Shown here: one piece after another, positions 1 through 64,000 of the stretch | Layout: every line of letters starts with the position of its first letter | Position numbering within the stretch: the stretch's first letter is position 1 | Origin: Pseudomonadota bacterium | GTDB lineage: Archaea > Thermoplasmatota > SW-10-69-26 > JACQPN01 > JAJPHT01 | Length of the DNA stretch: 64,000 bases | Assembly (NCBI GenBank): GCA_021325135.1 | Contig: JAJPHT010000020.1 | Location: 32,001 to 96,000, forward strand | Reading direction: 5' to 3' | Translations under genes and position numbers: made by a program | The notes under the pieces: generated by a model | Databases searched by the model: none | The model's input: the letters and a program-made list of their open reading frames with translations, nothing else | Told to the model about the DNA's origin: nothing

Positions 1-2
1 GG

Positions 3-989
3 GTCATGCGCGCGCTGGAGGACGCGAACCGCGACCACGTCCTGGCCTACGGCGACGACCCATACACCGAGGCGGCGCGGCGGCGCTTCAAGCAGGTCCT
101 CGGCGAGCACGCCGAGGCGTTCTTCGTCTTCAACGGCACGGCAGCCAACGTGCTGGGCCTCGCGTCGCTGGTGAAGCCGTACCACGCGGTGATCACCAGC
201 GAGTGGGCGCACGTCGCGCAGGACGAGTGCGGAGCCCCCGAGAAGCACCTGGGCACGAAGCTCCTCCTCGTGGCCGCGCCGGATGGCAAGCTGACGCCCG
301 AGCGCGTGGCGCCCCACGTCAAGGGCCTGGGCGACCAGCACCACGTCCAGCCGCGCGTCGTCTCCATCACGCAGAGCACCGAGCTTGGCACCGTCTACAC
401 GCCCGCCGAGGTGCGCGCGCTGGCGGACTACTGCCACGCGCGGGGCATGTTCCTCCACGTGGACGGCGCGCGCATCGCCAACGCCGCCGCGGCGCTGGGC
501 GTCGAGCTGCGGGCCATCACCACCGACGCGGGCGTGGACGTGCTCAGCTTCGGGGGCACCAAGAACGGGCTCATGTTCGGCGAGGCCGTCGTGCTCCTGC
601 GCGCGGGGCTCGCGGACGACTTCCGCTTCCTGCGCAAGCAGGGCATGCAGCTGGCCAGCAAGATGCGCTTCGTCGCCGCGCAGTTCGACGCGCTCCTCCA
701 GGACGACCTGTGGCGCAAGAGCGCGGAGCACGCGAACCGCATGGCGAAGCTCCTCGCCGCCGAGACCACCAAGGTCCCCGGCGTCAAGCTCGCGCGCCCC
801 GTGGAGGCCAACGCGGCCTTCCCCCTCCTGCCCGCCCGCGTCGCCGAGGCGCTCCAGAAGGACTGGCTCTTCTACCCGTGGGACCCCGCGCGCGGCGAGT
901 ACCGCTGGGTCTGCTCCTTCGACACCACCGAGGCCGACGTCAAGGCGTTCGTGGCGGCGCTGCGCGACGCGATGGCGAAGCACGGGTGA
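3..989 (+). CDS. ltaE: Low-specificity L-threonine aldolase (PLP-dependent), 5' end truncated by window edge
   Basis: AYGDD, FVFNGTAAN, DECGAPE, HVDGARIAN and the PLP-lysine motif SFGGTKNG; frame open to window start. Confidence 0.9.
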   Translation, partial: VMRALEDANRDHVLAYGDDPYTEAARRRFKQVLGEHAEAFFVFNGTAANVLGLASLVKPYHAVITSEWAHVAQDECGAPEKHLGTKLLLVAAPDGKLTPERVAPHVKGLGDQHHVQPRVVSITQSTELGTVYTPAEVRALADYCHARGMFLHVDGARIANAAAALGVELRAITTDAGVDVLSFGGTKNGLMFGEAVVLLRAGLADDFRFLRKQGMQLASKMRFVAAQFDALLQDDLWRKSAEHANRMAKLLAAETTKVPGVKLARPVEANAAFPLLPARVAEALQKDWLFYPWDPARGEYRWVCSFDTTEADVKAFVAALRDAMAKHG

Positions 990-1007
990 TGGTCGCTCTC
1001 CCGGTCG

Positions 1008-1093
1008 CCTCCGGCGAGGGGAATCCCCGAATCTCCGAATCTCAGAATCACCCTCGGCGATCCGGCGATTCGGGGCGTTTCCCTCGCCGGAGG
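1008..1093. repeat. Intergenic hairpin element built of 8-bp GAATCTCC-like units
   Basis: Perfect 13-bp outer stem CCTCCGGCGAGGG (1008-1020) / CCCTCGCCGGAGG (1081-1093); four GAATC(Y/A)CM units (1021-1052) face inverted GGCGATYC units. Confidence 0.85.
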
Positions 1094-1146
1094 AGCGGGG
1101 ATCGCCGCAAGGGTGAAGTGCGAAGCCCGGCCTGGCCCGACGCAGC

Positions 1147-1839
1147 ATGAGCCGCAAGTGGCTGCGCGAGCGCAGCAAGGACTTCTGGTACAAGCTCGCC
1201 AAGAAGGAGGGGTGGCGCACCCGGGCGAGCTTCAAGCTCATGCAGCTGGACGAGAAGTTCGAGCTTCTCTTCGAGGGCGCGCGGGTGGTGGACCTGGGCG
1301 CAGCCCCTGGCGGCTGGAGCCAGGTCGCGGTGGAGCTGGTCGGCCCCGAGGGGAAGGTCGTGGGCGTGGACCTCGACCGCATCGAGCCCATGGAGGGCGT
1401 CACCTTCCTGCGCGGCGACATGACGGACCCCGAGACGGTCTCCCGCGTCATGGAGGCCTGCGGCGGCGTGGCCGACGTGGTCATCAGCGACATGAGCCCC
1501 AACATCAGCGGCGCCTACGCCACGGACCACGCGCGCAGCATCCACCTCTGCGAGATGGCCCTGGAGTTCGCCGGCAAGGTGCTCGTGCGCGACGGCGCGT
1601 TCGTCTGCAAGGTCTTCGAAGGCGACATGTTCCACGACCTCCTGGGCAAGGTGCGCGCCCAGTTCGCGGACGTGAAGGTCGCGAACCCCGCCGCGTCGCG
1701 CTCCGCCAGCAGCGAGGTCTACGTCGTCGCGCAGGGCTTCCGCGGCCCCGGCCGGTACCCGCCCCTGGCGAAGCCCAAGGAGTGGCAGGAAGGGGACGAG
1801 CTTCCCCCCAGCCGCAAGGAGCGGAGGAAGCCGGAGTGA
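1147..1839 (+). CDS. rlmE: 23S rRNA U2552 2'-O-methyltransferase RlmE/FtsJ
   Basis: RASFKL, VVDLGAAPGGWSQ, VISDMSPN, KVFEG, SRSASSEVY (K-D-K-E tetrad). Confidence 0.95.
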   Translation: MSRKWLRERSKDFWYKLAKKEGWRTRASFKLMQLDEKFELLFEGARVVDLGAAPGGWSQVAVELVGPEGKVVGVDLDRIEPMEGVTFLRGDMTDPETVSRVMEACGGVADVVISDMSPNISGAYATDHARSIHLCEMALEFAGKVLVRDGAFVCKVFEGDMFHDLLGKVRAQFADVKVANPAASRSASSEVYVVAQGFRGPGRYPPLAKPKEWQEGDELPPSRKERRKPE

Positions 1840-2735
1840 GGACCCTCCGCGTCCGCGTCGGCCATTCTCCCGATTCGGCCGAAGCTGCGGCCTCGGCCTC
1901 TCGTGAGCATGGCCTCCGCGTCCGCGTCGGCCATTCTCCCGATCCGGACGACGCCTTCATGGTGTGGGCCCTGCACGCCGGCCTCGTCCGCGAGGATGAT
2001 ATCACCATCGAGCTTGTCCCCAAGGACATCGAGTCCCTGAACCAGATGGCGCTGCGCGGCGAGGGGCCCGAGGCCAGCGCGCTCTCCATGGCGACGTTCG
2101 CCCGCGTCGCGGACACCCACTGGCTCCTGCCCCACGGCGCGTCGTTCGGCGACGGGTACGGGCCCATCGTGGTCGCGCGGGAGGACGTGGACCTGCGGCG
2201 CGTCGCTATCGCGGCGCCCGGCGAGGGCACCACCGCCTACGCGACGCTGAGGATGGCGCTTCCCGGCGCGCGCTGCGTGCAGATGCCCTTCGACGAGATT
2301 CTCCCCGCCGTGCAGCAGGGCAAGGCCGAGGCGGGCCTGCTCATCCACGAGGGGCAGATCACCTGGCAGCGCGAGGGCGTGCGCAGGCTCCTGGACCTGG
2401 GCGTGTGGTGGAAGGGCGAGACGGGCCTCCCCCTGCCGCTGGGCATCAACGCGCTGCGCAAGGACCTGGGCCCTACGCTGGGCGCGCGCGTGAACCGGCT
2501 CCTCGCGCGCAGCGTCGAGGCGGGGCTCGCGCATCGCGCGGAGGCCCTGGAGTACGCACGCGGCTTCGGGCGTGGCCTCCCCACGCAGGACGCCGACACG
2601 TTCGTCTCCATGTACGTCAACGCGCTGACGCGCGACATGGGCGAGCGCGGCCGCGCCGCGGTGGCCGAATGGCTGCGCCGGGCCGCGGACGCGGGGCTCG
2701 TGCCTCGCGGGGCGCGGGTCGAGATGGCTCCTTGA
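1836..2735 (+). CDS. mqnD: 1,4-dihydroxy-6-naphthoate synthase MqnD, with duplicated N-terminal segment
   Basis: GHSPDPDDAFM, DIESLN, GASFGDGYGP, LLIHEGQ, DLGVWW-ETGLPLPLG, MYVN; GTG start overlaps the rlmE stop (GTGA). Confidence 0.9.
   Translation: MRTLRVRVGHSPDSAEAAASASREHGLRVRVGHSPDPDDAFMVWALHAGLVREDDITIELVPKDIESLNQMALRGEGPEASALSMATFARVADTHWLLPHGASFGDGYGPIVVAREDVDLRRVAIAAPGEGTTAYATLRMALPGARCVQMPFDEILPAVQQGKAEAGLLIHEGQITWQREGVRRLLDLGVWWKGETGLPLPLGINALRKDLGPTLGARVNRLLARSVEAGLAHRAEALEYARGFGRGLPTQDADTFVSMYVNALTRDMGERGRAAVAEWLRRAADAGLVPRGARVEMAP
1844..1943 (+). repeat. 31-bp direct repeat (offset 69 bp) inside the mqnD 5' end
   Basis: CCTCCGCGTCCGCGTCGGCCATTCTCCCGAT at 1844-1874 and 1913-1943; spacer contains hairpin GGCCGAAGC-TGCG-GCCTCGGCC. 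Confidence 0.95.
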
Positions 2736-2755
2736 GCGTTCGCGACTGGCGCGAT

Positions 2756-2787
2756 CTCCTTCGTCACCACGCAACGCGACGAAGGGG
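2756..2787. terminator. Stem-loop between convergent genes
   Basis: CTCCTTCGTC...GACGAAGGGG between the mqnD and ABC ATPase stops. Confidence 0.45.
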
Positions 2788-2807
2788 CATCCACAGAACG
2801 GGAGCGC

Positions 2808-3575
2808 CTAGGCCCCGCGCTCCTCGCGCACGATGCGCCCCGACTCCATGTGCACGGTGCGGTCGCACAGCGACGCGACGTGCGGGTCGTGCGTCACGAC
2901 GACGTAGGTCTGCCCGCGCTCGCGGTTGAGGCCGCGCATGAGGGCGAACACCTCGCGGCCGGTGGCGGTGTCGAGGTTGCCCGTGGGCTCGTCGGCCCAG
3001 ACGATGGCGGGGTCGTTCACCAGCGAGCGCGCGATGGCGACGCGCTGCTGCTGGCCGCCCGACAATTCCGCGGGGCGGTGGTCCGCGCGCTCCGCGATGC
3101 CCACGGCGGCCAGCGCGCCGAGGGCCTTGCTGCGCGCCTCCTCGGGGGCGAGCCCTGCCACGAGGAGGGGCACCTCGACGTTCTCGATGGCCGTGAGCAC
3201 GGGGAGGAGGTTGAACGCCTGGAAGACGAAGCCCATGCGCTTCGCGCGCTGGAGCGTGCGCGAGCGCTCGGAGCGCGCCGCGAGGGCGACGCCCTCGATC
3301 TCCACCGTGCCGCCGTCGATGGCGTCGAGGCCGGCGAGGCAGTTGAGGAGCGTCGTCTTGCCGCAGCCGGAGGGGCCCATGATGGCCAGCATCTCGCCGC
3401 GCGCGACGTCGAGGTCCACGCCCTGGAGCGCCGGCGTCTCGACGCCCTCGCCCCGGTAGACCTTGGTCACGCCACGCGCGCGCACGATGGGCGCCGCGGG
3501 GTCGGGCGCGGGCTCGGGGGCGGCGGGCGCGCGGCGCAGGCGCAGGGGCACGCACGCGCATGGAGCCCGTGCCAT
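2808..3575 (-). CDS. ABC transporter ATP-binding protein (LolD/MacB type)
   Basis: Walker [45 protein letters not shown]; start uncertain (3575 or GTG 3551). Confidence 0.93.
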
Positions 3576-3623
3576 AAAGGCCGCCGCCACAAGCTTGATG
3601 GCCGATCCTTCGGCTCGCCGCGC

Positions 3624-6600
3624 GTGGCGCGCCTCGGGCTCGCGGCCAAGCTCGCGCGGCGCAACCTGCTGCGCCGCCGCGCGCAGACCGCCATCGTCCT
3701 CGCCGGGCTCTTGGTGGGCACCGCCGTCGTCGCGGCCTCGCTCTCCGTGGCGGACAGCCTCCGCTACGGCATCCGCCGCTCCACCTTCGACGGGCTGGGC
3801 CCCGCCGACGAGTTCGTCCAGCTTGCGGGCCAGCGCTACTTCCCCGCCGGCGTCTACGACGCGCTGAAGAACGACAGCGCGCTGCGCGGCGCGACGCGCG
3901 GGCTCTCGCCGGTGGTGATCGACTCGGGGAGCGTCCGCGACGCGCGCACCCGCGAGACCGAGCCCGCCGTGGGCATCGCGGGCTTCGACCCCGCCGCGGA
4001 CCGCCCCTTCGGCCTCTTCACGCTCCAGGACGGGCGCCGCACGGACGGCGGCGAGCTTGGGCCGCAGGACGCGTACCTCGCGGAGGACGTCGCGGCGCGC
4101 CTCGACGCGAAGCCGGGCGACACGCTGGTGGTGGGCGTGCAGCGCGCGGGGTTGCCGCTCTCCGACGTGGTGTTCAGCATCCACGGCAACATCTCGGGCG
4201 TGGGCGGCGGCTGCGTCTCGCCCCCGGTGCCTGTTCCCGTCGTCCCCGGCGCGCCCCCCGTGCCGCCCGTCCCGTGCGCCTACACGCCCGACCCGGTGGA
4301 CAACGTCACGTACACGATCCCCGTGGGGCGCGGCGCCGCGCTGCTCACCGTGCTGCTGGAGCCCATCGGAGCCGAGGACTCGCCGACCCGGCCCGATCTG
4401 GATATCATCGCGACCTCGCCCAGCGGCAACCGCACCGAGGCGACGCAGGGGCTTCCCGGCGCGCCCAGCGACCCCGCCGTGCTCCGCATCGAAGGGAATC
4501 GATATCTCGAGCGCGGCGACTGGACGATCCAGGTCACGACCAAGGGGGGCGCGGAGGGCAAGTTCAACGGCGGCATCTTCGTCTCCTACGCGCAGTACGA
4601 CGCCACCGGGCAGGGCGCGGGCGCCGGGGAGACGGTCATCGGCGACGCGGACGCCTCGGCCTACCTCGCGGTGGGCGCCAGCGCCGCGGCGCACGAGAAC
4701 GTCACGCTCAAGGGCATCGTCAAGCGCGAGGGCAAGGGGCAGTTCCTCGGCACGACGGGCCTCTTTCTCAACCTCCCCGGCGCGCAGGCTCTCGTGGGGC
4801 AGCCCGGGCAGGTCAACGCCGTGAAGATGAGCAACGACGGCAGCGTCGAGACGGGCTGGCAGCGCGGCGCCGCCGCGACCGCTGCCGCCACGCGCGTCCT
4901 GGACGCGCAGCGCGCCGCGCACCCGGACGACCCCGTGTACGACCACCTCGCGCCCGCGCCCGTGAAGGCGCTGGGCCTCGCGGGCGCGGAGCAGGAGAGC
5001 AGGTTCTACCGCGACTTCCTCGCCGCCGTCTCCACGCTCACCGTCATCGCGGGCGTGCTGCTGGTGGTCAACGTCTTCGTGCTCCTCGCGCAGGAGCGCC
5101 AGCGCGAGCTTGGCGCCGCGCGCGCCATCGGCCTCTCGCGCGCCGACGTCGTCGCCTCCTTCGTCGTCGAAGGCGCGATCCTCGCCGCCCTCGCCGCGGT
5201 GGGCGGCGTGCTCGTGGGCCTCGTCGGCGCCGCGGGCGTCCTCTTCGGCTTCGACTTCATCCTCAGCGCCGTGGGCACGGGGCTGGGCACGTTCGTTCTC
5301 CATCCCGAGCCCGCGAGCCTCGCCCTCGCGGCGGGGCTCGGCTTCGTCGTGACGCTGGCCGCGGCCGCAGGGGCGTCGTACCGCATCGGCGGCATGAACG
5401 TCGTGCGCGCCCTGCGCGGCCTGGAGGACGACCCCGCCCACCGGCGCGGCGCATGGGCCGGCGCGGCTGCGCTCGTCCTCCTGGCCGTCGTCTCGCTCCT
5501 CCTGGGCCCCTTCGCCGCATGGGCCTTTGCGCCCCCCCTCCTCACGGGCGCCGCCGCGGCGCTCCTCGCGCGCCGTCGCTGGGCCCCGCCGCTGGCGGGG
5601 CTCCTTCTCGTGGCGGAGGGCGGGCTTGCCATCTTCCTCCTCACGCCGCCCGCGGACGCCGTGGGCCGCGTCCTGGGCGTCCTGCGCGGCGTGCCCGTCG
5701 CGCTGGGCCTGACGCTCCTGGCCCTGGGCGCGCCCGCCCTCGCGCGCGGCGCGGAGCGATTGCTATCACGCGTGCGCGCGCTGCGGCCCACCGCGCCCCT
5801 CGCGGTGCGCTATCCCCTCCGCCGCCGCGGGCAGACGGGGCTCACGGTCACGATGTTCGCCTTCGTGACGCTGATCCTCGTCTTCTTCAGCATCTTCGGC
5901 ACGACCTTCGCGCTGGACATCGCGGGCGAGACGGGCGGCTACGACGTGTACGCCACCACCGACGCGCCCTACAGCGACCTGCGCTACGCCTACGACCAGC
6001 AGCCCCCCGGCGCGCGCGACGCCTACGCCCTGGCCAACGTCACCTCGCAGGACCCGCTCCTCGTCGCCACCGTCGCGGGCGGGAGCCTCCTCACGCTGGA
6101 CGGCGCGCGGCCGCACTACAAGGGCGCGCCCGTGGACCGCGTCTTCGCCTCGCTGCCCAGCTTCCCCAAGCGCGAGCAGTTCGCCTTCGCCGAGCTCGAC
6201 CCCGCCTACCCCAACGGCAGCGCCGCCTTCGAGGCCCTCCTCAAGGACCCCACCCTCGCCATCGTCAGCGTCGCATACACGCTCGACGAGACGGGCAACC
6301 CCGGCGCGCACCACGTCGGCGCGGACCTCACGCTCCACTTGGCCACGGGCGACAAGCATCTGCGCGTCATCGGCGTCATGAAGGAGCTCTACCTGGGCGG
6401 CGTGTGGGTGAATCCCCTGGTGCTGCGCACGGGCTTCCAGCAGGTCAGCGGCGGCTACCTCCTCAAGGCCGCGCCGGGCCACGAGCCCGCAGCCGTCGCG
6501 CGGCAGCTGGAGCGCAGCTTCGACGGCACGGGCCTCCACGCGGTCGACCTGCGCACCGAGGCGGGCGTCGTCCTGGAGGAGAACGAGCAGTTCCTCCGCA

Positions 6601-6992
6601 TGTTCCAGATGTTCCTGGGCTTCGGCCTCCTCGTGGGCATCGCGTCGCTGGCGGTCGTCTCCGCGCGCAGCGTGCTGGAGCGCCGCGCCCACATCGGCGT
6701 GCTGCGCGCGCTGGGCCACACGCGCCTCTCCATCCTCACGTGGCTCCTGGGCGAGTCGCTCCTGGTCACCATCCTGGGCACGCTCGTGGGCGTCGCCGCC
6801 GGCTCGCTCCTCGCCTTCGGCGTGTGGTTCACCACCGTGCGCCCCGTCATGGCGGTGCCCTTCGCGTACTCGTACATCGTGATCCCGGTGATCCTCCTCA
6901 TCACGTGGGGCTGCGCGCTGGCGGCCGTCTTCCTCCCGGGATTCCTCGCGACTCGGGCCACGCCCGCCGAGATGGTGCGGCGCGTCGATTGA
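3624..6992 (+). CDS. Double-FtsX (MacB-like) ABC permease with large extracytoplasmic domains
   Basis: RNLLRRR N-terminus; two FtsX motifs ([26 protein letters not shown]); multiple TM blocks; PPC-like insert in the first ectodomain. Confidence 0.88.
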
Positions 6993-7014
6993 TTGCTTTT
7001 TTGAAGACCTCCTT

Positions 7015-7055
7015 TTGCCTTCTCGCTGGGGGCTCCGCCCCCAGCGAGAAGGCAA
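7015..7055. repeat. REP-like perfect 19-bp stem-loop after a T-tract
   Basis: TTGCCTTCTCGCTGGGGGC-TCC-GCCCCCAGCGAGAAGGCAA; a T6 run just after the permease stop; GCTCCGCCCC core shared with the 60803-60904 element. Confidence 0.8.
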
Positions 7056-7102
7056 GTCTCGACTGCGGAAACCCTCAAGGGGGCGCACGCCGAGGCGGGG
7101 CG

Positions 7103-7753
7103 GTGCCCGAGCGCCGTCGCGCGACGCGCAGCGTCCTCCCGTGGCTCACGCACCGGAGGATGATCCCCAAGTGGGTGGCGCTCGTGGCGGCGGCCGCGCT
7201 GGCCTTCGCGCGCGGCCCCGCGCCCCACGCGGGCTGGCTCCTCCTCGCGGGGCTCCTGGCGTTCTTCCCCAGCGAGTACCTCGTCCACCGCGGCGTGTTC
7301 CACTTCTTCGCCGACAAGAGGGCGGGCGCCGTCGTCTCGCGCCAGCACGTCGAGCACCACCGGAGGCCCGACGACCTGGACTTCCTCTTCAACAACCCGC
7401 TCATCAGCGTGGGCGTGGGCGTCCTCTACTTCCTCGTCGCGCTGGCGGTCTCGCGCAGCGTGGCGGCCGCGGCGGCGTTCTCCCTGGGCAACTTCGCGGG
7501 GCTCCTCTACTACGAGCACGTCCACTTCACCGCGCACCGCCCCGGGAGCCGGCCGTGGACGCCGTGGAGCCGCCGCATGAAGCGGTTCCACCTCTGGCAC
7601 CACTACAAGCACGAGCGGCTCTGGTTCGGCGTCACCTCGCCCCTCTTCGACCGCGCGTTCGGCTCCGACGCGGACCCCTCCCAGGTGCCCCCCAGCGCCA
7701 CCGTGCGCACCCTGGTCCCCACCGCCGAACAGCAAGAATGGATGCGACGTTGA
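7103..7753 (+). CDS. Fatty acid hydroxylase / sterol desaturase superfamily di-iron membrane enzyme
   Basis: His boxes EYLVHRGVFH, HVEHH, YEHVHFTAH, FHLWHH and FGVTSPLFDRAFG; start GTG 7103 or ATG 7160. Confidence 0.85.
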   Translation: MPERRRATRSVLPWLTHRRMIPKWVALVAAAALAFARGPAPHAGWLLLAGLLAFFPSEYLVHRGVFHFFADKRAGAVVSRQHVEHHRRPDDLDFLFNNPLISVGVGVLYFLVALAVSRSVAAAAAFSLGNFAGLLYYEHVHFTAHRPGSRPWTPWSRRMKRFHLWHHYKHERLWFGVTSPLFDRAFGSDADPSQVPPSATVRTLVPTAEQQEWMRR

Positions 7754-7785
7754 GGCGTGCCACGCGCCAGCGCACAGTTTATCCA

Positions 7786-7968
7786 TTCCATCGCCTTGTG
7801 GGGGCTGCGCGAGGCGCGCCAGCGCGCCCGAAAACCCTCGTTTCCGCTGGACCATCGGCACCCGCGCCATCACCTGGATTTCCACTGGAGCCGGCTCCCG
7901 TTTGTCGCCGGAATCCACACCAGACTTGGGTTTGGGCGCGGCTCCGCTCTCCATCTGAAGCGTGGGGG
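7786..7968. other. Cluster of ORB-like (Orc1/Cdc6 recognition box) motifs; candidate replication origin
   Basis: Minus strand GTCCAGCGGAAACGAGGG (7835-7852) and CTCCAGTGGAAATCCAGGTG (7871-7890); plus strand CTCCATCTGAAGCGTGGGGG (7949-7968); degenerate copies at 7786-7804 and 7895-7913; ~280-bp non-coding gap. Confidence 0.55.
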
Positions 7969-8036
7969 TTGCTCCAGCCGGCCCGCGGCAGGCCGGTCGG
8001 CGCACGTTCAAATCCCCCTCCCGCGCAGCCGGGCGC

Positions 8037-9122
8037 ATGAAGCTCTGGCCCCTGGTCGTGGGCGCCGTGCTCTTCGTCGCGGGCGTCCAGGCCTGGAGCG
8101 CGGCGGCCCTCCTGCGCGACCGCGCCGAGGAGACCTCCCTGGCCACGCAGCTTGCCGCGGAGCGGGCGCGCTCCCACGCGCTGGCGACGGAGGCGGACCG
8201 CGCGGACGCGCAGCTCCAGGCGGCTCGCGCCGAGGCGGGCGCCCTCTCGGGCGCGCTGGCGGGGAACCAGAGCCGCGCGGCGTCGCTCTCCACCGATCTC
8301 GCTGCGCTGGGGCGCGAGCGCGACGCGGCCCTTGCCCAGGTGAACGCGACCGAGGCGGAGCTGGCCGACGCCAAGGGCGGCATCTTCGACCGGCAGCAGC
8401 TCCTGGGCGAGCTTCAGGCGCAGCGGGCGGACTACGCGGCCCTCGACGCGCGATATCAATCGGCGCTCGATGGCGCGTTCCCGACGCTGGCGAGCATCCA
8501 GGCGGGGAACGTGACGTGGCGCTTCGTGGACGCCGAGGGCGTCGCGCATGCGTGGCGCTACCCCCTGGAGGACTACCAGGCCTACGCGCAGCGGGCGCGG
8601 CCCGACGCGGTGGTCGCCATGCGCACGGCGGACGGGACGATCCTCACGGCGGCGGACCCGCGCCCCTACGTCACGCCCTCGTTCTTCGCCTCCGACATCG
8701 GGGACCTCACCCGGGGGAAGACCGACCGGGAGTTCGTGCGCGACGCGTTCGCGGTGAAGGGCCAGCTGGTGGTCTACGGCTTCGCGCTGGCGGACCAGGA
8801 GGGGCACGCGTACAAGTATCCCGCCGAGACGCTGACCGAGGGGTCGGGCCTCTGCGGCGACACCACCATCCTCCTGGCGAGCCTGCTCCTGGCGGGCGAG
8901 GCGCAGGCCCACTACGGGCTCAGGCTCAAGGTGTGGATCGTGGACGTGGACCCCGAGCGCGCGGTCACGATCGCGGACCCCGAGACGGTGAACCACGCGC
9001 TCCTGGAGGTGGACTTCCGCGACGGCGAGACGTGGGACCTGGAGACCACCACCGCGGGGCTCTACCGGTATCCGGAGGTCCACGGGTGGAGCTTCGACGT
9101 CGAGCCGCCCGCCGGGGCGTGA
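8037..9122 (+). CDS. Membrane-anchored coiled-coil protein with C-terminal transglutaminase-like domain
   Basis: N-terminal TM, ~130-aa heptad-rich helix, then YPAETL-EGSGLCGDTT, NHA, DLETT (Cys-His-Asp type). Confidence 0.7.
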   Translation: MKLWPLVVGAVLFVAGVQAWSAAALLRDRAEETSLATQLAAERARSHALATEADRADAQLQAARAEAGALSGALAGNQSRAASLSTDLAALGRERDAALAQVNATEAELADAKGGIFDRQQLLGELQAQRADYAALDARYQSALDGAFPTLASIQAGNVTWRFVDAEGVAHAWRYPLEDYQAYAQRARPDAVVAMRTADGTILTAADPRPYVTPSFFASDIGDLTRGKTDREFVRDAFAVKGQLVVYGFALADQEGHAYKYPAETLTEGSGLCGDTTILLASLLLAGEAQAHYGLRLKVWIVDVDPERAVTIADPETVNHALLEVDFRDGETWDLETTTAGLYRYPEVHGWSFDVEPPAGA

Positions 9123-9173
9123 CCGCCGGCAAAGGCACCAGGTCCATAAACCCGCGCGCCCTGCTCGAGAGGC

Positions 9174-9386
9174 ATGCCTCCCGGGAAGACCACGGAGAAG
9201 TCGTACACCATGAAGCACGCGCTGTCGGACGCGGCGGCCATGCTCAAGGAGCAGTTCGGGAAGGACCCCGACCAGCAGGCGACCGTCGCGCTGGCGACCT
9301 TCCTCTACACGGCGCACGAGCGCGAGGAGTTCCTCAAGAACCGCCCCGAGGCGGACGGCACGGCGTATGGCGCGCCCGTGCGTTGA
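9174..9386 (+). CDS. Small hypothetical protein
   Basis: Host-like codon usage; CCATAAAC TATA-like box ~25 bp upstream. Confidence 0.65.
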   Translation: MPPGKTTEKSYTMKHALSDAAAMLKEQFGKDPDQQATVALATFLYTAHEREEFLKNRPEADGTAYGAPVR

Positions 9387-9389
9387 GCC

Positions 9390-9623
9390 TCACAGCGGGG
9401 GGCCGATGAACTCCACGCAGTGCTCGTAGCCCGCGACGCCGAAGACGGTCGCGCAGAAGTCGTTGACGTTGCCGTAGTCCAGCGTCGCGCACTCGTAGGG
9501 CATGGGGTTGATGAACGCCAGGTAGCGGGTGGGCGTGCAGGCCGTCTTGGTGACGCGGGCCGACGCGGCGGGGATCGCCAGGAGGGCGACGAGCAGGAGG
9601 CTGAGCAGGAGGGTGCGTCGCAT
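9390..9623 (-). CDS. Small secreted protein with 4 Cys
   Basis: Signal peptide MRRTLLLSLLLVALLAIPAASA; ~55-aa mature part with 4 Cys. Confidence 0.7.
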   Translation of the reverse strand: MRRTLLLSLLLVALLAIPAASARVTKTACTPTRYLAFINPMPYECATLDYGNVNDFCATVFGVAGYEHCVEFIGPPL

Positions 9624-9727
9624 GGGGACCGCGCCTGCGACCGGCGCGGAAGGGGAAGGCCCTTTCGCGGGCGCACCCGGGGGGACACGAGGGAAAGCCC
9701 TAAGCCGGCGGCCGGGCTCGCGGGCGC

Positions 9728-10621
9728 GTGGAGCGCCCCTCCCGCGCGCGGACGATCCTCGAGTTCGTGAAGATCGAGCACGCCCTCTTCGCGCTCCCCT
9801 TCGTGCTCGCGGGCATGATCGAGGGGTTCCGCGAGCGCGGCGTCCCGCTGCGCCCCACCGCGGAGGGCGCGCGCCTCCTGCTCCTCGTCCTCGTGGCGGC
9901 CGTCTCCGCGCGGACGCTGGCCATGACGCTCAACCGCATCGTGGACCGCGGCCTCGACGCGCGCAACCCGCGCACCGCAGGCCGCGCCATCCCCGCGGGC
10001 CTCCTCTCCACGCGCGCCGCGTGGGCGCTGGCCGCGGTCTCGCTCGTCCTCCTCGTCGCGGCCTCGGCGCTCCTCAACCCCCTGGTGCTGGCGCTGACGC
10101 CCGTCCTCGCGCTCCTCTTCTTCGCCTACCCCTACGCGAAGCGCGTCACCTGGGCGTGCCACTTCGTGCTGGGCCTCGCCTTCCTCTGCGCGCCCGCGGG
10201 CGGCTTCCTGGCGGTGACGGGCTCCTTCGCGGGCTGGACGCGCGTGCTGCCCCTGTCGCTGGCGGCCATGGCGTGGGTGTCCGGCTTTGATATCATCTAC
10301 GCCCTGCTGGACCTCCCCTTCGACCGCGCGAACGAGGTCAGGAGCGTGCCCGCCGTCTTCGGCGAGGGCCCCGCGCGGCGCGTGGCGGTGGGGCTCCACG
10401 TGCTCACCGTGCTCCTCCTCGCCATCTACGCCCGCCTCGCGGGCTTGGGCTGGCCCATGTACCTCGCCGTCGTCGCCATCGCGGCGCTCCTCGCCTACGA
10501 GCACGCGACCGTCGACCCCAGCGACCCGGTGGCCATCAACAAGGCGTTCTTCCAGGTCAACGCCGTCGTGGGCTGGGTCGCGCTGGCGGGCGTCGCCGCC
10601 GCCCTCTGGCTCGCCGCGTGA
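9728..10621 (+). CDS. ubiA: UbiA-family prenyltransferase (MqnP-like)
   Basis: VKIEHALFALPF, NRIVDRGLDARNPRTAGRAIP, YPYAKR, GFDIIYALLD, INKAFFQVN. Confidence 0.9.
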   Translation: MERPSRARTILEFVKIEHALFALPFVLAGMIEGFRERGVPLRPTAEGARLLLLVLVAAVSARTLAMTLNRIVDRGLDARNPRTAGRAIPAGLLSTRAAWALAAVSLVLLVAASALLNPLVLALTPVLALLFFAYPYAKRVTWACHFVLGLAFLCAPAGGFLAVTGSFAGWTRVLPLSLAAMAWVSGFDIIYALLDLPFDRANEVRSVPAVFGEGPARRVAVGLHVLTVLLLAIYARLAGLGWPMYLAVVAIAALLAYEHATVDPSDPVAINKAFFQVNAVVGWVALAGVAAALWLAA

Positions 10622-10683
10622 CGCATACGCTCTCGGGACAAACCGCATCTCCGCCCGCGGAGGGTCCCCCGCGGGATTCGGGC

Positions 10684-11205
10684 ATGCGCACGCCTTGGCT
10701 TCTCCTTGCGCTCCTCGCCTTCGCCGGCGCGGCGCAGGGATCGGACGCGATCGGCTACCAGAGCGGGACCAACCAGTGCGCGATCCTCGCCTACGAGGCC
10801 ATAACACCACCGTCCCTTTGCCCCCACGTCGACCAGTCGGGCACGGCCACGCTGCTGGGCTGCGCGGGCGACCGCTGCACGGTGCGCGTCGACGCCAGCG
10901 CCCTCGCCCTGGGCGTCCTCCCCGCGGCGCAACGCGCGCTGGCGGTGGAGGCGCAGATCGCGGACGCCTCGGAGCCCGCGGCCCCTGCGTGCAGCGTGCT
11001 CAGCGAGGGCCCCAACGTCGCGTGCGACGGCGCGGCGGACCTCGACCTCCCGGTGGCGGCCGGCGCGTGCACCCTCTTCCGCGTGCGCGCCGCCCTCTCG
11101 GACCTGGGCGCTGACGGCGTGACCTTCGTCTACCGCCTCGCCACCGAGCGCGAACTTCAGGTGTGCCGCGACCTCGGCGGCTCCGCGACGATCTCCCTGG
11201 GCTGA
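10684..11205 (+). CDS. Secreted Cys-rich hypothetical protein
   Basis: Signal peptide MRTPWLLLALLAFAGAAQG; 8 Cys. Confidence 0.65.
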   Translation: MRTPWLLLALLAFAGAAQGSDAIGYQSGTNQCAILAYEAITPPSLCPHVDQSGTATLLGCAGDRCTVRVDASALALGVLPAAQRALAVEAQIADASEPAAPACSVLSEGPNVACDGAADLDLPVAAGACTLFRVRAALSDLGADGVTFVYRLATERELQVCRDLGGSATISLG

Positions 11206-11208
11206 GCC

Positions 11209-12600
11209 CTACGAGAGGCGCGGCGCCGCGGCCATGAGCCCCACGCCCTGCTTGAGCACGGCCACGTTGGTCTCGCTGTTGCGCGTCGCCGGGTCGGTCG
11301 CGCACTTGTGGTTGCAGCCGTCGGTGTACGCGACGTACACTCGCCCCTGGCCGTCGCGCTGCATGTCGAAGAAGTCCAGCAGGTTGCGGTCGGGCGTGCC
11401 GTCGTCGCCGCCGTTGTGGACGCGCCCGATGGAGACGGGGTTGTCGTCGGGCGTCAGCTGCTGCGTGACCATCGTCGCGTTCGCGCCGGAGAGGAGGCCG
11501 GTGGTCCACGTGACGTAGAGGTGCCAGCGCGCGTCCTTCGCGGCGTCGTCGGAGTTGGGCGACTTCCACGAGGAGGTGTCCGCCGTGGTTCCATAGTAGC
11601 CGAACATGACGCGGCCCGGGTCGCCCGCGATGGAGACGGCCATCATGCTGGACTTGACCTCGGGGGGAGAGACCTTGATGGCGGGGCCCCACGTCTTGCC
11701 CTTGTCCGTGGAGACGCTGGCGTACATGTGCGCGTCCTTGCCGGGCCAGACGAGGTACGCGTTGCCTGCGGTGTCGATGGCGATGCTGGGATCGTCGCCG
11801 GGCGTGGAGCGGCCCACGCCTCCGGTCTCGATGACGTGCTGCTCCCACGTCATGCCCGAGTCGCGGGAGACGGCCACGACGGGCTGGTCGCAGCCGGCCG
11901 CGGGCAGGTAGAGGATGCCGTCCTTGTCGGACTTGAGGTGGCCGTTGAGGCCGCCGCAGTGCGCCTGGTCGATGGCGATGACGCCGCCCGCGAAGGTGAG
12001 GCCGCCGTCCAGCGAGCGCGCGATGCCGCTGAACGCCGCGCCGTTCCAGCCGTAGTAGACCACGTCGGGGTAGCCCACGGTCACCGTCGTCGCGCCCTGG
12101 GGCTTGCCGGTGCCCACGGTCTGGTGGTCGTCCGCGGGGATGCCGCACGCGGCGGGGTTGTAGAGCCACGTCGCGCCCTCGTCGTCGCTGAACGCCAGGT
12201 AGCTGCACGCGACGTAGAGGTGGTCGAGGAAGACGCGCCCCGTGTCCTGGTCGACCCACAGCATGGGGTCCAGCGTGCGCGGGAAGTTCGCGGGGGGCGA
12301 CGCCAGCGTCCACGAGCTGCCGTTGTCGGTGGAGCGGAACACGTCGTTGGACGACACGACGAAGATCGTCCCCTTGCCCGTGACGCCCAGCGTGGGCTCG
12401 GCGCCCGAGTGCTTCACGTCGCTGAGGAGCCACGTCGCGTTGGCGCCCTCCGGGAGGGGCACCGCCTTGCCGGTCCCGTCGTAGGCGTAGAGCCCGTGCG
12501 TGGCGGGGGGCTGCACGACGGCGCCCGGCACCGAAGGGGGCACGGACTGGAAGCAGCCCGCCAGGAGGAGGGCGACGAGGAGGAGCAGCGAGGCGCGCAC
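11209..12600 (-). CDS. Lipoprotein with BNR/Asp-box beta-propeller (sialidase-like fold)
   Basis: Lipobox LLAGC; Asp-boxes STDNGSSW, SDDEGATW, SLDGGLTF, SRDSGMTW, STDKGKTW. Confidence 0.85.
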   Translation of the reverse strand: MRASLLLLVALLLAGCFQSVPPSVPGAVVQPPATHGLYAYDGTGKAVPLPEGANATWLLSDVKHSGAEPTLGVTGKGTIFVVSSNDVFRSTDNGSSWTLASPPANFPRTLDPMLWVDQDTGRVFLDHLYVACSYLAFSDDEGATWLYNPAACGIPADDHQTVGTGKPQGATTVTVGYPDVVYYGWNGAAFSGIARSLDGGLTFAGGVIAIDQAHCGGLNGHLKSDKDGILYLPAAGCDQPVVAVSRDSGMTWEQHVIETGGVGRSTPGDDPSIAIDTAGNAYLVWPGKDAHMYASVSTDKGKTWGPAIKVSPPEVKSSMMAVSIAGDPGRVMFGYYGTTADTSSWKSPNSDDAAKDARWHLYVTWTTGLLSGANATMVTQQLTPDDNPVSIGRVHNGGDDGTPDRNLLDFFDMQRDGQGRVYVAYTDGCNHKCATDPATRNSETNVAVLKQGVGLMAAAPRLS

Positions 12601-12714
12601 GCACGGTCACGGCCAGCGGGGGCATTTCACGTTTGCGGAGGCAACGCTGCGCTTGCCTGCGTCAAGACGCCTCTGACTCGGCTTGAGCACCCCCCTTGGC
12701 CTTCTCCTGGCCGC

Positions 12715-14454
12715 ATGACGCGCACCATCCTCGCGCTCCTGACCACCTCGATCCTGCTCGCGGCCCTGGCGCCCTTGTCCCAGTCGGCCGCGCTCCCAGC
12801 CCTCGACGACGCCGGAAGGTTCGTGCTCCCCGAGGGGGCCACGCTGCGCCTCCACGCGGACACGAAGATCGTCGCCCCCCAGGGGATCCGCATCGACGGC
12901 ACGATCCTGGGCGAGCGCACGCTGGACGGGCGCGGCGCGAGCCTCGTGCTGGAGACGCCCGGCGACGTCACCCTGCGCGGCAGCATCGTGCTGGCCGACG
13001 GGGCGGACGGCGTGGCCGGCCAGCGCGGCGGCGACGGGGGCGGCCTGGTGGTCGTCTCCCGCAGCGTCCGCCTTGAGCCTGGCTCCCTCGTCGCCCTGGG
13101 CGCGGGGGGGCACGGCGGCGACGTCCGGACCGAAGACCCCCTCTCCGTGGCGCGCGGCGGCGACGGCGGCCGCGGCGGCCCCCTCGTCCTGCAGGCGACC
13201 GAGGCCTTCCTGGATGGGATGGTCCTCCTGGGCAGGGGCGGCGACGGCGGCAGGGCGGACGCGGTCCTCGCGGCCGTGGGCGGCTCGGGCGGGCCCTCCT
13301 CGGTGCTGGTCGCGCCGCGCGGCCACACCGCGATCGCGGGGGGCGCCTGCGCCGACGAGACGTGCCTCGGCCTCTCCACGCTCCTGGCCTGCGGCGCCGA
13401 CGCGGATTGCGCAGGCCGCGAGGTCTGCCTCCCCTCCTGCGAAGGGCTCTCGATCCCGTGCCTCCAGGTCGCGTGCGCGGCGCCCCTGGACGCCCGGCCC
13501 TCCGTCCACGCGCCCCTGCCTGGCCAGCCCGCGAGCCCGGCCATCGTCGCGACGTGCGGCGGGAACGGCGCCGGGGCCACCACGTCCGCGGCCCCGAGCC
13601 CCAGCGGCCTCCCCGGCTCCAACGGCGCGGCTCCGGGCGACCCGGGGACCTCGGGCACCGGAGGCTTCCCGGGCATCAGCACCACGGCGACGGGAGGCGA
13701 CGGCGGGCCCGGCCTCCTCTGCGGCGGCACGGGCGGGAGCGCCACCGCCTTCGGAGGCACCGGAGGCAACGGCGGCAACGGAGGCAACGGCGGATCCGAC
13801 CCGTCCCTCCCTGGCGGCAAGGGCGGGGGCGGCGGCCCCGGAGGCGTGGGCGGCAACGGCGGCGCGACCGGGGGCGCCGGCGGAGCCGCGACGCTGGGCA
13901 CGGGCGGTGCGGGCGGCGACGCCTCGGGCATCGGAGGCAACGGCGGCTGCGGAGGGAACGGAGGCAACGGCGGCTCCGTGGGCGGCTCGGGCGGCGATGG
14001 AGGCCTCGGCGGCGCGGCCGGCGCTGGCGTCGCCACGGGAGGGGTCGGGGGCACCAGCGTGGTCGGCCTCGGAGGGAACGCGGGCAAGGCCAATGCCTTC
14101 GGCGGCTACGGAGGCTGCGGGGGGAGCGGCGGCAACGGCGACTTCTTCGGCGGCGCCGGCGGCAGCGGCGGCGACGGCGGCGTGGGGGGAGGAGCCGGGG
14201 CCTTCGGTTCCGCGGGCGGCAGCGCCCTGGTGGGCGTCAGCGGCAACGGCGGCGACGCCACGAACCAGCCCGGAGGCGGCGGCGACGGTGGCTACGGCGG
14301 CTATGGAAGCCCCGACGGCTGTGGCGGGTCCGGCGGCGCGGGCGGCGCCGGCAGCTCCACCCCGGGCCTGCCGGGCGGCACGCTGCCAGGGAGCGCCGGC
14401 AACAGCAATGGGCCCACCACGGGCCCCTCCGGCTACGGCCCGTCGTGCTCGTGA
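12715..14454 (+). CDS. Secreted glycine-rich (PE_PGRS-like GGxGGx) protein with Cys-rich linker
   Basis: Signal peptide; beta-strand/GGDGG repeats; 8-Cys segment; ~270-aa GGxGGx tail with interspersed Cys. Confidence 0.8.
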   Translation: MTRTILALLTTSILLAALAPLSQSAALPALDDAGRFVLPEGATLRLHADTKIVAPQGIRIDGTILGERTLDGRGASLVLETPGDVTLRGSIVLADGADGVAGQRGGDGGGLVVVSRSVRLEPGSLVALGAGGHGGDVRTEDPLSVARGGDGGRGGPLVLQATEAFLDGMVLLGRGGDGGRADAVLAAVGGSGGPSSVLVAPRGHTAIAGGACADETCLGLSTLLACGADADCAGREVCLPSCEGLSIPCLQVACAAPLDARPSVHAPLPGQPASPAIVATCGGNGAGATTSAAPSPSGLPGSNGAAPGDPGTSGTGGFPGISTTATGGDGGPGLLCGGTGGSATAFGGTGGNGGNGGNGGSDPSLPGGKGGGGGPGGVGGNGGATGGAGGAATLGTGGAGGDASGIGGNGGCGGNGGNGGSVGGSGGDGGLGGAAGAGVATGGVGGTSVVGLGGNAGKANAFGGYGGCGGSGGNGDFFGGAGGSGGDGGVGGGAGAFGSAGGSALVGVSGNGGDATNQPGGGGDGGYGGYGSPDGCGGSGGAGGAGSSTPGLPGGTLPGSAGNSNGPTTGPSGYGPSCS

Positions 14455-14509
14455 GGGCTCCTTGCCGCCGCCCCTCGCTGTTTTCGCACCCTTCGCCGTT
14501 GGGGAAGGC

Positions 14510-15193
14510 ATGGCCGAAGCGGCGTCGCGCGCCGGGGAGGAGCCTGACGACCTGACCCGCGCGCTGGTGGCGGTGGGGAACCGCACGAGGCTGCGCATCC
14601 TGCACCGGCTCGCGCAGCCGGCGTTCGTCCCCGACCTGGCGCGCGAGATGGGCCTCACGCGCCAGGCGGTGGCGCATCACCTGGAGGAATTGATGGCCGT
14701 GGGCCTCGTGGAGGCGGAGCGCGGCGCGCGCCGGGGCATCCTGCCCGCCACGCGTTACGTCGCCAGCGCGTGCGGCCTCTTCGCGTTCAAGGAGAGCGTG
14801 CTGGGCCTCGCCGTGATGCCCAGCGCGAGGGCGGAGCCGCCGCTGCCCACCCGCCCCCTGGGCCCGGGCCGGGTGGGGAGCGCGTCGCGGGGCGCGGGGC
14901 TCCTCCTCGCCCACGGCGACGCGCCGGGACGGTGGTTCGACCTGCGCGCGGGGACGAGCTGGATCCTGGGGCGCGACGCCAAGGCGGACGTGCGCCTCGC
15001 ATACGATCCCTTCGTGAGCACGCGCCACGCCCACCTGCGCCGCGAGGGGGCGCGCTGGAGCCTCACCGACCTGCACAGCACCAACGGCACGCTGGTGAAC
15101 TTCGAGCCCCTGGACGCGGGCGAGGAGCGCGAGGTCGAGCCGGGCGACCTGCTCACGGTGGGAAGGAGCCGGCTTCTCCTGCGGAGCCCGTGA
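14510..15193 (+). CDS. ArsR-like winged-HTH plus FHA domain regulator
   Basis: RLRILHRL..DLAREMGLTRQAVAHHLEELMAVGLV; FHA motifs LGR, VSTRHA, DLHSTNGTLVN, GDLLTVG. Confidence 0.9.
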   Translation: MAEAASRAGEEPDDLTRALVAVGNRTRLRILHRLAQPAFVPDLAREMGLTRQAVAHHLEELMAVGLVEAERGARRGILPATRYVASACGLFAFKESVLGLAVMPSARAEPPLPTRPLGPGRVGSASRGAGLLLAHGDAPGRWFDLRAGTSWILGRDAKADVRLAYDPFVSTRHAHLRREGARWSLTDLHSTNGTLVNFEPLDAGEEREVEPGDLLTVGRSRLLLRSP

Positions 15194-15197
15194 TAGC

Positions 15198-17150
15198 TTG
15201 GACGCCATCGCCCTGGCCTTCGCGGCGGACCTGGCCCTCGGGCTCTTTCTCCTGGCGCTGGCCGCCCTGGCGCCAAGGGCCGCGCGTCCCGGCCCCTCGC
15301 GCTGGCTCCTGGCGGCCTACCTTGCCCTCGTGGGGCTCGACTACGTCTCGGACGGCCTGGCGCGGCTGCTGGACGTGAAGACCCACACCCCGCTGCTCGA
15401 TTGGCTCTCCATCGGCACGCAGGCGCTCGACCCGCCCGTGCTCTTCCTCTTCGCCCTGGCCGTGACGGGCGCGCGGGTGCGGTGGTCCCGCGCGCTCCCC
15501 GCGTGCGCCGGGATCCTCCTCGTCACGTTCCGGCCGCAGCTTCTGGGCATCCCCGTGCAGGTCGGGCCCTTCGCCTACGCGGCCGTGGCGCTGGCGGCCT
15601 ACGTCGGGAGCTTCGCCCTCCTGGCGCGCAGCCACCTCGCGGCCGCCGATGGCGACGAGCGCGAGCCGCGCGGCGTGCTGGTCGTCGCCTTCGGCGTCGT
15701 GTGCCTCACGCGAGTTCCCCTGGCGCTCATCGACTTCCGCATCCTGCCCGTCGGGCCGCCCGGCCGGCAGGGAAGCGCCAGCTGGATGCTGGAGGCCCTT
15801 CTCTTCGGCGCGTTCGTCGCCTTCGCGCTGCTCTCGCGCGCCTTCGCCCGGCCCTCCGCGTGGCCCCACGCCCGCCGCGTCCTCATCGCCACCGGAGCGC
15901 TGCTCACGGTCCTGGATGGCGAGTGGCTGCTGCGGTTCGTCCCCTACCTCCAGGCGCCCTCCTACGCGCTGCTCTGGTCGGCGCGGTGGTTCCTCTTCCT
16001 TGCCGTCGTCATCGCGGGGCTGCGCCGCCACGACCTGCTCGGGCTCTCCGCCACCGTGGCGCCTTGGCTGCGCAGGACGTATGCGGCGCTCCTTGGCGTC
16101 GTGGCGGCCGTGCTCGCCGCCTCCTTCGCGCGGGCGCTCCCGGGCGTGTCGGACCTGGGCGCGGCCGCAGCCGGCGCCGCCGTGGTGGGCGCGGGGGTGG
16201 GCGCCGGCTTCGCCATCCGCGCGGCGGTGCCCAGGACGCCTTCGGAGGCCGAGTGGCGGCGCGCCGCCGTCTATCGCGCGCACCTGGCGCTGGGCTCGCC
16301 GCCTGCGGAGCTGGACGCCGCTCGCCGCGAGCTTGGCCTCTCGGAGCGGGAGGCGCGCGCCATCGCGAGCGCCTTCCGCGTGGAGCGGGAGGTCCCCGCC
16401 GACGCGCTGCCGGAGCGCGTGGAGCCCGGCCACGTCCTCCTGGGCCGCTATCGCGTGGAGCGGGTGCTGGGCGTGGGCGCCTTCGGCCGCGCCTACTCCG
16501 CCGTGGACCTTGCCGAGGAGCGTCGCGTCGTCCTGAAGGAGTTGCTCCCGTCGTGGCGCGGAGACGAGGAGGCCCTCGCCCGGTTCCTCCGCGAGGCGGA
16601 GGTCGCGCTGCGCGTCCGCCACCCCAACCTCGTGGGGCTGCGCGGCATCGAGCGGCTCGCCTCGGGGCACGTCCTGGTGCTGGACCACGTCGAGGGCGAG
16701 ACGCTCGCGGCGCGCCTGGCCCGCGGACCCCTGGAGGAGGCGGAGTCGCGCCGCCTCGCCCGGGACGTCCTGGAGGCGCTCGACGCCCTGCATCGGCGCG
16801 GCATCCTGCATCGCGACGTGAAGCCCGAGAACGTCATGCTGCGGCCCGACGGCTCCGCGGTGCTGCTGGACTTCGGCGCCGCCACGGCCCCCGGGACCGG
16901 CACGCGCCCCGCGCTGGGCCACCCCGGCACGCCGGGGTACGCGAGCCCCGAGCAGCGCCGCGGCGAGCCTTTGGCCCCCTCCAGCGACCTCTATGGCGTG
17001 GGCGCGCTCCTGTGGCGGGGCCTCACCGGCGAGCCGCACCCTCGGGGCCGGGCGCCTCCGTCCTGGGCCGCGCCCCTGGCGAAGGCCACCTCGCCGCGCC
17101 CGGAGGATCGATATCAGGACGCGGACGCGTTCCTCGCCGCCCTCTCGTGA
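15198..17150 (+). CDS. Multi-pass membrane Hanks-type Ser/Thr protein kinase
   Basis: ~8-9 hydrophobic segments, then GVGAFG, VVLKE, HPNLV, HRDVKPEN, DFG, GTPGYASPEQ, SDLYGVG. Confidence 0.92.
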   Translation: MDAIALAFAADLALGLFLLALAALAPRAARPGPSRWLLAAYLALVGLDYVSDGLARLLDVKTHTPLLDWLSIGTQALDPPVLFLFALAVTGARVRWSRALPACAGILLVTFRPQLLGIPVQVGPFAYAAVALAAYVGSFALLARSHLAAADGDEREPRGVLVVAFGVVCLTRVPLALIDFRILPVGPPGRQGSASWMLEALLFGAFVAFALLSRAFARPSAWPHARRVLIATGALLTVLDGEWLLRFVPYLQAPSYALLWSARWFLFLAVVIAGLRRHDLLGLSATVAPWLRRTYAALLGVVAAVLAASFARALPGVSDLGAAAAGAAVVGAGVGAGFAIRAAVPRTPSEAEWRRAAVYRAHLALGSPPAELDAARRELGLSEREARAIASAFRVEREVPADALPERVEPGHVLLGRYRVERVLGVGAFGRAYSAVDLAEERRVVLKELLPSWRGDEEALARFLREAEVALRVRHPNLVGLRGIERLASGHVLVLDHVEGETLAARLARGPLEEAESRRLARDVLEALDALHRRGILHRDVKPENVMLRPDGSAVLLDFGAATAPGTGTRPALGHPGTPGYASPEQRRGEPLAPSSDLYGVGALLWRGLTGEPHPRGRAPPSWAAPLAKATSPRPEDRYQDADAFLAALS

Positions 17151-17184
17151 TGGCGCCAGGGATCGTCGGGGCGGCGCCGTCGCC

Positions 17185-18384
17185 CTAGCGCGGCCCGCCG
17201 CCCAGCTTCACGGGCACGCCGCGGCCGCGGTTCCCGACCTTGCCCAGGTGCACGGAGAGCTGCCCCGTGTCGTGGGGCTTCTCGTCCTCGGTGGGGTCGT
17301 CGAAGCGCCGCAGGATCGCGTAGTACGTGTCGCGCTGCGCGGGGACGTAGCCCCCTTCGCGGAGGTAGCGCCGCGCCGCGGGCGGGTCCATGCCGAAGAG
17401 CGTGCCCGCCGCGCTGATGACGTTCTCCTCCATGAGCACGCCGCCCCAGTCGTTGGCGCCCATCTGGAGCGCCACCTGCGCGACCTTCGGGCCCTCGGTG
17501 ACCCAGCCGGCCTGCACGTTGGCGAAGTTGTCCAGGTAGAGCCGCGAGAGCGCGATGGTCCTCAGGTAGTCCTCGGTGGTGGCGTGGCTCTTCTTGAGGC
17601 GCGTGCTGCCGTCGGTCTGGAAGCTCCACGGGATGAAGGCGGTGAAGCCGCGCGCTCCGCGGGCGACGGCGCGGTCCTGCACCTCGCGCACGCGGTCCAG
17701 GTGCTCCACGCGGTGGCGCCACTCCTCGCCCATGCCGAACATCATGGTGGCGGTGGAGGTCATGCCCAGCTTGTGGCACTCCTCGTGGATCTCCATGTAG
17801 ACCGAGGCCTTGGTCTTCAGCGGCGAGACGCGGTCGCGGATCTCGTCCGAGAGGATCTCCATGCCGCCGCCGGGCAGCGACTTCAAGCCCGCGGCGCGGA
17901 AGCGCTCCAGCACCTCGCGGTAGGAGAGCTTCTCCTGCTGGGCGTAGAACTCGATCTCCGTCGCTGTAAGTGAGTGGATGTCCACCTGAGGGAAGCGCTC
18001 GCGCACCGCGCGGAAGAGCTGCTCAAGGTAGCTCATGGGCAGGTCGGGGTTGAGGCCGCCCTGGAGGAGCACCTGCGTGCCGCCCCACGCGACCAGGGGC
18101 TCGATCTTGGCGAGCACCTGCTCGATGGAGAGCGAGTAGGCGTCCTTCTCCTTCGCGGTGCGGTAGAAGCCGCAGAAGTCGCAGAGCGCGACGCACACGT
18201 TGGTGTAGTTGATGTTGCGGTCCACGACGTAGGTGACCACCTTGGGGTCGGTCACGGCGTTGCGGCGCGCGTTGGCCGCCGCCGCGAGGTCGAGGAAGGG
18301 CGCCTGCGCGACGAGGACGCCCTCCTCCGGGGTCAGGCGGCCGCCCTGCGCGGCCTTGTCGAGAAGCTGCTGGACGCGGGTCAT
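17185..18384 (-). CDS. mqnC: Cyclic dehypoxanthine futalosine synthase (radical SAM)
   Basis: VTYVVDRNINYTNVCVALCDFCGFYR, LLQGGLNP, TATMMFG, AFIPW, EENV, QRDTYY. Confidence 0.9.
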   Translation of the reverse strand: MTRVQQLLDKAAQGGRLTPEEGVLVAQAPFLDLAAAANARRNAVTDPKVVTYVVDRNINYTNVCVALCDFCGFYRTAKEKDAYSLSIEQVLAKIEPLVAWGGTQVLLQGGLNPDLPMSYLEQLFRAVRERFPQVDIHSLTATEIEFYAQQEKLSYREVLERFRAAGLKSLPGGGMEILSDEIRDRVSPLKTKASVYMEIHEECHKLGMTSTATMMFGMGEEWRHRVEHLDRVREVQDRAVARGARGFTAFIPWSFQTDGSTRLKKSHATTEDYLRTIALSRLYLDNFANVQAGWVTEGPKVAQVALQMGANDWGGVLMEENVISAAGTLFGMDPPAARRYLREGGYVPAQRDTYYAILRRFDDPTEDEKPHDTGQLSVHLGKVGNRGRGVPVKLGGGPR

Positions 18385-19295
18385 GGCGCGACCTCCAGGG
18401 GCGTCAGCGGCGGGACTTTGGGCATCTCCCCCACCTTGCGCGCCAGGTCGAAGTAGCGCGCGAGGCCCGCGAGCTTGGGCGCGTCGAGGTCGTAGTTGAG
18501 GTCGCGGAAGTAGCGCTCCATGAACGCCCGCGAGAGGAAGAGCTTGCGGCGCGCGTGCTCCACGATGGGCGCGCGGTTGGCGCGCCCCCACGCCTTGCTG
18601 GCCAGGAGCGCGTGGTGCACGGCGCGCAACGCCTCGGGGTCGCGCTGGGCGAAGTCGCGGCGGGCGGCCCACACGGCGAACACCATGGGCGTGCCGGTCC
18701 AGCGCGTCCACTCGTCGGCGAGGTCGAGGCGCCCCAGGTTGGGGTACGCCAGCGAGGCGCGCAGCGCGGCGTCGCCGATGAGGAGCACGCCGTCGTAGGC
18801 GTGGCCGATCTCCTCCAGGTCCGCGTCGCCCTGCACGATCGCGGCGTCGAGGCCGAGGCGCTCGCGCATGAGGATCTTCAGCAGCACGACGCTGGTGGCG
18901 CTCTCTCCGGTCACGCACACCTTCCCGCCGCGCAGCGATTCGACGCCGTTGCGGAAGAAGAGGGACACGCTGTGGACGAACCCCGTGCTGTTGATGGAGA
19001 GGCCCGGCAGAAGCTCCAGCGAGTCCGCATGCTGCGCGTAGGCGAAGCTGGACACGGGGCTCACCTGGAGGGCACCCGAGGCCAGCTGCGCGTTGAGCGT
19101 CGTGGGCGGCGCCTTCACGAGCTCCGCGCCCGGGGGCAGCGGCACCGCGCCCGTCTCCAGGCCGTAGTAGACGGGGAGCGAGTTGAGGTAGTCGATATAC
19201 CCGAGTCTTACGGGGGCGGCTCGCGAGCCGCCCCCGTAAGACTCGGGTGCGCGACGAACGCTGCGTTCGTCGCTGTAGCCCACGCGGACCTTCAT
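18381..19295 (-). CDS. mqnA: Chorismate dehydratase MqnA, with 26-aa palindrome-derived N-terminal insert
   Basis: IDYLNSLP, PTTLN, VHSVSL, SATSVVL, LLIGDAAL, DLADEW-WTG-PMVFAVW; located between mqnE and mqnC. Confidence 0.9.
   Translation of the reverse strand: MKVRVGYSDERSVRRAPESYGGGSRAAPVRLGYIDYLNSLPVYYGLETGAVPLPPGAELVKAPPTTLNAQLASGALQVSPVSSFAYAQHADSLELLPGLSINSTGFVHSVSLFFRNGVESLRGGKVCVTGESATSVVLLKILMRERLGLDAAIVQGDADLEEIGHAYDGVLLIGDAALRASLAYPNLGRLDLADEWTRWTGTPMVFAVWAARRDFAQRDPEALRAVHHALLASKAWGRANRAPIVEHARRKLFLSRAFMERYFRDLNYDLDAPKLAGLARYFDLARKVGEMPKVPPLTPLEVAP
19199..19273. repeat. 50-bp perfect palindrome plus adjacent 23-bp hairpin inside mqnA
   Basis: ACCCGAGTCTTACGGGGGCGGCTCG|CGAGCCGCCCCCGTAAGACTCGGGT (19199-19248); GCGACGAACGC-T-GCGTTCGTCGC (19251-19273). 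Confidence 0.95.
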
Positions 19296-20408
19296 TCAGG
19301 CCACCGCCAGGGGCGTCAGCTCGCGGGGGATGGGGTGATAGCTTCCGAAGGCGTACTCGGGGACGAAGCCCGCGCTGGTGATGAGGGGCGTGAGGTCCTC
19401 CTTCTTGACGAAGGCCCACGTCTTGCCTCCGGCCGCCTGGAGGATGCGCTCCTCGAAGGCCGCGCCGCCGATGTCGTCGACGCCGAAGTGCAGCGCGACC
19501 TGCGCCATGGGCTTGCCCACGGTGACCCACGGGAGCTTGATGTGGGAGACGTTGTCCAGGTAGAGCCGCGCGATGCTCACCATGCGCAGCGTGTCGAACG
19601 CGCTGGGGCCCATGGCGCCGGTCTTGGCGTGGAGCTCCGTGTTCTCGGGGTTCCACGCGAGGCCCAGGAAGGCGTTGAAGCCGCGGGTGCGGTCCTGCAT
19701 CTCGCGGACGCGGCGCAGGTGGTCGACGCGCTCCTCCGCCGTCTCCACGTGGCCGTAGAGGATGCTCACGTTGGTGGGGATGCCCAGCGCGTGCGCCTCC
19801 TCGTGGACCTGGAGGAAGCGGTCGCCCGCGATCTTGGTGGCCATCATGCGCTTGCGCGCCTCGGGATGGAACACCTCCGCGCCGCCCCCGGGAATGCTAT
19901 CAAGGCCAGCGGCACGGAGACGCCGCAGCGTCTCCGTGATCGACAGCTTCTCGCGCTTGGCGAGGAAGTCGACCTCGACGCCGGTCATGCCCTGGATGTG
20001 GGCCTGGGGGCTGACCTTCTTGAGGCGCCGGAACATCTCCTCGAAGTAGGCGAGGTCGCACTCAGGGGTGAGGCCGCCCACGACGTGCCACTCGTTGACG
20101 CCCACCTTGGCGGCGGCCTTGGCTTTCTCCTCGATCTCGTCCAGGGTCATGAGGTAGGCCTTCTCGCTGCCGCTCTTGGCGAAGAAGGCGCAGAACCCGC
20201 AGTCCGCGGCGCAGATGTTGGTGTGGTTGACGTTGAGGTCCGTGCGGGTGTAGACCTTGTTGCCGTGGCGCTTCGCGCGCTCGCGGTGCGCCAGCCTGCC
20301 CAGGGCGACGACGTCCTGCACGGCGAAGAGGGCCAGGGCGTCCTCGTCGGTGATCCGCTCGCTCCTGGCGAGCTTGCGCTCGACCTCGTCCAGGATGGGC
20401 ATTCTCAT
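19296..20408 (-). CDS. mqnE: Aminodeoxyfutalosine synthase (radical SAM)
   Basis: NVNHTNICAADCGFCAF, HVVGG, SIPGGGAEVF, LYGHVET, HIKLPWV, LHFGVDD. Confidence 0.88.
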   Translation of the reverse strand: MRMPILDEVERKLARSERITDEDALALFAVQDVVALGRLAHRERAKRHGNKVYTRTDLNVNHTNICAADCGFCAFFAKSGSEKAYLMTLDEIEEKAKAAAKVGVNEWHVVGGLTPECDLAYFEEMFRRLKKVSPQAHIQGMTGVEVDFLAKREKLSITETLRRLRAAGLDSIPGGGAEVFHPEARKRMMATKIAGDRFLQVHEEAHALGIPTNVSILYGHVETAEERVDHLRRVREMQDRTRGFNAFLGLAWNPENTELHAKTGAMGPSAFDTLRMVSIARLYLDNVSHIKLPWVTVGKPMAQVALHFGVDDIGGAAFEERILQAAGGKTWAFVKKEDLTPLITSAGFVPEYAFGSYHPIPRELTPLAVA

Positions 20409-20430
20409 CGGCATCGGCGAGGGGGCGGCG

Positions 20431-20445
20431 GCTTTTAAGGGTATC
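20431..20445 (-). promoter_or_regulatory. TATA-like box of the mqnEAC operon
   Basis: Minus strand CCTTAAAAG ~25-30 bp upstream of the mqnE ATG (leaderless archaeal spacing). Confidence 0.5.
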
Positions 20446-20507
20446 ACCCTGGAGCCACGTTGGGATGGGGGTTTTCCGCCGGGGGGCGGCCCACTCCGCC
20501 GCGAGTG

Positions 20508-21359
20508 TCACGCGAGGCGCGGGGCCGCGAAGGTGACCGGGTCCAGGGGGCCGGTGGTGGCGTGGCTGCCGTCGGCGAAGCCCAGGGTGGCGACGGGGTC
20601 GATCTCGGCGGGGGGCGAGGCGTCCTCCAGCGTGAAGAGCATCCCCATCATGGCGCCCGCGGGCACGACCACGTGGTAGGGGTCCGCCGCGTCGTCCAGG
20701 CCCGCGAGGCGCCCGGCGTCAGAGCGGGCGAGGACGCTGAACGCCTTGCCGTCGGAGACGAGGGGGCGGCCGGTGCGCAGGTCGCGGAAGGAGACGTCCA
20801 CGGTCTCGTTGCGCCCGGTGCCGTTGCACAGGACGTAGGCGTAGCGCGCGCCGCCGCCGGTGGGCACGTCCTTGGCGCCCGCGCTCTGCACCACGGAGAC
20901 GCGCCCAGGGCAGGGCGGGCCGTCGGGGACCGCGACGGTGCGCGACTCGCCGTGGCCCACGGCCTGCCCGTCCTGGGCGAAGGAGTACGAGACGTGGAGG
21001 TCCGCGGGCGCGTCCGCGGGGACCGGGAGGAACGAGGTCGCGATGAGGAAGCCGTCCTGCCCGAACGCCTTCATGGGCGCGTGGATCGAGTCGTCGACGC
21101 CCGCTTCAGGCACGCGGATGAGCAGGTCGCCGGTGAAGTCCTGGGCGCCTGCGTTGGAGGCCAGGGAGAAGATGGCGGCCACGTGCCCGCGAGGAGCGGG
21201 GAAGATCACGAGGGGGTCGAGGGTGGGGTAGGGGCCCGTGGCGCTGGCGAGCCACGGCGATCCCGTGGGGTCGAGGGCGGGGTCGGCGCGCGTCGCGCCG
21301 GGAAGGACCAGGGGGGCAAGCAGCGCCAGGAGGGTGGCGGCCCGCAGGATGCCTCGCAC
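20508..21359 (-). CDS. Secreted hypothetical protein
   Basis: Signal peptide; beta-rich composition; host-like codon usage. Confidence 0.7.
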   Translation of the reverse strand: MRGILRAATLLALLAPLVLPGATRADPALDPTGSPWLASATGPYPTLDPLVIFPAPRGHVAAIFSLASNAGAQDFTGDLLIRVPEAGVDDSIHAPMKAFGQDGFLIATSFLPVPADAPADLHVSYSFAQDGQAVGHGESRTVAVPDGPPCPGRVSVVQSAGAKDVPTGGGARYAYVLCNGTGRNETVDVSFRDLRTGRPLVSDGKAFSVLARSDAGRLAGLDDAADPYHVVVPAGAMMGMLFTLEDASPPAEIDPVATLGFADGSHATTGPLDPVTFAAPRLA

Positions 21360-21405
21360 GCGCGGGAAGCGCCTCGGCCCTCCATCACGCTTCGGGTGTC
21401 ACCCG

Positions 21406-22272
21406 TCAGTGGGAACGCTGCACGGCCTCGGCCTGGAGCCCGCCCACGACGACGGGGAGCGCGGCGCGGACGAGCGCGAGGACCTTGCCGTCCAGCGAGC
21501 CCGAGGGCGCGGGGGTCCACGTCCAGTCGATCCCTGCGAACGGGTCGCGCCCCGTTCGCGAGGCCGGATCGTCGGCCTGCTGGTCCAGCGGGGCCACGCG
21601 GCAGAGGGAGTCGGAGAGCACCAGCATGGCGCCCGCGCGGAAGCCGCGCTTCTTGGCCACGGCATAGAGGCCGGCGGTCTCCATGTCCACGGCGTGCGCG
21701 CCGCGGGCGCGGTACCGCTTGGCCTTGCCCACGGTTTCCCGGTAGGGCGTGTCGGTGGTCCAGACGGTGCCGCACTGGTACGCGACGCCCGGGTCCTCGC
21801 CCAGGCTCATCTCCAGCGCGTCCTTCATGATGGGCGTCGCCGCGACCTCGTCGGTGGAGTCCAGGTACGCGCGCGACGTGCCGTCCTCGCCCAGCGCGCG
21901 CTCCACCACGAGGAGGTCGCCGCTTTGGAGGAGCGGGTGGACGATGCCCGCGAAGCCGATGCCCACGAACGTGTCGACGCCGCACGCGTGGAGCTTGTCC
22001 GCGACCAGCGCCGTGGCGGGCGCGCCAATTCCAGGGTTGACGAGGATGAAAGGCTCGCCGGCCCACGTTCCGCGGTAGAGCTTCGCGACGCCGGCCTTGA
22101 GGTCCGTGGGCTTGGCGTGCGACACCTGCCGCACGACCTCGAAGAGGGGCTCGCCCCACGTCAGGAGCGCGCGCATGGGCACGCTTCCGGGCGCGACCTG
22201 CGCGCCCCCGTGCTCCGCGCGCCGCTTGAGGCCCGCGAGGGGCGTCACGATCTCGCGGTCGTCGTCGCTCAT
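21406..22272 (-). CDS. Nucleoside phosphorylase (PNP/UDP family)
   Basis: GIGAPATA, GIGFAG, WTTDTPYRET, AVDMETAG, LVLSD. Confidence 0.85.
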   Translation of the reverse strand: MSDDDREIVTPLAGLKRRAEHGGAQVAPGSVPMRALLTWGEPLFEVVRQVSHAKPTDLKAGVAKLYRGTWAGEPFILVNPGIGAPATALVADKLHACGVDTFVGIGFAGIVHPLLQSGDLLVVERALGEDGTSRAYLDSTDEVAATPIMKDALEMSLGEDPGVAYQCGTVWTTDTPYRETVGKAKRYRARGAHAVDMETAGLYAVAKKRGFRAGAMLVLSDSLCRVAPLDQQADDPASRTGRDPFAGIDWTWTPAPSGSLDGKVLALVRAALPVVVGGLQAEAVQRSH

Positions 22273-22433
22273 GCTGCCGCCCAAGCCGCCCCCCGCACTT
22301 ATGTCTATTCGTGCGCGGCGATGGCTTGGGGGCCACCGGGACGCCGAAGGAACAAACTCGCGGGGGCGGGGCGTCTTGGCGGGCCGGAACGGCGAGGATA
22401 CCTTCAAGATTGGAACCCGCTCTCGCCGCCCTC

Positions 22434-22664
22434 ATGCCCGAGCCCTCGGAGAAGCCCGCGCCCGTGGAGGCCACGAAGAAGTTCGAGGGCCCCGTCACCA
22501 TCGAGCGCTCGTTCAAGGTGGACGGCAAGAAGCTCACCGTCCTCGTCACGTTCCCCGCGGGGGTGGTCAAGGAGGTGGGCATGGAGCAGCTTCTCCTGGC
22601 CGCGAACCGCGCCATCGTGACGGTGGACTCCAAGAACCACGCCGTGGACCAGTTCCGCCCGTGA
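22434..22664 (+). CDS. Small hypothetical protein
   Basis: Strong host codon bias; first gene of a co-directional run. Confidence 0.65.
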   Translation: MPEPSEKPAPVEATKKFEGPVTIERSFKVDGKKLTVLVTFPAGVVKEVGMEQLLLAANRAIVTVDSKNHAVDQFRP

Positions 22665-22670
22665 GGGGCC

Positions 22671-23300
22671 ATGCGGCGCGTCGCGGTGGACGGGGGCGAG
22701 GTCATCCTCGTGGCCACCGTGCAGGGGCTCGTCGCGGAGGCGGAGCGCGTGCGGGAGGCCTTCGAGGCGACGCAGCCGCGCGCCGTGGCGCTGGGCGTCT
22801 CGCCCGAGGCCGCCGCGGCGCTGCTGCGCCATGAGCCCGTGGAGGGCGTGGACCCCTTCGACGACCTGCCCGACGCGGAGCTCGCCTACTCCGTGCGCCT
22901 CCAGGAGTACGGGCCCGTCGCGCTGCCTCCGCCCGACCTCATGGAGGCCGTGCGCCTCGCGCGCGCCGCTGATGTGCCCGTGCGCGGCGCGGACCTGCCC
23001 GAGGCGCGCTACGAGGACGTGTTCGCCTCCGAGGTCTCCGCGTGGGGCCTGCTGCGCTACGGGCGCGTGCAGCGCAAGCTCGTGAAGCGCCCCCCGAAGG
23101 CGGCCGACGCGCGCGCGTTTGCCCTGGCGTGGGACGCCGCCGTGCGTCGCGTCAAGGGCATCGACCGCGTCGAGCGCGCGCGGGAGGCGCACATCGCCAG
23201 CGCCGCGCGCCTCATCGCGCGGGAGGTGGGCAGCCCCGCCCTCCTCGTGCTGGACGCCGCGCGGGAAGCCGGCGTGCTCCAGGCCCTCGGCGTTGCGTGA
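22671..23300 (+). CDS. Hypothetical protein (possibly TraB/GumN-like fold)
   Basis: P-AVALGVSPE and ERAREAHIA resemble TraB-like segments. Confidence 0.65.
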   Translation: MRRVAVDGGEVILVATVQGLVAEAERVREAFEATQPRAVALGVSPEAAAALLRHEPVEGVDPFDDLPDAELAYSVRLQEYGPVALPPPDLMEAVRLARAADVPVRGADLPEARYEDVFASEVSAWGLLRYGRVQRKLVKRPPKAADARAFALAWDAAVRRVKGIDRVERAREAHIASAARLIAREVGSPALLVLDAAREAGVLQALGVA

Positions 23301-23364
23301 AGGGTCGCGGCAGGCCGCCTGGATTGCGGGTAGCTTCATGTGGAGAAGCGGCTAAAGGGTCCCG

Positions 23365-23658
23365 ATGCGCGCTGCCCTCCGCGAGACCGGGTCCATCCTC
23401 GTCCGCGCGCCCCGCGACCGGGTCTTCGAGGCGATCAAGGAGGCGATGGAGGGCGAGCCCGACCTCCGCGCCGAGGCGGCCCGCCGCGTCGAGTCCCCCT
23501 TCTCCACCTTCGTCCTGCGGGACGCCCCCGGAGGGGGCACCGAGGTCATCCACGCGCGCCGCGAGAGCCTCACCCTGGGCGCGTCGCGCCGCCCCCGCGA
23601 CGAGCTTCGCGCGCAGGTCGAGCTTGATCTGTTCCGGTTGGCGCAGAAGTTCTCCTGA
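23365..23658 (+). CDS. Hypothetical protein (SRPBCC-like start)
   Basis: SILVRAPRDRVFE resembles the SRPBCC first strand/helix. Confidence 0.55.
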   Translation: MRAALRETGSILVRAPRDRVFEAIKEAMEGEPDLRAEAARRVESPFSTFVLRDAPGGGTEVIHARRESLTLGASRRPRDELRAQVELDLFRLAQKFS

Positions 23659-23665
23659 GCCCTTT

Positions 23666-23780
23666 GGTCAAGGGTCCAAAGAACGCGACGAGCGCCACGA
23701 GCGCAAAGGGCGCGACGACGAAAGACACCGTGGCGACCTTGGCGCTCTTTGCGCTCATCGCGTTCTTTGGACCCTTGACC
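23666..23780. repeat. MITE/REP-like palindromic element, copy 1
   Basis: 23-bp perfect TIR GGTCAAGGGTCCAAAGAACGCGA; 9-bp internal periodicity; between convergent genes; second copy at 27733. Confidence 0.9.
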
Positions 23781-23800
23781 GAGGAGATGCCCCTAAGGGG

Positions 23801-24082
23801 TCACGCCACGCCGGGGTCCCACCCAGGCGCGGCGGCCGCGGGGGCGCTCTTCGGGGCTCGGGGAAGCGCCTTGACCAGCGTGATCTCGCTGATGGCGGTG
23901 AGGGGGAAAAGGCGCACTTCGGCCTTCTGGTCGTCCTCCAGGACGAGGTGCTCGGAGGTGCCCACGCTCTGGACGCCGGCGAAGCGGCCTTCGTCGGTGA
24001 CCTTCTGGACCACGCCGTCCACGAGGTAGCGGCGCTCGATCCGAAGCACGTCGCCCAGCACGAGGGTGATCTCCTGGCTCAT
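23801..24082 (-). CDS. Small beta-rich hypothetical protein (possible Sm/SH3-like fold)
   Basis: EGRFAGV..HLVLED..VRLFPLTAISEI pattern. Confidence 0.7.
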   Translation of the reverse strand: MSQEITLVLGDVLRIERRYLVDGVVQKVTDEGRFAGVQSVGTSEHLVLEDDQKAEVRLFPLTAISEITLVKALPRAPKSAPAAAAPGWDPGVA

Positions 24083-24109
24083 GCTCCCCGTGTCGGCGCG
24101 CGGATCGTA

Positions 24110-26221
24110 TCATAGGCTGCGGCTCGTCCGCTCGCCCGGAGGCCCCCCGGGGACCTGGGAACCCGCGGGGAGCGTGAACCGGAACGTGGACCCGCGCCCG
24201 GTCCCCTGGCTCTCGCAGCCGATCTGCCCGCCGTGGGACTCCACGATCCCCTTGGCGACGTAGAGGCCCAGCCCCGCGCCGGAGCGCGTCTTGTCCATGT
24301 GGTCGTGGAGCTGGCTGAAGGGCTTGAAGAGGCGCCCGATGTCGTCGGCCGCGATGCCGGCGCCCGTGTCGGCCACCTCCACGCACGCGCTCCCGTCGCG
24401 CATCCTCACGGAGACGAGGACGCGCCCCCCGGCGGGCGTGAACTTCAGGGCGTTGCGGATGAGGTTGAACAGCACCTGCGTGATGCGGGGCGCGTCGGCG
24501 GGCACGACCGCGGCCTCTCCTTCCAGGTCGAGGGAGATGCCCTCCTGGAGCGCGGCCTCGTGGAACGACTCCACGGCCTCCTCCGCGAGGCGGCGCACGT
24601 CGGTGGGCGCGGGGCGCACGTCGAGGCGCCCCGACTGCACGCGCGCCGAGTCGATGACGTCGCGCAGCAGAAGGCCAAGCTGGTCCACGTTGCGCGAGAG
24701 CACCGAGACGCTGGTGCGCTGGCGGTCGGAGAGGGGCCCCAGCTTCTCGGAGCGGAGCATGTGCGCCTGGAGCTTGATGGGCGTGAGCGGCGTGCCGAGC
24801 TCGTGGGCGGCGTTGTTGATGAACTGCGTCTTGATGCGGTCGATCTCGCGGAGGCGCTCGTTCATGGACTGCAGCTCGCGCTGCTCGGCCAGGGCGCGCT
24901 CGGTGCGGCGCCGCTCGGTCACGTCGCGGAAGCTCCACACGCGGCCGATGACGTCGTCGCCCACGCGCTGGGGCTGCGAGTAGCGCTCGAAGGTGCGCCC
25001 GTCGCGGAACTCCAGCACGTCGAAGCTCGCCGTCTCGCGGTCCTGGTAGAGGTCGTCCACCTTGGCGCGGAAGCCGGAGGGGTCGAGGAGCTGGTCCTGC
25101 ACGTAGGAGAGGGCGCGCGCGTCCTCGCCCGCCTCCAGGATGGACATGGGGATGCCCCACATCTCGACGAACTTCTTGTTGAAGCCCGCGATCTTGCCCC
25201 CCTGGTCGACGACGAGGATGCCGTCGGTGGTGGACTCCAGCGTCGCGGTGAGGGTGGAGACGGCGCGGCGCAGCGCCTCCTCGGCGCGCTTGCGCTCGGT
25301 GACGTCGCGCAGCGTGATGACGGTCCCGATGATGGCGTCGTTGTTGCGGATGGGCGTGCGCTCGATCTCCACGGGGACCTGGGCGCCGTCCTTGCGGCGC
25401 ACGTGCACGGGCGCGTCGCTCACCAGGTGGGGCCCGCGGGGCAGCCAGGCAAGCTCCAGGGGCGCCGCGCCGTCGCTGGTCTGGATGAGCGCGTCGATGC
25501 TCTTGCCCTGGAGGTCGCCCACGGCGTGCTGCGTCATGGCGGCCGCGGCGGGGTTGGCGAACGTCACGAGGCCGTCGAGGTCCAGGCCGATGATGCCCTC
25601 GCCCGCGGAGTCCAGCACGAGCGCCGTGCGGCGGCGCGCCGTCTCCGCGACCTTCCACCCCATGAGGAGCGCGACGCTCTCGCCCAACACGAGGGAGGCG
25701 TGGATGAGCGCCCACTTCCAGGGGTGCGCGTAGGCGTCTCCGTGGTTGTAGACGAGGGTGGGGAAGAGCGTCCCGATGATGCCGTGGTCCAGCGCGACGT
25801 AGGCGATGGCCAGGAGGAAGGGGATCCAGTCCTGGTAGAGCGCGATCACGGCCAGCACGACGAAGAAGTGGAAGTGCGCCTCGATGTAGCCCCCGGAGAA
25901 CTGGACGATCATCGCCGAGGAGGTCACGAGGGCGAGGGCCGCGACCGCGCCCCGGAAGCGGCGCCGGGCGCCCGGCCACGACGCGACGAGGCCGATGGCG
26001 CCCACCAGCGCGCCCTCCGCCAGCGCGAGCGCGGGGAGGACGCCCATGTAGAGGCCGAAGGCGGCGACGCCCGCGGCGTGGCCGTAGATCACGAAGAGGA
26101 TCGCGCGGTGCCTCGCCCTCCACTCGTCCTCGGGCAGCTCGCGCCCTTCGGGCAGCGCGCGGCGCAGGGCGTCCGAGAGGCGGGCGGCGAAGGGGCTGCC
26201 GGCGGGGAGGGCGCTGGACAC
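24110..26221 (-). CDS. Membrane-bound PAS-PAS sensor histidine kinase
   Basis: TM domain with EAHFHFF; two PAS/PAC domains; H-box AAHELGTPL, N-box NLIRNALKFT, DTGAGI, GAGLGL. Confidence 0.93.
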   Translation of the reverse strand: MSSALPAGSPFAARLSDALRRALPEGRELPEDEWRARHRAILFVIYGHAAGVAAFGLYMGVLPALALAEGALVGAIGLVASWPGARRRFRGAVAALALVTSSAMIVQFSGGYIEAHFHFFVVLAVIALYQDWIPFLLAIAYVALDHGIIGTLFPTLVYNHGDAYAHPWKWALIHASLVLGESVALLMGWKVAETARRRTALVLDSAGEGIIGLDLDGLVTFANPAAAAMTQHAVGDLQGKSIDALIQTSDGAAPLELAWLPRGPHLVSDAPVHVRRKDGAQVPVEIERTPIRNNDAIIGTVITLRDVTERKRAEEALRRAVSTLTATLESTTDGILVVDQGGKIAGFNKKFVEMWGIPMSILEAGEDARALSYVQDQLLDPSGFRAKVDDLYQDRETASFDVLEFRDGRTFERYSQPQRVGDDVIGRVWSFRDVTERRRTERALAEQRELQSMNERLREIDRIKTQFINNAAHELGTPLTPIKLQAHMLRSEKLGPLSDRQRTSVSVLSRNVDQLGLLLRDVIDSARVQSGRLDVRPAPTDVRRLAEEAVESFHEAALQEGISLDLEGEAAVVPADAPRITQVLFNLIRNALKFTPAGGRVLVSVRMRDGSACVEVADTGAGIAADDIGRLFKPFSQLHDHMDKTRSGAGLGLYVAKGIVESHGGQIGCESQGTGRGSTFRFTLPAGSQVPGGPPGERTSRSL

Positions 26222-26340
26222 GGTCGTCTCCTCCCCCCATGGTCTGGGGACCCGACCTTAAGGAGTGGGATACGGACGGAAGAGACGGGGCGTTCGGACC
26301 CGTCGCAAGGGGGATGCGCCACCCCGCCCGTGCCCCCGCC

Positions 26341-26763
26341 ATGAGGGCCTTGGAGCGGGCGGCCGGGGGGCTCTCCCTCTTCGCGGGGCTCGTCCACGCC
26401 GACCTGGGGCCCGCCCACTTCCGCGTCTGGTGGGGCTACGGCCTCTTCTTCGCCGTCGCCGCCCTTGCGCAACTTCTCCTGGGGCTGGCGCTCCTCCTGG
26501 ACGCCCTCGACCCCGCCCGCCTGGGGCCCTCCCTGCCGAGGCTGAAGCGCGCGATGTACGCCTCGGGCATCGTGGGGAACGCGCTCCTCATCGGCCTCTA
26601 TGTCCTCACGCGCACGTGGGGCATCCCCCTCTTCGGGCCCGCGGCGGGGGGCATCGAGCGCGTGGCGCCGCTGGACGTCGCGACGGAGATCGCGCAGGCG
26701 GGGACCATCGCGCTCCTTGCGACGCTCCTCGCGAGGACCCCCAAGGGTTATGCGGCGCGCTGA
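26341..26763 (+). CDS. Hypothetical 4-TM membrane protein
   Basis: AGLVH, HF..WWGYGLFF, LTRTWGIPLFGP. Confidence 0.75.
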   Translation: MRALERAAGGLSLFAGLVHADLGPAHFRVWWGYGLFFAVAALAQLLLGLALLLDALDPARLGPSLPRLKRAMYASGIVGNALLIGLYVLTRTWGIPLFGPAAGGIERVAPLDVATEIAQAGTIALLATLLARTPKGYAAR

Positions 26764-26777
26764 GGGTGCGCGGCGCC

Positions 26778-27719
26778 ATGGCGCTCCTCCCGGTGGGGTG
26801 GGTCCCGAAGCTGGAGCTGCTCGTCATCGCCGCGGGCCTCGCCTACGTCCTGCGCCCCGCTGTGCCCAAGGCCTACGCGCTGGGCATCCTCATGCTCGCC
26901 GTCTACGCGCTGGACGTCGTGGGCGGCCTGCTGGGCCAGGGGAGCGTCACGCCGGAGCTTGGCTTCCGCGCGGACCGCCTCCTCCACGGCGACGCGTGGT
27001 GGACGCCCGTCACCGCGATGTTCGTCCACGCCGGGCTCGCCCACCTCGTGGGCAACCTGTTCATCCTCCTCACCGCGGGCCCCGCGCTGGAGGACCGCGT
27101 CGGCGAGCGCAAGTTCCTCGTCATCTTCTTCGCCGCCGGCCTCGCCGGCTTCGCCGCGCACGCGATCCTGGCGTACACGACGACCATCGTCACGCCCGGA
27201 GAGCTGGCCGTGGGCGCGTCGGGCGCCATCTTCGGCGTGCTCACCGCCTTCGCGCTGCGCCACCCGCGGGAGCGCCTGCCGCTGATCATGCTCTTCGTGC
27301 TCTGGCTCCCCGCCATCGCGGTCCTGGGCATCTACCTCGTCTACAACGTCGCGCTCATGTTCCTGGACAGCGGCGTCGCGTGGTGGGGCCACTTCGCCGG
27401 CTTCCTCGTGGGCATGGCCTTCGCGTACACGCTCCCCCGCGTCGACCCGCGCTCGCCCGTGGGGCGCAGGCCCCGCGTGGACGCCGAGAAGCTGGCGCCC
27501 TACGCCACGACGCCCGAGACCCGCCGCATCGTCGAGCAGGTGCGCACGCTGAGCACCGGCACGCCCACCAAGGACGACGCCGTCTTCGCCGACGCCTGGG
27601 TGGATCGCTTCTTCTCCAAGGCCACCTGCCCCCAGGGGCACGCCTTCACGCGCTCCGGGACGCACGCCACCTGCTCTGGAGGCGAGACGACGGTGGAGTT
27701 CGCGCGGGCCGCGAAATGA
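26778..27719 (+). CDS. Rhomboid family intramembrane serine protease
   Basis: WTPVTAMFVHAGLAHLVGN, GASGAIFG (Ser), GHFAG (His). Confidence 0.92.
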   Translation: MALLPVGWVPKLELLVIAAGLAYVLRPAVPKAYALGILMLAVYALDVVGGLLGQGSVTPELGFRADRLLHGDAWWTPVTAMFVHAGLAHLVGNLFILLTAGPALEDRVGERKFLVIFFAAGLAGFAAHAILAYTTTIVTPGELAVGASGAIFGVLTAFALRHPRERLPLIMLFVLWLPAIAVLGIYLVYNVALMFLDSGVAWWGHFAGFLVGMAFAYTLPRVDPRSPVGRRPRVDAEKLAPYATTPETRRIVEQVRTLSTGTPTKDDAVFADAWVDRFFSKATCPQGHAFTRSGTHATCSGGETTVEFARAAK

Positions 27720-27732
27720 TATCTCCATTCGC

Positions 27733-27841
27733 CCAGGGTCCAAAGAACGCGATGAGCGCGAAGAGCGCAAAGGACGCGACGACGAAAGGAACCCTCGCGA
27801 CCTTGGCGCTCTTCGCGCTCATCGCGTTCTTTGGACCCTGG
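27733..27841. repeat. MITE/REP-like palindromic element, copy 2
   Basis: 36-bp perfect inverted repeat CCAGGGTCCAAAGAACGCGATGAGCGCGAAGAGCGC; between convergent genes. Confidence 0.9.
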
Positions 27842-27854
27842 ACCAGAGCAGTCA

Positions 27855-28367
27855 TCACCGCCGCTGCGCCGCCAGGTAGTCCACCACGCGGGAAGCCAGA
27901 GCCCGCGCGTCCCGCGTCGCCTTGAGGTCCATGAGGATCTCGCCCTCGCGCGCGGCGCGGCCCACGACGTACCCGACGAAGGCCATGCGGTGGACGGCGA
28001 AGAAGTGGGCGAGACCCATGCAGGCCAGCTCGCCGCCGCTCTCGGACTCCACCGCGAGGGCCGCGCCGACCTTGCCTTCGAACGCGCCGCGCCGGGCGTC
28101 CTCCCACGTCGCGTCCAGGAGGGCCTTGAGGCGCGCGGCGGGCATGCCGAAGTGGCTGGGCGTCCCCAGGAGGATCGCGTCGGCCTCGCGCATCTTGGCC
28201 GTGATGATATCAAAGGCGTCCGTATTGCGCCGGCCGGGCGCGCCGTAGTCCGCCAGCGCGACGAGGTCCACCTGCGCGCGGCCGCGCACGGCCTTCAGCG
28301 CCTCGTCCAGGAGGACCGTGGTGTTGCCCTTCGCCCGGGGGCTGCCGGAGATCGCCAGGACCCTCAT
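27855..28367 (-). CDS. Flavodoxin-like NAD(P)H-dependent FMN reductase
   Basis: ISGSPRAKGNT, ADAILLGTPSHFG, GKVGAA. Confidence 0.85.
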   Translation of the reverse strand: MRVLAISGSPRAKGNTTVLLDEALKAVRGRAQVDLVALADYGAPGRRNTDAFDIITAKMREADAILLGTPSHFGMPAARLKALLDATWEDARRGAFEGKVGAALAVESESGGELACMGLAHFFAVHRMAFVGYVVGRAAREGEILMDLKATRDARALASRVVDYLAAQRR

Positions 28368-29185
28368 CCCTGCGCCCTCCTGCGGGGCTCGCGCCAGTCC
28401 CAGCCCGGCGTGCGGAAGCCCATCTTGGGGATCACAAGGGGGTTGCGCTTGTGGGCGCCCGCGAGGATGCGACGCTCCACGGCGCGCACGGTCTCCAGGG
28501 GCATGCCGCTCCTGCGCGCGACGGTGGCGGCGTCGTGCCCGCCCTCGAACTCCGCCAGCACGCGGTCCAGGTCCGCGTAGCGGATGCCCATCTCGCCCTC
28601 GTCGGTCTGGCCGGCGAAGAGGCCCGCCGTGGGGGGCTTCTCCACGATGGCGTCGGGAATCCCGACGTGCCGCGCCAGGGCCCACACCTCGGTCTTGTAG
28701 AGGTCGCCAATGGGGTACACGTCCGCCGCGCCGTCGCCCCACTTGGTGAAGTAGCCCGTGAGAAGCTCGCTCTTGTTGCCCGTGCCCAGCACGAGGCGGC
28801 CCGTGGCCGCGGCGTGCGCGTAGAGGACCAGCATCCTCGCGCGGGGCCTCACGTTGTGCGCGCCCATGCCCGTGGGCCGATGCGCGGGGCACGCCTCCTC
28901 CACCGCCGAGACGATGCGGGTGATCTCGACGCGCTCGTGGGGGATGCCCAGGTGGCGGCAGACCATCTCGCCGTGCGCCGCGTCCTGCGGGTCCGACGTC
29001 GCGTGGGGCAGCAGAAGGCCCAGCACGCGCTCCGCCCCCACGGCCTCCTTGGCGAGCGCCGCCACCAGCGCGCTGTCGATGCCGCCCGAGACGCCCAGGA
29101 CGTATCCCGAGGCGCCCGCCTCCTCGCCATACGTGCGGAGGAAGTCCACGAGCTGCCGCCGCGCGGCCTCGGGGTCGAACGCCAT
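28364..29185 (-). CDS. nadE: NH3-dependent NAD+ synthetase
   Basis: GVSGGIDSA, NVRPRARM, GTGNKSE, GYFTKWGDG, PTAGL..GQTDE, HKR. Confidence 0.95.
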   Translation of the reverse strand: MAFDPEAARRQLVDFLRTYGEEAGASGYVLGVSGGIDSALVAALAKEAVGAERVLGLLLPHATSDPQDAAHGEMVCRHLGIPHERVEITRIVSAVEEACPAHRPTGMGAHNVRPRARMLVLYAHAAATGRLVLGTGNKSELLTGYFTKWGDGAADVYPIGDLYKTEVWALARHVGIPDAIVEKPPTAGLFAGQTDEGEMGIRYADLDRVLAEFEGGHDAATVARRSGMPLETVRAVERRILAGAHKRNPLVIPKMGFRTPGWDWREPRRRAQG

Positions 29186-29324
29186 CGGGCGGCCATCCTG
29201 GGGGCGCGGGAAAAGGGTTCCTCCCCGGGGGCCGGCCCCTTCGGCCCGCCAGGAGGGCCCTCCATTGGAAGCATCCACGCACATCCTGAAACGTCGCCGG
29301 GTCCATGCGAGGCCTGACCAAAGC

Positions 29325-30422
29325 ATGGCCGACCCGATCTTCACGGTGCTCGCCGTCCTCATCGTCATCGCCCTCCTGGTGCTCGCCCTCAGCGGCATCC
29401 GCATCGTGCAGCCCTACGAGCAGGGGCTCTGGATCGTGCTGGGCAAGTTCCGCGGCAAGCTGAACCCCGGCTTCAACTGGGTCTACCCGCTGGTCTCCCA
29501 GGTGGTGAAGCTCGACCTGCGCACGCAGGTCCTCGAGGTGCCGCGCCAGGAGGTCATCACCAAGGACAACTCGCCCACCAACGTGGACGCCATCGTGTAC
29601 CTGCGCGTGCTCACGCCCGACAAGGCGTTCTTCGAGGTCACGGACTACCGGCACGCCACCATCGCGCTGGCGCAGACGACGCTGCGCAGCATCATCGGCG
29701 ACATGGACCTCGACGAGGTGCTCTACAACCGCGAGCGCATCAACACGCGCCTGCGCGACATCCTCGACGAGGCGACCAGCAACTGGGGCGTCAAGGTGGA
29801 GAGCGTCGAGATCCGCGAGGTCGACCCCGTCGGCCGCGTCAAGACCGCCATGGAGGAGCAGACCTCCGCCGAGCGTGAGCGACGCGCGGCCATCCTGCGC
29901 GCGGACGGCGAGAAGCGCGCCAAGATCCTCACCGCCGAAGGCGACAAGAGGAGCCGCATCCTCCAGGCGGAGGGCGTGCGCCAGGCGAAGGTCCTGGAGG
30001 CCGAAGGCACGCGCGTCGCGCAGATCCTGGAGCGCCAGGGCCAGGCGCAGGGCCTCCGCATCCTCGCGCTTGGCGGCGCCACGCTGGACCAGAAGAGCCT
30101 CACCGTCCTCTCGCTGGACGCGCTCACCTCCCTGGGCGAAGGGCAGGCCACCAAGATCGTGCTCCCCTTCGAGGTCTCCACGCTGCTCAAGAACGCCAGC
30201 GAGTACGTGAAGGGCGGCGCGCAGGAGCCGCCGCGCCAGCCCAGCGACGTGCGCCAGCTGGAAGGCATCATCGGCGAGGCCGACAAGGTGCTGGGCCGCA
30301 TCCCCAGCCCCGACGAGCTGACCAAGGAGCTCTCCGTCATCGAGAAGGAGATCGAGGACGAGACCAAGAGCGCCGAGGACATGGCCAACGCCACCAAGGG
30401 GAAGTCGCCTCCCCCCGCCTGA
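29325..30422 (+). CDS. SPFH/stomatin-like protein
   Basis: N-terminal TM, QEVITKDN, TTLRSIIG, WGVKV, AERERRA coiled coil. Confidence 0.93.
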   Translation: MADPIFTVLAVLIVIALLVLALSGIRIVQPYEQGLWIVLGKFRGKLNPGFNWVYPLVSQVVKLDLRTQVLEVPRQEVITKDNSPTNVDAIVYLRVLTPDKAFFEVTDYRHATIALAQTTLRSIIGDMDLDEVLYNRERINTRLRDILDEATSNWGVKVESVEIREVDPVGRVKTAMEEQTSAERERRAAILRADGEKRAKILTAEGDKRSRILQAEGVRQAKVLEAEGTRVAQILERQGQAQGLRILALGGATLDQKSLTVLSLDALTSLGEGQATKIVLPFEVSTLLKNASEYVKGGAQEPPRQPSDVRQLEGIIGEADKVLGRIPSPDELTKELSVIEKEIEDETKSAEDMANATKGKSPPPA

Positions 30423-30583
30423 CCTCCCGAGCCCGGGTCGCATCATCTCCACCTAACACCGTTCCCCCGGGAGACGATGCGGCCCGCGGGCGGCCTCCAG
30501 GCGGAGGTCCTCTCTTCTGTAAGTCATTCTTCACAGGAATCCTCCGAAAATGGCTTTCCACCACCATCGTTGGTGGAGCGCGC

Positions 30584-30991
30584 ATGGCCATGTCCCGAAG
30601 CCTGGTTTCCGTCGGTCTGAGCCTCTTCGCCCTCCTCGCCACGGCCCTCCCCGCGGGCTCCGCCCTGGGCCACGTGCCCAGCCAGATCTCCGTCCACCTG
30701 CAAGGGGTCGCCAACTGCAACCTTTGCAGCTTCGACGTCCACACGTGGACCTTCGACTACGACGGCGCCAACGGCGGCTGCACGAGCGAGGTCCACCTCG
30801 ACGACAACGGCGTCGACGTCCCCTCGGACCCCGTCTGCGTGTACGTCACCGAGACGGCCATCACCATCACGGGCAACGGGGCCCACCTGGGCGGCGCGGG
30901 CGATGGCGAGGACGCCGGGGCCTTCGAGGTCTCGGGCGAGATCTGGGGCCAGCTCTCCGTGGGCGGCGGTCTCGTCACCGACGACGCCTAG
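30584..30991 (+). CDS. Small secreted acidic protein with 4 Cys
   Basis: Signal peptide; CNLC plus two further Cys. Confidence 0.7.
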   Translation: MAMSRSLVSVGLSLFALLATALPAGSALGHVPSQISVHLQGVANCNLCSFDVHTWTFDYDGANGGCTSEVHLDDNGVDVPSDPVCVYVTETAITITGNGAHLGGAGDGEDAGAFEVSGEIWGQLSVGGGLVTDDA

Positions 30992-31029
30992 GCGCAGGCG
31001 AGGGCGCCCCGCGTCCCACAGCCTATCGC

Positions 31030-31043
31030 AAAGCCTTATGTAG
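31030..31043 (+). promoter_or_regulatory. BRE/TATA-like box of the archaeosortase gene
   Basis: AAAGCCTTATGTAG ~25 bp upstream of ATG 31068. Confidence 0.5.
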
Positions 31044-31067
31044 GGTCCTGGGCTCCTTTTCGCTCCG

Positions 31068-31979
31068 ATGGGCCTGGATTCTCCAGTGGTGCAAGCCCTC
31101 CTTCTGGCGGTCGTCTGGGCGGGCATCGGCCTCCTGGCCCTGGGCTACTTCTGGAAGGACAAGCGCAGCCACCTGCTGCGGGCGTGGGGCTGGGTCCTCT
31201 TCGCCTCGTACTGGCCCTTCCAGGCGCCGCACTTCTTCGGCGGCGACGAGCCCGACCCCATCAACGGCTGGTTCACGCTGCTGGGCCCGCTCTTTCTGCT
31301 TTGGGTCGCGTGGCACGAGTGGCGCTCCTACGCGTGGGACGAGGACCCTGCCGCGCTGCGCTGGTTCGCCGGCGCCTCCGCCGTCTCGGCGGCCACGTAC
31401 TTCGTCATCTTCCAGATCCCCGGCGTGCAGAATTGGATCATGCAGGGCACCGCGCAGCAAAGCGCGTGGCTCTACAACGTCCTCTTCAGCCACGCCAGCG
31501 GACACGTCGCCTACGTCCCCACCTCCAGCCTTTCCCCCGACGGCTACGACATCATGCTCACGGGCGACGGCAGCCCCTACGCCGTCACGGTCGTCCTGGC
31601 ATGCACGGCCATCCAGAGCATGATGATCTTCGTGGGCGCCATCGCGTGCCTCGCCGCCGACACGCGCCGCAAGATGTGGGGCTACCTCATGACGGTGCCC
31701 ACCATCTACTTCCTCAATCTCTTCCGCAACGCGGGCATCATCTACGGCTACCACGACCTGCATTGGAGCATGTTCGGCCTGGAGCCCTTCGAGTGGATGC
31801 ACTCCTACGTGGGCAAGATCGGCTCGCTGCTGGCGCTTGTGGTGATCGCGCTGGGCGTCTTCGCGACGCTCCCCGAGCTCCACAGCAACATCCTCGACCT
31901 CTTCGACCTCAGGAAGAGGAACAAGCCCGGCTTTTTCAAGCAGCCGCCCAAGGAGCAGGCTCCCGCGCCCGAGGCGTAA
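31068..31979 (+). CDS. artA: Archaeosortase A family transpeptidase
   Basis: Multi-TM; catalytic LACTAIQSM (Cys), LNLFRN (Arg), WMHSYVGK. Confidence 0.85.
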   Translation: MGLDSPVVQALLLAVVWAGIGLLALGYFWKDKRSHLLRAWGWVLFASYWPFQAPHFFGGDEPDPINGWFTLLGPLFLLWVAWHEWRSYAWDEDPAALRWFAGASAVSAATYFVIFQIPGVQNWIMQGTAQQSAWLYNVLFSHASGHVAYVPTSSLSPDGYDIMLTGDGSPYAVTVVLACTAIQSMMIFVGAIACLAADTRRKMWGYLMTVPTIYFLNLFRNAGIIYGYHDLHWSMFGLEPFEWMHSYVGKIGSLLALVVIALGVFATLPELHSNILDLFDLRKRNKPGFFKQPPKEQAPAPEA

Positions 31980-31985
31980 CGGGCC

Positions 31986-32447
31986 TCACGCGTGGTGCGC
32001 CGGCTCCACGACCAGGATGATCCCCTCGACGCCGGTCACGCGCACGCGGGTGTGGGGCGCGATGGCGGGGCCGCGGGTGATGGCGCTCCACGTCTCCTGG
32101 TGGATCTTCACCTTGCCGCGGGGCGCGTCGTGGGTCACGGGGACGGTGACGAGCCCTTCGAGGCCCACAAGGGAATCGGCGGACTTCGTGGTGGGCGCCT
32201 TGTCGGGGGTCGCCATGCGGCGGTACACGAGGATCGTGATGACGGTGGCGGGAACGCCCGTGGCGATGGCGATGAGGGGCGCGTAGACGGTGAAGAGGTC
32301 GAAGGGCACGATGAGCTCGCAGGCGCCCAGGATGACCAGGATCGTCGCGGGCACGGCGATGAAGAAGCCCGGGATGAGGGCCTCCAGGATGAACATCACG
32401 ACGCCCAGGGAGACGAGGCCGTAGCCGATCAGCGTCGGGTCGACCAT
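31986..32447 (-). CDS. NfeD-like (short) protein
   Basis: EALIPGFF TM segment; OB-fold LVGLEGLV, GKVKI..ETWSA, VEGIILVV. Confidence 0.88.
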   Translation of the reverse strand: MVDPTLIGYGLVSLGVVMFILEALIPGFFIAVPATILVILGACELIVPFDLFTVYAPLIAIATGVPATVITILVYRRMATPDKAPTTKSADSLVGLEGLVTVPVTHDAPRGKVKIHQETWSAITRGPAIAPHTRVRVTGVEGIILVVEPAHHA

Positions 32448-32476
32448 GACGCCTCCTCATCGGGAGCCCGTGCGCT

Positions 32477-34129
32477 TCAAGCTATGCTCCCGGCGTCCAG
32501 CGCGAGACCCAGGGGGCCCCACGCCTGCTGCGCCTGCGCGGCGGCGGCGCGCGCGTCGGCGCCGGGGGCAAGCGGCGCCACCACCACGGCGCCCAGGGGC
32601 TTGCCCGCGCCTGCCACGAGGCTGGCGCTGCTCCACGCGACGTCCGCGGGGCCGCCCTCCACGGATTCCACCGCGACGGCGACGCGCCCCACGCGGTCGT
32701 CCCCCAGGACGAGGCGAGTCGTGAGCAGCGTGCCCGGGGCCCAGTCCGGGGTTGATAGCACGAGCGTGCGCGAGCGGGTGACGTTGTCCAGCGCGGCCTG
32801 CGCGCTGGGCCAGCGCCCTCCGGGGGGCATGCTCCAGGGGGGATCGCCCGGCCCGCCGAAGGCGAGGAGCCGCAGGCCGGGGACGGGGCGCGACTCCGCA
32901 GCGGCGATCTCGCCCACGGGCGTCTCCAGCATGGCGGCCAGCGAGGGCGCGGCGAGCCCGGGGACCGGAGGCAGCTTCGCGACGTCCACGTCCAGGGGCG
33001 CGCGGAAGAGGAGCGCGCCCTTCGCGGCGGGGGCGGGCCCGGGGCCTTGAGGCGCGGGGCGCGCGCGCAGGCCCAGGGCGACGGCGTCCGCGCTGCGGTT
33101 GCGCGCGTCGGAAAGCGCAGGCAGGAGGGCGGGCGAGGCGACGACCACGAGCCCCGAGGCCTCGTCGGCGCGCGCTCCCGTGAGGCGCTGCGCGTCGGCG
33201 GGGGTGAGGAGGGCGACGCCCGCGGGGATCGCGCGCTCGACGAGGCGCGAGACGCGGAGCGTCGCCTGCTCGTCGCGGCCCCATGATAGCAATTCCCGCG
33301 TCTGGGCCGGGCCGTCGGGCTCGACCACGAGGCGGTCGTCGAACCACGTGTAGCCCGGCTCGCGCACGCGCACGATGCCCGCCGCCGCGCCGTTGAGCGT
33401 CGTCTTGTTGCTCTCCAGGCGGAAGCGGATCGTCCACGCGCCGGGCGCGATCGGCCCGTCCACCGTCGCGAGCGTGGGGCGCGCCAGTTCGTCCAGCGTC
33501 GCGTTCCACGGGGTGCGCTCGCCCGAGGGGCTCTCGAAGGAGCCGTTCCACCACGCGGGCAGGCCTCCAGGGCCAAGCTCCGCGCCTTCGGGGATGAACG
33601 CGAGGTCCTGCGAGTCGGGCGGCACCGCGAGGCGGATCGCGAGCTGGCCGCCCTCGGGCGGAAGGAAGCAGACGGTCGCCGTGGGCGTCCTGTCGCACGG
33701 GCGGATGCGTTCCATCTCGTAGCCCGCGGTCACGAGAGGCTTGGGGAACGTCGAGGCGCGCAGCGCGAGCGCGTCCCCCGCCGCGAGGCCGTTCGCGCGG
33801 GCCCACGTCCCGTTGAGCGCGATCTCTCCTGGGGCGGGCGGGTCCAGGGCGCCCGTGGCGTCGAGCGCGCGCGCCGCGCCCAGGTCCAGCGAGGCGAAGT
33901 CCAGCGCGAAGGGCTCGCCGTGGGCCGTGGCGACGCCGCCGCCGAACCATGCGGCGCCCGCGGCGGAGGGGCCCTGCGCGTCGGCGAGGAGGCCCCGCAT
34001 GCTCGCCTCGGGGAGGGGCCAGCGCCCGTCGACGGCGAGGAGCATGGGCCCGGCGGGCGCGTCGCCCGCCTTGGGCGCGCTGCACCCCGCGAGGAGGGCC
34101 AGGACCAGGAGGGGCCGGAGGGCGCGCAA
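32477..34129 (-). CDS. Lipoprotein resembling the MacB-type permease ectodomains, without TM segments
   Basis: Lipobox LLAGC; blocks colinear with the 3624-6992 ectodomains (ESPSGERT vs TSPSGNRT; GAWTI vs GDWTI). Confidence 0.7.
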   Translation of the reverse strand: MRALRPLLVLALLAGCSAPKAGDAPAGPMLLAVDGRWPLPEASMRGLLADAQGPSAAGAAWFGGGVATAHGEPFALDFASLDLGAARALDATGALDPPAPGEIALNGTWARANGLAAGDALALRASTFPKPLVTAGYEMERIRPCDRTPTATVCFLPPEGGQLAIRLAVPPDSQDLAFIPEGAELGPGGLPAWWNGSFESPSGERTPWNATLDELARPTLATVDGPIAPGAWTIRFRLESNKTTLNGAAAGIVRVREPGYTWFDDRLVVEPDGPAQTRELLSWGRDEQATLRVSRLVERAIPAGVALLTPADAQRLTGARADEASGLVVVASPALLPALSDARNRSADAVALGLRARPAPQGPGPAPAAKGALLFRAPLDVDVAKLPPVPGLAAPSLAAMLETPVGEIAAAESRPVPGLRLLAFGGPGDPPWSMPPGGRWPSAQAALDNVTRSRTLVLSTPDWAPGTLLTTRLVLGDDRVGRVAVAVESVEGGPADVAWSSASLVAGAGKPLGAVVVAPLAPGADARAAAAQAQQAWGPLGLALDAGSIA

Positions 34130-34202
34130 CGCGGCGCGCAGGGCGGCGCAGGGACTTGAAGGGCGCGCAAGGTCGATAGGGGGCGACCGGCCTGCGCGGC
34201 GC

Positions 34203-35438
34203 GTGACCCGCGGCGCTGCCCTCCTCGCCCTCGCGCTCCTGCTTTCGGGCTGCGCCTCGGTGGGCCCCTCGGGGTCGCCCACGCGCGCCACGCAGGCGAC
34301 GCCTGGCGCCAGCGCCCCCTTCCTGGCCACGGACCTGGGCCCCGGCGGCCCCGAGCCCGTCGTGCGGCTGACGCCCGAGGGCGCGCTGGCCGTCGCGGCG
34401 CAGGACCCCGAGGGCGGAGGCCCGCGCGTGTGGATCTCCCACGACCAGGGCGCCACGTTCGCCCTCAGCCGCGTCAACGCGCAAGGGGCAGGCGAGGTGG
34501 ACCTCGCGGCGGCGAGCGGGGCGCTCTTCGTCACGCAGCTTGGCACCAGCGGCAACGTCGTCTCCGTCTCCAAGGACGGCGGCCAGTCGTGGCAGACCTC
34601 GCCCCTGGGGCCGCAGTCGCAGTACTTCGACCGCGAGTGGCTGGGCGTCGACGACGCGGGGCACGTCTACATCGTCTCGCGGCCCCGGGGCGACAACACG
34701 GCGAGCCAGGTGTCGCGCAGCGACGACAATGGGCTCACGTTCCTGCCGCAGGGGGACCCGTGGGACGCGGCGCACGAGCCGGGCCTGACCAACGGCAACC
34801 TCGTGCCCTGGAGCGGCGGGCTCTCCATGCCCTACGTCTGCCGCGACGGCGCGGGCGTGTGCGTCGCCACGAGCAAGGACAAGGGTGTCACCTGGACGCG
34901 CTCCCTGGCGCGGGAGAGCGCCGCGGGCGTCGCGCACGTCTACGCAAGCCTCGCGGCCACCTCGTCGGGGCTCCTCGTCGCGTGGAGCGAGCCGGTGGAC
35001 GGGCGCCTCGCGGTCTTCGCCTCCTCCAGCGCGGATGGCGCCTCGTGGAGCGCGCCCGTGCGCGTCTCGGGGAAGGGGGAGAGCGCGCTGGAGCCGTGGC
35101 CCGCGGCGCGGGGGGGCACGGCGTGGATCGCCTACCTCTCCACCGACGTCCCGCTGGACGCAGGCGACGCCTCGGGGGCCGCCAACGCGCGCTGGACGCC
35201 CATGGCGGCGCGCGTCGACGCGCACGGCGCGCCGCAGGGCGCCCCCCGCGCGCTCACGTCCGGGCCCGTGCATCCGGGCCCCGTCTCGCCCCCCGTGGGC
35301 CGGGGCGGCGGCGCCGCGCCCAACCGCCTCTTCGGCGACTTCTTCACCGCGATCGTGGACTCCCGCGGCAAGCTCGTGGTCGCGCTGGAGAAGGACGACG
35401 GGACCGCGAGCCGGGACCTTGTTCTCCGCGAGCCCTGA
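34203..35438 (+). CDS. Lipoprotein with BNR/Asp-box beta-propeller
   Basis: Lipobox LLSGC; SHDQGATF, SKDGGQSW, SDDNGLTF, SKDKGVTW, SADGASW. Confidence 0.85.
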   Translation: MTRGAALLALALLLSGCASVGPSGSPTRATQATPGASAPFLATDLGPGGPEPVVRLTPEGALAVAAQDPEGGGPRVWISHDQGATFALSRVNAQGAGEVDLAAASGALFVTQLGTSGNVVSVSKDGGQSWQTSPLGPQSQYFDREWLGVDDAGHVYIVSRPRGDNTASQVSRSDDNGLTFLPQGDPWDAAHEPGLTNGNLVPWSGGLSMPYVCRDGAGVCVATSKDKGVTWTRSLARESAAGVAHVYASLAATSSGLLVAWSEPVDGRLAVFASSSADGASWSAPVRVSGKGESALEPWPAARGGTAWIAYLSTDVPLDAGDASGAANARWTPMAARVDAHGAPQGAPRALTSGPVHPGPVSPPVGRGGGAAPNRLFGDFFTAIVDSRGKLVVALEKDDGTASRDLVLREP

Positions 35439-35521
35439 GGCCCAACCTGTATAGAGTCCCAGGAGAAGGCTTAATCGGGCCAAGCCGCTGGCCGCCACCG
35501 GAGCTTTGGAGGCTTCCCAGC

Positions 35522-38500
35522 TTGACCGCCGATCCCAACCGCCGCGCCCGGGCCGCCATCGCCGCCCTCCTCTTCCTCCTCCCCGCCGGGAGCGCCCTCC
35601 TCCACGTGGCCGACGCGGCCAGCGGGACCAACGTCGTCACCGACCCCGCGGGCGACAACACGGGCGGCGGCCCCCAGGCGGACGTGCTCCGCGTGGGCGC
35701 CAGCAACGACGCCTCCAAGCTCTACTTCTACGTCGAAGTGGGTAGCACGTCGCCCCCCGCGGCGGACGTCGAGTACCAGGTGGACTTCACCGCGCCCGGC
35801 CAGCCCCCCTCGGCCCGGCAGTACAGCATCGTTGCGACCTACAGCGCGTCGGGCTCCATGGGCCCCGCCACGCTGGACTTCCTCACCGACGTCACGGGCT
35901 CCAGCGCGCGCACCGAGCAGGCCTCCATCGTGGGCGACGAGATCGTCTTCGCCATGAGCCGCGCCGACGTGAGCAGCCCGCCCACGGGCGCGACGTTCAC
36001 CGCCATCGACGCGCTGACCTACCCGCCCGCCGACCCCACCACCACGTGGGACGACACCTCCAGCGGCTCCTACACCATGGCGGCGCCCACGCCGGCCACG
36101 CCCAGCGCGCCCTCCATCACCGGCGCCGCGGGCAGCCCCTCCAGCGTCGCGCTCTCGTGGAGCGCGCCCGCCAGCAGCGGCTCCTCCTCCGTGACCGGCT
36201 ACAAGGTGTACCGCGGCACGACCAGCGGCGGCGAGACCCTGCTCGCCACGCTGGGCAACGTGCTCAGCTACGCCGACTCCGCCGTCTCCGCGGGCCAGAC
36301 CTACTTCTACCAGGTCAGCGCGGTGAACTCCGCGGGCGAGGGCCCCCGCAGCGCCGAGGCCTCCGCCACCGTGGCCGCGCCCACGCTGCCCGGCGCGGTG
36401 CAGGGCCTCTCCGCCACCGCGGGCGATGGCAAGGCCACGCTCTCGTGGAGCGCGCCCGCCAGCGACGGCGGGAGCCCCATCACGGCCTACCAGGTCTTCC
36501 AGGGCAGCGCGCCGGGCGCCGAGGGCCCCACGGCCGTCGCCACCGTCGCCGGCGCCAGCGCCACCCTCACGGGCCTCGCCAACGGGCAGACCTACTACTT
36601 CCGCGTCCGCGCGCAGAACGCCGTCGGCCTCGGCCCCGAAGGGAGCGAGGTCACGGTGACGCCGTCGCTCGCCGACGCGCCCACCGCGTTCGAGGACTAC
36701 CACAACACGCTGGGCGACACCTCCAGCGCGGGCGAGCCCAGCCTCGGCGTCGACCAGGAGACCGGCGCGGTCCTCTACACCTCGGGCTTCAACACGTACA
36801 AGATCACCAACCTGCGCCCCAACGCCGACGCGCGGACGCCGGGCGCCGCGACGTGGGCCGACGTGAGCAACGTCAAGTTCGCGCCCACCGTGCTGGGCGA
36901 CCCCATCGGCTGGCTCGACCGCCACACCAACCGCTTCTTCCAGGCCGAGCTCCTCGTGCCGCCCGACTGCAGCCAGATGGGCTACACGGACGACGGCGGC
37001 GCCACCTGGAACGTGAGCGACGGCTCGTGCAACACGCCCAACGGCGAGGACCACGAGACCGTGGGCGGCGGCCCCTTCCACGGCGAGAAGGGCCCTCAGC
37101 TTGGCAGCGCGTACCCCGACTCGGTCTACTACTGCACGCAGGCCAACGCGCTGGCCACGTGCGCCGTCTCCGAGGACGGCGGCGTGACGTTCCAGCCCGC
37201 CCGCGTCATCTACCACACGATCCTCAACCAGAACACCATCGCCACGGCGGACGGCGCGGACCCCTCGGGCTTCTGCTTCAACCTGCATGGCCACGTGAAG
37301 GTCTCGCCCACCGGCATCGCCGCGGTGCCCAACAAGAACTGCTACACCACGGGCTCCCAGGAGACGAAGGGCGGCGTCACGACGTCGGACGACGGCAACA
37401 CGTGGCGCATCTTCTCCATCCCCAGCAGCACGCAGGACCCCAACGGCGGCGACGACGACCCCAGCCTCGACTGGAGCCAGTCCCGCGCGCCGGGCGCCAC
37501 GCACGACCGCCTCTGGTACGGCTACTACGACGGCGACCACCACATGAAGATCGCCCACAGCGACGACCTGGGCGCGACGTGGTCCCCGAGCTTCGACGTG
37601 GGCGCCAGCCTCGGCCTCGTGAACACCAAGTTCCCCGAGGTCGTCGCAGGCGACTGGGACCGCGCCGCCATCGCCTTCCTGGGCTCCGCCACCGCGGGCG
37701 ACAACCAGGCCTCCGGCTTCAACGGCGTCTGGCACCTCTACGTCGCGACCACCTACGACGGCGGCCAGACGTGGACCACCGTCAAGGCCAGCACGGACCC
37801 TGTGCAGAAGGGCTGCATCAGCATGGGCGGCACCACCAGCAGCACGTGCCGCAACCTGCTTGACTTCATGGACGCGCAGCTGGACGCCACCGGCCATGTC
37901 GCGGTCGCCTACCCCGACGGGTGCGAAGGCGCCTGCGCCGCGGACGAGAACCCGCACGCGTGGTCCTCCTCCTACAGCAACGACGCGGCGCCCGCCCTGG
38001 CCTACCAGAGCGGCGGCCGCGGCCTGCTCTCCGCCTTCGACACGTCGAAGACCGTCCCCGCGGCGCCCGTCATCATGGCCTCCGCGGGCAACGGCCTCGT
38101 GCGCCTCCAGTGGGCGCCGCCCAACGACGGCAACAGCCCCATCACGGGCTACCTCGTCGAGCGCGACGGCTCGCTCCTCGCCACGCTGGGCGCGGTCGCG
38201 AGCTTCGAGGACCGCAGCGTCGCCAACGGCGCGACCTACGGCTACCAGGTGGCCGCCATCAACTCCGTGGGCACCGGCGCCCTGAGCGCGCCCGTCTCCG
38301 CGACGCCCTTCTTCGACGACCAGGCGCCCACGCAGGTCACGGACCTCCAGGCCAGCGCGGCGGCGGACCACGCCATCTCGCTCCTTTGGGACGCCTCCAG
38401 CGACGACCACGGCGTCGACCACTATGATATCATCCGCGACGGCGCGGTGGTCGCCAGCGTCAGCAGCGCCACGACGGCGTTCGCGGACTCGGGCCTCCAG

Positions 38501-41365
38501 AACGGCCGCGCGTACGGCTACCGCGTCGTCGCGGTGGACGCCAGCGGCAACGCGGCGCCCGAGAGCGACGCGGTCACCGCGAAGCCCGTCCGCACCCTCT
38601 CCGCGGCCCTCGTGGCGGCGGACGGGACAGGGGACGCGACCGGCGGGGCGCCCGCAAGCGCGGACCTCCAGGGCGCGGGCCTGGGCTACGACGGCAGCAA
38701 CCTGCGCGTCGAGTGGCCCATCGCCGACCTCGCGGCCGCGCCCACGACGATCCGCCACGACATGGCGTTCACCATCAACTCGCAGAACTACGTCTTCGAG
38801 TACGAGCGCGGCGGCACGCGCTGCAATCTCTACACGCAGACCAGCGCCGCGGGCTTCGACCCCGTCGCCAACGCCAACCCGTACACCTGCGGCGTGGACG
38901 CGGCGCGCGGCGTCGTCTGGGGCCTCGTGCCCAACGCCGCGCTGCGCAACGTCCTCGTGGCGGGCGCGCAGGTCACCGGCGTCTCCGCCGACACCTGCAT
39001 GCTGGACACCTCCAGCGGCGGCGTCACGGGCCTCTCGTGCTACTCGCCCCCCCGCGGCGACCGCGCGCCCGACGCCGGCTCCGCGACCTACGTCGTGGGC
39101 ACGCCCAACTCGGCGGGCCACGTCGTCATGGGCGGCCTCGGGGACCAGGCCGGCGCCGAGGGCAGCCTGGTATCGTTCCAGGTGCCCGCGACGAGCCCCG
39201 AGGGCGACAAGGTCGCCTTCTCGGCGACCGGCCTCCCCGCCGGCGCGACGCTGGACCCCGACACGGGCGCCTTCTCGTGGACGCCCACCTTCGCGCAGGC
39301 GGGCCGCTACCCCGTGACGCTCACGGCGGACGACGGCGCGGCCAGCGCGACGAAGGCGATCAACCTCACCATCGCCAACGTCGACCGCGCGCCAGTCCTC
39401 GACGCGGTGGCCGACCAGACGGTGGCGGGCGGCTCGTCCCTCGCGCTGGCGCTCCACGCCACCGACGCGGACGGCGACGCGCTGACCTACGGCGGCGCCA
39501 ACCTGCCGCCCGGCGCCACGGTGGACGCCGCGACGGGCGCCTTCCGCTTCGCGCCCCCGGCCCACGCCGCCGCGAGCTACCCCGGCGTCGTGCTCTCCGC
39601 CTTCGACGGCGAGAAGTACGGCAACCAGACCTTTGATATCATGGTCACGGACGTGGAGACGGCGCCCGCGCTGGACGCCATCGCGGACCAGACCGTGGCC
39701 GAGGGCGGCTCCATCGCCTTCCAGGCGCGCGCGACGGACGCCGAGGGCGACGCGCTCGCCTACGCCATCGAGGGCGCGCCGGAGGGCGCCTCCTTCGACC
39801 CGCAGACGGGCGCCTTCTCCTACGCGGCGCCCTTCGCGACGGGCCACGACTCGCCCGCCTACGCGCTGCGCGTCACGGTCAGCGACGGCGAGCAGAGCGC
39901 GGAGCGCGACCTCACGCTCACCGTGGCGGACGTGGACCGCGCGCCGGCCTTCGGCCCCCTGGAGAACGTGAAGGTCAACGAGACGGAGCCCATCTCCTTC
40001 CCGGTGAGCGCCACCGACGCGGACCTCGACGCGGTGACGCTCTCCGCGGACAGCCTCCCCGAGGGCGCGACGTTCGACGACGGCCAATTCTCCTGGACGC
40101 CCACCTTCGACCAGTCGGGCAACTACCCCGTCGCGTTCCACGCGTCGGACGGCATCGCCACGACGACGCGCACGGTCATCCTCACCGTGGGCGCCGTCGA
40201 CCGCGCGCCCATCTTCGACGCGACGCCCGACCAGGCCGGCGCCGAGGGGAGCTTGCTGTCGTTCGCCGTCCACGCCGCGGACCCCGACGGCGACGCGGTG
40301 GCCTACCACGCCACGGGCCTGCCCCAGGGCGCGACGCTGGACGCGCAGACGGGCGCCTTCTCGTGGACGCCCGGCTTCACGCAGGCGGGCAGCTACGCGG
40401 TGACGTTCACCGCCAGCGACTCGCAGCTCTCGGTCAACGAGACGGTGGCCCTCGCCATCGCCGACGTGGACCGCGCGCCCGTCGTCGCGCCCCCGCAGGC
40501 GGTCAACGTCCTGGAGGGCACGCCCATCCAGCTCGTCGTCCACGCGGCGGACCCCGACGGCACCGCGGTCGCGCTGAGCGCGGCCGGCCTCCCAGAGGGC
40601 GCGACGTTCGCGGACCACGGCGACGGCACCGGCAGCTTCGCGTGGACCCCCGCGCCCGGCGCGCACGGCGCCTACGCGCCCTCGTTCACGGCGACGTCCA
40701 ACGGGCTTTCGGGCTCCGCGACGCTGGGCCTCACGGTGCGCTTCCGCGCGAACTTCACGGTGGACGCCACGGACCCCACGACGATCCACGCCTCGCCCGG
40801 CCAGGCGGTCGACCTCGACGCGGTGGTGACGAACCTCGGCGTCGAGCCCGACTCGTTCTCCTTCGGCCTCGCGCAGACGCAGGCCTGGGGAGGCGCCGCC
40901 CCCGCGACGACGAACCTCGCCGCGGGCGAGAGCCGGCACGTGACGGTCCACCTGGTGGCGCCCGCCAGCGGCACCCTCGACCGCGTGAACCTCACCGTCT
41001 CGTCGCTGGGCCAGCCCGGCGCATCGAAGACGGCGAGCTGGACCGCGGACGTGCCGCTGGTGCTCAGCGTGCGCCTTGACAGCGCAAGCCTGCACCCCTG
41101 GCAGCGCCCCGCGGGCGTCGTGCGCGCCACGCACCTCGACGGCTCCCCCGCCGCGGGCGTGGCCGTGACCCTCGCCCAGGCCTCGGACGCGCTGGCCCTG
41201 GCGGCCTCCACGCTCTCGGGCCACGCGGACGCCAACGGCCTGTGGTTCTTCGACTTCGGCAGCGACGCCATGGCGCGCGCCCCCGGCAGCCACACCCTGG
41301 CCGCCACGGCGGGCCTCGCCGGCGTCGCGCCCACGCGCGTCGCCACGGCCTACACCGTCGGCTAG
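35522..41365 (+). CDS. Large secreted multidomain protein (beta-sandwich, FN3 x2, BNR propeller, FN3 x2, beta-sandwich, 6 putative-Ig/cadherin-like repeats)
   Basis: LSWSAPAS..Y.Y.V.A.N FN3 motifs; Asp-boxes; six ATD.DGD..GLP.GA..TG.FSWTP repeats. Confidence 0.88.
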   Translation: MTADPNRRARAAIAALLFLLPAGSALLHVADAASGTNVVTDPAGDNTGGGPQADVLRVGASNDASKLYFYVEVGSTSPPAADVEYQVDFTAPGQPPSARQYSIVATYSASGSMGPATLDFLTDVTGSSARTEQASIVGDEIVFAMSRADVSSPPTGATFTAIDALTYPPADPTTTWDDTSSGSYTMAAPTPATPSAPSITGAAGSPSSVALSWSAPASSGSSSVTGYKVYRGTTSGGETLLATLGNVLSYADSAVSAGQTYFYQVSAVNSAGEGPRSAEASATVAAPTLPGAVQGLSATAGDGKATLSWSAPASDGGSPITAYQVFQGSAPGAEGPTAVATVAGASATLTGLANGQTYYFRVRAQNAVGLGPEGSEVTVTPSLADAPTAFEDYHNTLGDTSSAGEPSLGVDQETGAVLYTSGFNTYKITNLRPNADARTPGAATWADVSNVKFAPTVLGDPIGWLDRHTNRFFQAELLVPPDCSQMGYTDDGGATWNVSDGSCNTPNGEDHETVGGGPFHGEKGPQLGSAYPDSVYYCTQANALATCAVSEDGGVTFQPARVIYHTILNQNTIATADGADPSGFCFNLHGHVKVSPTGIAAVPNKNCYTTGSQETKGGVTTSDDGNTWRIFSIPSSTQDPNGGDDDPSLDWSQSRAPGATHDRLWYGYYDGDHHMKIAHSDDLGATWSPSFDVGASLGLVNTKFPEVVAGDWDRAAIAFLGSATAGDNQASGFNGVWHLYVATTYDGGQTWTTVKASTDPVQKGCISMGGTTSSTCRNLLDFMDAQLDATGHVAVAYPDGCEGACAADENPHAWSSSYSNDAAPALAYQSGGRGLLSAFDTSKTVPAAPVIMASAGNGLVRLQWAPPNDGNSPITGYLVERDGSLLATLGAVASFEDRSVANGATYGYQVAAINSVGTGALSAPVSATPFFDDQAPTQVTDLQASAAADHAISLLWDASSDDHGVDHYDIIRDGAVVASVSSATTAFADSGLQNGRAYGYRVVAVDASGNAAPESDAVTAKPVRTLSAALVAADGTGDATGGAPASADLQGAGLGYDGSNLRVEWPIADLAAAPTTIRHDMAFTINSQNYVFEYERGGTRCNLYTQTSAAGFDPVANANPYTCGVDAARGVVWGLVPNAALRNVLVAGAQVTGVSADTCMLDTSSGGVTGLSCYSPPRGDRAPDAGSATYVVGTPNSAGHVVMGGLGDQAGAEGSLVSFQVPATSPEGDKVAFSATGLPAGATLDPDTGAFSWTPTFAQAGRYPVTLTADDGAASATKAINLTIANVDRAPVLDAVADQTVAGGSSLALALHATDADGDALTYGGANLPPGATVDAATGAFRFAPPAHAAASYPGVVLSAFDGEKYGNQTFDIMVTDVETAPALDAIADQTVAEGGSIAFQARATDAEGDALAYAIEGAPEGASFDPQTGAFSYAAPFATGHDSPAYALRVTVSDGEQSAERDLTLTVADVDRAPAFGPLENVKVNETEPISFPVSATDADLDAVTLSADSLPEGATFDDGQFSWTPTFDQSGNYPVAFHASDGIATTTRTVILTVGAVDRAPIFDATPDQAGAEGSLLSFAVHAADPDGDAVAYHATGLPQGATLDAQTGAFSWTPGFTQAGSYAVTFTASDSQLSVNETVALAIADVDRAPVVAPPQAVNVLEGTPIQLVVHAADPDGTAVALSAAGLPEGATFADHGDGTGSFAWTPAPGAHGAYAPSFTATSNGLSGSATLGLTVRFRANFTVDATDPTTIHASPGQAVDLDAVVTNLGVEPDSFSFGLAQTQAWGGAAPATTNLAAGESRHVTVHLVAPASGTLDRVNLTVSSLGQPGASKTASWTADVPLVLSVRLDSASLHPWQRPAGVVRATHLDGSPAAGVAVTLAQASDALALAASTLSGHADANGLWFFDFGSDAMARAPGSHTLAATAGLAGVAPTRVATAYTVG

Positions 41366-41442
41366 CGAGCCGCCACCCCGCCGGGCGCTGCGCCCCCGCG
41401 CCCGGCCCCTCCCTTTTTCTGCCCTCGCCACGTTGCCCCAGC

Positions 41443-42081
41443 GTGCTCGCCGGAGTCGACGAAGCCGGGCGCGGCCCCGTGCTCGGGCCCCTCGTGGTGG
41501 CCGCCGTCCTCATCGAGTCCGACAAGCCGCTGCGCAAGCTGGGCGTCAAGGACTCCAAGCAGCTCTCCCCCAAGCGCCGCGAGGAGATGGCGCCGCAGAT
41601 CCGCGAGCTTTGCCGCGCCACCGCGCTGCGCGTCGTCCACGCCGAGGAATTGAACGCGCGCATGCCGGGGGAGAACCTCAACGAGATCGAGGTCGACGCC
41701 TTCGCCGAGCTGCTGCGCCACCTGGCGCCCCACACGGCGGTCCTCGACGCGTGCGACGTCAACGCCGAGCGCTTCGGCCAGCGCGTGGGCGCCCGCCTCG
41801 CCGCGCCCTGCGTCATCCGCTCCGAGCACGAGGCCGACGCGCGCCACCCCGTCGTCGCGGCCGCCAGCATCCTCGCCAAGGTCGAGCGCGACCGGATCGT
41901 CGCCGAGCTTGCCGCCCAGCACGGCGCCCTGGGCAGCGGCTACAGCCATGACGTGGCCACCACGACCTGGCTGAAGGACTACGTGGCCCGCCACAACGCC
42001 CTTCCCGCCTTCGCCCGCCGCGAATGGGAGACCGCCCGCCGCCTCCTCAAGAAGGACCGCACCCTCCTCGAGTTCGGGTGA
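41443..42081 (+). CDS. rnhB: Ribonuclease HII
   Basis: AGVDEAGRGPVLGP, GVKDSKQL, VAAASILAKVERD, GSGY. Confidence 0.95.
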   Translation: MLAGVDEAGRGPVLGPLVVAAVLIESDKPLRKLGVKDSKQLSPKRREEMAPQIRELCRATALRVVHAEELNARMPGENLNEIEVDAFAELLRHLAPHTAVLDACDVNAERFGQRVGARLAAPCVIRSEHEADARHPVVAAASILAKVERDRIVAELAAQHGALGSGYSHDVATTTWLKDYVARHNALPAFARREWETARRLLKKDRTLLEFG

Positions 42082-42186
42082 CCCGGGCCCCAGGGCCCCA
42101 GCCGCAGGACCTAAGCCTCCCGCCCCCCTCCGCCCCTTGTGAGCGCCGCGCAATCTTCATCGTCGCCCGCGCCTGCACGCCCCACG

Positions 42187-42534
42187 ATGATCCAGTCGGT
42201 GGAGGAGGCCGTCAAGCGGATGGAGGCCGGGTTCTGGCGCCGCTACAACGCCAGCCCCGACCTCCAGAGGAAGCTCGCCGGCAAGACCCGCGTCATCCAG
42301 CTGGCCATCCCCGACGCCGACTCCTACTGGTTCCACATCGTGGACGGCAAGATCCACGACATCCAGCAGGGCCAGCACGAGAAGCCCGACGCGCAGGTCA
42401 CCGTCCACAAGGCCGACCTCCTGGCCGTCCTCAACGGCGAGATGAAGGCCATGCAGGCCTACCTCTCGGGCAAGGTGAAGGTGCGCGCCGGGCTCTCCGA
42501 CCTCCTCTTCGCCAAGAGCCTGCTGGGCGCCTAA
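42187..42534 (+). CDS. SCP2 sterol/lipid-binding domain protein
   Basis: PDAQVTV..DLLAVLNGE..AMQAYLSGKVKV. Confidence 0.85.
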   Translation: MIQSVEEAVKRMEAGFWRRYNASPDLQRKLAGKTRVIQLAIPDADSYWFHIVDGKIHDIQQGQHEKPDAQVTVHKADLLAVLNGEMKAMQAYLSGKVKVRAGLSDLLFAKSLLGA

Positions 42535-43466
42535 CGCTGGGGCGCCGCCGGCGCGGGGGGCCTCGCAGCGCCCCTGCCCGAGCGGGCGGAGCGCCACGCC
42601 ACGAGCGCGACCGCGCCCCCGCCCACGAACCCCGCCAGCGCCGAGAGGACGCCCCCCACGAAGGGGATCCACGAGACGGCGACGAGCACGAGCACGCCCA
42701 CCAGGGCCCCGAGATACGGGTGCGCGGGCGTGGCGCGCCGGCGGTGGAGCAGAAGCTCGCCCACGCGGATGCCCACGACGACGTAGCCGAAGAACCACAG
42801 CAGCGGCAGCACCAGGAAGAGGACGCCCAGCGCGGTGGGGATGCCCACCAGCGTCGCGAACGCCAGGATGGCGAGGATGGGGACGCCGATCCACAGGATC
42901 GCGGCCGACAGGAGCGTCGCGCCCGGGCTTCCCGTGAGCGCGGCGCCCGCCGCAAGGAACTGCCGCGGCGCGAAGGCCGCCGCCAGGAGCCCCGCCACCA
43001 CGAGCGCCACCGACACGCCGACGCCCACGAGGATCCCCACGAAGGCGGCCCACCGCCCCAGCGCCGAGACCAGGGACTCGCCGTGGTTGACCGAGCCCTG
43101 CACCTGGGCGCCTGGCGCCTGGGTGAGCGTCGACTTGACGAGCGTCACGTCGCCGCGCACCAACGCCCCGTCGCGAAGGTCGGCGACGCCGCTCGTCACG
43201 ACGAGCGTTCCCACCTTCCCGCCCCCCAGCACGACGGCCGTGCCGTTGACGACGACCAGCGAACCCACGTCGCCCGCCACCGTCGCCGTGCCGTTGACGA
43301 CCAGCACGCCGCCCACCGTCTCGTTGGCCTGCACGCTCGCGTCGCCCTCGACGCGCAGGAGGAAGCCCTTGGCCGCAGGCGCGGGACCCGTGGGCTGGGC
43401 GGCCGCGAGCGCCGCGACCGCCAGAAGGACTGCCATCGCCAGAAGGGAAGCGCGCGTGGAGCGCAT
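42531..43466 (-). CDS. Bactofilin-like beta-helix plus multi-TM membrane protein
   Basis: Signal peptide; repeats VLVVNGTATVAGDV / LVVVNGTAVV; C-terminal TLVGIP..IPFVGG TM domain. Confidence 0.75.
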   Translation of the reverse strand: MRSTRASLLAMAVLLAVAALAAAQPTGPAPAAKGFLLRVEGDASVQANETVGGVLVVNGTATVAGDVGSLVVVNGTAVVLGGGKVGTLVVTSGVADLRDGALVRGDVTLVKSTLTQAPGAQVQGSVNHGESLVSALGRWAAFVGILVGVGVSVALVVAGLLAAAFAPRQFLAAGAALTGSPGATLLSAAILWIGVPILAILAFATLVGIPTALGVLFLVLPLLWFFGYVVVGIRVGELLLHRRRATPAHPYLGALVGVLVLVAVSWIPFVGGVLSALAGFVGGGAVALVAWRSARSGRGAARPPAPAAPQR

Positions 43467-43667
43467 GCCGCCGCGCATGGCGCGCATGCGGCGGCCCACA
43501 GGAATACCCGTTCTCGCCCGGAACGCGATGGCGCGCCGCGCGGGCCCACGGCCCGGCTCGCCGCGCCCGGCCCGGGCCTCCCGCAGGCAGGGGACCTTTG
43601 GCCCCCACGGGAGGCCCGCCGCGCGGGTGTCGTCCCGCACGGCGGGGCTCCTGGGGTCTGTTGCAGA

Positions 43668-43985
43668 TCACGACGCGAAGCCGGTCTCTGCGAGGACTCC
43701 GTCCTGGTTCGTCATCGCGTCGGCCAGGATCATCGTGAAGAGCTCCCAGTGCGTCACGGGGCGCCCACGATGGAACGTCACGAGGCCCTGCATCGCGTCA
43801 AAGACCGCCTTGTCTTCTGGGCGGACGTTGATCGACGCGAGCCGCGGCGGAAGGGGCGTCTCCATGATCAGCGCGTGCGGATCGAACGGCATGTGCTGCG
43901 CGCCGGGCGCGGGGCCATCGAGCCGGAAACGGGCGATGCGGCGGACGAGCTTTCTGCGGGGGTGGTTCGGGTCCAGGGGATCCAT
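43668..43985 (-). CDS. Hypothetical protein
   Basis: Fills the gap with plausible composition; SINVRPEDK..F may be RHH-like. Confidence 0.55.
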   Translation of the reverse strand: MDPLDPNHPRRKLVRRIARFRLDGPAPGAQHMPFDPHALIMETPLPPRLASINVRPEDKAVFDAMQGLVTFHRGRPVTHWELFTMILADAMTNQDGVLAETGFAS

Positions 43986-44161
43986 CGGTGCATGAGGCAT
44001 GCACGGGCCAAGTGGGCGTCCATGACGCGAACCTTATCCCGTTATCACAGCAAGTCTTGGTCCTGGGCGCTCTTGGCAACCCGATTCTGGGTTGCTTTCG
44101 TAATTTAGGACTCATAGGACTCGCACGAACCGTACGGCGCGTACGAACCGTCAGCCCCTGC

Positions 44162-45115
44162 TTACCCCACGAACCCGTGCCCCACGATGCGCTGGTTCGG
44201 GTTGTCCAAGTTGACCAGCACGACGCGGTCGCCCGCGGCGTAGGCCAGCGGCTTCGCAAGCTCGAAGGACACGCTGCCCTCCTTGCCCGGGCCGAGGTCG
44301 CCCTTCGCGCGGGCTTGGACGACCTGCCAGCCGTGGGCGAGGTGGTAGACGCCCTCGTTCTTGACGCCCGCCTTGAAGAAGGGCGTCACGTGGCACTTCA
44401 GCGTCACGACGGTCCCGGCGTCCGCCACGAGGAGAGAACCTTCGGGCGCCAGGACGTGGCCGCGGTCGAGGTCGTCGTTCTCGATGTTCTTGAGCGCGAG
44501 GCCCACGTGGTCCCCCGTGTGCGCGTCGGCCACGTCGACGTCGTGGACCTGGATGCTGCGGACCTGCGCGGCCTTGGCGGTGGGGTAGGCGCGGAGGTTG
44601 TCGTGCTTGTGGACGACGCCCTGCCGGACGAAGCCGAGGACGACGGCCCCGATGCCCTTGACGTTGAAGTGGTGGTCGACGGGGATGCGGACCGGCCCGT
44701 CGCGGCTGGGCGCCGCAATCTCGGCGAGCTTCGCGCGCACGGCGCTGGGCTTGTCGTCGGTGGTCACAGGGATTCCGGCGAGGCTCGTGCCCTTCAGGAG
44801 CGGCGCGATCTGCTCGGGCTGGATGTAGTTCTGGAGCACGATGAGCCCCTTGTCCAGGCCGGCCGCGGCGGCGGCGAGGATGCTCTCGCCCAGGTCGCGG
44901 TTGACCTCCTTGACGACGATGAGGACGGCGTCGGCGGCGTTGACCGCGTAGCAGAGGGGCTGCACCTTCTCGGGGTGGCGGAAGGGGACGACCATGCTCA
45001 CGGTGGTCTCGCCCTCCTTGAAGCTCATGAGCAGCACGTCGCTCTCAGTGCTCTTCTTGCCGAGCTCCTTGGCGTAGTCGAGGTTGCCGAGGACCCCGAG
45101 GGTGAGGGCGGGCAT
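44162..45115 (-). CDS. Archaeal SelB-like / EF-Tu domain 2-3 protein with degenerate G domain
   Basis: ELGKKST.SD, RDLGE, VDHHFNVKGIGAVVLG, VRSIQVHD, LDRG; no intact P-loop. Confidence 0.85.
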   Translation of the reverse strand: MPALTLGVLGNLDYAKELGKKSTESDVLLMSFKEGETTVSMVVPFRHPEKVQPLCYAVNAADAVLIVVKEVNRDLGESILAAAAAGLDKGLIVLQNYIQPEQIAPLLKGTSLAGIPVTTDDKPSAVRAKLAEIAAPSRDGPVRIPVDHHFNVKGIGAVVLGFVRQGVVHKHDNLRAYPTAKAAQVRSIQVHDVDVADAHTGDHVGLALKNIENDDLDRGHVLAPEGSLLVADAGTVVTLKCHVTPFFKAGVKNEGVYHLAHGWQVVQARAKGDLGPGKEGSVSFELAKPLAYAAGDRVVLVNLDNPNQRIVGHGFVG

Positions 45116-45135
45116 CGAGGCGCGAGAGGTGGCCC

Positions 45136-45150
45136 GGTCTTAATGGTTTC
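45136..45150 (-). promoter_or_regulatory. BRE/TATA-like box
   Basis: GAAACCATTAAGACC ~25 bp upstream of ATG 45115. Confidence 0.5.
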
Positions 45151-45167
45151 CCGGTGGGCGCGGGGCT

Positions 45168-45671
45168 TCAGGCGAGGTCGGCGCGCGTGTCGAGGACGAC
45201 CGTCCCGGCGGCGAGGTCGCCCATGCGCTGGTCCAGCTCGGTGGTGCGCAGGCTCCAGGCGTCCAGGGCGATGAAGACGACGAAGAACGGCGTGACCCAG
45301 AGGAGCCGCAGCAGGTTGCGCAGGAAGCTCTCGAAGAGAGAGGGCTTGGCGCCGTCCATGCGCGCGACGCGCAGGCCGGCCACCATCTTGCCCGGCGTGC
45401 GGGCCCAGCGCGCCTCGAAGAGGGTGAAGTAGACGAGGCCGAGGCCGCCTTCGAAGATGCTCACGATCCAGAGGAGGCCCGCGGCGGGGCTGCGCTGGCC
45501 CAGCACGTCGATGTCCGGGATGCGCAGGACGCCCAGCGTGGCGAAGACGAAGGTGATGGTCCAGGCGAGGACGAAGACGATGGTGCTGTCCAGGGCGAAG
45601 GCGACGGCGCGCCGCAGGGCGCCTGCGGTCGCGGGGGCGCGGCGCTTCCACGCGTAGGCGGCCGCGCTCAC
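45168..45671 (-). CDS. RDD family membrane protein
   Basis: RRAVAFALD, TPGKMVAGLRV, LRNLLR, QRMGDLAAGTVV. Confidence 0.9.
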   Translation of the reverse strand: MSAAAYAWKRRAPATAGALRRAVAFALDSTIVFVLAWTITFVFATLGVLRIPDIDVLGQRSPAAGLLWIVSIFEGGLGLVYFTLFEARWARTPGKMVAGLRVARMDGAKPSLFESFLRNLLRLLWVTPFFVVFIALDAWSLRTTELDQRMGDLAAGTVVLDTRADLA

Positions 45672-46777
45672 GCGACGCCCTCCAGGTGGTGCGCGAGGCC
45701 GGCGCGGGGCGCGAGGGCCGCCACGAGCATCTTCGCGGTGGTGTTGGCCTCTCCCGCGTCCTGGAGCGAGGCGGGGGCGTCGCGCGCGGCCTCGGAGCGC
45801 TCGCGCAGCAGGGCGAGGTCGTGCTTGAGGGGGTCGGGCACGCCGTTGCCCAGCCACGCGGCGACGGCGGGCTCGCGGGCGAGGCTGTCGACGGCGAGCC
45901 AGCTCATGCGGACGCTGCGGTCGAACTGGCCCTCCTTGAGGGCGAGGTTGGAGGAGGCGATGCCGGCCAGGGCGCGCTCCAGGCCGTTGGGGCGCTCGAC
46001 GCGGAGGAACGACTCGCGGACCTTGCGGCTGTCGCGCAGGGTCAGGGGCGGGCCCGGGTACGGGGGCGCCACGGGCGCGTCGGCGGCGGGCTTGCGCTTC
46101 ATGCTCACCACGGCGCCCAGGTGCAGGGTCATGGCGAAGGCGCCCGCGAGGAACACCATGTCGAAGACGCCCGCGCCGCCGATGCTGATGATGGTGTTCT
46201 CGGAGGCGGAGGCGAAGTAGGACGCGATGTCGCGCACGTGGAGGAGGTCGGCCCCGATGAGCGCGCCCAGCGTGCCGCAGGCGTAGGCGATGGGCGCGCC
46301 GCGGCTGGGCTTGCGGAAGGAGACGGCGAGGGCGAAGACCAGCGCCACGGCGACGGGGAGGAAGAACTCGGGGTAGCGCGCGACGATGCCGGTTCCCGGG
46401 TCGAAGCTCACGATGCGCCATGCGGCCAGCGTCACGAGCGCGGTGCCCACGAGCGTCGGGAGGATGGGCAGCTTGCGCTTGTGGATCCACCACCCCACGA
46501 GCATGAGGGGGACCAGCGTGCCGCCCACGTTCACCGCGAGGTAGGTGCCGCCGTACACCGCGACGGGGATGTTGACCGCGCCGCCCGCGATGCTGCCCAG
46601 GGTGAGGAAGGCGACCTCGCGGCCCGAGAAGCCCACCTCGCTGAAGAGGTCGGCGCGGCGGCGGAAGAGGAGGAAGATGAGCCCCAGGCTGGCGAACGCC
46701 ATGAAGAAGCTCCAGGGGACGTCCTGGAGCTGGACGGGCAGCCCGTCGGCCGCGACGAGCACGGGGATCGCCTCCAT
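45668..46777 (-). CDS. DUF1614 family membrane protein with C-terminal extension
   Basis: VNIPV, AVNVGGTLVP, GTLGALIGADLL, SIGGAGVFD. Confidence 0.85.
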   Translation of the reverse strand: MEAIPVLVAADGLPVQLQDVPWSFFMAFASLGLIFLLFRRRADLFSEVGFSGREVAFLTLGSIAGGAVNIPVAVYGGTYLAVNVGGTLVPLMLVGWWIHKRKLPILPTLVGTALVTLAAWRIVSFDPGTGIVARYPEFFLPVAVALVFALAVSFRKPSRGAPIAYACGTLGALIGADLLHVRDIASYFASASENTIISIGGAGVFDMVFLAGAFAMTLHLGAVVSMKRKPAADAPVAPPYPGPPLTLRDSRKVRESFLRVERPNGLERALAGIASSNLALKEGQFDRSVRMSWLAVDSLAREPAVAAWLGNGVPDPLKHDLALLRERSEAARDAPASLQDAGEANTTAKMLVAALAPRAGLAHHLEGVA

Positions 46778-46873
46778 CCTCGGCCCGGAACCACGGTGGG
46801 TGCCCTCAAATCCCTTTCCTCACCCGAGGGGGTCACTCCCAAGGCTTTTGAGGCGCCCCTCGGGTCCGGCGGC

Positions 46874-47200
46874 GTGGCGCGCTGGGTGCGGTGGGTCTTC
46901 GAGGCGCAGGCGCCCGCCGACGAGTTCCAGCGCCTCCTGGAGCGCGGCCTCACGCTGCGGGGCGTCGCGGTGGAGCCCGCGGAGCACTTCCACTTCACGG
47001 CCCGCGCGCTGGGCGCCCGCGCCTTCGTGGAGATCGCGTGGGCCGAGCAGGGGCTGGAGGTGCGCGTCAAGCTCAAGGCGGGCCTCTTCGCGAGCTCCAA
47101 GGGGTTGGAGCGCCTGCTGCTGGAGGCGGGCCGCGAGGCGCAGGCGCGCCTCCTTCCCAACGGCCCCCCGGGGCGCATGCTGAAGGACCCGACGGCTTGA
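46874..47200 (+). CDS. Hypothetical protein
   Basis: Host codon bias; stop overlaps the next ATG (TGATG). Confidence 0.6.
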   Translation: MARWVRWVFEAQAPADEFQRLLERGLTLRGVAVEPAEHFHFTARALGARAFVEIAWAEQGLEVRVKLKAGLFASSKGLERLLLEAGREAQARLLPNGPPGRMLKDPTA

Positions 47201-48243
47201 TGGCCGGGCCCCGGCATCGCGGCCGCGTGCTGCGCTGCCCGGACTGCGGCCGCGACGTGCCCGAGGTGCTCGGGGCGGACGCCCAGGAGTGCCCCCACTG
47301 CGGCGCGGAGGTGCTGGCCTTGGGCCCGGCGCCGCGCGCGGAGGGCGCGGGCCTCGTGGACGCGGCGGGCGCGGCGGCGGAGGCGTTCCGCTTCGCGCGG
47401 CGCCACTACGGAGGCGTGCTCCTCCTGTGGGTCCCCGCGCTGGTGGTGGACGTCGCGGCGGCGCTGGGCGTGGGCTACTACGAGGCCTCGCACCCCATTC
47501 CGGCCGCGGGCGATCCGGGCGCGCAGGCCGCCGCGCTGAGCTACCTGGGCGTGGCGCTCCCCAGCTTCCTGCTCCTTGTGGCGCTCAACCTCGCGCTCTT
47601 CGCGCCCACGGGCGGCTACGTCCTCGACCGCACGGGCGTCACGCCCCCCGGCAAAAGCGCCCTGGCGGCCGCCGCGCGCGCGCCGCTGCTCCTCCTTGCG
47701 CTGGGGCTCGTGCTGACGCTCGTCTACCTGGGGGGCGCGCTCCTGGCCCTGGTGGGGCTCCTGGTGTTCTACCACTGGTTCCAGTTCGCGCCCGTGGCGC
47801 TCGCCCACCGGCGCAAGGGGCTGGGCGACGCGTTCGAGGCCAGCCGGCGCTTCGCCCGCGAGCGGCGCGTCTTCGGCTTCACCGCGCTCTCCTTCTTCGC
47901 CCTCCTCGCGGCGTTCCTCGCGCAGGTCCTTCTGTCGGCGGGCGCCGACGCGCTGCTGCGCCTCCTCCACGCGCAGAACCTCTGGACGGAGGCCGTGGCG
48001 GGCTGGGCGCCTGCGTGGCTCGTGACGCCCTTTCTGGCCATCCTGCCCGCCGCGTACTGGTCCCTGGCCGAGCGCGCGCCCGCGCAGGCGGCAACTCCGG
48101 CGGCCGCGCCAGAGGCCGCCCCCTCCGGGGGCTTCCGCACGACGAAGTGCCCGCAGTGCGGGACGCTGGTGCCCTACGTGGCCACGGGCGCGCCCGTGGA
48201 CGTGGAGTGCCCCGTGTGCGGCCGCAAGGGGCGGGTCCTCTGA
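47200..48243 (+). CDS. Membrane protein with N- and C-terminal zinc ribbons
   Basis: CPDC..CPHC, ~6 TM, CPQC..CPVC. Confidence 0.8.
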   Translation: MAGPRHRGRVLRCPDCGRDVPEVLGADAQECPHCGAEVLALGPAPRAEGAGLVDAAGAAAEAFRFARRHYGGVLLLWVPALVVDVAAALGVGYYEASHPIPAAGDPGAQAAALSYLGVALPSFLLLVALNLALFAPTGGYVLDRTGVTPPGKSALAAAARAPLLLLALGLVLTLVYLGGALLALVGLLVFYHWFQFAPVALAHRRKGLGDAFEASRRFARERRVFGFTALSFFALLAAFLAQVLLSAGADALLRLLHAQNLWTEAVAGWAPAWLVTPFLAILPAAYWSLAERAPAQAATPAAAPEAAPSGGFRTTKCPQCGTLVPYVATGAPVDVECPVCGRKGRVL

Positions 48244-48247
48244 GGGC

Positions 48248-48472
48248 TCACTGCGGCGTGTGGATGATTTGCTTCACGGCGTTGATGGCGTCCGCGGCGC
48301 TGGGGACGTACACGTAGGTCGGATCCGTCAGGGGCAGGCCCGAGCCGCAGAGGGCGTTGATGGTCGCGACGGCGTTGTCTCCCGAGCGGAAGTAGAAGCA
48401 GCAGATGGCGCTCTCCCGGTCGGAGTGGACGGCGGCGAAGGTGGGCTTCGAGTAGGGGCTCATGGTCTCCAT
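48248..48472 (-). CDS. Small hypothetical Cys-containing protein
   Basis: 74 aa; host-like codons; YSKPTF near N-terminus, CC and C. Confidence 0.55.
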   Translation of the reverse strand: METMSPYSKPTFAAVHSDRESAICCFYFRSGDNAVATINALCGSGLPLTDPTYVYVPSAADAINAVKQIIHTPQ

Positions 48473-48548
48473 CCTCCGGGGGGCATGATCCGCAGGGGGG
48501 ATCATGCTTTGGGGCCAACGTTGCCGGGCGTGGTGGACTGTTACGCGC

Positions 48549-49472
48549 CTATCCCACGAGCCCTTGCCTCTCCTTGACGCCCGTCACGACGACGTGGATG
48601 GTCCCCACGCCCGCGCACTTGGGGTCCAGGGTCCAGCGGTGCGCGCCCCGCGCGGCGGGGGCCTCGTCGGTGGCGGCGCCTGCGCCCAGGACCTGCGCGT
48701 GGGCGAGGGGCTGGCCCGCGTCGTCCAGGAGCGTGGCGTCGCAGGCGCCCGCGGTCCACGCGATCGAGAGGTGGGCGCGCACGCCGGAGTCCGCGGGGGG
48801 CACGTCCAGCGGCATGGGGAGCGGCAGGCTCGTGGGCGCGGAGTAGCGCAGGGAGGCCAGCGTCTCCTCGACGTAGTAGAGGCCGTGGTAGTTGGCGCCG
48901 AAGCCCGTGAGGTCCGCCACCAGGACCTGCTGGCCCCCCTTGCCGGGGTCGACGATCTCCAGGTGCGTGAGCCAGCCGGGGGTGGGCGCGTAGTCGTAGC
49001 GCGCGAAGGTCTGCCCCAGGCTGGAGGCCTCCACGTGGAAGCCCACCTCGGGGCCCGCCCCGGGGACCTGGATCGTGGCGGCGTGCGCGGTGGCGCGGGC
49101 CTCGTGCCCCCAGAAACGATAGCTCCACGACTGGCCGTCCGCGAGGGGCAATTGGAGCATGGGCCAGACCTCGTCGGCGATCTCGGGGTTGAGCCCGCGG
49201 GTGAGGTTGCCCAGGAAGGGGAGGCCGAAGAAGCCGTAGGAGGCGTTGGAGCCCAGGGTGAAGCCGTCGGGCTTCACGCGGTCGACGATGAGGTCCATGT
49301 CCACGCTGAGGTTGCCGTGGAGGGTGGCGTGATAGCTCCACCAGTCGCCGGCCTGCCAGCGCTCGGCCTTGAGGAGCGGGGCGGCCTGGGGCGAGACGGT
49401 GGGCGAGGCCGCGTGGTCGAGGCAGCCGGCGAGGAGCAGGACGGCGAGCAGCAGCGACGTCGCGGCGCGCAT
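48549..49472 (-). CDS. Lipoprotein, hypothetical
   Basis: Lipobox LLAGC; WQAGDWWSY motif. Confidence 0.8.
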   Translation of the reverse strand: MRAATSLLLAVLLLAGCLDHAASPTVSPQAAPLLKAERWQAGDWWSYHATLHGNLSVDMDLIVDRVKPDGFTLGSNASYGFFGLPFLGNLTRGLNPEIADEVWPMLQLPLADGQSWSYRFWGHEARATAHAATIQVPGAGPEVGFHVEASSLGQTFARYDYAPTPGWLTHLEIVDPGKGGQQVLVADLTGFGANYHGLYYVEETLASLRYSAPTSLPLPMPLDVPPADSGVRAHLSIAWTAGACDATLLDDAGQPLAHAQVLGAGAATDEAPAARGAHRWTLDPKCAGVGTIHVVVTGVKERQGLVG

Positions 49473-49677
49473 CTCGCTCCAGCGTGCGCGGGCGAGGCTT
49501 CAGCTTTGGGGGTGCGACGTGCCACGGAAAGGGCGTCGGAAGCCGCCCGCTCCATGATCAACCCGAGGCTCCTCGCGGACGCCCGACTGGCCGCCCTTGG
49601 CAGGATGGGTCCTGCAAGCGCTTAGGTCGTCGTGGCTTGATGGTCATGCCTCTGCTGCAGAGACGGAGGAGAAACCC

Positions 49678-51180
49678 TTGTCATCCCCGGTCCGCGTTTT
49701 CGCCGTGCTGACGTTGCTCTCGACGCTGGGCGCATCCCTTCCCTCCGCAGCCGCGGACACTGACGACAGGCCGATCCAGACGGTGCTCGCTCCCGTCCCG
49801 GTCATTGATCCGCGGGACCCTTGCACCTCGCCACAGCCCTCCGCCTTCTCGTTCCAGCTCGGCACCGGCATCGACGCCAATGAGAACGTGCTTCCTCAGG
49901 GGACGGTCGATCCGGCGTGGACCCTGTCCAGTCGCCCGCTGAGCATGTTCGGCGGAGCCGGCCCGGGGATCGCGCGGGTGGCAGAGGTCTACCCCGGCTG
50001 GACGCCATACACCTTCTGGCCGTACCACGCGGCCTGGATCACGTCTGCGCCCTCGGGTGAGATCGACTTCTCGGGGACTTACGTCTACGAGCGCGAGTTC
50101 TACGTCTCGCCGCGGGCGCAGAACGTGCATCTCGACGTCGTCTACGCGGCGGATGACGGCGTCACGCTCTCCCTGGTCCAGCCCGGCGGAGCGGCGACGC
50201 TGCTCCTGGCCGACACGCCCTCAAACGCCTTCGCGCAGTGGCAAAGCGCTCCGGACCAGGCCCTTGCCAACGCAGGCCAGTTCGTCCTCGTGGCGAAGGT
50301 CACGAACATCCCCATGGGGGGCATGCCGGACGAGAACCCCACGGGTCTTCAGCTCGGCGTATCGCTTGCGGGCGATTGCGCCCCCCTGATCCGTCCCGCC
50401 AATCCCGACCCCTGCCAGCCGTTCCCCGTCAGCTTCTACGTGGAGCTGGGCACCGGTCGCGACTTCAATGGCGCCCCCCTCCCTGGCGGGCAGATGGACC
50501 CCTTCTGGCAGGCAGACAGCTACCCCAAGGGGGGCGCGACGATCGCGGGCGCCGCCTACAGCCATGGCGTGGACCCGGCGCCGGGCACGTTGGCGCCCAA
50601 CCCGACGTTGGAGACGTCCTGGATCAACCCCAATCCAGTGGGGCTCGAAGGCGACTTCGGCAACTACCAGTACAGCCGGCTCCTCGACGTTCCCCAAGGG
50701 TCCTACAATGACCAGCTGAGCATCTCCTTTGCCGCGGCTGGCCAGCCGTATTTCTTCCTCCTTGTGCCAATGGGTGGCGGAACGCCGATCCAGATTCCAG
50801 CCGGCGCCGGGAATTATTGGAGCTGGACCTCTCTCGGCCCCGTCTCCGTGAGCCCGGGTCTCTATCGGCTCGAAGCGCACGTGGGCTACAACGAATACGG
50901 GCCTTTCGTGGGCCTGGACGCTTCCGTCGTCCTCACGGGCACCTGCTCGGGCTCCACGACCCTCGTCCCCAGCCAGCAGGTGGGTCCGACGCCAGAGATC
51001 GGACCCTTGGTGACGCCGGAGGTGCCCGGGGTTTGCGTGCCCCTTCCGCCCGTGGGGGTGCCCGGTGGCGTCGTCCCCGCGCCGCCCCCCATCATCTGCC
51101 TCGGCTCCATTCCGGCGCAGCAGCTTACGCCGCCCATCCCGCCCCAGTCGTTCGTCACCCCGCCCATCGTCATCCCCTAG
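49678..51180 (+). CDS. Secreted protein with two tandem beta-sandwich repeats and Pro-rich tail
   Basis: GGAGGA RBS before TTG; repeats DPC..F..LGTG.D.N...LP.G..DP.W..WI..G.Y.Y.R; weaker GC3 bias. Confidence 0.75.
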   Translation: MSSPVRVFAVLTLLSTLGASLPSAAADTDDRPIQTVLAPVPVIDPRDPCTSPQPSAFSFQLGTGIDANENVLPQGTVDPAWTLSSRPLSMFGGAGPGIARVAEVYPGWTPYTFWPYHAAWITSAPSGEIDFSGTYVYEREFYVSPRAQNVHLDVVYAADDGVTLSLVQPGGAATLLLADTPSNAFAQWQSAPDQALANAGQFVLVAKVTNIPMGGMPDENPTGLQLGVSLAGDCAPLIRPANPDPCQPFPVSFYVELGTGRDFNGAPLPGGQMDPFWQADSYPKGGATIAGAAYSHGVDPAPGTLAPNPTLETSWINPNPVGLEGDFGNYQYSRLLDVPQGSYNDQLSISFAAAGQPYFFLLVPMGGGTPIQIPAGAGNYWSWTSLGPVSVSPGLYRLEAHVGYNEYGPFVGLDASVVLTGTCSGSTTLVPSQQVGPTPEIGPLVTPEVPGVCVPLPPVGVPGGVVPAPPPIICLGSIPAQQLTPPIPPQSFVTPPIVIP

Positions 51181-51196
51181 GGCTCCTTCAGGGTTC

Positions 51197-51233
51197 GAGC
51201 CCGCTGAAAAGGCTGGCGCGCCGGAGCGGGCTC
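51197..51233. terminator. Stem-loop between convergent genes
   Basis: GAGCCCGCT...AGCGGGCTC. Confidence 0.45.
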
Positions 51234-51244
51234 CGAGGACCGTG

Positions 51245-51877
51245 CTAGCGCGGCGGCTCGTCGGCGGGGGGCTGCGACGCCTCGCCCTGCGGGAACGCGC
51301 TGAGCTTCTGGTTCCCCTTCTCGTCGGTGGTGGGGAGCTTCAGGCCCACCTTGTCGGCGAGGAAGTGCTTGATGCCCTCGCGGTCCGCGGCGGGGATGCC
51401 GAAGTACTCGGGGAAGCGCTCCGAGGTGACGAGGAGGAAGCTTCGCTCGTGGACGCGCTTGCGGACGAGGCCCGCCTCGGTCAGCTCCGCGATGTGGTCG
51501 TACACCTTGGGGCCGACCATGTCCTTGAGGTCGCTTTGCAGCACGGGCTGGTGGTACGCGATGAGGGCCAGCGTCTTGAGGAGCTTGAGGGGGATCTCCA
51601 TGGGGGCGAGCTTGGTGGTGCTCGGCGCGTAGGCGGTGCGCACCTGCATGCCCCACTTGTCGCCGGCGCGACCGATCTCCAGCGCGCTGTGCGCGGCGGC
51701 GTAGCGCGCCTGCAATTCCTTCAGCGCGCCGGGGACCTTGCGTTTGTCCAGGCCGGCGTTCTCGGCGATCTCCTCGACGCTCACGGGCTTGCCGGCGCTG
51801 AAGAGCGCGGCCTCGACGACGAGGACGGGGTCAAGCTCAGCGTCGTCGGTCACGAGAAGCGCCTCAGTTGTTCGCAT
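51245..51877 (-). CDS. scpB: SMC-Scp complex subunit ScpB
   Basis: VEAALFSAGKPVS, LKTLALIAYHQPV, TSERFPEYFGI. Confidence 0.93.
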   Translation of the reverse strand: MRTTEALLVTDDAELDPVLVVEAALFSAGKPVSVEEIAENAGLDKRKVPGALKELQARYAAAHSALEIGRAGDKWGMQVRTAYAPSTTKLAPMEIPLKLLKTLALIAYHQPVLQSDLKDMVGPKVYDHIAELTEAGLVRKRVHERSFLLVTSERFPEYFGIPAADREGIKHFLADKVGLKLPTTDEKGNQKLSAFPQGEASQPPADEPPR

Positions 51878-52850
51878 GCTTCATCTCCACGGTCTTCGCC
51901 TTCCGCGTGGGCGGCTTCCTCGCTTTGACGGGGAGCGTCGGCGTCTCGGGCGCGGGCGGGCTCATGTCCACGAAGTGGTCCGCGGACGGGTTCTGGATGA
52001 AGATCATGCCGTAGGGGAAGTCCTCCTGCCAGAGGCGGATCTTCTGCTCCCGGGCGAGGAAGAGGACGGAGACGAGCGTCTTCACGACGTCGTCGCGCGT
52101 CTTGTCCTGGATCTCGGTGATGGGGATGGGCACGCCGTTGCGTCCGAGGATGCGCTCCCAGACCTCGCGGATGTCGGCGTCCTGGTCCTCCTTGTGGGCG
52201 GCGCCCTCGGCGCGGCCGCGGCCGGCGGCACGGCGCTGGGACTTCAGCGCCTCGCGGCTCTCCACCAGGGCGGCGCGAAGGTCCGCTTCGCGGCGGGCCT
52301 CCTCCAGCGCGCTGACCAATTCCATGAGCGTGACCTTGCGATCCCCCTTGTGGCGGATCTTCTCGTCCAGGAGGTCGTCGGGGTCGGCGCCGAGGACGCG
52401 CTGGTTGTACGCGGCGTCCACGTCGCTGGGAAGCTCGTCCAGGCTGGGAAGGTCGTCCCAGCCAAGCTCCACGGGCTCGGGGGGCGGGGGCGGCTCGGCG
52501 CGCTCGCGGAGGTGCTCGCTCTGGAGGCGCAGGATGCTCCACGCCATGTGGAGGAGCTTGCCCGCGGTGAGGAGGTCGATCTGCGCGCCGTCCTTGACGC
52601 GCTGCATGTAGAGGGCGGTGAACTTCACCAGGTCGATGGCCCACGGGTCCATGCCCTGGTCCAGCACCAGCTCGAAGGCCAGCGAGATGCTGCGGTCGAA
52701 GGGGTCCTCGATGCCCACGTGGTGCCCCTGGCCGCGCTCCTTGACGAGGCGGATGTACTCGTTGATGCGCTCGTTCCCGTTCTCGTCGCTGAGGAGCGCC
52801 TTGTGGAACATGAGGTGGTTGACGAGCTGCTGCTCGCTGAGGCCGGCCAC
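51864..52850 (-). CDS. scpA: Kleisin ScpA
   Basis: MDPWAIDLVKFT, RKVTLMELVSAL, LFLA..I.LWQEDFPYGMI; between smc and scpB. Confidence 0.92.
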   Translation of the reverse strand: MAGLSEQQLVNHLMFHKALLSDENGNERINEYIRLVKERGQGHHVGIEDPFDRSISLAFELVLDQGMDPWAIDLVKFTALYMQRVKDGAQIDLLTAGKLLHMAWSILRLQSEHLRERAEPPPPPEPVELGWDDLPSLDELPSDVDAAYNQRVLGADPDDLLDEKIRHKGDRKVTLMELVSALEEARREADLRAALVESREALKSQRRAAGRGRAEGAAHKEDQDADIREVWERILGRNGVPIPITEIQDKTRDDVVKTLVSVLFLAREQKIRLWQEDFPYGMIFIQNPSADHFVDMSPPAPETPTLPVKARKPPTRKAKTVEMKHANN

Positions 52851-52883
52851 TCTAGCTCGCCCCCTCGATCAGGCGCCTCGACA

Positions 52884-52966
52884 ACGCCACGACGCCACGA
52901 CGCCACGACGCGACGCTTTCGAGAATCGTGGCGTCGTGGCGTCGTGGCGTCGTGGCGTCGCGACGT
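52884..52966. repeat. Hairpin of inverted 8-bp tandem units between smc and scpA
   Basis: (ACGCCACG)x3 plus 1 variant, spacer, (CGTGGCGT)x4 plus 1 variant. Confidence 0.92.
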
Positions 52967-52979
52967 GACGGAGAGGCAA

Positions 52980-55900
52980 TCACGCGGGGGGCGCCTCCTG
53001 GGCAGGTTCGTCCGCAAGCTCGGAGATGCGCACCTCGCCGATGATCTCGGAGAGGCCGCTCTCCATCATGGTGACGCCGTAGACGTGCTCGGCCTCCTTC
53101 AGCGTCACCTTGCGCAGCGAGACGACGATGAACTGGGCGTGCTTGCTCTCGCTCTTGACCATGCGGGCGAGAAGCTCCGAGTTGACGCCGTCGAGGTTCT
53201 GGTCCACCTCGTCCAGATAATAGAATGGCGAGGGGTCGAACTCCTGGATGGCGAAGATGAACGCCATGGACGTCAACGACTTCTCGCCGCCCGAGAGGGC
53301 TTCCAGGCGCGTGACCTTCTTGCCGGGGGGCTGGGCGCGCATGGTGAGGCCGCCTTCGAAGGGGCTCTCGGGGTTCTCCAGCAGAAGCTCGGCCTTGCCG
53401 CCGTTGCTGAGGCGGGCGTAGGTCTTGGCGAAGTTGACGTTGATCTCGTCGTAGACCTTGAAGAAGCCCTCCTTCTTCTTGGCGACGATCTCGTCCACCA
53501 GCGTGAGGAGGTGCGTGCGCTCGGTCTCCAGGCGCGCGGTCTCGGCGGTCAGCTCCTCCTTGCGCGCGGCCTGGCGGTCGTACTCCTCCAGGGCCAGCAT
53601 GTTGACGTTGCCGAGGCGCTCCAATTGCGATTCCAGGGAGCGGACGCGGTTCCTCAGCTCGTCGACGCTCTCGGTGACGGTCTCGGGGATGGGGATGGCG
53701 AACGTGCCAAGCTCCTCGCGGACCTCCGCCAGCGACGCCTCCAGCACGGGGATGCGGCCGCGGTAGTTGAGGATCATGTCGTCCTTGCGGTTGCGCGCCT
53801 CGCGCACCTTGTCCGCGCGGACGTGGACCTCCATGCGCTCCTTCCCCAGCACGTCGCGCTGCGCGTTGAGGCCGGCGAGGGCCTCGTCCTGCTGCGCCTG
53901 GAGCGCCAAGAGCACGGCAAGCTCGTGCTCCTTCTCCTGGGCGAGGGCGCCGTTGACGCGGACGCTCTCCTCCTCCTGGGCGAGCTTGGCGTCGATCTGG
54001 GAGAGGCGCGCGGCGATCTCGGCGCGGCGCTCCTCCAGGAGGGCGAGGGAGTGCGATTTGGTCTCGACCTGCGAGCCGAGGTCGCGGACCTTCTCGCGCA
54101 GCGCGGCCGCGTCGCGGTCCTCCTTCTCCAGCTCCTTCGCCACGTCCTTGGGCGTGGCGGCGAGGAGGACCTGGGACTTCTCCTCGCGCTCGGTCTCCAT
54201 GGCGGCGAGGTCGACGGTGAGCGTCTGGAGCGCCTTGGCGTGGTCCTCGATCTCGCGCTCGGTGGCGAGGAGGTCGCGCTTCGCCTCGCCCGCCTGGGCG
54301 GTGAGGCTGGCGAGGCGGGCCTCGGCCTCGGCCTTCCTGCGGGTGGCGTCGGCCAGCTTGCCGCTGCGCTCCTGGTGGAGCAGCGTGGCCTCGCGGAGGC
54401 GGCCGTCCACGTCGTCGATCTGCGCGCGGACCCCCGAGAGGTCCGCCGAGAGCGCCTCTTGGTGCGCGACGGCGGCCTGGAGCTTCTTGCGGACGTCCTC
54501 GAACTGCGCGGCCTCGCCGGCGCCGAACTTGACCTTGGCGCCGAAGCTCTCGCGGTCGCCGCCGGTCATGGCGCCGCCCGCGTCGATGAGGTCGCCCTCC
54601 ACGGTGACGAGGCGCACGCCGCCCATGAGCTTGCGCGCCGCGTCCATGCTCTTGACGATGACCGTGTCGCGGAAGACGTACCAGAACGCGGGGCGGTACT
54701 CCTCGTCGAAGCGCAGCAGGTCGATGGCGAAGCCCAAGGCGTCGGGGCTCCGCACCGCCATGAGGGGCTTGCCCGCCGGGCGGCCGGGGACCATCTTGTT
54801 GAGGGGGAGGAACGTGGCGCGGCCCAGCTTGTTGCGCTTGAGAAGGTCGATCGCGCGGGCGGCGTCCTCGTCCGATTCGGTGACGATGGCCTGCATCTTG
54901 CCGGCGGCCGCGACCTCCATGGCGGTGGCGAGCTTGTCGTCGACCTGCGCCAGCTCCGCGACGGTGCCGCAGATGCCTTTCAATTGCCCCTGGTCGCGGG
55001 CGGCGAGGATGGCGGAGACCGCGCGGTTGTACCCCTGCGCGACCTTCTCGTTGCTGTCCGCTTGGGCCTTGAGCAGGGAGTACTCGTTCTGGAGGCGCCG
55101 AAGCGCGGGCTCCAGCTCGCGAAGCTGGCCGTTCAATTCCGCCTCGCGCTTCTTCAGGGCGAAGAGATCCTTGCGGAGCGACTCGGGGTCGACGGCCGCC
55201 GCGGCGGCGCCCGACTCCTTGAAGGTGAACTCCACGTCGCGAAGCTCGAAGCGCTGCGTCTCGATGCCCTCCTCGGCCTCCGCGACGGCGTGGACGAGGC
55301 GCGCCTTGCGCTCCACCGCCCGCTCGTGGGCGAGGCGCGTCTCGTGGAGCGCGATCTCGGCCTTCTCATGGCGCACGCGAAGCTCCGCAAGCTCGCGCTG
55401 CACGTCGCTGGCGCGGCCCGCGGTGCGGCTGATGGTGTCGCGAAGGCGCTCCAGCTTGCCCTCCGCCAACGAGAGGGCTGAGGCCTTCTCGTCGCGCTGC
55501 GCCACGAGCGCGTCGCGCTCCTTGGCGTACCGGGCGATCTCCTTCTCCTGGCGCTTGAGGTCGGCGCCCGCCTCCTGGCGAGCGCCCTTGAGCTCCACGA
55601 TCTCCTGCTGGGAGTAGTTCAGCCGCTCGGAGGCCTGGATGGCGGCCTTCTTCAACGCCTCGATCTTCTGCTTGAGGTCCTTGGCCTCGGGGCCGGCGCG
55701 CTCCACGATCTGGCGCTCGACCTCGTTGAGCGCGGCGTCGACCTCGCGCACGCGGGCCAGGAGGGCCTCCACCTGGCGCTCCAGGTCGTCGCGCTCCGCG
55801 GTCTCGCTCTCGATGAGGCCCTGCACGTTCTGGAGCTCGACCTCCAGGAAGTCCTTCCTGCGCTTGGCGTGCTTCACGCGGGCGAGGTCCAGGTCGTCCT

Positions 55901-56573
55901 TGACGGTCTTGTACTTGAGGGCCTGGTCGCGCTCGCGGGCCAGGGTGTGGAGCTGCGCGTCGATCTCGGTGAGCACGATGCGGATGTGCTCCAGGTTCTG
56001 CTCGACGGCGGCGCGCTCCTTGTTGGCCTTCTCGATGTCCGCGTCGAAGTTGGTGATGCCGGCGATCTGGTCGATGATCTGCCGGCGCGCGGCGGGGGGG
56101 AGCTCGGTGATGCGCAGGATGTCGCCTTGGCGCACGATGTTGTAGCCCTCGGCGCTGATGCGCGCCTTGGAGAGCAGCTCGTCGAACTCGGTGAGGCTGC
56201 TGGCGCGGCCGTTGACGTAGAAGTGGGAGTACGAGTTCTCGACGTTGCTCTTGGAGAGCACGACGCGGCGCGTCAGCGAGACCTCGTCCGCGTCCACGGG
56301 GATCACGCGGTCGCGGTTGTCGAAGACCAGGCTGACCTGGCAGTAGGTGGCGGGCTTGCGCTCCTTGCCGCCGTTGAAGATGAGGTCGGTGAGCTTGCCG
56401 GCCCGGATGGCCTTGTTGGACTTGGGGCCCAGCACGAAGAGGACGGCGTCGCCGATGTTGGATTTCCCCGAGCCGTTGGGGCCGGTGATGGCGGTGAAGC
56501 CGTCGAGGAAGGGGATGGACAGCTTCCGTCCGAAGGACTTGAAGTTCTCCATCTCCACGCGCTTCAGGTGCAC
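52980..56573 (-). CDS. smc: Chromosome segregation protein SMC
   Basis: NFKSF, GPNGSGKSN, hinge GRATFLPL / GGAMTGG, LSGGEKS, YYLDEVD. Confidence 0.97.
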   Translation of the reverse strand: MHLKRVEMENFKSFGRKLSIPFLDGFTAITGPNGSGKSNIGDAVLFVLGPKSNKAIRAGKLTDLIFNGGKERKPATYCQVSLVFDNRDRVIPVDADEVSLTRRVVLSKSNVENSYSHFYVNGRASSLTEFDELLSKARISAEGYNIVRQGDILRITELPPAARRQIIDQIAGITNFDADIEKANKERAAVEQNLEHIRIVLTEIDAQLHTLARERDQALKYKTVKDDLDLARVKHAKRRKDFLEVELQNVQGLIESETAERDDLERQVEALLARVREVDAALNEVERQIVERAGPEAKDLKQKIEALKKAAIQASERLNYSQQEIVELKGARQEAGADLKRQEKEIARYAKERDALVAQRDEKASALSLAEGKLERLRDTISRTAGRASDVQRELAELRVRHEKAEIALHETRLAHERAVERKARLVHAVAEAEEGIETQRFELRDVEFTFKESGAAAAAVDPESLRKDLFALKKREAELNGQLRELEPALRRLQNEYSLLKAQADSNEKVAQGYNRAVSAILAARDQGQLKGICGTVAELAQVDDKLATAMEVAAAGKMQAIVTESDEDAARAIDLLKRNKLGRATFLPLNKMVPGRPAGKPLMAVRSPDALGFAIDLLRFDEEYRPAFWYVFRDTVIVKSMDAARKLMGGVRLVTVEGDLIDAGGAMTGGDRESFGAKVKFGAGEAAQFEDVRKKLQAAVAHQEALSADLSGVRAQIDDVDGRLREATLLHQERSGKLADATRRKAEAEARLASLTAQAGEAKRDLLATEREIEDHAKALQTLTVDLAAMETEREEKSQVLLAATPKDVAKELEKEDRDAAALREKVRDLGSQVETKSHSLALLEERRAEIAARLSQIDAKLAQEEESVRVNGALAQEKEHELAVLLALQAQQDEALAGLNAQRDVLGKERMEVHVRADKVREARNRKDDMILNYRGRIPVLEASLAEVREELGTFAIPIPETVTESVDELRNRVRSLESQLERLGNVNMLALEEYDRQAARKEELTAETARLETERTHLLTLVDEIVAKKKEGFFKVYDEINVNFAKTYARLSNGGKAELLLENPESPFEGGLTMRAQPPGKKVTRLEALSGGEKSLTSMAFIFAIQEFDPSPFYYLDEVDQNLDGVNSELLARMVKSESKHAQFIVVSLRKVTLKEAEHVYGVTMMESGLSEIIGEVRISELADEPAQEAPPA

Positions 56574-56888
56574 GGGGCCACCTCCGCCTCGGACTCTTCC
56601 CTGAGGTGGAACTCAAGGTGCACTGGCGATCCCATCCAGCCTGGAACCAGGCACGCCCCCGTCATATGCATATCGTTCTGCGCCCATCGGAAACACCGGA
56701 ACAGGGTCAAGCCCGCCGGGGCCGCGCCGAAACTACTCTCGGGGGGCGGTCGCATGCCTCCAGCCAGGCAACCCGGAGGTCATGACCCTTCTCCGGGAAT
56801 CGCCGAGAGAAGCCCCTCCAGGACCCCAACAAAGACCCCCTGCGGGAGCCATCCTGGGCCTCTGCCAGGCGGCCTGCCCGCCAGGGGG

Positions 56889-56969
56889 CTAGAGGTGCAT
56901 CGAGCAGACGCCCCGGGCGCACTTGGGGCAGCCGGGCACGGGGCGGGCGTCCTTGGACTTCTTGCCCAT
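56889..56969 (-). CDS. Candidate 26-aa zinc-finger microprotein
   Basis: MGKKSKDARPVPGCPKCARGVCSMHL; CxxC-x4-CxxH; alternative ATG at 56981. Confidence 0.45.
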   Translation of the reverse strand: MGKKSKDARPVPGCPKCARGVCSMHL

Positions 56970-57117
56970 GGTCGTCACCATGTGGCCGTACTTCCGGCGG
57001 GGCACGCGGATCGCATGGCCGCGCCGGGCTATCTCCCTTCGCGGGGGGCTTCCCGTGGGACGCCTCCGGCGGGTGGGAGAAATGCCCAGTGCGGTGCCCA
57101 TTCCGCCGCCCGGGGCC

Positions 57118-57330
57118 AAATCCAGATTGGAATTCTGCACAGTGTTGAGAATTCTTGTGAAATTTTTGAACCTGGGAGCAGATGAATCTTTTAGCGCCGA
57201 AATCAACCAAATTATTCGATCTGCATCCGCTTTCTCTCCCAATCTTTCTCATTTTTCTTCTTGAAAAAACACCTACAATCTATTTCTCGCGTTATCTTTA
57301 TCTCCTAAATTCATTATGTTGGTTTGGGAG
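57118..57330. other. AT-rich non-coding tract
   Basis: Sharp drop in GC with long A/T runs; GAATTCT..AGAATTC inverted repeat at ~57130-57154. Confidence 0.8.
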
Positions 57331-57381
57331 CAATTTCGGGCGGCTGAGGGCCGTCGCTGGACTGCCCCAGGGAACGATCCC

Positions 57382-58107
57382 ATGCGAACTCTGATCGGTA
57401 GAAAGCCAACCGCCCTGATCTTGATCGCCATCGTGGGTACTGTCTCGTTGCTCGCCCCCACGGCACAGTCGGCTCTTCCGGGCGCTTCGACCGTCCACGC
57501 CGTGGTCACAGGGGGCTTCAACCCCACTGGAGATGGACGCTGCGACGGCAGTATGTCGGTGACGACCGATCGGCCGCTCCTCGCGACGGAGAATGCCATC
57601 GTTCTCGTCCAGGTCAATCGCTGCGAGATCACGTCTGCAAGCGTGATCGCGGACCCCGTTCCCCGCACCCGATACGACCCCTGCGCGGATGGCTGCTCCA
57701 AAGGGGAAGGGGACGCCCCTGCCCGCACGACCCTGATCGCCGGTCATGCGGAATGGGACACCCGGCACTGCTCGGAGAGTTGCGGGAAGACGAGCAGCCT
57801 CGTCATCGACGTTTACCAGCAATACCATGCAGCGGACGGCGACAACCTTCAGAGCGACGACACGGGCGTGAATTGCGCCACCACCAACGACTATCAGGTG
57901 GACACGTGCGAGAATTTCCAGGGGACCACGTACGGAAGCGAGCTCTCGACCCTCGGCAAGAGCCACGTTCAAACTTCTCCGCAGAGTTACATCTACGATC
58001 TTTATGGTTACGCGACGCTCTACACCTACTTCGATGGCAGGCATCGGATGGAGTGCGCCTTCAGCGGAAATGCCGCCTACGATACGACGCAGGTAACGTG
58101 TACCTAA
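57382..58107 (+). CDS. Secreted Cys-rich hypothetical protein, atypical codon usage
   Basis: Signal peptide; 10 Cys; many A/T-ending codons. Confidence 0.7.
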   Translation: MRTLIGRKPTALILIAIVGTVSLLAPTAQSALPGASTVHAVVTGGFNPTGDGRCDGSMSVTTDRPLLATENAIVLVQVNRCEITSASVIADPVPRTRYDPCADGCSKGEGDAPARTTLIAGHAEWDTRHCSESCGKTSSLVIDVYQQYHAADGDNLQSDDTGVNCATTNDYQVDTCENFQGTTYGSELSTLGKSHVQTSPQSYIYDLYGYATLYTYFDGRHRMECAFSGNAAYDTTQVTCT

Positions 58108-58122
58108 CAGGAGGGGACAAGC

Positions 58123-58494
58123 ATGAAGCTGGCCTTGGGATGTCTGGGATTGCTGTTGGCGCTCTCCGTCAGCTCCGGCGTCGCGCCCGCCACCGGCGGC
58201 GTGAGCTACGGGGTCTCCGTGGGCCCGGCCTTCGTCTGGGGTCACTGGGCGCAGACGCCGGAGGGGTGCCAGGGTGGCGGCGGCGCGTCGGTCCTCAGCG
58301 ACAACGACGGCCCCCGCCGCGTCGTGACGGAGGACAGGCTCCCCGGCTGCGGGCACGTCCGCGTCTGGGTCTACGAGCAGCCGCCCGCGAGCCGGTTTTG
58401 CGTCGATTCCTGCCCGTCGCGCATCGGGACCCCGTCCCTGGAGGAGGTCCGCGCAAGCTGGACGCTCATCGCGGGGCCCGTGGATTTGGGGTAG
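58123..58494 (+). CDS. Small secreted Cys-containing protein
   Basis: GGAGG RBS; hydrophobic N-terminus; 4 Cys in the mature part. Confidence 0.6.
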   Translation: MKLALGCLGLLLALSVSSGVAPATGGVSYGVSVGPAFVWGHWAQTPEGCQGGGGASVLSDNDGPRRVVTEDRLPGCGHVRVWVYEQPPASRFCVDSCPSRIGTPSLEEVRASWTLIAGPVDLG

Positions 58495-58501
58495 CGGCGC
58501 C

Positions 58502-59836
58502 TCAGTTGGCGCTGCTCTGCGCCTCGTCCCCGGGAGCGAGGCACCCGAAGCCCACGACGCTGGTGCCGGCCTTCACGTCGTTGACGTAGAGGAGGCCGCG
58601 GTGGACGATGACGTCCCAGACGTTGTCGAACGCGGTGGCGCCGTCCGCGGCGGGGTCCTTGGGGACGAGGTGCGCCATGGGGGCGATCGTCGCCGTGTCC
58701 GCCAGGGGGACGCCGCCCAGCGCGCTGAGGTTGAAGACGTAGACGCCGTGGGAGTAGTGCGCGACGTAGAGCTTGTCCCCTACGATCTGGATGTTGTGCT
58801 CGGGCGAGGCGGGCATGGCGTCGCTGGCGTGCCACTGGGCAAGGAGGATCGGCGTCTGGAAGCTCGTGGCGTCGTAGATGGAGAGCCAGTTGCTGCCCAC
58901 CTCCTGGATCATGGCGACGAGGCGGCGGTCGCCCACCTTCTGGCCCACGACGGTGTGCGTGTAGCCCTGCGCGGGGCCGAGGTTGGGGACGAGGGCGAGC
59001 ATCTGCGGGCTCTTGGGGTCGCTCACGTCGTAGGCGCCCCACCCTTCGAAGCCGTTGGCGACGTACAGCACGGGCTTGTGGAGGATCTCGTCCCACACGA
59101 GGCTCATGTCGTGGGGCCCCAGGGGGCCGCCGCCCAGGGGCACGTCGCCCACCTGCCCCACGGGCACGAGCTTGCGCGCGTCGCCTTCGCCCGAGAGCTG
59201 GAGGACCCAGACGCCCGTGTTGTCGTTGGGCGCCACGAAGACGTAGTCCTTCCCCGCGATGCGCGCCGTGGTGAGCATGTGCATGTTGGTGTCGGGGAAC
59301 GCGGTGGCGGGCGTGGGGTAGGTGAAGACGCTCACCAGCCTCGGCGCGACGCCCGCGCGCTCGATCTCGTCCGCGCTGAGGTTCGCTGCAACGACGGGCG
59401 AGACGTCCACGAGGTCGATGGTGGCCGTGTGCCCCACGACGGCGCTGCGGTTGTCGGGCATCCACTTCACGTCGTAGGCGCTCTTCTCCTGGCTCTGGTA
59501 GGTCGCGACCTTCTGCGGGTGCAGCGGGTCCGCGACGCTCACGACCTCGAAGCCCCCGTCGGCGTAGCGCGCCGCGAGGAGCCAGTCGCCGCGCGCGTCG
59601 ATCTCGCCGTGGATGCCCGGCGTGCCGTACTCCACCTGCGCGAGGGGCTTCAGGTTCTCGCTGGTCTTGTCGGCGGGCACGCCCGTCGCGACGCACGGCA
59701 CGCCCGCCAGGAGCCCGGCCACGGTGGCGTCCAGGGCGGCCTTCGCGGACGCAGGGTCGAGGGGGCCCTGGGCCGCGGGCTGGATGCAGCCCGGAAGGAG
59801 GACCGCCAGGGCGAGGAGGGCGAGGAGCGCGCGCAT
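58502..59836 (-). CDS. LVIVD-repeat beta-propeller lipoprotein
   Basis: Lipobox LLPGC; VSVADPLHP, YDVSDPKSP, HN..GDKLYVAHYSHG, WDV. Confidence 0.85.
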   Translation of the reverse strand: MRALLALLALAVLLPGCIQPAAQGPLDPASAKAALDATVAGLLAGVPCVATGVPADKTSENLKPLAQVEYGTPGIHGEIDARGDWLLAARYADGGFEVVSVADPLHPQKVATYQSQEKSAYDVKWMPDNRSAVVGHTATIDLVDVSPVVAANLSADEIERAGVAPRLVSVFTYPTPATAFPDTNMHMLTTARIAGKDYVFVAPNDNTGVWVLQLSGEGDARKLVPVGQVGDVPLGGGPLGPHDMSLVWDEILHKPVLYVANGFEGWGAYDVSDPKSPQMLALVPNLGPAQGYTHTVVGQKVGDRRLVAMIQEVGSNWLSIYDATSFQTPILLAQWHASDAMPASPEHNIQIVGDKLYVAHYSHGVYVFNLSALGGVPLADTATIAPMAHLVPKDPAADGATAFDNVWDVIVHRGLLYVNDVKAGTSVVGFGCLAPGDEAQSSAN

Positions 59837-59938
59837 GCCCCGCGCACCGGCCGCCGGCACAAAGCGGTTTCCTGCATCGCCCTGCCCCATCCTCCCCTGG
59901 GCCGGCAGCTTCTTGCGGCCCCCCGGGATGGGCAGCGC

Positions 59939-60391
59939 ATGCCCCCGGCCTTCCTCCAGGTCGCGATCCCCGTCCTGTACGTCTACGACGAGGGGGCGCT
60001 GCCCGAGGCTCCGCCCGGCTTCGACATGAGCCTCCTGCCCGTCATCAGCCGGGCGCTCAAGGAGCACGCGAACACCAGCAAGGTCACCGTCATCACCGGC
60101 GCGCCCACCAGCGCGGACGACCTGCCGCGCGCCTACACGGGCCTCGGCCTCCAGTACGCCAGCATCCAGAAGGCGAGCCCCGAGGCGGGGAACCTCCTCG
60201 TGGCCGAGTTCGTGGCGGACCACTTCGACGCCGAGGCCGTGCTGGAGCACCTCCGGCGCATCGTCGAGGAGCGCCAGAAGGAGCTGGCCGAGAGCGTCGA
60301 GGCCCACCGCCGCCGCGCGGGCGCCGACGAGGAGCCCGAAGAGGACGGGGACGACGAGGGGCCCGACGAGAGCCAGGGCAGCGGCGCCTGA
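59939..60391 (+). CDS. Hypothetical protein with acidic C-terminus
   Basis: Strong host codon bias. Confidence 0.7.
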   Translation: MPPAFLQVAIPVLYVYDEGALPEAPPGFDMSLLPVISRALKEHANTSKVTVITGAPTSADDLPRAYTGLGLQYASIQKASPEAGNLLVAEFVADHFDAEAVLEHLRRIVEERQKELAESVEAHRRRAGADEEPEEDGDDEGPDESQGSGA

Positions 60392-60396
60392 GCGCC

Positions 60397-60723
60397 TCAC
60401 GCCTCGCGGATGGGCGCCTCGGGCGCGAGCTTGCCCACCAGGGAGAGCCCGTACTCGCAGTCGCTGCGCGCGACGTAGCCCTCGCCCCCCGTGGCGATGA
60501 TGTTGCCGTTCTGGTGAACGAGCCGCCAGCGCCACTCGCCCTTCTGGTCCGCGTAGACCTCGGTGCGGCCGCCCATCCTGCGCACGATGTCGATGCCGTG
60601 CACCGCGTCGGCCTTGGCGACGTAGGACTCGCTGGAGACCGCGATGATCTTCGAGTTCTCGGCCAGGAGGCGCCAGCGCCACTCGCCCGCGTTGTCCTTG
60701 AAGACCTGGAATTGGCTGGTCAT
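60397..60723 (-). CDS. YegP/DUF1508 tandem-domain protein
   Basis: Two repeats D..GEWRWRL...N..IIA..E.Y. Confidence 0.9.
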   Translation of the reverse strand: MTSQFQVFKDNAGEWRWRLLAENSKIIAVSSESYVAKADAVHGIDIVRRMGGRTEVYADQKGEWRWRLVHQNGNIIATGGEGYVARSDCEYGLSLVGKLAPEAPIREA

Positions 60724-60802
60724 CGGGCCAGGCAGGCGGCCAACGTCCATAGTTGCGCGCACGGTGGAGGCCGGCTCTCCCCTGGCTTTCCCGCTCCCGG
60801 GA

Positions 60803-60904
60803 GCTCCGCCCCGTTTGATCTCCGCATCTCCGAATCGCCGAATCTCCGCCTGAGACATCGTCCCATCACGGAGATTCGGAGATTCGGGGACCTTGGGGCG
60901 GAGC
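60803..60904. repeat. Hairpin element of GAATCTCC units with GCTCCGCCCC/GGGGCGGAGC termini
   Basis: Outer 10-bp stem; units GCATCTCC, GAATCGCC, GAATCTCC vs GGAGATTC x2; same unit as 1008-1093. Confidence 0.85.
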
Positions 60905-60982
60905 CCCAGCGGAAAAAGGAGCCAAGGAGCAGCACCCCACCGAGCCCAACCTTCATGATGGACCCCCTGCGATGCGCGACCC

Positions 60983-61573
60983 ATGAGCCGCGAAGTCGTC
61001 CTCGCCATGACCGGCGCCAGCGGCACCCCCTACGGCGTGCGCGCGCTGGAGGCCATGGCCCGCGTCCCGGACCTGCGCGTGCATCTCATCCTCACGCCCA
61101 CGGCGGAGCGGCTGCTCCAGTACGAGAGCCGCCTCGACGTGGAGAAGGTGAAGGCCCTCGCCCACGAGGTCCACCGCAACGACGACTTCTTCGCGCCCGT
61201 CGCCAGCGGGAGCCACCGCTTCCGGGGGATGCTGGTGTGCCCCGCGAGCATGAAGCACGTGGGCCTCATGGCGGCCGGCATCGGGAGCGACCTCGTCGCG
61301 CGCACGGCGGACGTGTGCCTCAAGGAGCGCCGCCCCCTGGTGATCGTGCCGCGGGAGACGCCCCTCTCCAGCATCCACCTGCGCAACCTGCTGACCCTCT
61401 CCGAGGCGGGCGCGCACGTCGTCCCCGCCATGCCCGGCTTCTACGTCCTGCCGCAGAGCGTGGACGACCTCGTGAACCACGTCGCGGGGAAGGCCCTGGA
61501 CGCGCTGGGCGTCGAGCACTCGCTCTACCCGCGCTGGAAGGAGCGCGGCGACCTCGCGGGCATGGAGCGCTAG
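60983..61573 (+). CDS. ubiX: Flavin prenyltransferase UbiX
   Basis: AMTGASG, APVASGS, ADVCLKERRPL, RETP, PAMPGFY. Confidence 0.95.
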   Translation: MSREVVLAMTGASGTPYGVRALEAMARVPDLRVHLILTPTAERLLQYESRLDVEKVKALAHEVHRNDDFFAPVASGSHRFRGMLVCPASMKHVGLMAAGIGSDLVARTADVCLKERRPLVIVPRETPLSSIHLRNLLTLSEAGAHVVPAMPGFYVLPQSVDDLVNHVAGKALDALGVEHSLYPRWKERGDLAGMER

Positions 61574-62550
61574 CGCCGCCGCGCGAGGAGCGCCGCGAGC
61601 GCGCCCGTGGCCAAGAGCAGCCCCACCTCGGGCCCCGGCAGCAGGCGGCGCACGATGGGCGCCTCCGCCCACGCGTCCCACACCTGCACGTCGTACTGGC
61701 CGCGGCGCGTCCAGCCGGGCCGCTCGATCCAGAAGCGATCGCGGTCGGAGAGCGTCCCATCGTGGTCGCGGTCGTCGAAGGTGAAGTTGAACCCGCCCGC
61801 CTGCTGCTGCGGCATCGAGGCGCGGAACGCCGCGAGGCGCTCATGCGTCGTCGCGTTGAAGACGCGCACCTCCACCTCGGCAAGGCTGGGCGCATCGGAG
61901 ACGAGGTCCGCCCGCCACGAGAAGTTCCCATCGAAAAGGTCCGTGCTGTTGCCCGCCGCGGCGGCGAGGCGTCCCACGGGCGAGGGCATGCGGAACGCGG
62001 CGCGCGGGCCGTAGGAGGCCTCCGCCGTGACGTTGCCGCCCGGGCTCTCCAGGCGCAGGCTCGTGATGCGGTCGTGGCGGTCCACGGTGGCGCTCATGCC
62101 GCCCACGCTGAGGTTGGTGCCGTTGTAGACCGCCACCACGTCGGAGCCCTCCGTGCGGGCGGAGGTGACGTTGAGCTGCGGCAGCAGAAGGAGCGGCGAG
62201 CCGAAGCGGCTCGCGTCCAGCGGGCACGCGCCGGGGCGTTGCGCGAGGGGCTTGCCGTCCACGACGCGCACGACGTCCTCGCCGCGGCAGTAGAAGTCCA
62301 GGGCGAAGCCCGCGACGCTCATGTTGAAGTGGCGCGCGCCGTCGCGGCCCACCTCCAGCGTGAAGCCCACGGTGTAGCCGTTGGACGTGGCGTTGCCCGA
62401 GAGCTTCGAGAGCGCGCCGCCCGCGGGGCCGAGGTCCTGCGCGAAGCCGTCCAGCGCGCGGCGGGCGCGCTCCTCGGGCGTGCCGCTGGGCAGGCCCAGG
62501 CAGCCGACGAGGAGGAGGGCTCCGAAGGCGAGCGCGACGAGGCGCGGCAC
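61570..62550 (-). CDS. Lipoprotein with C-terminal PGP-type archaeosortase sorting signal
   Basis: Lipobox LLVGC; DRDHDG motif; C-terminus [23 protein letters not shown]. Confidence 0.75.
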   Translation of the reverse strand: MPRLVALAFGALLLVGCLGLPSGTPEERARRALDGFAQDLGPAGGALSKLSGNATSNGYTVGFTLEVGRDGARHFNMSVAGFALDFYCRGEDVVRVVDGKPLAQRPGACPLDASRFGSPLLLLPQLNVTSARTEGSDVVAVYNGTNLSVGGMSATVDRHDRITSLRLESPGGNVTAEASYGPRAAFRMPSPVGRLAAAAGNSTDLFDGNFSWRADLVSDAPSLAEVEVRVFNATTHERLAAFRASMPQQQAGGFNFTFDDRDHDGTLSDRDRFWIERPGWTRRGQYDVQVWDAWAEAPIVRRLLPGPEVGLLLATGALAALLARRR

Positions 62551-62587
62551 GCTCCGGAAGCGGGCGCTGCGCGGATCAGGCCTTCGA

Positions 62588-63859
62588 TCAGTGGTGGAAC
62601 AGCGCCGCGATGTGCGCGATGGGGTGCTCCGAGAACTCCTGCACGACGGGGCCGCCCACGTAGAGGACCATGGCGACGGTGACGCCGAACTTGATCAGCG
62701 TGCCCACCGCGATGCCGCCCATGTACTTGCGGAACTTCATGCCCGAGACGGCGAACACGTAGAGCAGCACGTCGGGGATCAGCGGGAGGGCGTTGATGAC
62801 GACGAGGATCCAGAAGCCGCGCTTCTCCGCGTTGCGGTTCATCCAGTCGACGGCGCGCTTCATGCGCGGGCTCTTCTTGGTCTTCTTGTGGATCTCGTGG
62901 TTGAGCGAGTCGCCCAGGAGATACACGAGCCAGACGCCCACCATGCGGCCCACGAACGCCGCCACGAAGGCGAGGATGGCCCCGTCCGCGACGACGGAGA
63001 GGATGAGGAGCACTTCCGCCGGGATGGGGACGCCCATCGCCGTGAGGACGTTGGCGCCCGCGTTCTTCAGCGCGCTGACCCACGTGGGAAGCAGGTCGCG
63101 CGCGATCACCGCGAGGCCGAACGTGACGACGAGGATGCCCGCGGTGAGGCCGATGGCGGCGAGGAAGAGCATGACGCCCTTCTCTTCGTTGGTCAGGCGC
63201 GTGGGGTCGCGGAAGCCCTTCTTCATCACGCGGCGGCCCGTGCGCCCGCCCAGCGCCGCGCCCGTGGAGAGGCTGCGCTGCACGATGGCGTCGGGGATGG
63301 CCACGGAGCCGCGCATGACCTTGTGGAGCGTGCGGACGCCGGCCATGCCGACCTTGGCCTGCACGCGGATGGTGAGGTGCTTGAACCGCGCCCACGTGCC
63401 GCTGCCGTGCGTCTCCTCGCGGCGGCGCTGGAGGCTCGTGTTGAGCTTGTTGCGCAGCTTGGCCGCGAGGCGGTCGCTGAACGCCTTCTCACGGTCGATC
63501 AGCTCCTGCATGAAGCGCTTCTGGACGGTGATCTTCACGTCGACGTTGATCACGTCGTCCAGCGTGCTCTCCAGGTCGATGCCCGGATCGATGCTGACGA
63601 TGGTGCTGAACGTGACGCGCACGTCCTCGTCGATGTCCGTGTGGTGGTAGACGCCGTAGGCGCCCTCGCCCTTGGTGCGGCGGCGGGGCGGGCTCCCCTC
63701 CACGAGGTCGCGCCAGTGGAACGGCACGTACTGGATGCCGGGGTGCGGGTGGCGCCCGCGCTTCACGCTGCTCACGACGTTCACGATGCCGTAGCTGGGC
63801 GTGACGGGGATCGAGGCCGGGTCCTCTGCCTCGGGCCGGGCCGTGGTGGGCGCTTCCAC
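62588..63859 (-). CDS. VTT/DedA family membrane protein with long soluble N-terminal extension
   Basis: GVPIPAE, G..VYLLG, ALPLIPD..YVFAVSGMKF..Y..G.LIK. Confidence 0.8.
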   Translation of the reverse strand: MEAPTTARPEAEDPASIPVTPSYGIVNVVSSVKRGRHPHPGIQYVPFHWRDLVEGSPPRRRTKGEGAYGVYHHTDIDEDVRVTFSTIVSIDPGIDLESTLDDVINVDVKITVQKRFMQELIDREKAFSDRLAAKLRNKLNTSLQRRREETHGSGTWARFKHLTIRVQAKVGMAGVRTLHKVMRGSVAIPDAIVQRSLSTGAALGGRTGRRVMKKGFRDPTRLTNEEKGVMLFLAAIGLTAGILVVTFGLAVIARDLLPTWVSALKNAGANVLTAMGVPIPAEVLLILSVVADGAILAFVAAFVGRMVGVWLVYLLGDSLNHEIHKKTKKSPRMKRAVDWMNRNAEKRGFWILVVINALPLIPDVLLYVFAVSGMKFRKYMGGIAVGTLIKFGVTVAMVLYVGGPVVQEFSEHPIAHIAALFHH

Positions 63860-63940
63860 AAAGGCAGGTAGGGGTGGGTCGATAGAAACGTTTCGGGGCG
63901 CCGGGAGGGACGCCCTGTGGCGCTGCGCCGGTGCGCGGGG

Positions 63941-64000
63941 TCAGTCCAGGCGCCGGGGCAGGCGCGCCGCGCGGCGGGTCCAGTAGTAGGCCGCCAGGGT
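63941..64000 (-). CDS. 3' end of a gene entering from the right edge
   Basis: Open frame ...TLAAYYWTRRAARLPRRLD-stop. Confidence 0.45.
   Translation of the reverse strand, partial: TLAAYYWTRRAARLPRRLD

Follow-up and report, generated by a model that had tools for sequence, protein, structure and literature searches.

A highly iterated AT-rich palindrome in one GC-rich Thermoplasmatota genus, a probable archaeal counterpart of HIP1

Palindrome sites in the 64-kb window

The stretch of DNA analysed here, hereafter the window, is 64 kb long and belongs to a Thermoplasmatota MAG of 3.77 Mb, 51 contigs and 72% GC (G000 in the comparisons below). The host is an archaeon, its closest relatives being uncultured Thermoplasmatota/Thermoplasmata archaeal MAGs. 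Bacterial-looking genes (MacB/FtsX, HisKA, the futalosine pathway) are numerous in this archaeal genome.

Nine exact copies of one short word lie in the window: five of the palindrome TGATATCA, to which no strand is assigned, and four of a variant, TGCTATCA/TGATAGCA. The first palindrome (1997..2004) is written as GAT GAT ATC ACC in an MqnA-like gene (1959-2732), and a plus-strand copy of TGCTATCA (5761..5768) occupies the rare codons TTG CTA TCA of a MacB/FtsX-like gene (3624-6989). The UbiA gene holds a palindrome as TTT GAT ATC ATC (10288..10295), at a position where its orthologues display the graded states CGACATCA, CGATATCA and TGATATCT. The plus-strand variant at 19895..19902 is read by a minus-strand gene as CTT GAT AGC ATT, with TGCTGTCG or TGCTATCG in the orthologues. 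Another minus-strand gene spells TTT GAT ATC ATC at 28205..28212, the sole site of the window that is exactly shared with the congener G002. Two minus-strand variants follow, as GTG CTA TCA (32753..32760) and TTG CTA TCA (33284..33291), and two further palindromes lie in the gene of a 1947-aa Ig/He_PIG surface protein, as TAT GAT ATC ATC (38425..38432) and TTT GAT ATC ATG (39634..39641).

These nine sites had been picked out by an earlier, sequence-only reading of the window, and we find every one of them where it was reported. Its further observations that all nine are intragenic and that they force unusual codons (TTT GAT ATC three times, TTG CTA TCA, CTT GAT AGC ATT) likewise hold, the former by our own gene calls. 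Chance does not account for such a number: dinucleotide shuffles of the window contained on average 0.05 copies of TGATATCA and 0.24 of the variant, and none of 100 shuffles reached the observed five and four, respectively. Seven additional copies, all of them instances of the core 7-mer described below, had been listed as single mismatches. Four are indeed one step off TGATATCA, namely GGATATCA at 4400..4407 (plus strand; a full TGATATCA at this position in G002), CGATATCA at 8451..8458 and 17109..17116 (both plus strand), and TGATATCT at 27717..27724 (minus strand), the last in non-coding DNA at the edge of a hairpin repeat element. The remaining three, at 15191..15198, 19336..19343 and 49330..49337 (all minus strand), read TGATAGCT, equal to AGCTATCA on the minus strand at 15191, and are one step off the variant instead.

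Other regularities of the window do not extend beyond it. While each of the nine sites is preceded by A or T, this is true of just 49% of sites genome-wide. Similarly, the apparent confinement of exact sites to the first 40 kb disappears on the contig, which carries nine further sites directly upstream of the window and eight downstream; at the site density of the genome, a site-free run of 24 kb, as found towards the end of the window, is nothing unusual (p ~0.07).

An over-represented word at the level of double-stranded DNA

How exceptional is this word in the genome as a whole? Across the 3.77 Mb we count 210 sites of TGATATCA and 151 of the variant TGCTATCA/TGATAGCA. Among the 6,165 8-mers of this genome with six A/T positions, TGATATCA ranks far first (420 counts over both strands, where the median 8-mer has 3), and its excess over eight compositionally identical control words, which average ~0.75 sites each, is ~280x. 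In a comparison of all 8-mers, it is the top word of the genome by z-score. A count against codon-shuffled, amino-acid-preserving sequences had been proposed as a check by the sequence-only reading, and the excess persists in it: when synonymous codons were shuffled within each of 3,681 genes predicted by a codon-statistics caller, so that proteins and codon usage were kept, 1.9 +/- 1.2 copies of TGATATCA were left in coding DNA as compared to 155 observed (83x), and 6.6 copies of the variant as compared to 127. Strictly non-coding DNA contains 23 sites where 0.96 are expected. Overall, this amounts to about one palindrome per 18 kb.

The word has an internal structure. Its core is G(A/C)TATCA, preceded by T more often than A, C and G, in this order, and 1,062 copies of this 7-mer are present with both strands counted, or about one per 3.5 kb. 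One-step variants of the palindrome are enriched 4-11x if the change affects an outer position, and mostly occur at ~1x or less if it affects an inner one, the exception being the A->C half-site variant, an asymmetric word that is enriched in both of its orientations (16x and 31x). Certain inner near-matches are in fact depleted, with one GGTATCA where 19 are expected and three GATACCA instead of 21. The palindrome itself is enriched 85x, ~4.5-fold beyond the ~19x predicted from the product of its two halves, in keeping with a word that is recognised symmetrically. The double variant TGCTAGCA occurs at no site genome-wide, probably because CTAG itself is strongly avoided here.

Within genes, the word is read as xxT GAT ATC Axx (137 sites), xTG ATA TCA (18) and xTG CTA TCA (78), and the core 7-mer additionally in the frame xG(C/A) TAT CAx. 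Many of the nominally intergenic sites make use of the stop codon TGA, often as TGATATCATG stop-start junctions. A protein- or RNA-level cause, be it a favoured Asp-Ile peptide, a codon-pair preference or an mRNA signal, might be suspected from the X-Asp-Ile-X reading of 88% of the coding palindromes. The four reading frames, however, encode the unrelated peptides D-I, L-S, I-S and Y-H/Q, the word also occurs in non-coding DNA and at stop codons, and the Asp-Ile dipeptide itself is not enriched (0.85x). Moreover, sense and antisense strands are equally enriched, whereas GAA-TTG, an example of a true codon-pair effect in this genome, is in excess on the sense strand alone. Strand symmetry and the multiple frames thus rule out a peptide or codon-pair effect, and we regard any explanation at the protein or RNA level as extremely improbable.

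Several other roles for the word were considered and rejected. A longer repeat element is not supported, as the flanks of the sites show no conserved sequence and codon periodicity alone. As to promoters, upstream regions do have an AT/T-rich peak at positions -35..-26 relative to the start codon, yet copies of the word do not accumulate in it. An off-frame stop (‘ambush’) role would not fit a T before GAC that alone is not enriched (15 vs 16.5). Nor do the sites look like deaminated remnants of a methylated GACGTC/CGACGTCG precursor, given that the single-step products are not enriched and TGATATTA/TAATATCA occur 0 times.

The pressure towards the word is strong. We find it complete in 137 of the 481 codon quartets of the type X-Asp-Ile-(A-starting), corresponding to 37% of those in which X can end in T, and the quartets behave in an all-or-none fashion (CC 184, TT 137, CT 30, TC 15). 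Tyrosine before a CA-codon is encoded by TAT in 69% of cases after xGC and 98% after xGA, compared to 2–7% in other contexts. The word hence fills 37–98% of the codon contexts that permit its core. Codons starting with A are also over-frequent after Asp-Ile (29.9% vs 18% overall), and therefore the protein sequence itself appears bent towards the word. Since the word opposes the base composition of the genome, nearly every copy is a visible and costly choice, paid for in rare codons or even altered amino acids.

The earlier proposal that synonymous changes, including transversions, converge on one palindrome is supported by these data and those on turnover below, with the addition that amino-acid changes converge as well. 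The convergence of all three kinds of change therefore argues for a double-stranded DNA word that is recognised or selected as such, rather than for a codon or peptide effect. In this respect, the suggestion of a selected protein-binding site stands in part, in the form of a DNA recognition word that is selected or driven; the part that made it an origin-near parS/matS/SMC-loading mark for chromosome organisation does not, as set out in the next section.

Genus limit, turnover and placement on the chromosome

The enrichment has a sharp phylogenetic boundary. Five species of the genus contain 53–378 palindromes and 430–1,656 core 7-mers, as opposed to 2–5 and 32–108, respectively, in four sister genera of the same family, whose counts are close to those of their control words. 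Relatives at the order and class level are at background, and elsewhere in the phylum the word occurs at 1–5x relative to words of the same composition, with just a few distant, less GC-rich members reaching 4–5x.

Inside the genus, individual sites come and go. Of the family sites that fall within 174 kb aligned between G000 and G002, its closest congener at ~80% identity, 10 of 43 and 10 of 29 are common to both genomes (23–34%, against 25% for any 8-mer window), and with occupancy this high, sharing may also reflect repeated independent gain. A five-species pile-up on the window shows sites to be mostly lineage-specific, with graded intermediates at 10288, 19895 and 21912. Non-shared sites differ between the two congeners at 3.5 of 8 positions, as compared to 2.1 for other differing 8-mers (p<5e-5) and a flank divergence of 23%. 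Most sites were gained by two to six clustered substitutions, with single gains that include five or six changes within 8 bp, and examples comprise a switch between serine codon families (TCC->AGC) as well as Pro->Ile, Ala->Thr/Asn, Asp->Lys and Val->Ile replacements. Such recent, clustered and lineage-specific gains imply that the pressure is active in each lineage.

The word is also selective with respect to the history of the DNA that carries it. In the 270 genes with GC3 <0.90 (219 kb), family sites are absent against an expectation of 20 (p ~2e-9), and none of their 19 permissive quartets is converted, as compared to 39% elsewhere (Fisher p=1.3e-4). The word is thus missing from genes that look foreign or recently acquired and accumulates in long-resident DNA.

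Does the word mark a particular place on the chromosome? Sites are found on nearly all 51 contigs with Poisson-like spacing (CV 0.94, against 0.99 +/- 0.07 for random placement) and without an excess of close pairs. The two Orc1/Cdc6 genes reside on contigs C45 and C35 and none on the contig of the window, and 0 and 4 sites lie within 20 kb of them where about 4 are expected. The sequence-only reading had placed the exact sites around an ORB cluster; the window's two long hairpins (23.7 and 27.7 kb), which possibly are that cluster, turn out to be members of a dispersed family of ~35 copies, and with no site excess at Orc1/Cdc6 either, this association is not upheld. ParB_N was found solely on the atypical contig C29 of G000 and was not found in G002, even though the latter assembly is 99% complete and has the most sites of the genus (378).

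Known parS, matS, Noc and SlmA sites are 12–16 bp long, number from a few to ~70, are positionally structured relative to ori/ter and are conserved across wide taxa. An uncharacterised archaeal protein that binds TGATATCA as a site of this kind, for chromosome organisation, segregation or SMC loading, would be in keeping with a palindromic sequence, as preferred by dimeric DNA-binding proteins, and with a dispersal over the chromosome like that of Noc or SlmA sites. An SMC gene is present in the window (52983-56573), and a role in nucleoid structure has been proposed for HIP1 itself (PMC5861425), the iterated palindrome of cyanobacteria discussed below. Yet, the sites are neither clustered nor origin-associated, no ParB_N homologue is common to the genus, copies number in the hundreds to >1,000 with permissive positions saturated, and an enrichment limited to one genus with rapid turnover is unlike conserved segregation sites. 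We accordingly consider a chromosome-organisation or segregation site to be quite unlikely, and its specific form as a parS, matS or SMC-loading mark to be unsupported in view of the random spacing, the location of Orc1/Cdc6 elsewhere, the lack of a shared ParB_N, the one-genus limit and the mostly lineage-specific sites. The word does not mark any one locus. In annotation, clusters of TGATATCA in these genomes should not by default be taken for origin or operator marks.

Candidate agents and comparison with known systems

If the word is recognised, what recognises it? Our search for an agent covered methyltransferases, nucleases, repair and competence proteins. No Dam/EcoRV-type methyltransferase (PF02086) was found in this genome. 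Methyltransferases of PF01555, PF00145 and PF02384 are strain-specific or shared with motif-poor sister genera; in particular, β-class (SPPY, N4-cytosine-like) and C5 enzymes are either strain-specific or common to the motif-poor genera at 58–63% identity, and N6_Mtase matches are weak or not specific to the genus. Across the family, we found no genus-specific methyltransferase that tracks the word. Vsr genes adjoin strain-specific C5 methyltransferases and are present in this genome only. Canonical MutS was not found, with weak matches everywhere, and the search for an EcoRV-like endonuclease, a weak one in that the control genomes also lacked a match, gave none. ComEC and DprA had a match in 0/9 genomes of the family. 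Taken together, none of the Dam/EcoRV-type, N6/N4, C5, N6_Mtase, EcoRV, Vsr, MutS, ComEC, DprA or ParB candidates follows the motif across the family. A restriction-modification target does not fit, as the site is enriched rather than avoided; palindromes that truly are avoided in this genome include TACGTA, CTCGAG and AAGCTT.

For HIP1, Elhai is said to have proposed a methylation-linked mismatch-repair ratchet. A ratchet of this type, or any other sequence-biased repair or mutation that turns near-matches into the word, could have produced TGATATCA as a functionless by-product. Many sites did in fact arise through C->T/G->A transitions in precursors of the CGACATCA or CGACGTCG type, spacing is random, the motif accumulates solely in DNA that has been resident for long, and the depletion of GGTATCA and GATACCA is what conversion predicts. 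The clustering of one-step variants at outer positions, too, is as in HIP1 (PMC4390886). On the other hand, transversions and multi-step changes (CTC TCG -> CTA TCA, Ser TCC -> AGC, Pro -> Ile) are common, intermediates one step away, TGACATCA among them, are about as frequent as expected (15 vs 16.5), amino-acid changes must overcome purifying selection, and the search above turned up neither a canonical MutS nor a genus-specific methyltransferase, with Vsr in this strain alone. On balance, a pure by-product appears doubtful, albeit the most serious of the alternatives.

The uptake sequences of Haemophilus (USS) and Neisseria (DUS) are asymmetric 9–12-mers that depend on ComEC/DprA-type competence machinery. 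A comparable signal for DNA uptake or self-recognition, like the USS of Pasteurellaceae and the DUS of Neisseriaceae, might have spread through biased uptake followed by recombination. Consistent with this, ~1,000 core copies lie in both orientations and in preferred frames within genes, and the word is clade-specific and missing from foreign-looking genes. What speaks against it is the asymmetry of the known signals, in contrast to a word that is favoured in its full palindromic form more than its halves predict; the failure to find ComEC/DprA in any of the nine family genomes weakens rather than excludes the idea. To our knowledge, neither an uptake signal nor an uptake machinery has been described in archaea. 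While HIP1 has lately been linked to transformation efficiency (10.1101/2024.09.10.611283; PMC13756078), we judge an uptake signal improbable in the present case.

We therefore favour, at a probability of roughly 60%, the reading that TGATATCA, as the optimum of a family with the core G(A/C)TATCA, is a highly iterated word of one GC-rich Thermoplasmatota genus and the archaeal, AT-rich counterpart of HIP1. The genus as a whole would possess an agent that recognises the word in a sequence-specific manner, probably a DNA-binding or DNA-modifying protein acting as a symmetric dimer, and each copy would gain a fixation advantage in resident DNA. This could come about in two ways: a high density of the word may be useful in a genome-wide DNA transaction, as an own-DNA mark for recombination or repair, a role lately suggested for HIP1, or in nucleoid structure, or near-matches may be converted to the word. 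Between a selected function and a conversion-type drive, we lean slightly to the former. More tentatively, and as a possibility only, a novel genus-wide system might install or strongly select TGATATCA in resident DNA as a ‘self’ mark for recombination, repair or DNA exchange. As the sister genera are without the word, the agent could be traced by comparing the gene repertoires of motif-rich and motif-poor genomes.

For some 30 years, highly iterated palindromes have been a puzzle, and nearly all documented cases are cyanobacterial. The sharp genus boundary and the many young, lineage-specific gains described here make the origin of such words tractable by comparative and experimental means. 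If the ‘self’-mark system proves true, it would provide the first mechanistic handle on the rise of highly iterated palindromes in archaea and, by extension, in cyanobacteria. A full-text literature search yielded no publication that treats TGATATCA as an iterated word, nor any on HIP1-like words in archaea; as candidate palindromes of a like kind in this domain, we note AGGCCT in nanohaloarchaea and GGAGCTCC in Methanococcus aeolicus.

How does the word compare to better-known systems? It is palindromic like the sites of parS/ParB, Noc-NBS, SlmA-SBS and MatP-matS, which are bound by dimers, as may hold for the present word, and dispersed over the chromosome like Noc and SlmA sites. It is set apart from all of them by its hundreds to ~1,000 randomly spaced sites, their fast turnover and the lack of a shared ParB. 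Uptake sequences resemble it more closely in being short words with ~1,000 copies in both orientations, placed within genes in preferred frames and specific to a clade, where USS/DUS form ‘dialects’ and are thought to be spread by drive. They differ in that TGATATCA is palindromic and competence machinery was not found in nine genomes of the family.

The closest parallel is HIP1 (GCGATCGC), an octameric palindrome of cyanobacteria that is 15–300x over-represented (PMC5861425) and whose one-nucleotide deviants are biased to the first and last positions (PMC4390886). HIP1 is conserved between related genomes beyond neutral expectation and has a periodic spacing of 10–90 kb (PMC5861425). It is tied to orphan methyltransferases, and proposals to explain it comprise selection for nucleoid structure, a mismatch-repair ratchet and, lately, transformation or recombination (PMC4390886, PMC5861425, 10.1101/2024.09.10.611283, PMC13756078). 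Both HIP1 and TGATATCA are 8-bp palindromes over-represented many-fold, spread through genes and spacers, written by codon choice and specific to a clade; both also have one-step variants biased to outer positions. In contrast to HIP1, TGATATCA has an archaeal host, tolerates a half-site variant (TGCT for TGAT), is enriched within a single genus with motif-poor sister genera, and had no cognate methyltransferase among the families searched. It is also an AT-rich word in a genome of 72% GC, so that its absolute density is lower than that of HIP1, limited by the number of codon contexts that permit it.

Local clusters of the word and a separate sense-strand bias

Where do the palindrome TGATATCA and its one-step variant (the motif family, core G(A/C)TATCA) crowd together? 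The densest cluster in the genome packs five motif-family words into 95 bp (locus L105:2576-2672, corresponding to G000:C33:188576-188672), covering a 62-bp spacer along with the stop of an unknown 144-aa gene on one side and the start of a small MTS-type methyltransferase gene on the other. Another cluster was seen upstream of an NMD3 gene (L106, ~3400-3475). Tandem pairs of CTGATATCAG-like words, spaced 14–15 bp, were found directly 3′ of a tRNA-Asn gene (L107:2234-2256) and of a tRNA-Leu gene (L108:1958-1979).

Glu-Leu is frequently spelled GAA TTG (GGAATTGG, 77 vs 3.2; for example at window ~60700) and GAG CTT (AGGAGCTT, 240 vs 38) throughout the genome. As this enrichment is confined to the sense strand, it arises at the level of codon pairs or mRNA and is a different phenomenon from the TGATATCA word.

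Avoided words, methyltransferases and contig C46

Across the whole genome, CTAG is under-represented ~13-fold (749 sites) by a rough base-composition estimate, and TACGTA, CTCGAG, AAGCTT, and CGTACG are avoided 3–6-fold relative to a maximum-order Markov expectation. The avoidance of CTAG may be linked to an orphan β-class methyltransferase that occurs family-wide and carries an SPPY (N4-cytosine-type) motif (G000:C40:132877-133554). In this strain, two gene pairs each encode a C5-methyltransferase and a Vsr endonuclease (G000:C8:39295-40792 and G000:C27:116672-118609); Vsr had no match in the closest congener, G002, nor in the three sister-genus genomes searched. Extra methyltransferase genes are present on contig C46 (216 kb), which has a lower GC content (68.4%; mean GC3 0.90) and a 4-fold lower motif density. 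This contig may represent a plasmid, an island, or bin contamination, the assembly having a contamination rating of 5.6%.

Repeats and hairpins in the window

Directly downstream of the SMC gene (window 52983-56573) lies a palindrome of tandem CGCCACGA-type heptads and octads (52873-52961), relatives of which were found on ~20 other contigs. Repeats also occur within coding sequence: A gene at 12715-14451 with GGCGGCAAC-type repeats of 9-nt period encodes a Gly/Asn-rich protein without a Pfam match, and the neighbouring gene (35522-41362) encodes a 1947-aa He_PIG/fn3/Big_9 surface protein.

The sequence-only reading had mentioned an ‘ORB cluster’ in this window, and its source may be a pair of near-perfect hairpins (23666-23780 and 27717-27857), each 110–140 bp long with arms of ~50 nt and a loop of 11–15 nt. 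Both are members of what looks like a MITE/REP-type family, with roughly 35 copies scattered over the genome.

What the first reader, a model, noticed from the sequence alone, without database searches (positions are those of the whole stretch)
12715..17150. Polyglycine ectoprotein, wHTH-FHA regulator and membrane Ser/Thr kinase: a possible compact receptor-kinase module
Seen in sequence: three tightly spaced co-directional genes (gaps of 55 and 4 bp). They encode a secreted GGxGGx protein, an ArsR-like HTH fused to an FHA domain with intact G-R, S-x-x-H and N-G residues, and a ~8-9-TM protein ending in a complete Hanks kinase. Established: FHA domains read phosphothreonine, and FHA/kinase signalling in archaea is mainly characterised in Sulfolobales (ArnA with ArnC/ArnD). 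Inference: the membrane kinase signals to a pThr-gated transcription factor, and the Gly-rich protein is either the regulated output or an extracellular co-receptor or ligand. The pairing loosely echoes the glycine-rich ectodomain of ALK/LTK receptors.
Basis: partly seen in the sequence, partly recalled or inferred. Interest (0 to 1): 0.75.

Follow-up and report, generated by a model that had tools for sequence, protein, structure and literature searches.

The report
Archaeal membrane kinase with FHA regulator
An uncultured soil archaeon (Thermoplasmatota) carries a many-pass membrane Ser/Thr kinase next to a DNA-binding protein with a phosphothreonine-reading FHA domain, a pair that recurs many times in its lineage and looks like an undescribed phospho-threonine signalling route, while the glycine-rich secreted gene beside it is only a loosely attached neighbour.

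Summary
All three genes are real and lie at the stated coordinates: 12715-14454, a secreted protein with 32% Gly; 14510-15193, an ArsR-type wHTH fused to FHA; 15198-17150, about 11 TM helices followed by a Hanks kinase. The conserved unit is the pair, not the trio.

- **Own genome:** it has 8 wHTH-FHA genes and 10 TM-kinase genes, and 7 of them are adjacent pairs.
- **Lineage:** all 21 genomes of the class carry the wHTH-FHA (1-14 copies each). 90 of 134 copies have a kinase within 2.5 kb. Outside the class it was found in only 7 of 280 genomes of the phylum.
- **Orthologous loci:** these keep FHA followed by kinase with a 0-4 bp gap, and none has a Gly-rich gene upstream.
- **Gly-rich family:** it occurs in 5 of 21 genomes. 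It does lie directly upstream of a different wHTH-FHA paralogue in a sister genome, so a loose link, perhaps as a regulated target, is possible.
- **Promoter:** the regulator gene has its own promoter-like element in the 55-bp gap.
- **New here:** one Thr (T114) in the otherwise unconserved linker is nearly invariant across about 170 family members. The FHA domain is closest to GarA/OdhI, which suggests a pThr switch acting on the protein's own FHA domain.

The closest known system is PknH/EmbR. This scan had already found the same pair on other contigs of this genome.

The parts
12601..12714 (.). Divergent intergenic region between the BNR lipoprotein gene and the Gly-rich gene. It holds the palindrome AGGCAA-N8-TTGCCT at 12639-12658, a weak operator candidate.
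   Evidence: Inverted repeat found. There are only 2 perfect copies in the 3.77 Mb genome against about 0.05 expected (my estimate from base composition). The minus-strand gene has a good leaderless-type promoter here, whereas the Gly-rich gene does not (8th percentile).
12715..14454 (+). Secreted Gly-rich protein, 579 aa. It has a signal-like N-terminus, a beta-rich N-domain (about 30-200) with GGDGG turns, a Cys-rich stretch (about 220-260) and a PGRS-like GGxGGxGGNGG C-half. It is not a conserved part of the module.
   Evidence: No Pfam or NCBIfam family. Atlas structural look-alikes are PE_PGRS models, TM 0.55-0.63. AF2 is confident only for residues about 30-130. The family is found in 5 of 21 class genomes.
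14455..14509 (+). 55-bp gap with a promoter-like element for the regulator-kinase operon: TTTT at 14481-14484 (-29..-26 from the ATG) and TT at 14499-14500 (-11/-10).
   Evidence: The genome-wide upstream profile shows AT peaks at -30..-26 and -11/-10 relative to start codons, which fits leaderless mRNAs. The PWM score is at the 87th percentile of promoter-bearing genes and the 99th percentile of in-operon starts.
14510..15193 (+). wHTH-FHA regulator, 227 aa. ArsR/HTH_20-type winged helix covers residues about 23-75 (14576-14734). The Pro/Ala linker carries the near-invariant Thr114 (14849-14851). The FHA domain covers residues about 135-225 (14912-15184).
   Evidence: Pfam; alignment A1; T114 conservation; nearest solved FHA domains are OdhI and GarA.
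15198..17150 (+). Polytopic membrane Ser/Thr kinase, 650 aa, with a TTG start 4 nt after the regulator's stop. About 11 TM helices span residues 1-343 (15198-16226). A three-helix cytoplasmic linker spans 344-405 (16227-16412). The RD-type Hanks kinase domain spans 406-650 (16413-17147).
   Evidence: Pfam; alignment A2 with invariant catalytic residues; AF2 model at pLDDT 82.7; topology; PknB match at Z 29.8.

Best explanation
The functional unit is a two-gene phospho-threonine signalling module. It is one of about eight paralogous modules in this genome.

1. The kinase has 11 membrane helices and no ectodomain. It senses a signal in or at the membrane, possibly through accessory proteins (inferred).
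2. It is an RD-type Hanks kinase with Thr residues in its activation segment, so it probably autophosphorylates there (inferred from family knowledge).
3. The cotranslated partner is an ArsR-type winged-helix DNA-binding protein fused to an FHA domain. It docks on the phosphokinase through the FHA domain, as GarA does on PknB and EmbR on PknH (inferred).
4. The partner is then phosphorylated on the near-invariant linker Thr114 (inferred from conservation).
5. pThr114 binds an FHA domain, either its own as in GarA/OdhI or that of the dimer partner. This changes how the winged-helix dimer binds its operator and so changes transcription (inferred).
6. Variable residues in the recognition helix of the paralogues would give each pair its own regulon.

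The Gly-rich secreted protein upstream is not a conserved component. It is a lineage-specific neighbour and at most a regulated target of this particular pair.
For: - **Domains and residues:** domain content and catalytic or pThr-binding residues are intact.
- **Own genome:** every FHA domain found lies in a wHTH-FHA protein (8 by family profile, 7 by Pfam). Seven of the 8 abut a TM-kinase.
- **Relatives:** 17 of 19 best loci in relatives have a kinase domain within 1.5 kb. Across the class, 90 of 134 copies have a kinase within 2.5 kb, 69 of them within 350 bp. My estimate of the chance rate is about 2% (coordinates).
- **Orthologues:** orthologues of this pair keep FHA followed by kinase with a 0-4 bp gap or an overlap.
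- **Distribution:** 21 of 21 genomes in the class, 7 of 280 in the rest of the phylum sample.
- **Co-duplication:** regulator and kinase identity matrices are correlated, r 0.61, p 2e-4.
- **Thr114:** it is T in 99% of 171 aligned members while neighbouring linker columns reach at most 28%. Without an alignment, T lies 18-19 residues after the conserved Glu95 in 123 of 145 sequences, against about 5% per position.
- **Nearest solved FHA domains:** OdhI (E 9.6e-16) and GarA, including its pThr22 closed form. These lie ahead of EmbR (1e-8) and ArnA (2.5e-4).
- **DNA-binding helix:** the ArsR signature (S/T)RQxxxxHLxxL is conserved, while positions 53-56 vary among paralogues.
- **Promoter:** the regulator gene has its own promoter-like element.
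Against: - There is no biochemical or expression evidence of any kind.
- No PP2C-type phosphatase was found (PF13672, PF07228) in a genome that is 94% complete, so the reset step is unidentified.
- About a third of wHTH-FHA genes in the class have no kinase match nearby. Some form kinase-less clusters, for example three on G019:C52, so pairing is not obligatory.
- The residues after Thr114 show no clear pT+3 preference.
- The correlated identity matrices follow from linked co-duplication and do not by themselves show interaction.
- No operator was established.
Confidence: 0.7

Rival explanations
1. The Gly-rich protein is the regulated output of this particular regulator. The wHTH-FHA binds in the 12601-12714 intergenic region and switches the surface protein on or off in response to the kinase. 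This adds to the best explanation rather than replacing it.
For: Transcription factors often control the adjacent gene (general knowledge). The Gly-rich gene lacks the genome's usual leaderless promoter signal (8th percentile), as expected for an activator-dependent or leadered gene. A 20-bp palindrome that is rare in the genome lies upstream. In G002:C25 a homologue of the Gly-rich N-domain (654 aa, 25% Gly) lies 26 bp upstream of, and co-directional with, a different wHTH-FHA paralogue. That makes 2 of about 15 family members in that position, against an expectation of about 0.003 per gene (my estimate).
Against: Orthologues of this regulator in five other loci have unrelated neighbours. The second perfect copy of the palindrome lies upstream of an unrelated xseA-like gene. 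Once the case that prompted the question is set aside, the recurrence rests on one extra case (p about 0.02-0.09 by my estimate). No motif is shared among orthologous upstream regions.
Confidence: 0.25
2. One reading: the Gly-rich ectoprotein is an extracellular co-receptor or ligand that the membrane kinase senses, and the three genes form one receptor-kinase module.
For: The genes are tightly spaced and co-directional. The kinase has no ectodomain of its own, so an accessory sensor is conceivable. Small signal-peptide genes lie directly upstream of some paralogous kinases, for example C15_240789, L051_10464 and L036_5386. There is one recurrence in G002:C25.
Against: The trio was not found at any orthologous locus. 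The Gly-rich family was not found in 16 of 21 genomes that have the module. A separate promoter-like element precedes the regulator gene. Secreted neighbours are not enriched (p 0.19). In both cases the Gly-rich gene is attached to the regulator gene and not to the kinase gene.
Confidence: 0.06
3. The wHTH-FHA protein is not a transcription factor. It is a kinase-bound adaptor or inhibitor, like FhaA/FipA-type FHA scaffolds, and the winged helix serves protein contacts or dimerisation only.
For: FHA proteins next to bacterial kinases are often scaffolds. The NCBIfam FhaB/FipA model gives the best, though sub-threshold, FHA hit (54 bits against a cut-off of 125). No operator was found.
Against: The ArsR-type recognition-helix signature R51-Q52...H57-L58...L61 is nearly invariant in 171 members. 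That pattern is expected for a DNA-reading helix. The wHTH half matches solved ArsR-family repressors (2oqg, 2p4w, 6j0e).
Confidence: 0.08

Closest known systems
PknH / EmbR of Mycobacterium tuberculosis
   Same: A membrane Hanks kinase is encoded next to a transcription regulator that carries a C-terminal FHA domain. The FHA domain mediates docking on, and phosphorylation by, the kinase (papers PMC8636726 and PMC9239209, plus my own knowledge). The EmbR FHA domain matches the family profile at E 1e-8.
   Different: EmbR has an OmpR/PhoB-type wHTH plus a BTAD domain. Here the wHTH is ArsR/HTH_20-type and there is no BTAD. PknH has one TM helix and a folded ectodomain, whereas here there are about 11 TM helices and no ectodomain. 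This one is archaeal and is expanded to 1-14 copies per genome. The single invariant linker Thr is a feature of this family.
GarA (Rv1827) / OdhI FHA switches of Actinobacteria
   Same: These are the nearest solved FHA domains by profile (E about 1e-15). A Thr lies a few tens of residues N-terminal to the FHA domain. In GarA/OdhI that Thr is phosphorylated by PknB/PknG and folds back on the FHA domain (my knowledge; PDB 2kfu is titled 'Rv1827 pThr 22').
   Different: GarA/OdhI have no DNA-binding domain and regulate metabolic enzymes. The NCBIfam OdhI score is 40 against a cut-off of 200. The fold-back of pThr114 onto the FHA domain is inferred here and not shown.
ArnA/ArnB with ArnC/ArnD (ST0829/ST1565) of Sulfolobales
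   Same: These are archaeal FHA proteins phosphorylated by Hanks-type kinases that affect transcription of surface-structure genes (PMC5007285, PMC6509490).
   Different: ArnA is a zinc finger plus FHA that works with a vWA partner. The kinases are not adjacent polytopic membrane proteins, and there is one system per genome. ArnA (5a8i) matches the profile only at E 2.5e-4.
Classical two-component systems (sensor His kinase plus response regulator)
   Same: The logic matches: a membrane sensor kinase is encoded beside a cognate DNA-binding partner, multiplied into many paralogous pairs that were duplicated together.
   Different: The chemistry is unrelated: Ser/Thr phosphorylation read by an FHA domain rather than a His-Asp relay. 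The genome also has about 36 receiver domains and about 27 HATPase_c domains, so this is an addition and not a replacement.
PE_PGRS proteins of mycobacteria (for gene 1 only)
   Same: Both have GGxGGxGGNGG-type repeats. The Atlas model of gene 1 superposes on PE_PGRS cluster models at TM 0.55-0.63. PGRS domains are modelled as polyglycine-II sandwiches (PMC9436101).
   Different: There is no PE domain and no ESX secretion context. It has an archaeal Sec-type signal and a distinct beta-rich N-domain. The Pfam PGRS model does not hit, and the match is between predicted models only.

Membership tests
FHA domain (PF00498) | Profile score above the gathering cut-off | tested here: met
   60.3 bits against a cut-off of 20.7, residues 151-218.
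FHA domain (PF00498) | pThr-binding residues: G-R, S-x-x-H, N-G-(T/S) | tested here: met
   G154-R155, S170 and N192-G193-T194 are invariant in A1. H173 is present here; the column is H in 58% and N in 41% of the family.
ArsR/SmtB-type winged helix (PF12840 HTH_20, PF01022 HTH_5) | Profile scores above the cut-offs and a conserved recognition helix | tested here: met
   42.4 against 27 and 28.8 against 22. R51-Q52, H57 and L61 are conserved at 86% or more.
ArsR/SmtB metalloregulators (NF033788) | Subfamily score above the cut-off, and metal-ligand Cys/His motifs | tested here: not met
   45 bits against a cut-off of 55. There is no CxC motif, and the only Cys (C88) is not conserved (the column is mostly Q or A).
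Hanks-type Ser/Thr kinase (PF00069) | Profile score and the catalytic residues (GxGxxG, VAIK Lys, alphaC Glu, HRD, N, DFG, APE, R) | tested here: met
   126.4 bits against 31.7. G425, G427, K447, E466, H538, D540, N545, D558, G560, P584, E585 and R638 are invariant in A2. The PknB fold match is Z 29.8.
PknB/Stk1 PASTA kinases (NF033483) | Single TM helix plus extracellular PASTA repeats | tested here: not met
   156 bits against a cut-off of 450, with only the kinase domain aligned. The model shows 11 TM helices and no ectodomain.
EmbR family | OmpR-type Trans_reg_C wHTH plus BTAD plus C-terminal FHA | tested here: not met
   Pfam finds no Trans_reg_C or BTAD; the DNA-binding domain is HTH_20/ArsR. 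Only the FHA part matches 2fez.
GarA/OdhI (NF041660) | Equivalog score, and an N-terminal ETTS phospho-motif with no other domain | tested here: not met
   40.1 bits against a cut-off of 200. A wHTH is present, and the conserved Thr lies in a different sequence context. The resemblance is in mechanism only.
ArnA (Sulfolobales) | Zinc finger plus FHA, partnered with vWA ArnB | tested here: not met
   No zinc-finger domain, and 5a8i matches only at E 2.5e-4. A vWA neighbour was not seen among the called neighbours.
7TM sensor domains (HisKA_7TM PF16927, 7TMR-DISM_7TM PF07695) | Profile match of the N-terminal membrane domain | tested here: inconclusive
   The window's kinase has no hit. Two of 17 paralogues hit HisKA_7TM (best E 2.7e-4) and one hits 7TMR-DISM_7TM (3.4e-4). 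The membrane domain could not be fold-searched on its own.
PE_PGRS | N-terminal PE domain and the PGRS repeat domain (PF21526) | tested here: not met
   No Pfam hit at E <= 0.1. There is only a model-to-model structural lead.
ALK/LTK glycine-rich domain | Sequence or fold similarity to the solved glycine-rich domain | tested here: inconclusive
   phmmer against all PDB chains finds nothing at E <= 1. My AF2 model of the Gly-rich half was too poor (pLDDT about 30) to search by fold.

The most novel reading that the evidence does not exclude
A lineage-wide family of insulated one-kinase/one-regulator phospho-threonine 'two-component' systems in Thermoplasmatota. A polytopic intramembrane sensor kinase phosphorylates one invariant linker Thr of an ArsR-type repressor. 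The fused FHA domain captures that pThr, as in GarA, and so flips DNA binding. Variable surface or secreted proteins, here a polyglycine (PGRS-like) protein, would be the outputs. That would be a transcription-coupled signalling architecture not described in any domain of life.
Probability: 0.35. Interest if true: 0.75.

Novelty: new variant of a known kind. Interest (0 to 1): 0.6.

Why it matters
Archaeal signalling from the membrane to transcription is poorly understood. By my own knowledge, archaeal response regulators rarely carry DNA-binding outputs, and FHA signalling has been studied almost only in Sulfolobales (PMC5007285).

This module gives a compact and testable alternative: a sensor Ser/Thr kinase with a cognate FHA-fused repressor. 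It is present in 1-14 copies in every genome of one Thermoplasmatota class. About 450 clusters (at 50% identity) match at E <= 1e-30 in public data; most of the best-scoring ones are full-length, about 230 aa. None of these carries a functional name in the sources seen.

The invariant Thr114 and the GarA/OdhI-like FHA domain turn a vague "kinase talks to FHA" idea into a specific switch. It can be tested with three point mutants. For the finding as submitted, the lesson is that the glycine-rich protein should not be counted as a core part.

Tried and rejected
- **Complex prediction:** Complex prediction on kinase residues 340-650 with the wHTH-FHA gave no answer (score 0.00, controls not run). 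This is not evidence either way.
- The context of the closest homologue (P0004, 70% identity) could not be read.
- **Related loci:** The search for related loci with alignment A1 failed for lack of a conserved stretch. With the single protein it returned only distant loci in genome contigs and metagenome contigs, which added no orthologous context.
- **Gene 1 structure:** AF2 on a single sequence gave pLDDT 40. Only residues about 30-130 were usable, so no fold search was run.
- **Kinase fold search:** the whole-kinase search was filled by kinase domains, and the membrane domain stayed untested.
- **BNR/Asp-box lipoprotein (11209-12600):** I considered it as a module part because look-alikes lie near other kinase loci. 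I rejected it because the family has about 53 clear paralogues (82 hits in all), and only four of them lie within 4 kb of a module gene.
- **"Variable secreted neighbour" rule:** 7 of 22 neighbours against a 22% background, p 0.19.
- **Operator search:** the palindrome AGGCAA-N8-TTGCCT is rare, but its second copy lies at an unrelated gene. No motif is shared among orthologous upstream regions.
- **Relic at the own-genome C15 paralogue:** tblastn found no Gly-rich remnant; by eye the spacer seems to hold a tRNA-like stretch instead, which I did not check with a tRNA finder.
- **RNA evidence:** no RNA holder is listed. The runs that were laid are DNA contigs only.
- **Phosphatases:** PP2C_2 and SpoIIE were not found. 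PPP-type phosphatases were not searched.
- **Rfam and tRNA:** scans of the window found nothing.

Full report
**Observation**

The window has 73% G+C, so long spurious ORFs cover every frame. I trained a codon log-odds caller on the whole genome (G000, 3.77 Mb, 51 contigs). It calls exactly 12715-14454, 14510-15193 and 15198-17150 on the + strand.

- **Gene 1:** 579 aa, signal-like N-terminus, 32% Gly. No Pfam or NCBIfam family.
- **Gene 2:** 227 aa, HTH_20/ArsR plus FHA.
- **Gene 3:** 650 aa, with a complete Hanks kinase domain at the C-terminus. Its nearest solved fold is PknB (Z 29.8, rmsd 1.5 A, 34% identity).

The AF2 model of the kinase, built on 17 homologues (pLDDT 82.7), shows about 11 membrane helices with the N-terminus outside. 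All outer loops are 11 residues or shorter. A three-helix cytoplasmic linker (348-397) follows, and then the kinase domain.

The organism is an archaeon. The genome holds a Kae1-Bud32 fusion and an archaellin. Relatives are labelled Thermoplasmatota or Thermoplasmata MAGs.

**What is conserved: the pair**

In this genome every FHA domain lies in a wHTH-FHA protein of about 230 aa. The family profile finds 8 and the Pfam FHA model finds 7. There are 10 polytopic kinases of the same build. Seven of the 8 regulators abut a kinase. Two pairs are co-directional (FHA followed by kinase, including this one). Five are convergent, four of them with overlapping 3' ends.

In relatives, 17 of 19 best loci have a kinase domain within 1.5 kb. 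All 21 species genomes of the class have full-length wHTH-FHA genes, 1-14 each, and all have the kinases. Crossing the coordinates from those two calls, 90 of 134 regulators have a kinase match within 2.5 kb, and 69 within 350 bp. This is a lower bound because many contigs are short. By my estimate about 2% would be expected by chance.

Outside the class, 7 of 280 sampled genomes of the phylum have the full-length protein. In a library of 1.84 billion representatives, 454 clusters match at E <= 1e-30. Identity matrices of regulators and kinases over 14 pairs are correlated (Mantel r 0.61, p 2e-4). So the pairs were duplicated as units. That shows linkage history and not, by itself, contact.

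**What is not conserved: the trio**

The five closest orthologous loci are G002:C95, G002:C28, G006:C186, G008:C328 and G009:C12. Their regulators are 44-59% identical to this one. All keep FHA followed by kinase; where both gene ends were called, the gap is 0-4 bp or a short overlap. None has a Gly-rich gene upstream, and their neighbours are unrelated.

The N-domain family of gene 1 occurs in only 5 of 21 class genomes, with about 15 members in all.

Upstream regions in this genome show AT-rich peaks at -30..-26 and -11/-10 from start codons. That is the signature of leaderless mRNAs. The 55-bp gap carries TTTT at -29..-26 and TT at -11/-10 before the regulator's ATG. It scores above 99% of in-operon starts. 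Gene 1 has no such signal (8th percentile). So the regulator-kinase operon probably has its own promoter.

Signal-peptide-like proteins make up about 22% of the proteome. They account for 7 of 22 immediate neighbours of the modules (p 0.19). The idea of a variable secreted partner is therefore not supported statistically.

One result keeps a link open. In the sister genome G002, on contig C25, a 654-aa homologue with 25% Gly lies 26 bp upstream of, and co-directional with, a different wHTH-FHA. That regulator is the orthologue of this genome's C15:238059 pair (69% regulator and 80% kinase identity). It converges on its kinase. The C15 locus in this genome has no relic of such a gene. Two of about 15 family members in that exact position is more than chance would give. 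After discounting the case that prompted the question, it rests on a single extra case.

**Mechanism**

The kinase is of RD type (HRD) and has Thr residues in its activation segment (DFGAATAPGTGTRPALGHPGTPGYASPE). Orthologues keep a T-(R/E/Q)-(P/A) motif there.

In the regulator, the ArsR recognition-helix signature is nearly invariant, while positions 53-56 vary between paralogues. This fits DNA binding with a different operator for each paralogue.

The new point concerns the linker between the two domains, which is Pro/Ala-rich and otherwise unconserved (top residue 28% or less). It holds one Thr, T114, that is T in 99% of 171 aligned members. An alignment-free check gives the same answer. 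T lies 18-19 residues after the conserved Glu95 in 123 of 145 sequences, against about 5% per position elsewhere.

By profile search of the PDB, the nearest solved FHA domains are OdhI and GarA/Rv1827 (E about 1e-15). These are ahead of EmbR (1e-8) and ArnA (2.5e-4). In GarA/OdhI, a Thr N-terminal to the FHA domain is phosphorylated by the kinase and then binds the protein's own FHA domain (my knowledge; 2kfu is the pThr22 form).

I therefore propose this sequence: docking of the FHA domain on the phosphokinase, phosphorylation of T114, then capture of pT114 by an FHA domain. The capturing domain could be the protein's own or that of the dimer partner. The result would be altered operator binding. 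All of these steps are inferred.

The genome also holds about 36 receiver and about 27 HATPase_c domains. The module therefore adds to two-component signalling and does not replace it. No PP2C-type phosphatase was found.

**Gene 1**

The N-terminal part (residues about 30-130) is predicted as short beta strands with GGDGG turns. Two paralogues in G002 give sub-threshold G8-domain hits. For the C-terminal half, the ESM Atlas's own model superposes on PE_PGRS cluster models (TM 0.55-0.63). No solved chain matches by sequence.

It is best described as an orphan, PGRS-like secreted protein of a small, patchy family. G002 carries three tandem copies. The ALK/LTK comparison remains a resemblance in composition only.

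**Comparison and novelty**

PknH/EmbR is the closest known system in logic, but it differs in several ways:

- the DNA-binding domain (OmpR-type plus BTAD there, ArsR-type here);
- the kinase architecture;
- the domain of life;
- the expansion into many paralogous pairs here.

ArnA/ArnB is the known archaeal FHA system and is built differently (PMC5007285, PMC6509490). No paper in the searchable library combines Thermoplasmatota with FHA, or uses terms such as HTH-FHA. That is not proof that none exists.

Earlier notes from this scan had already reported the same pair on other contigs of this genome, with the same closest known system. My counts agree with them. What this report adds:

- the negative result on the trio;
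- the G002:C25 recurrence;
- the promoter in the gap;
- the class-wide adjacency count;
- the invariant Thr114 with the GarA/OdhI link.

**Other evidence**

Identical DNA occurs in a second study (a mine metagenome). It includes a contig that bridges the junction between gene 1 and gene 2. This shows that the arrangement is not an assembly artefact. It comes from the same strain or species, so it is not evolutionary conservation.

**Verdict**

The core is a conserved membrane kinase plus wHTH-FHA regulator pair. It is a new variant of the PknH/EmbR kind, with a specific and testable pThr114 switch. The Gly-rich protein is an accessory neighbour and at most a target.

Noticed in passing
window 11209-12600 (-): BNR/Asp-box beta-propeller lipoprotein (BNR_2, E 3.9e-10). 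It belongs to a very large paralogue family: about 53 clear members, mostly with lipobox-like N-termini, among 82 jackhmmer hits in this 3.77 Mb genome.
   Followed up: partly
window 9728-10621 (+) and 17185-20402 (-): Futalosine-pathway menaquinone genes: an MqnP-like prenyltransferase on one side, and MqnC, an unnamed 304-aa gene and MqnE on the other. The signalling locus and two secreted-protein genes lie between them. The orthologous signalling pair in G002 has different neighbours.
   Followed up: partly
whole genome G000 (upstream regions): Start codons are preceded by AT-rich peaks at -35..-33, -30..-26 and -11/-10. This indicates that most transcripts are leaderless in this 73% G+C archaeon.
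   Followed up: yes
G000:C33:225012-225863 and G000:C17:32129-34501: The one regulator without a kinase and one of the three kinases without a regulator each sit next to a gene with a very similar TrmB-like N-terminal HTH (LREFGLSEYAARAY...). This may be an alternative partner or a remnant of rearrangement.
   Followed up: no
L036:5386-5940, L037:9221-9715, G000:C17:28831-29565: Small proteins with an N-D-(A/G)-G-S-G-x-D-A-S motif lie directly upstream of paralogous TM-kinases in several genomes. They are a better candidate for a recurrent accessory protein than the Gly-rich gene.
   Followed up: no
L054:5008-10333 (G002:C106): Three tandem Gly-rich genes (28-30% Gly, 549-591 aa). At least two belong to the same N-domain family as gene 1. 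None has a kinase or FHA gene nearby.
   Followed up: partly
G019:C52:3304-7757: Three wHTH-FHA genes are clustered within 4.5 kb with no kinase match on the contig. In family f6, pairing with kinases is much looser (for example 1 of 8 in G019).
   Followed up: no
alignment A2 (paralogous kinases): Several paralogues have HGD instead of HRD in the catalytic loop (non-RD kinases). The window's kinase and its orthologues are RD and lack about 25 residues in the C-lobe that other paralogues have.
   Followed up: partly
window 12639-12658; G000:C23:89265: The perfect palindrome AGGCAA-N8-TTGCCT occurs only twice in the genome. The second copy lies in a 280-bp spacer upstream of an xseA-like gene.
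   Followed up: partly
window 24110-26221 (-), 52980-56573 (-), 35522-41365 (+): A PAS-type sensor histidine kinase, an SMC protein (TIGR02169, 925 bits) and a 1947-aa secreted giant that also matches the BNR lipoprotein family.
   Followed up: no
window 11000-18000: Contigs with no differences from this stretch occur in runs of a second study (a mine metagenome, 2024), besides the soil metagenome that may be the source.
   Followed up: partly
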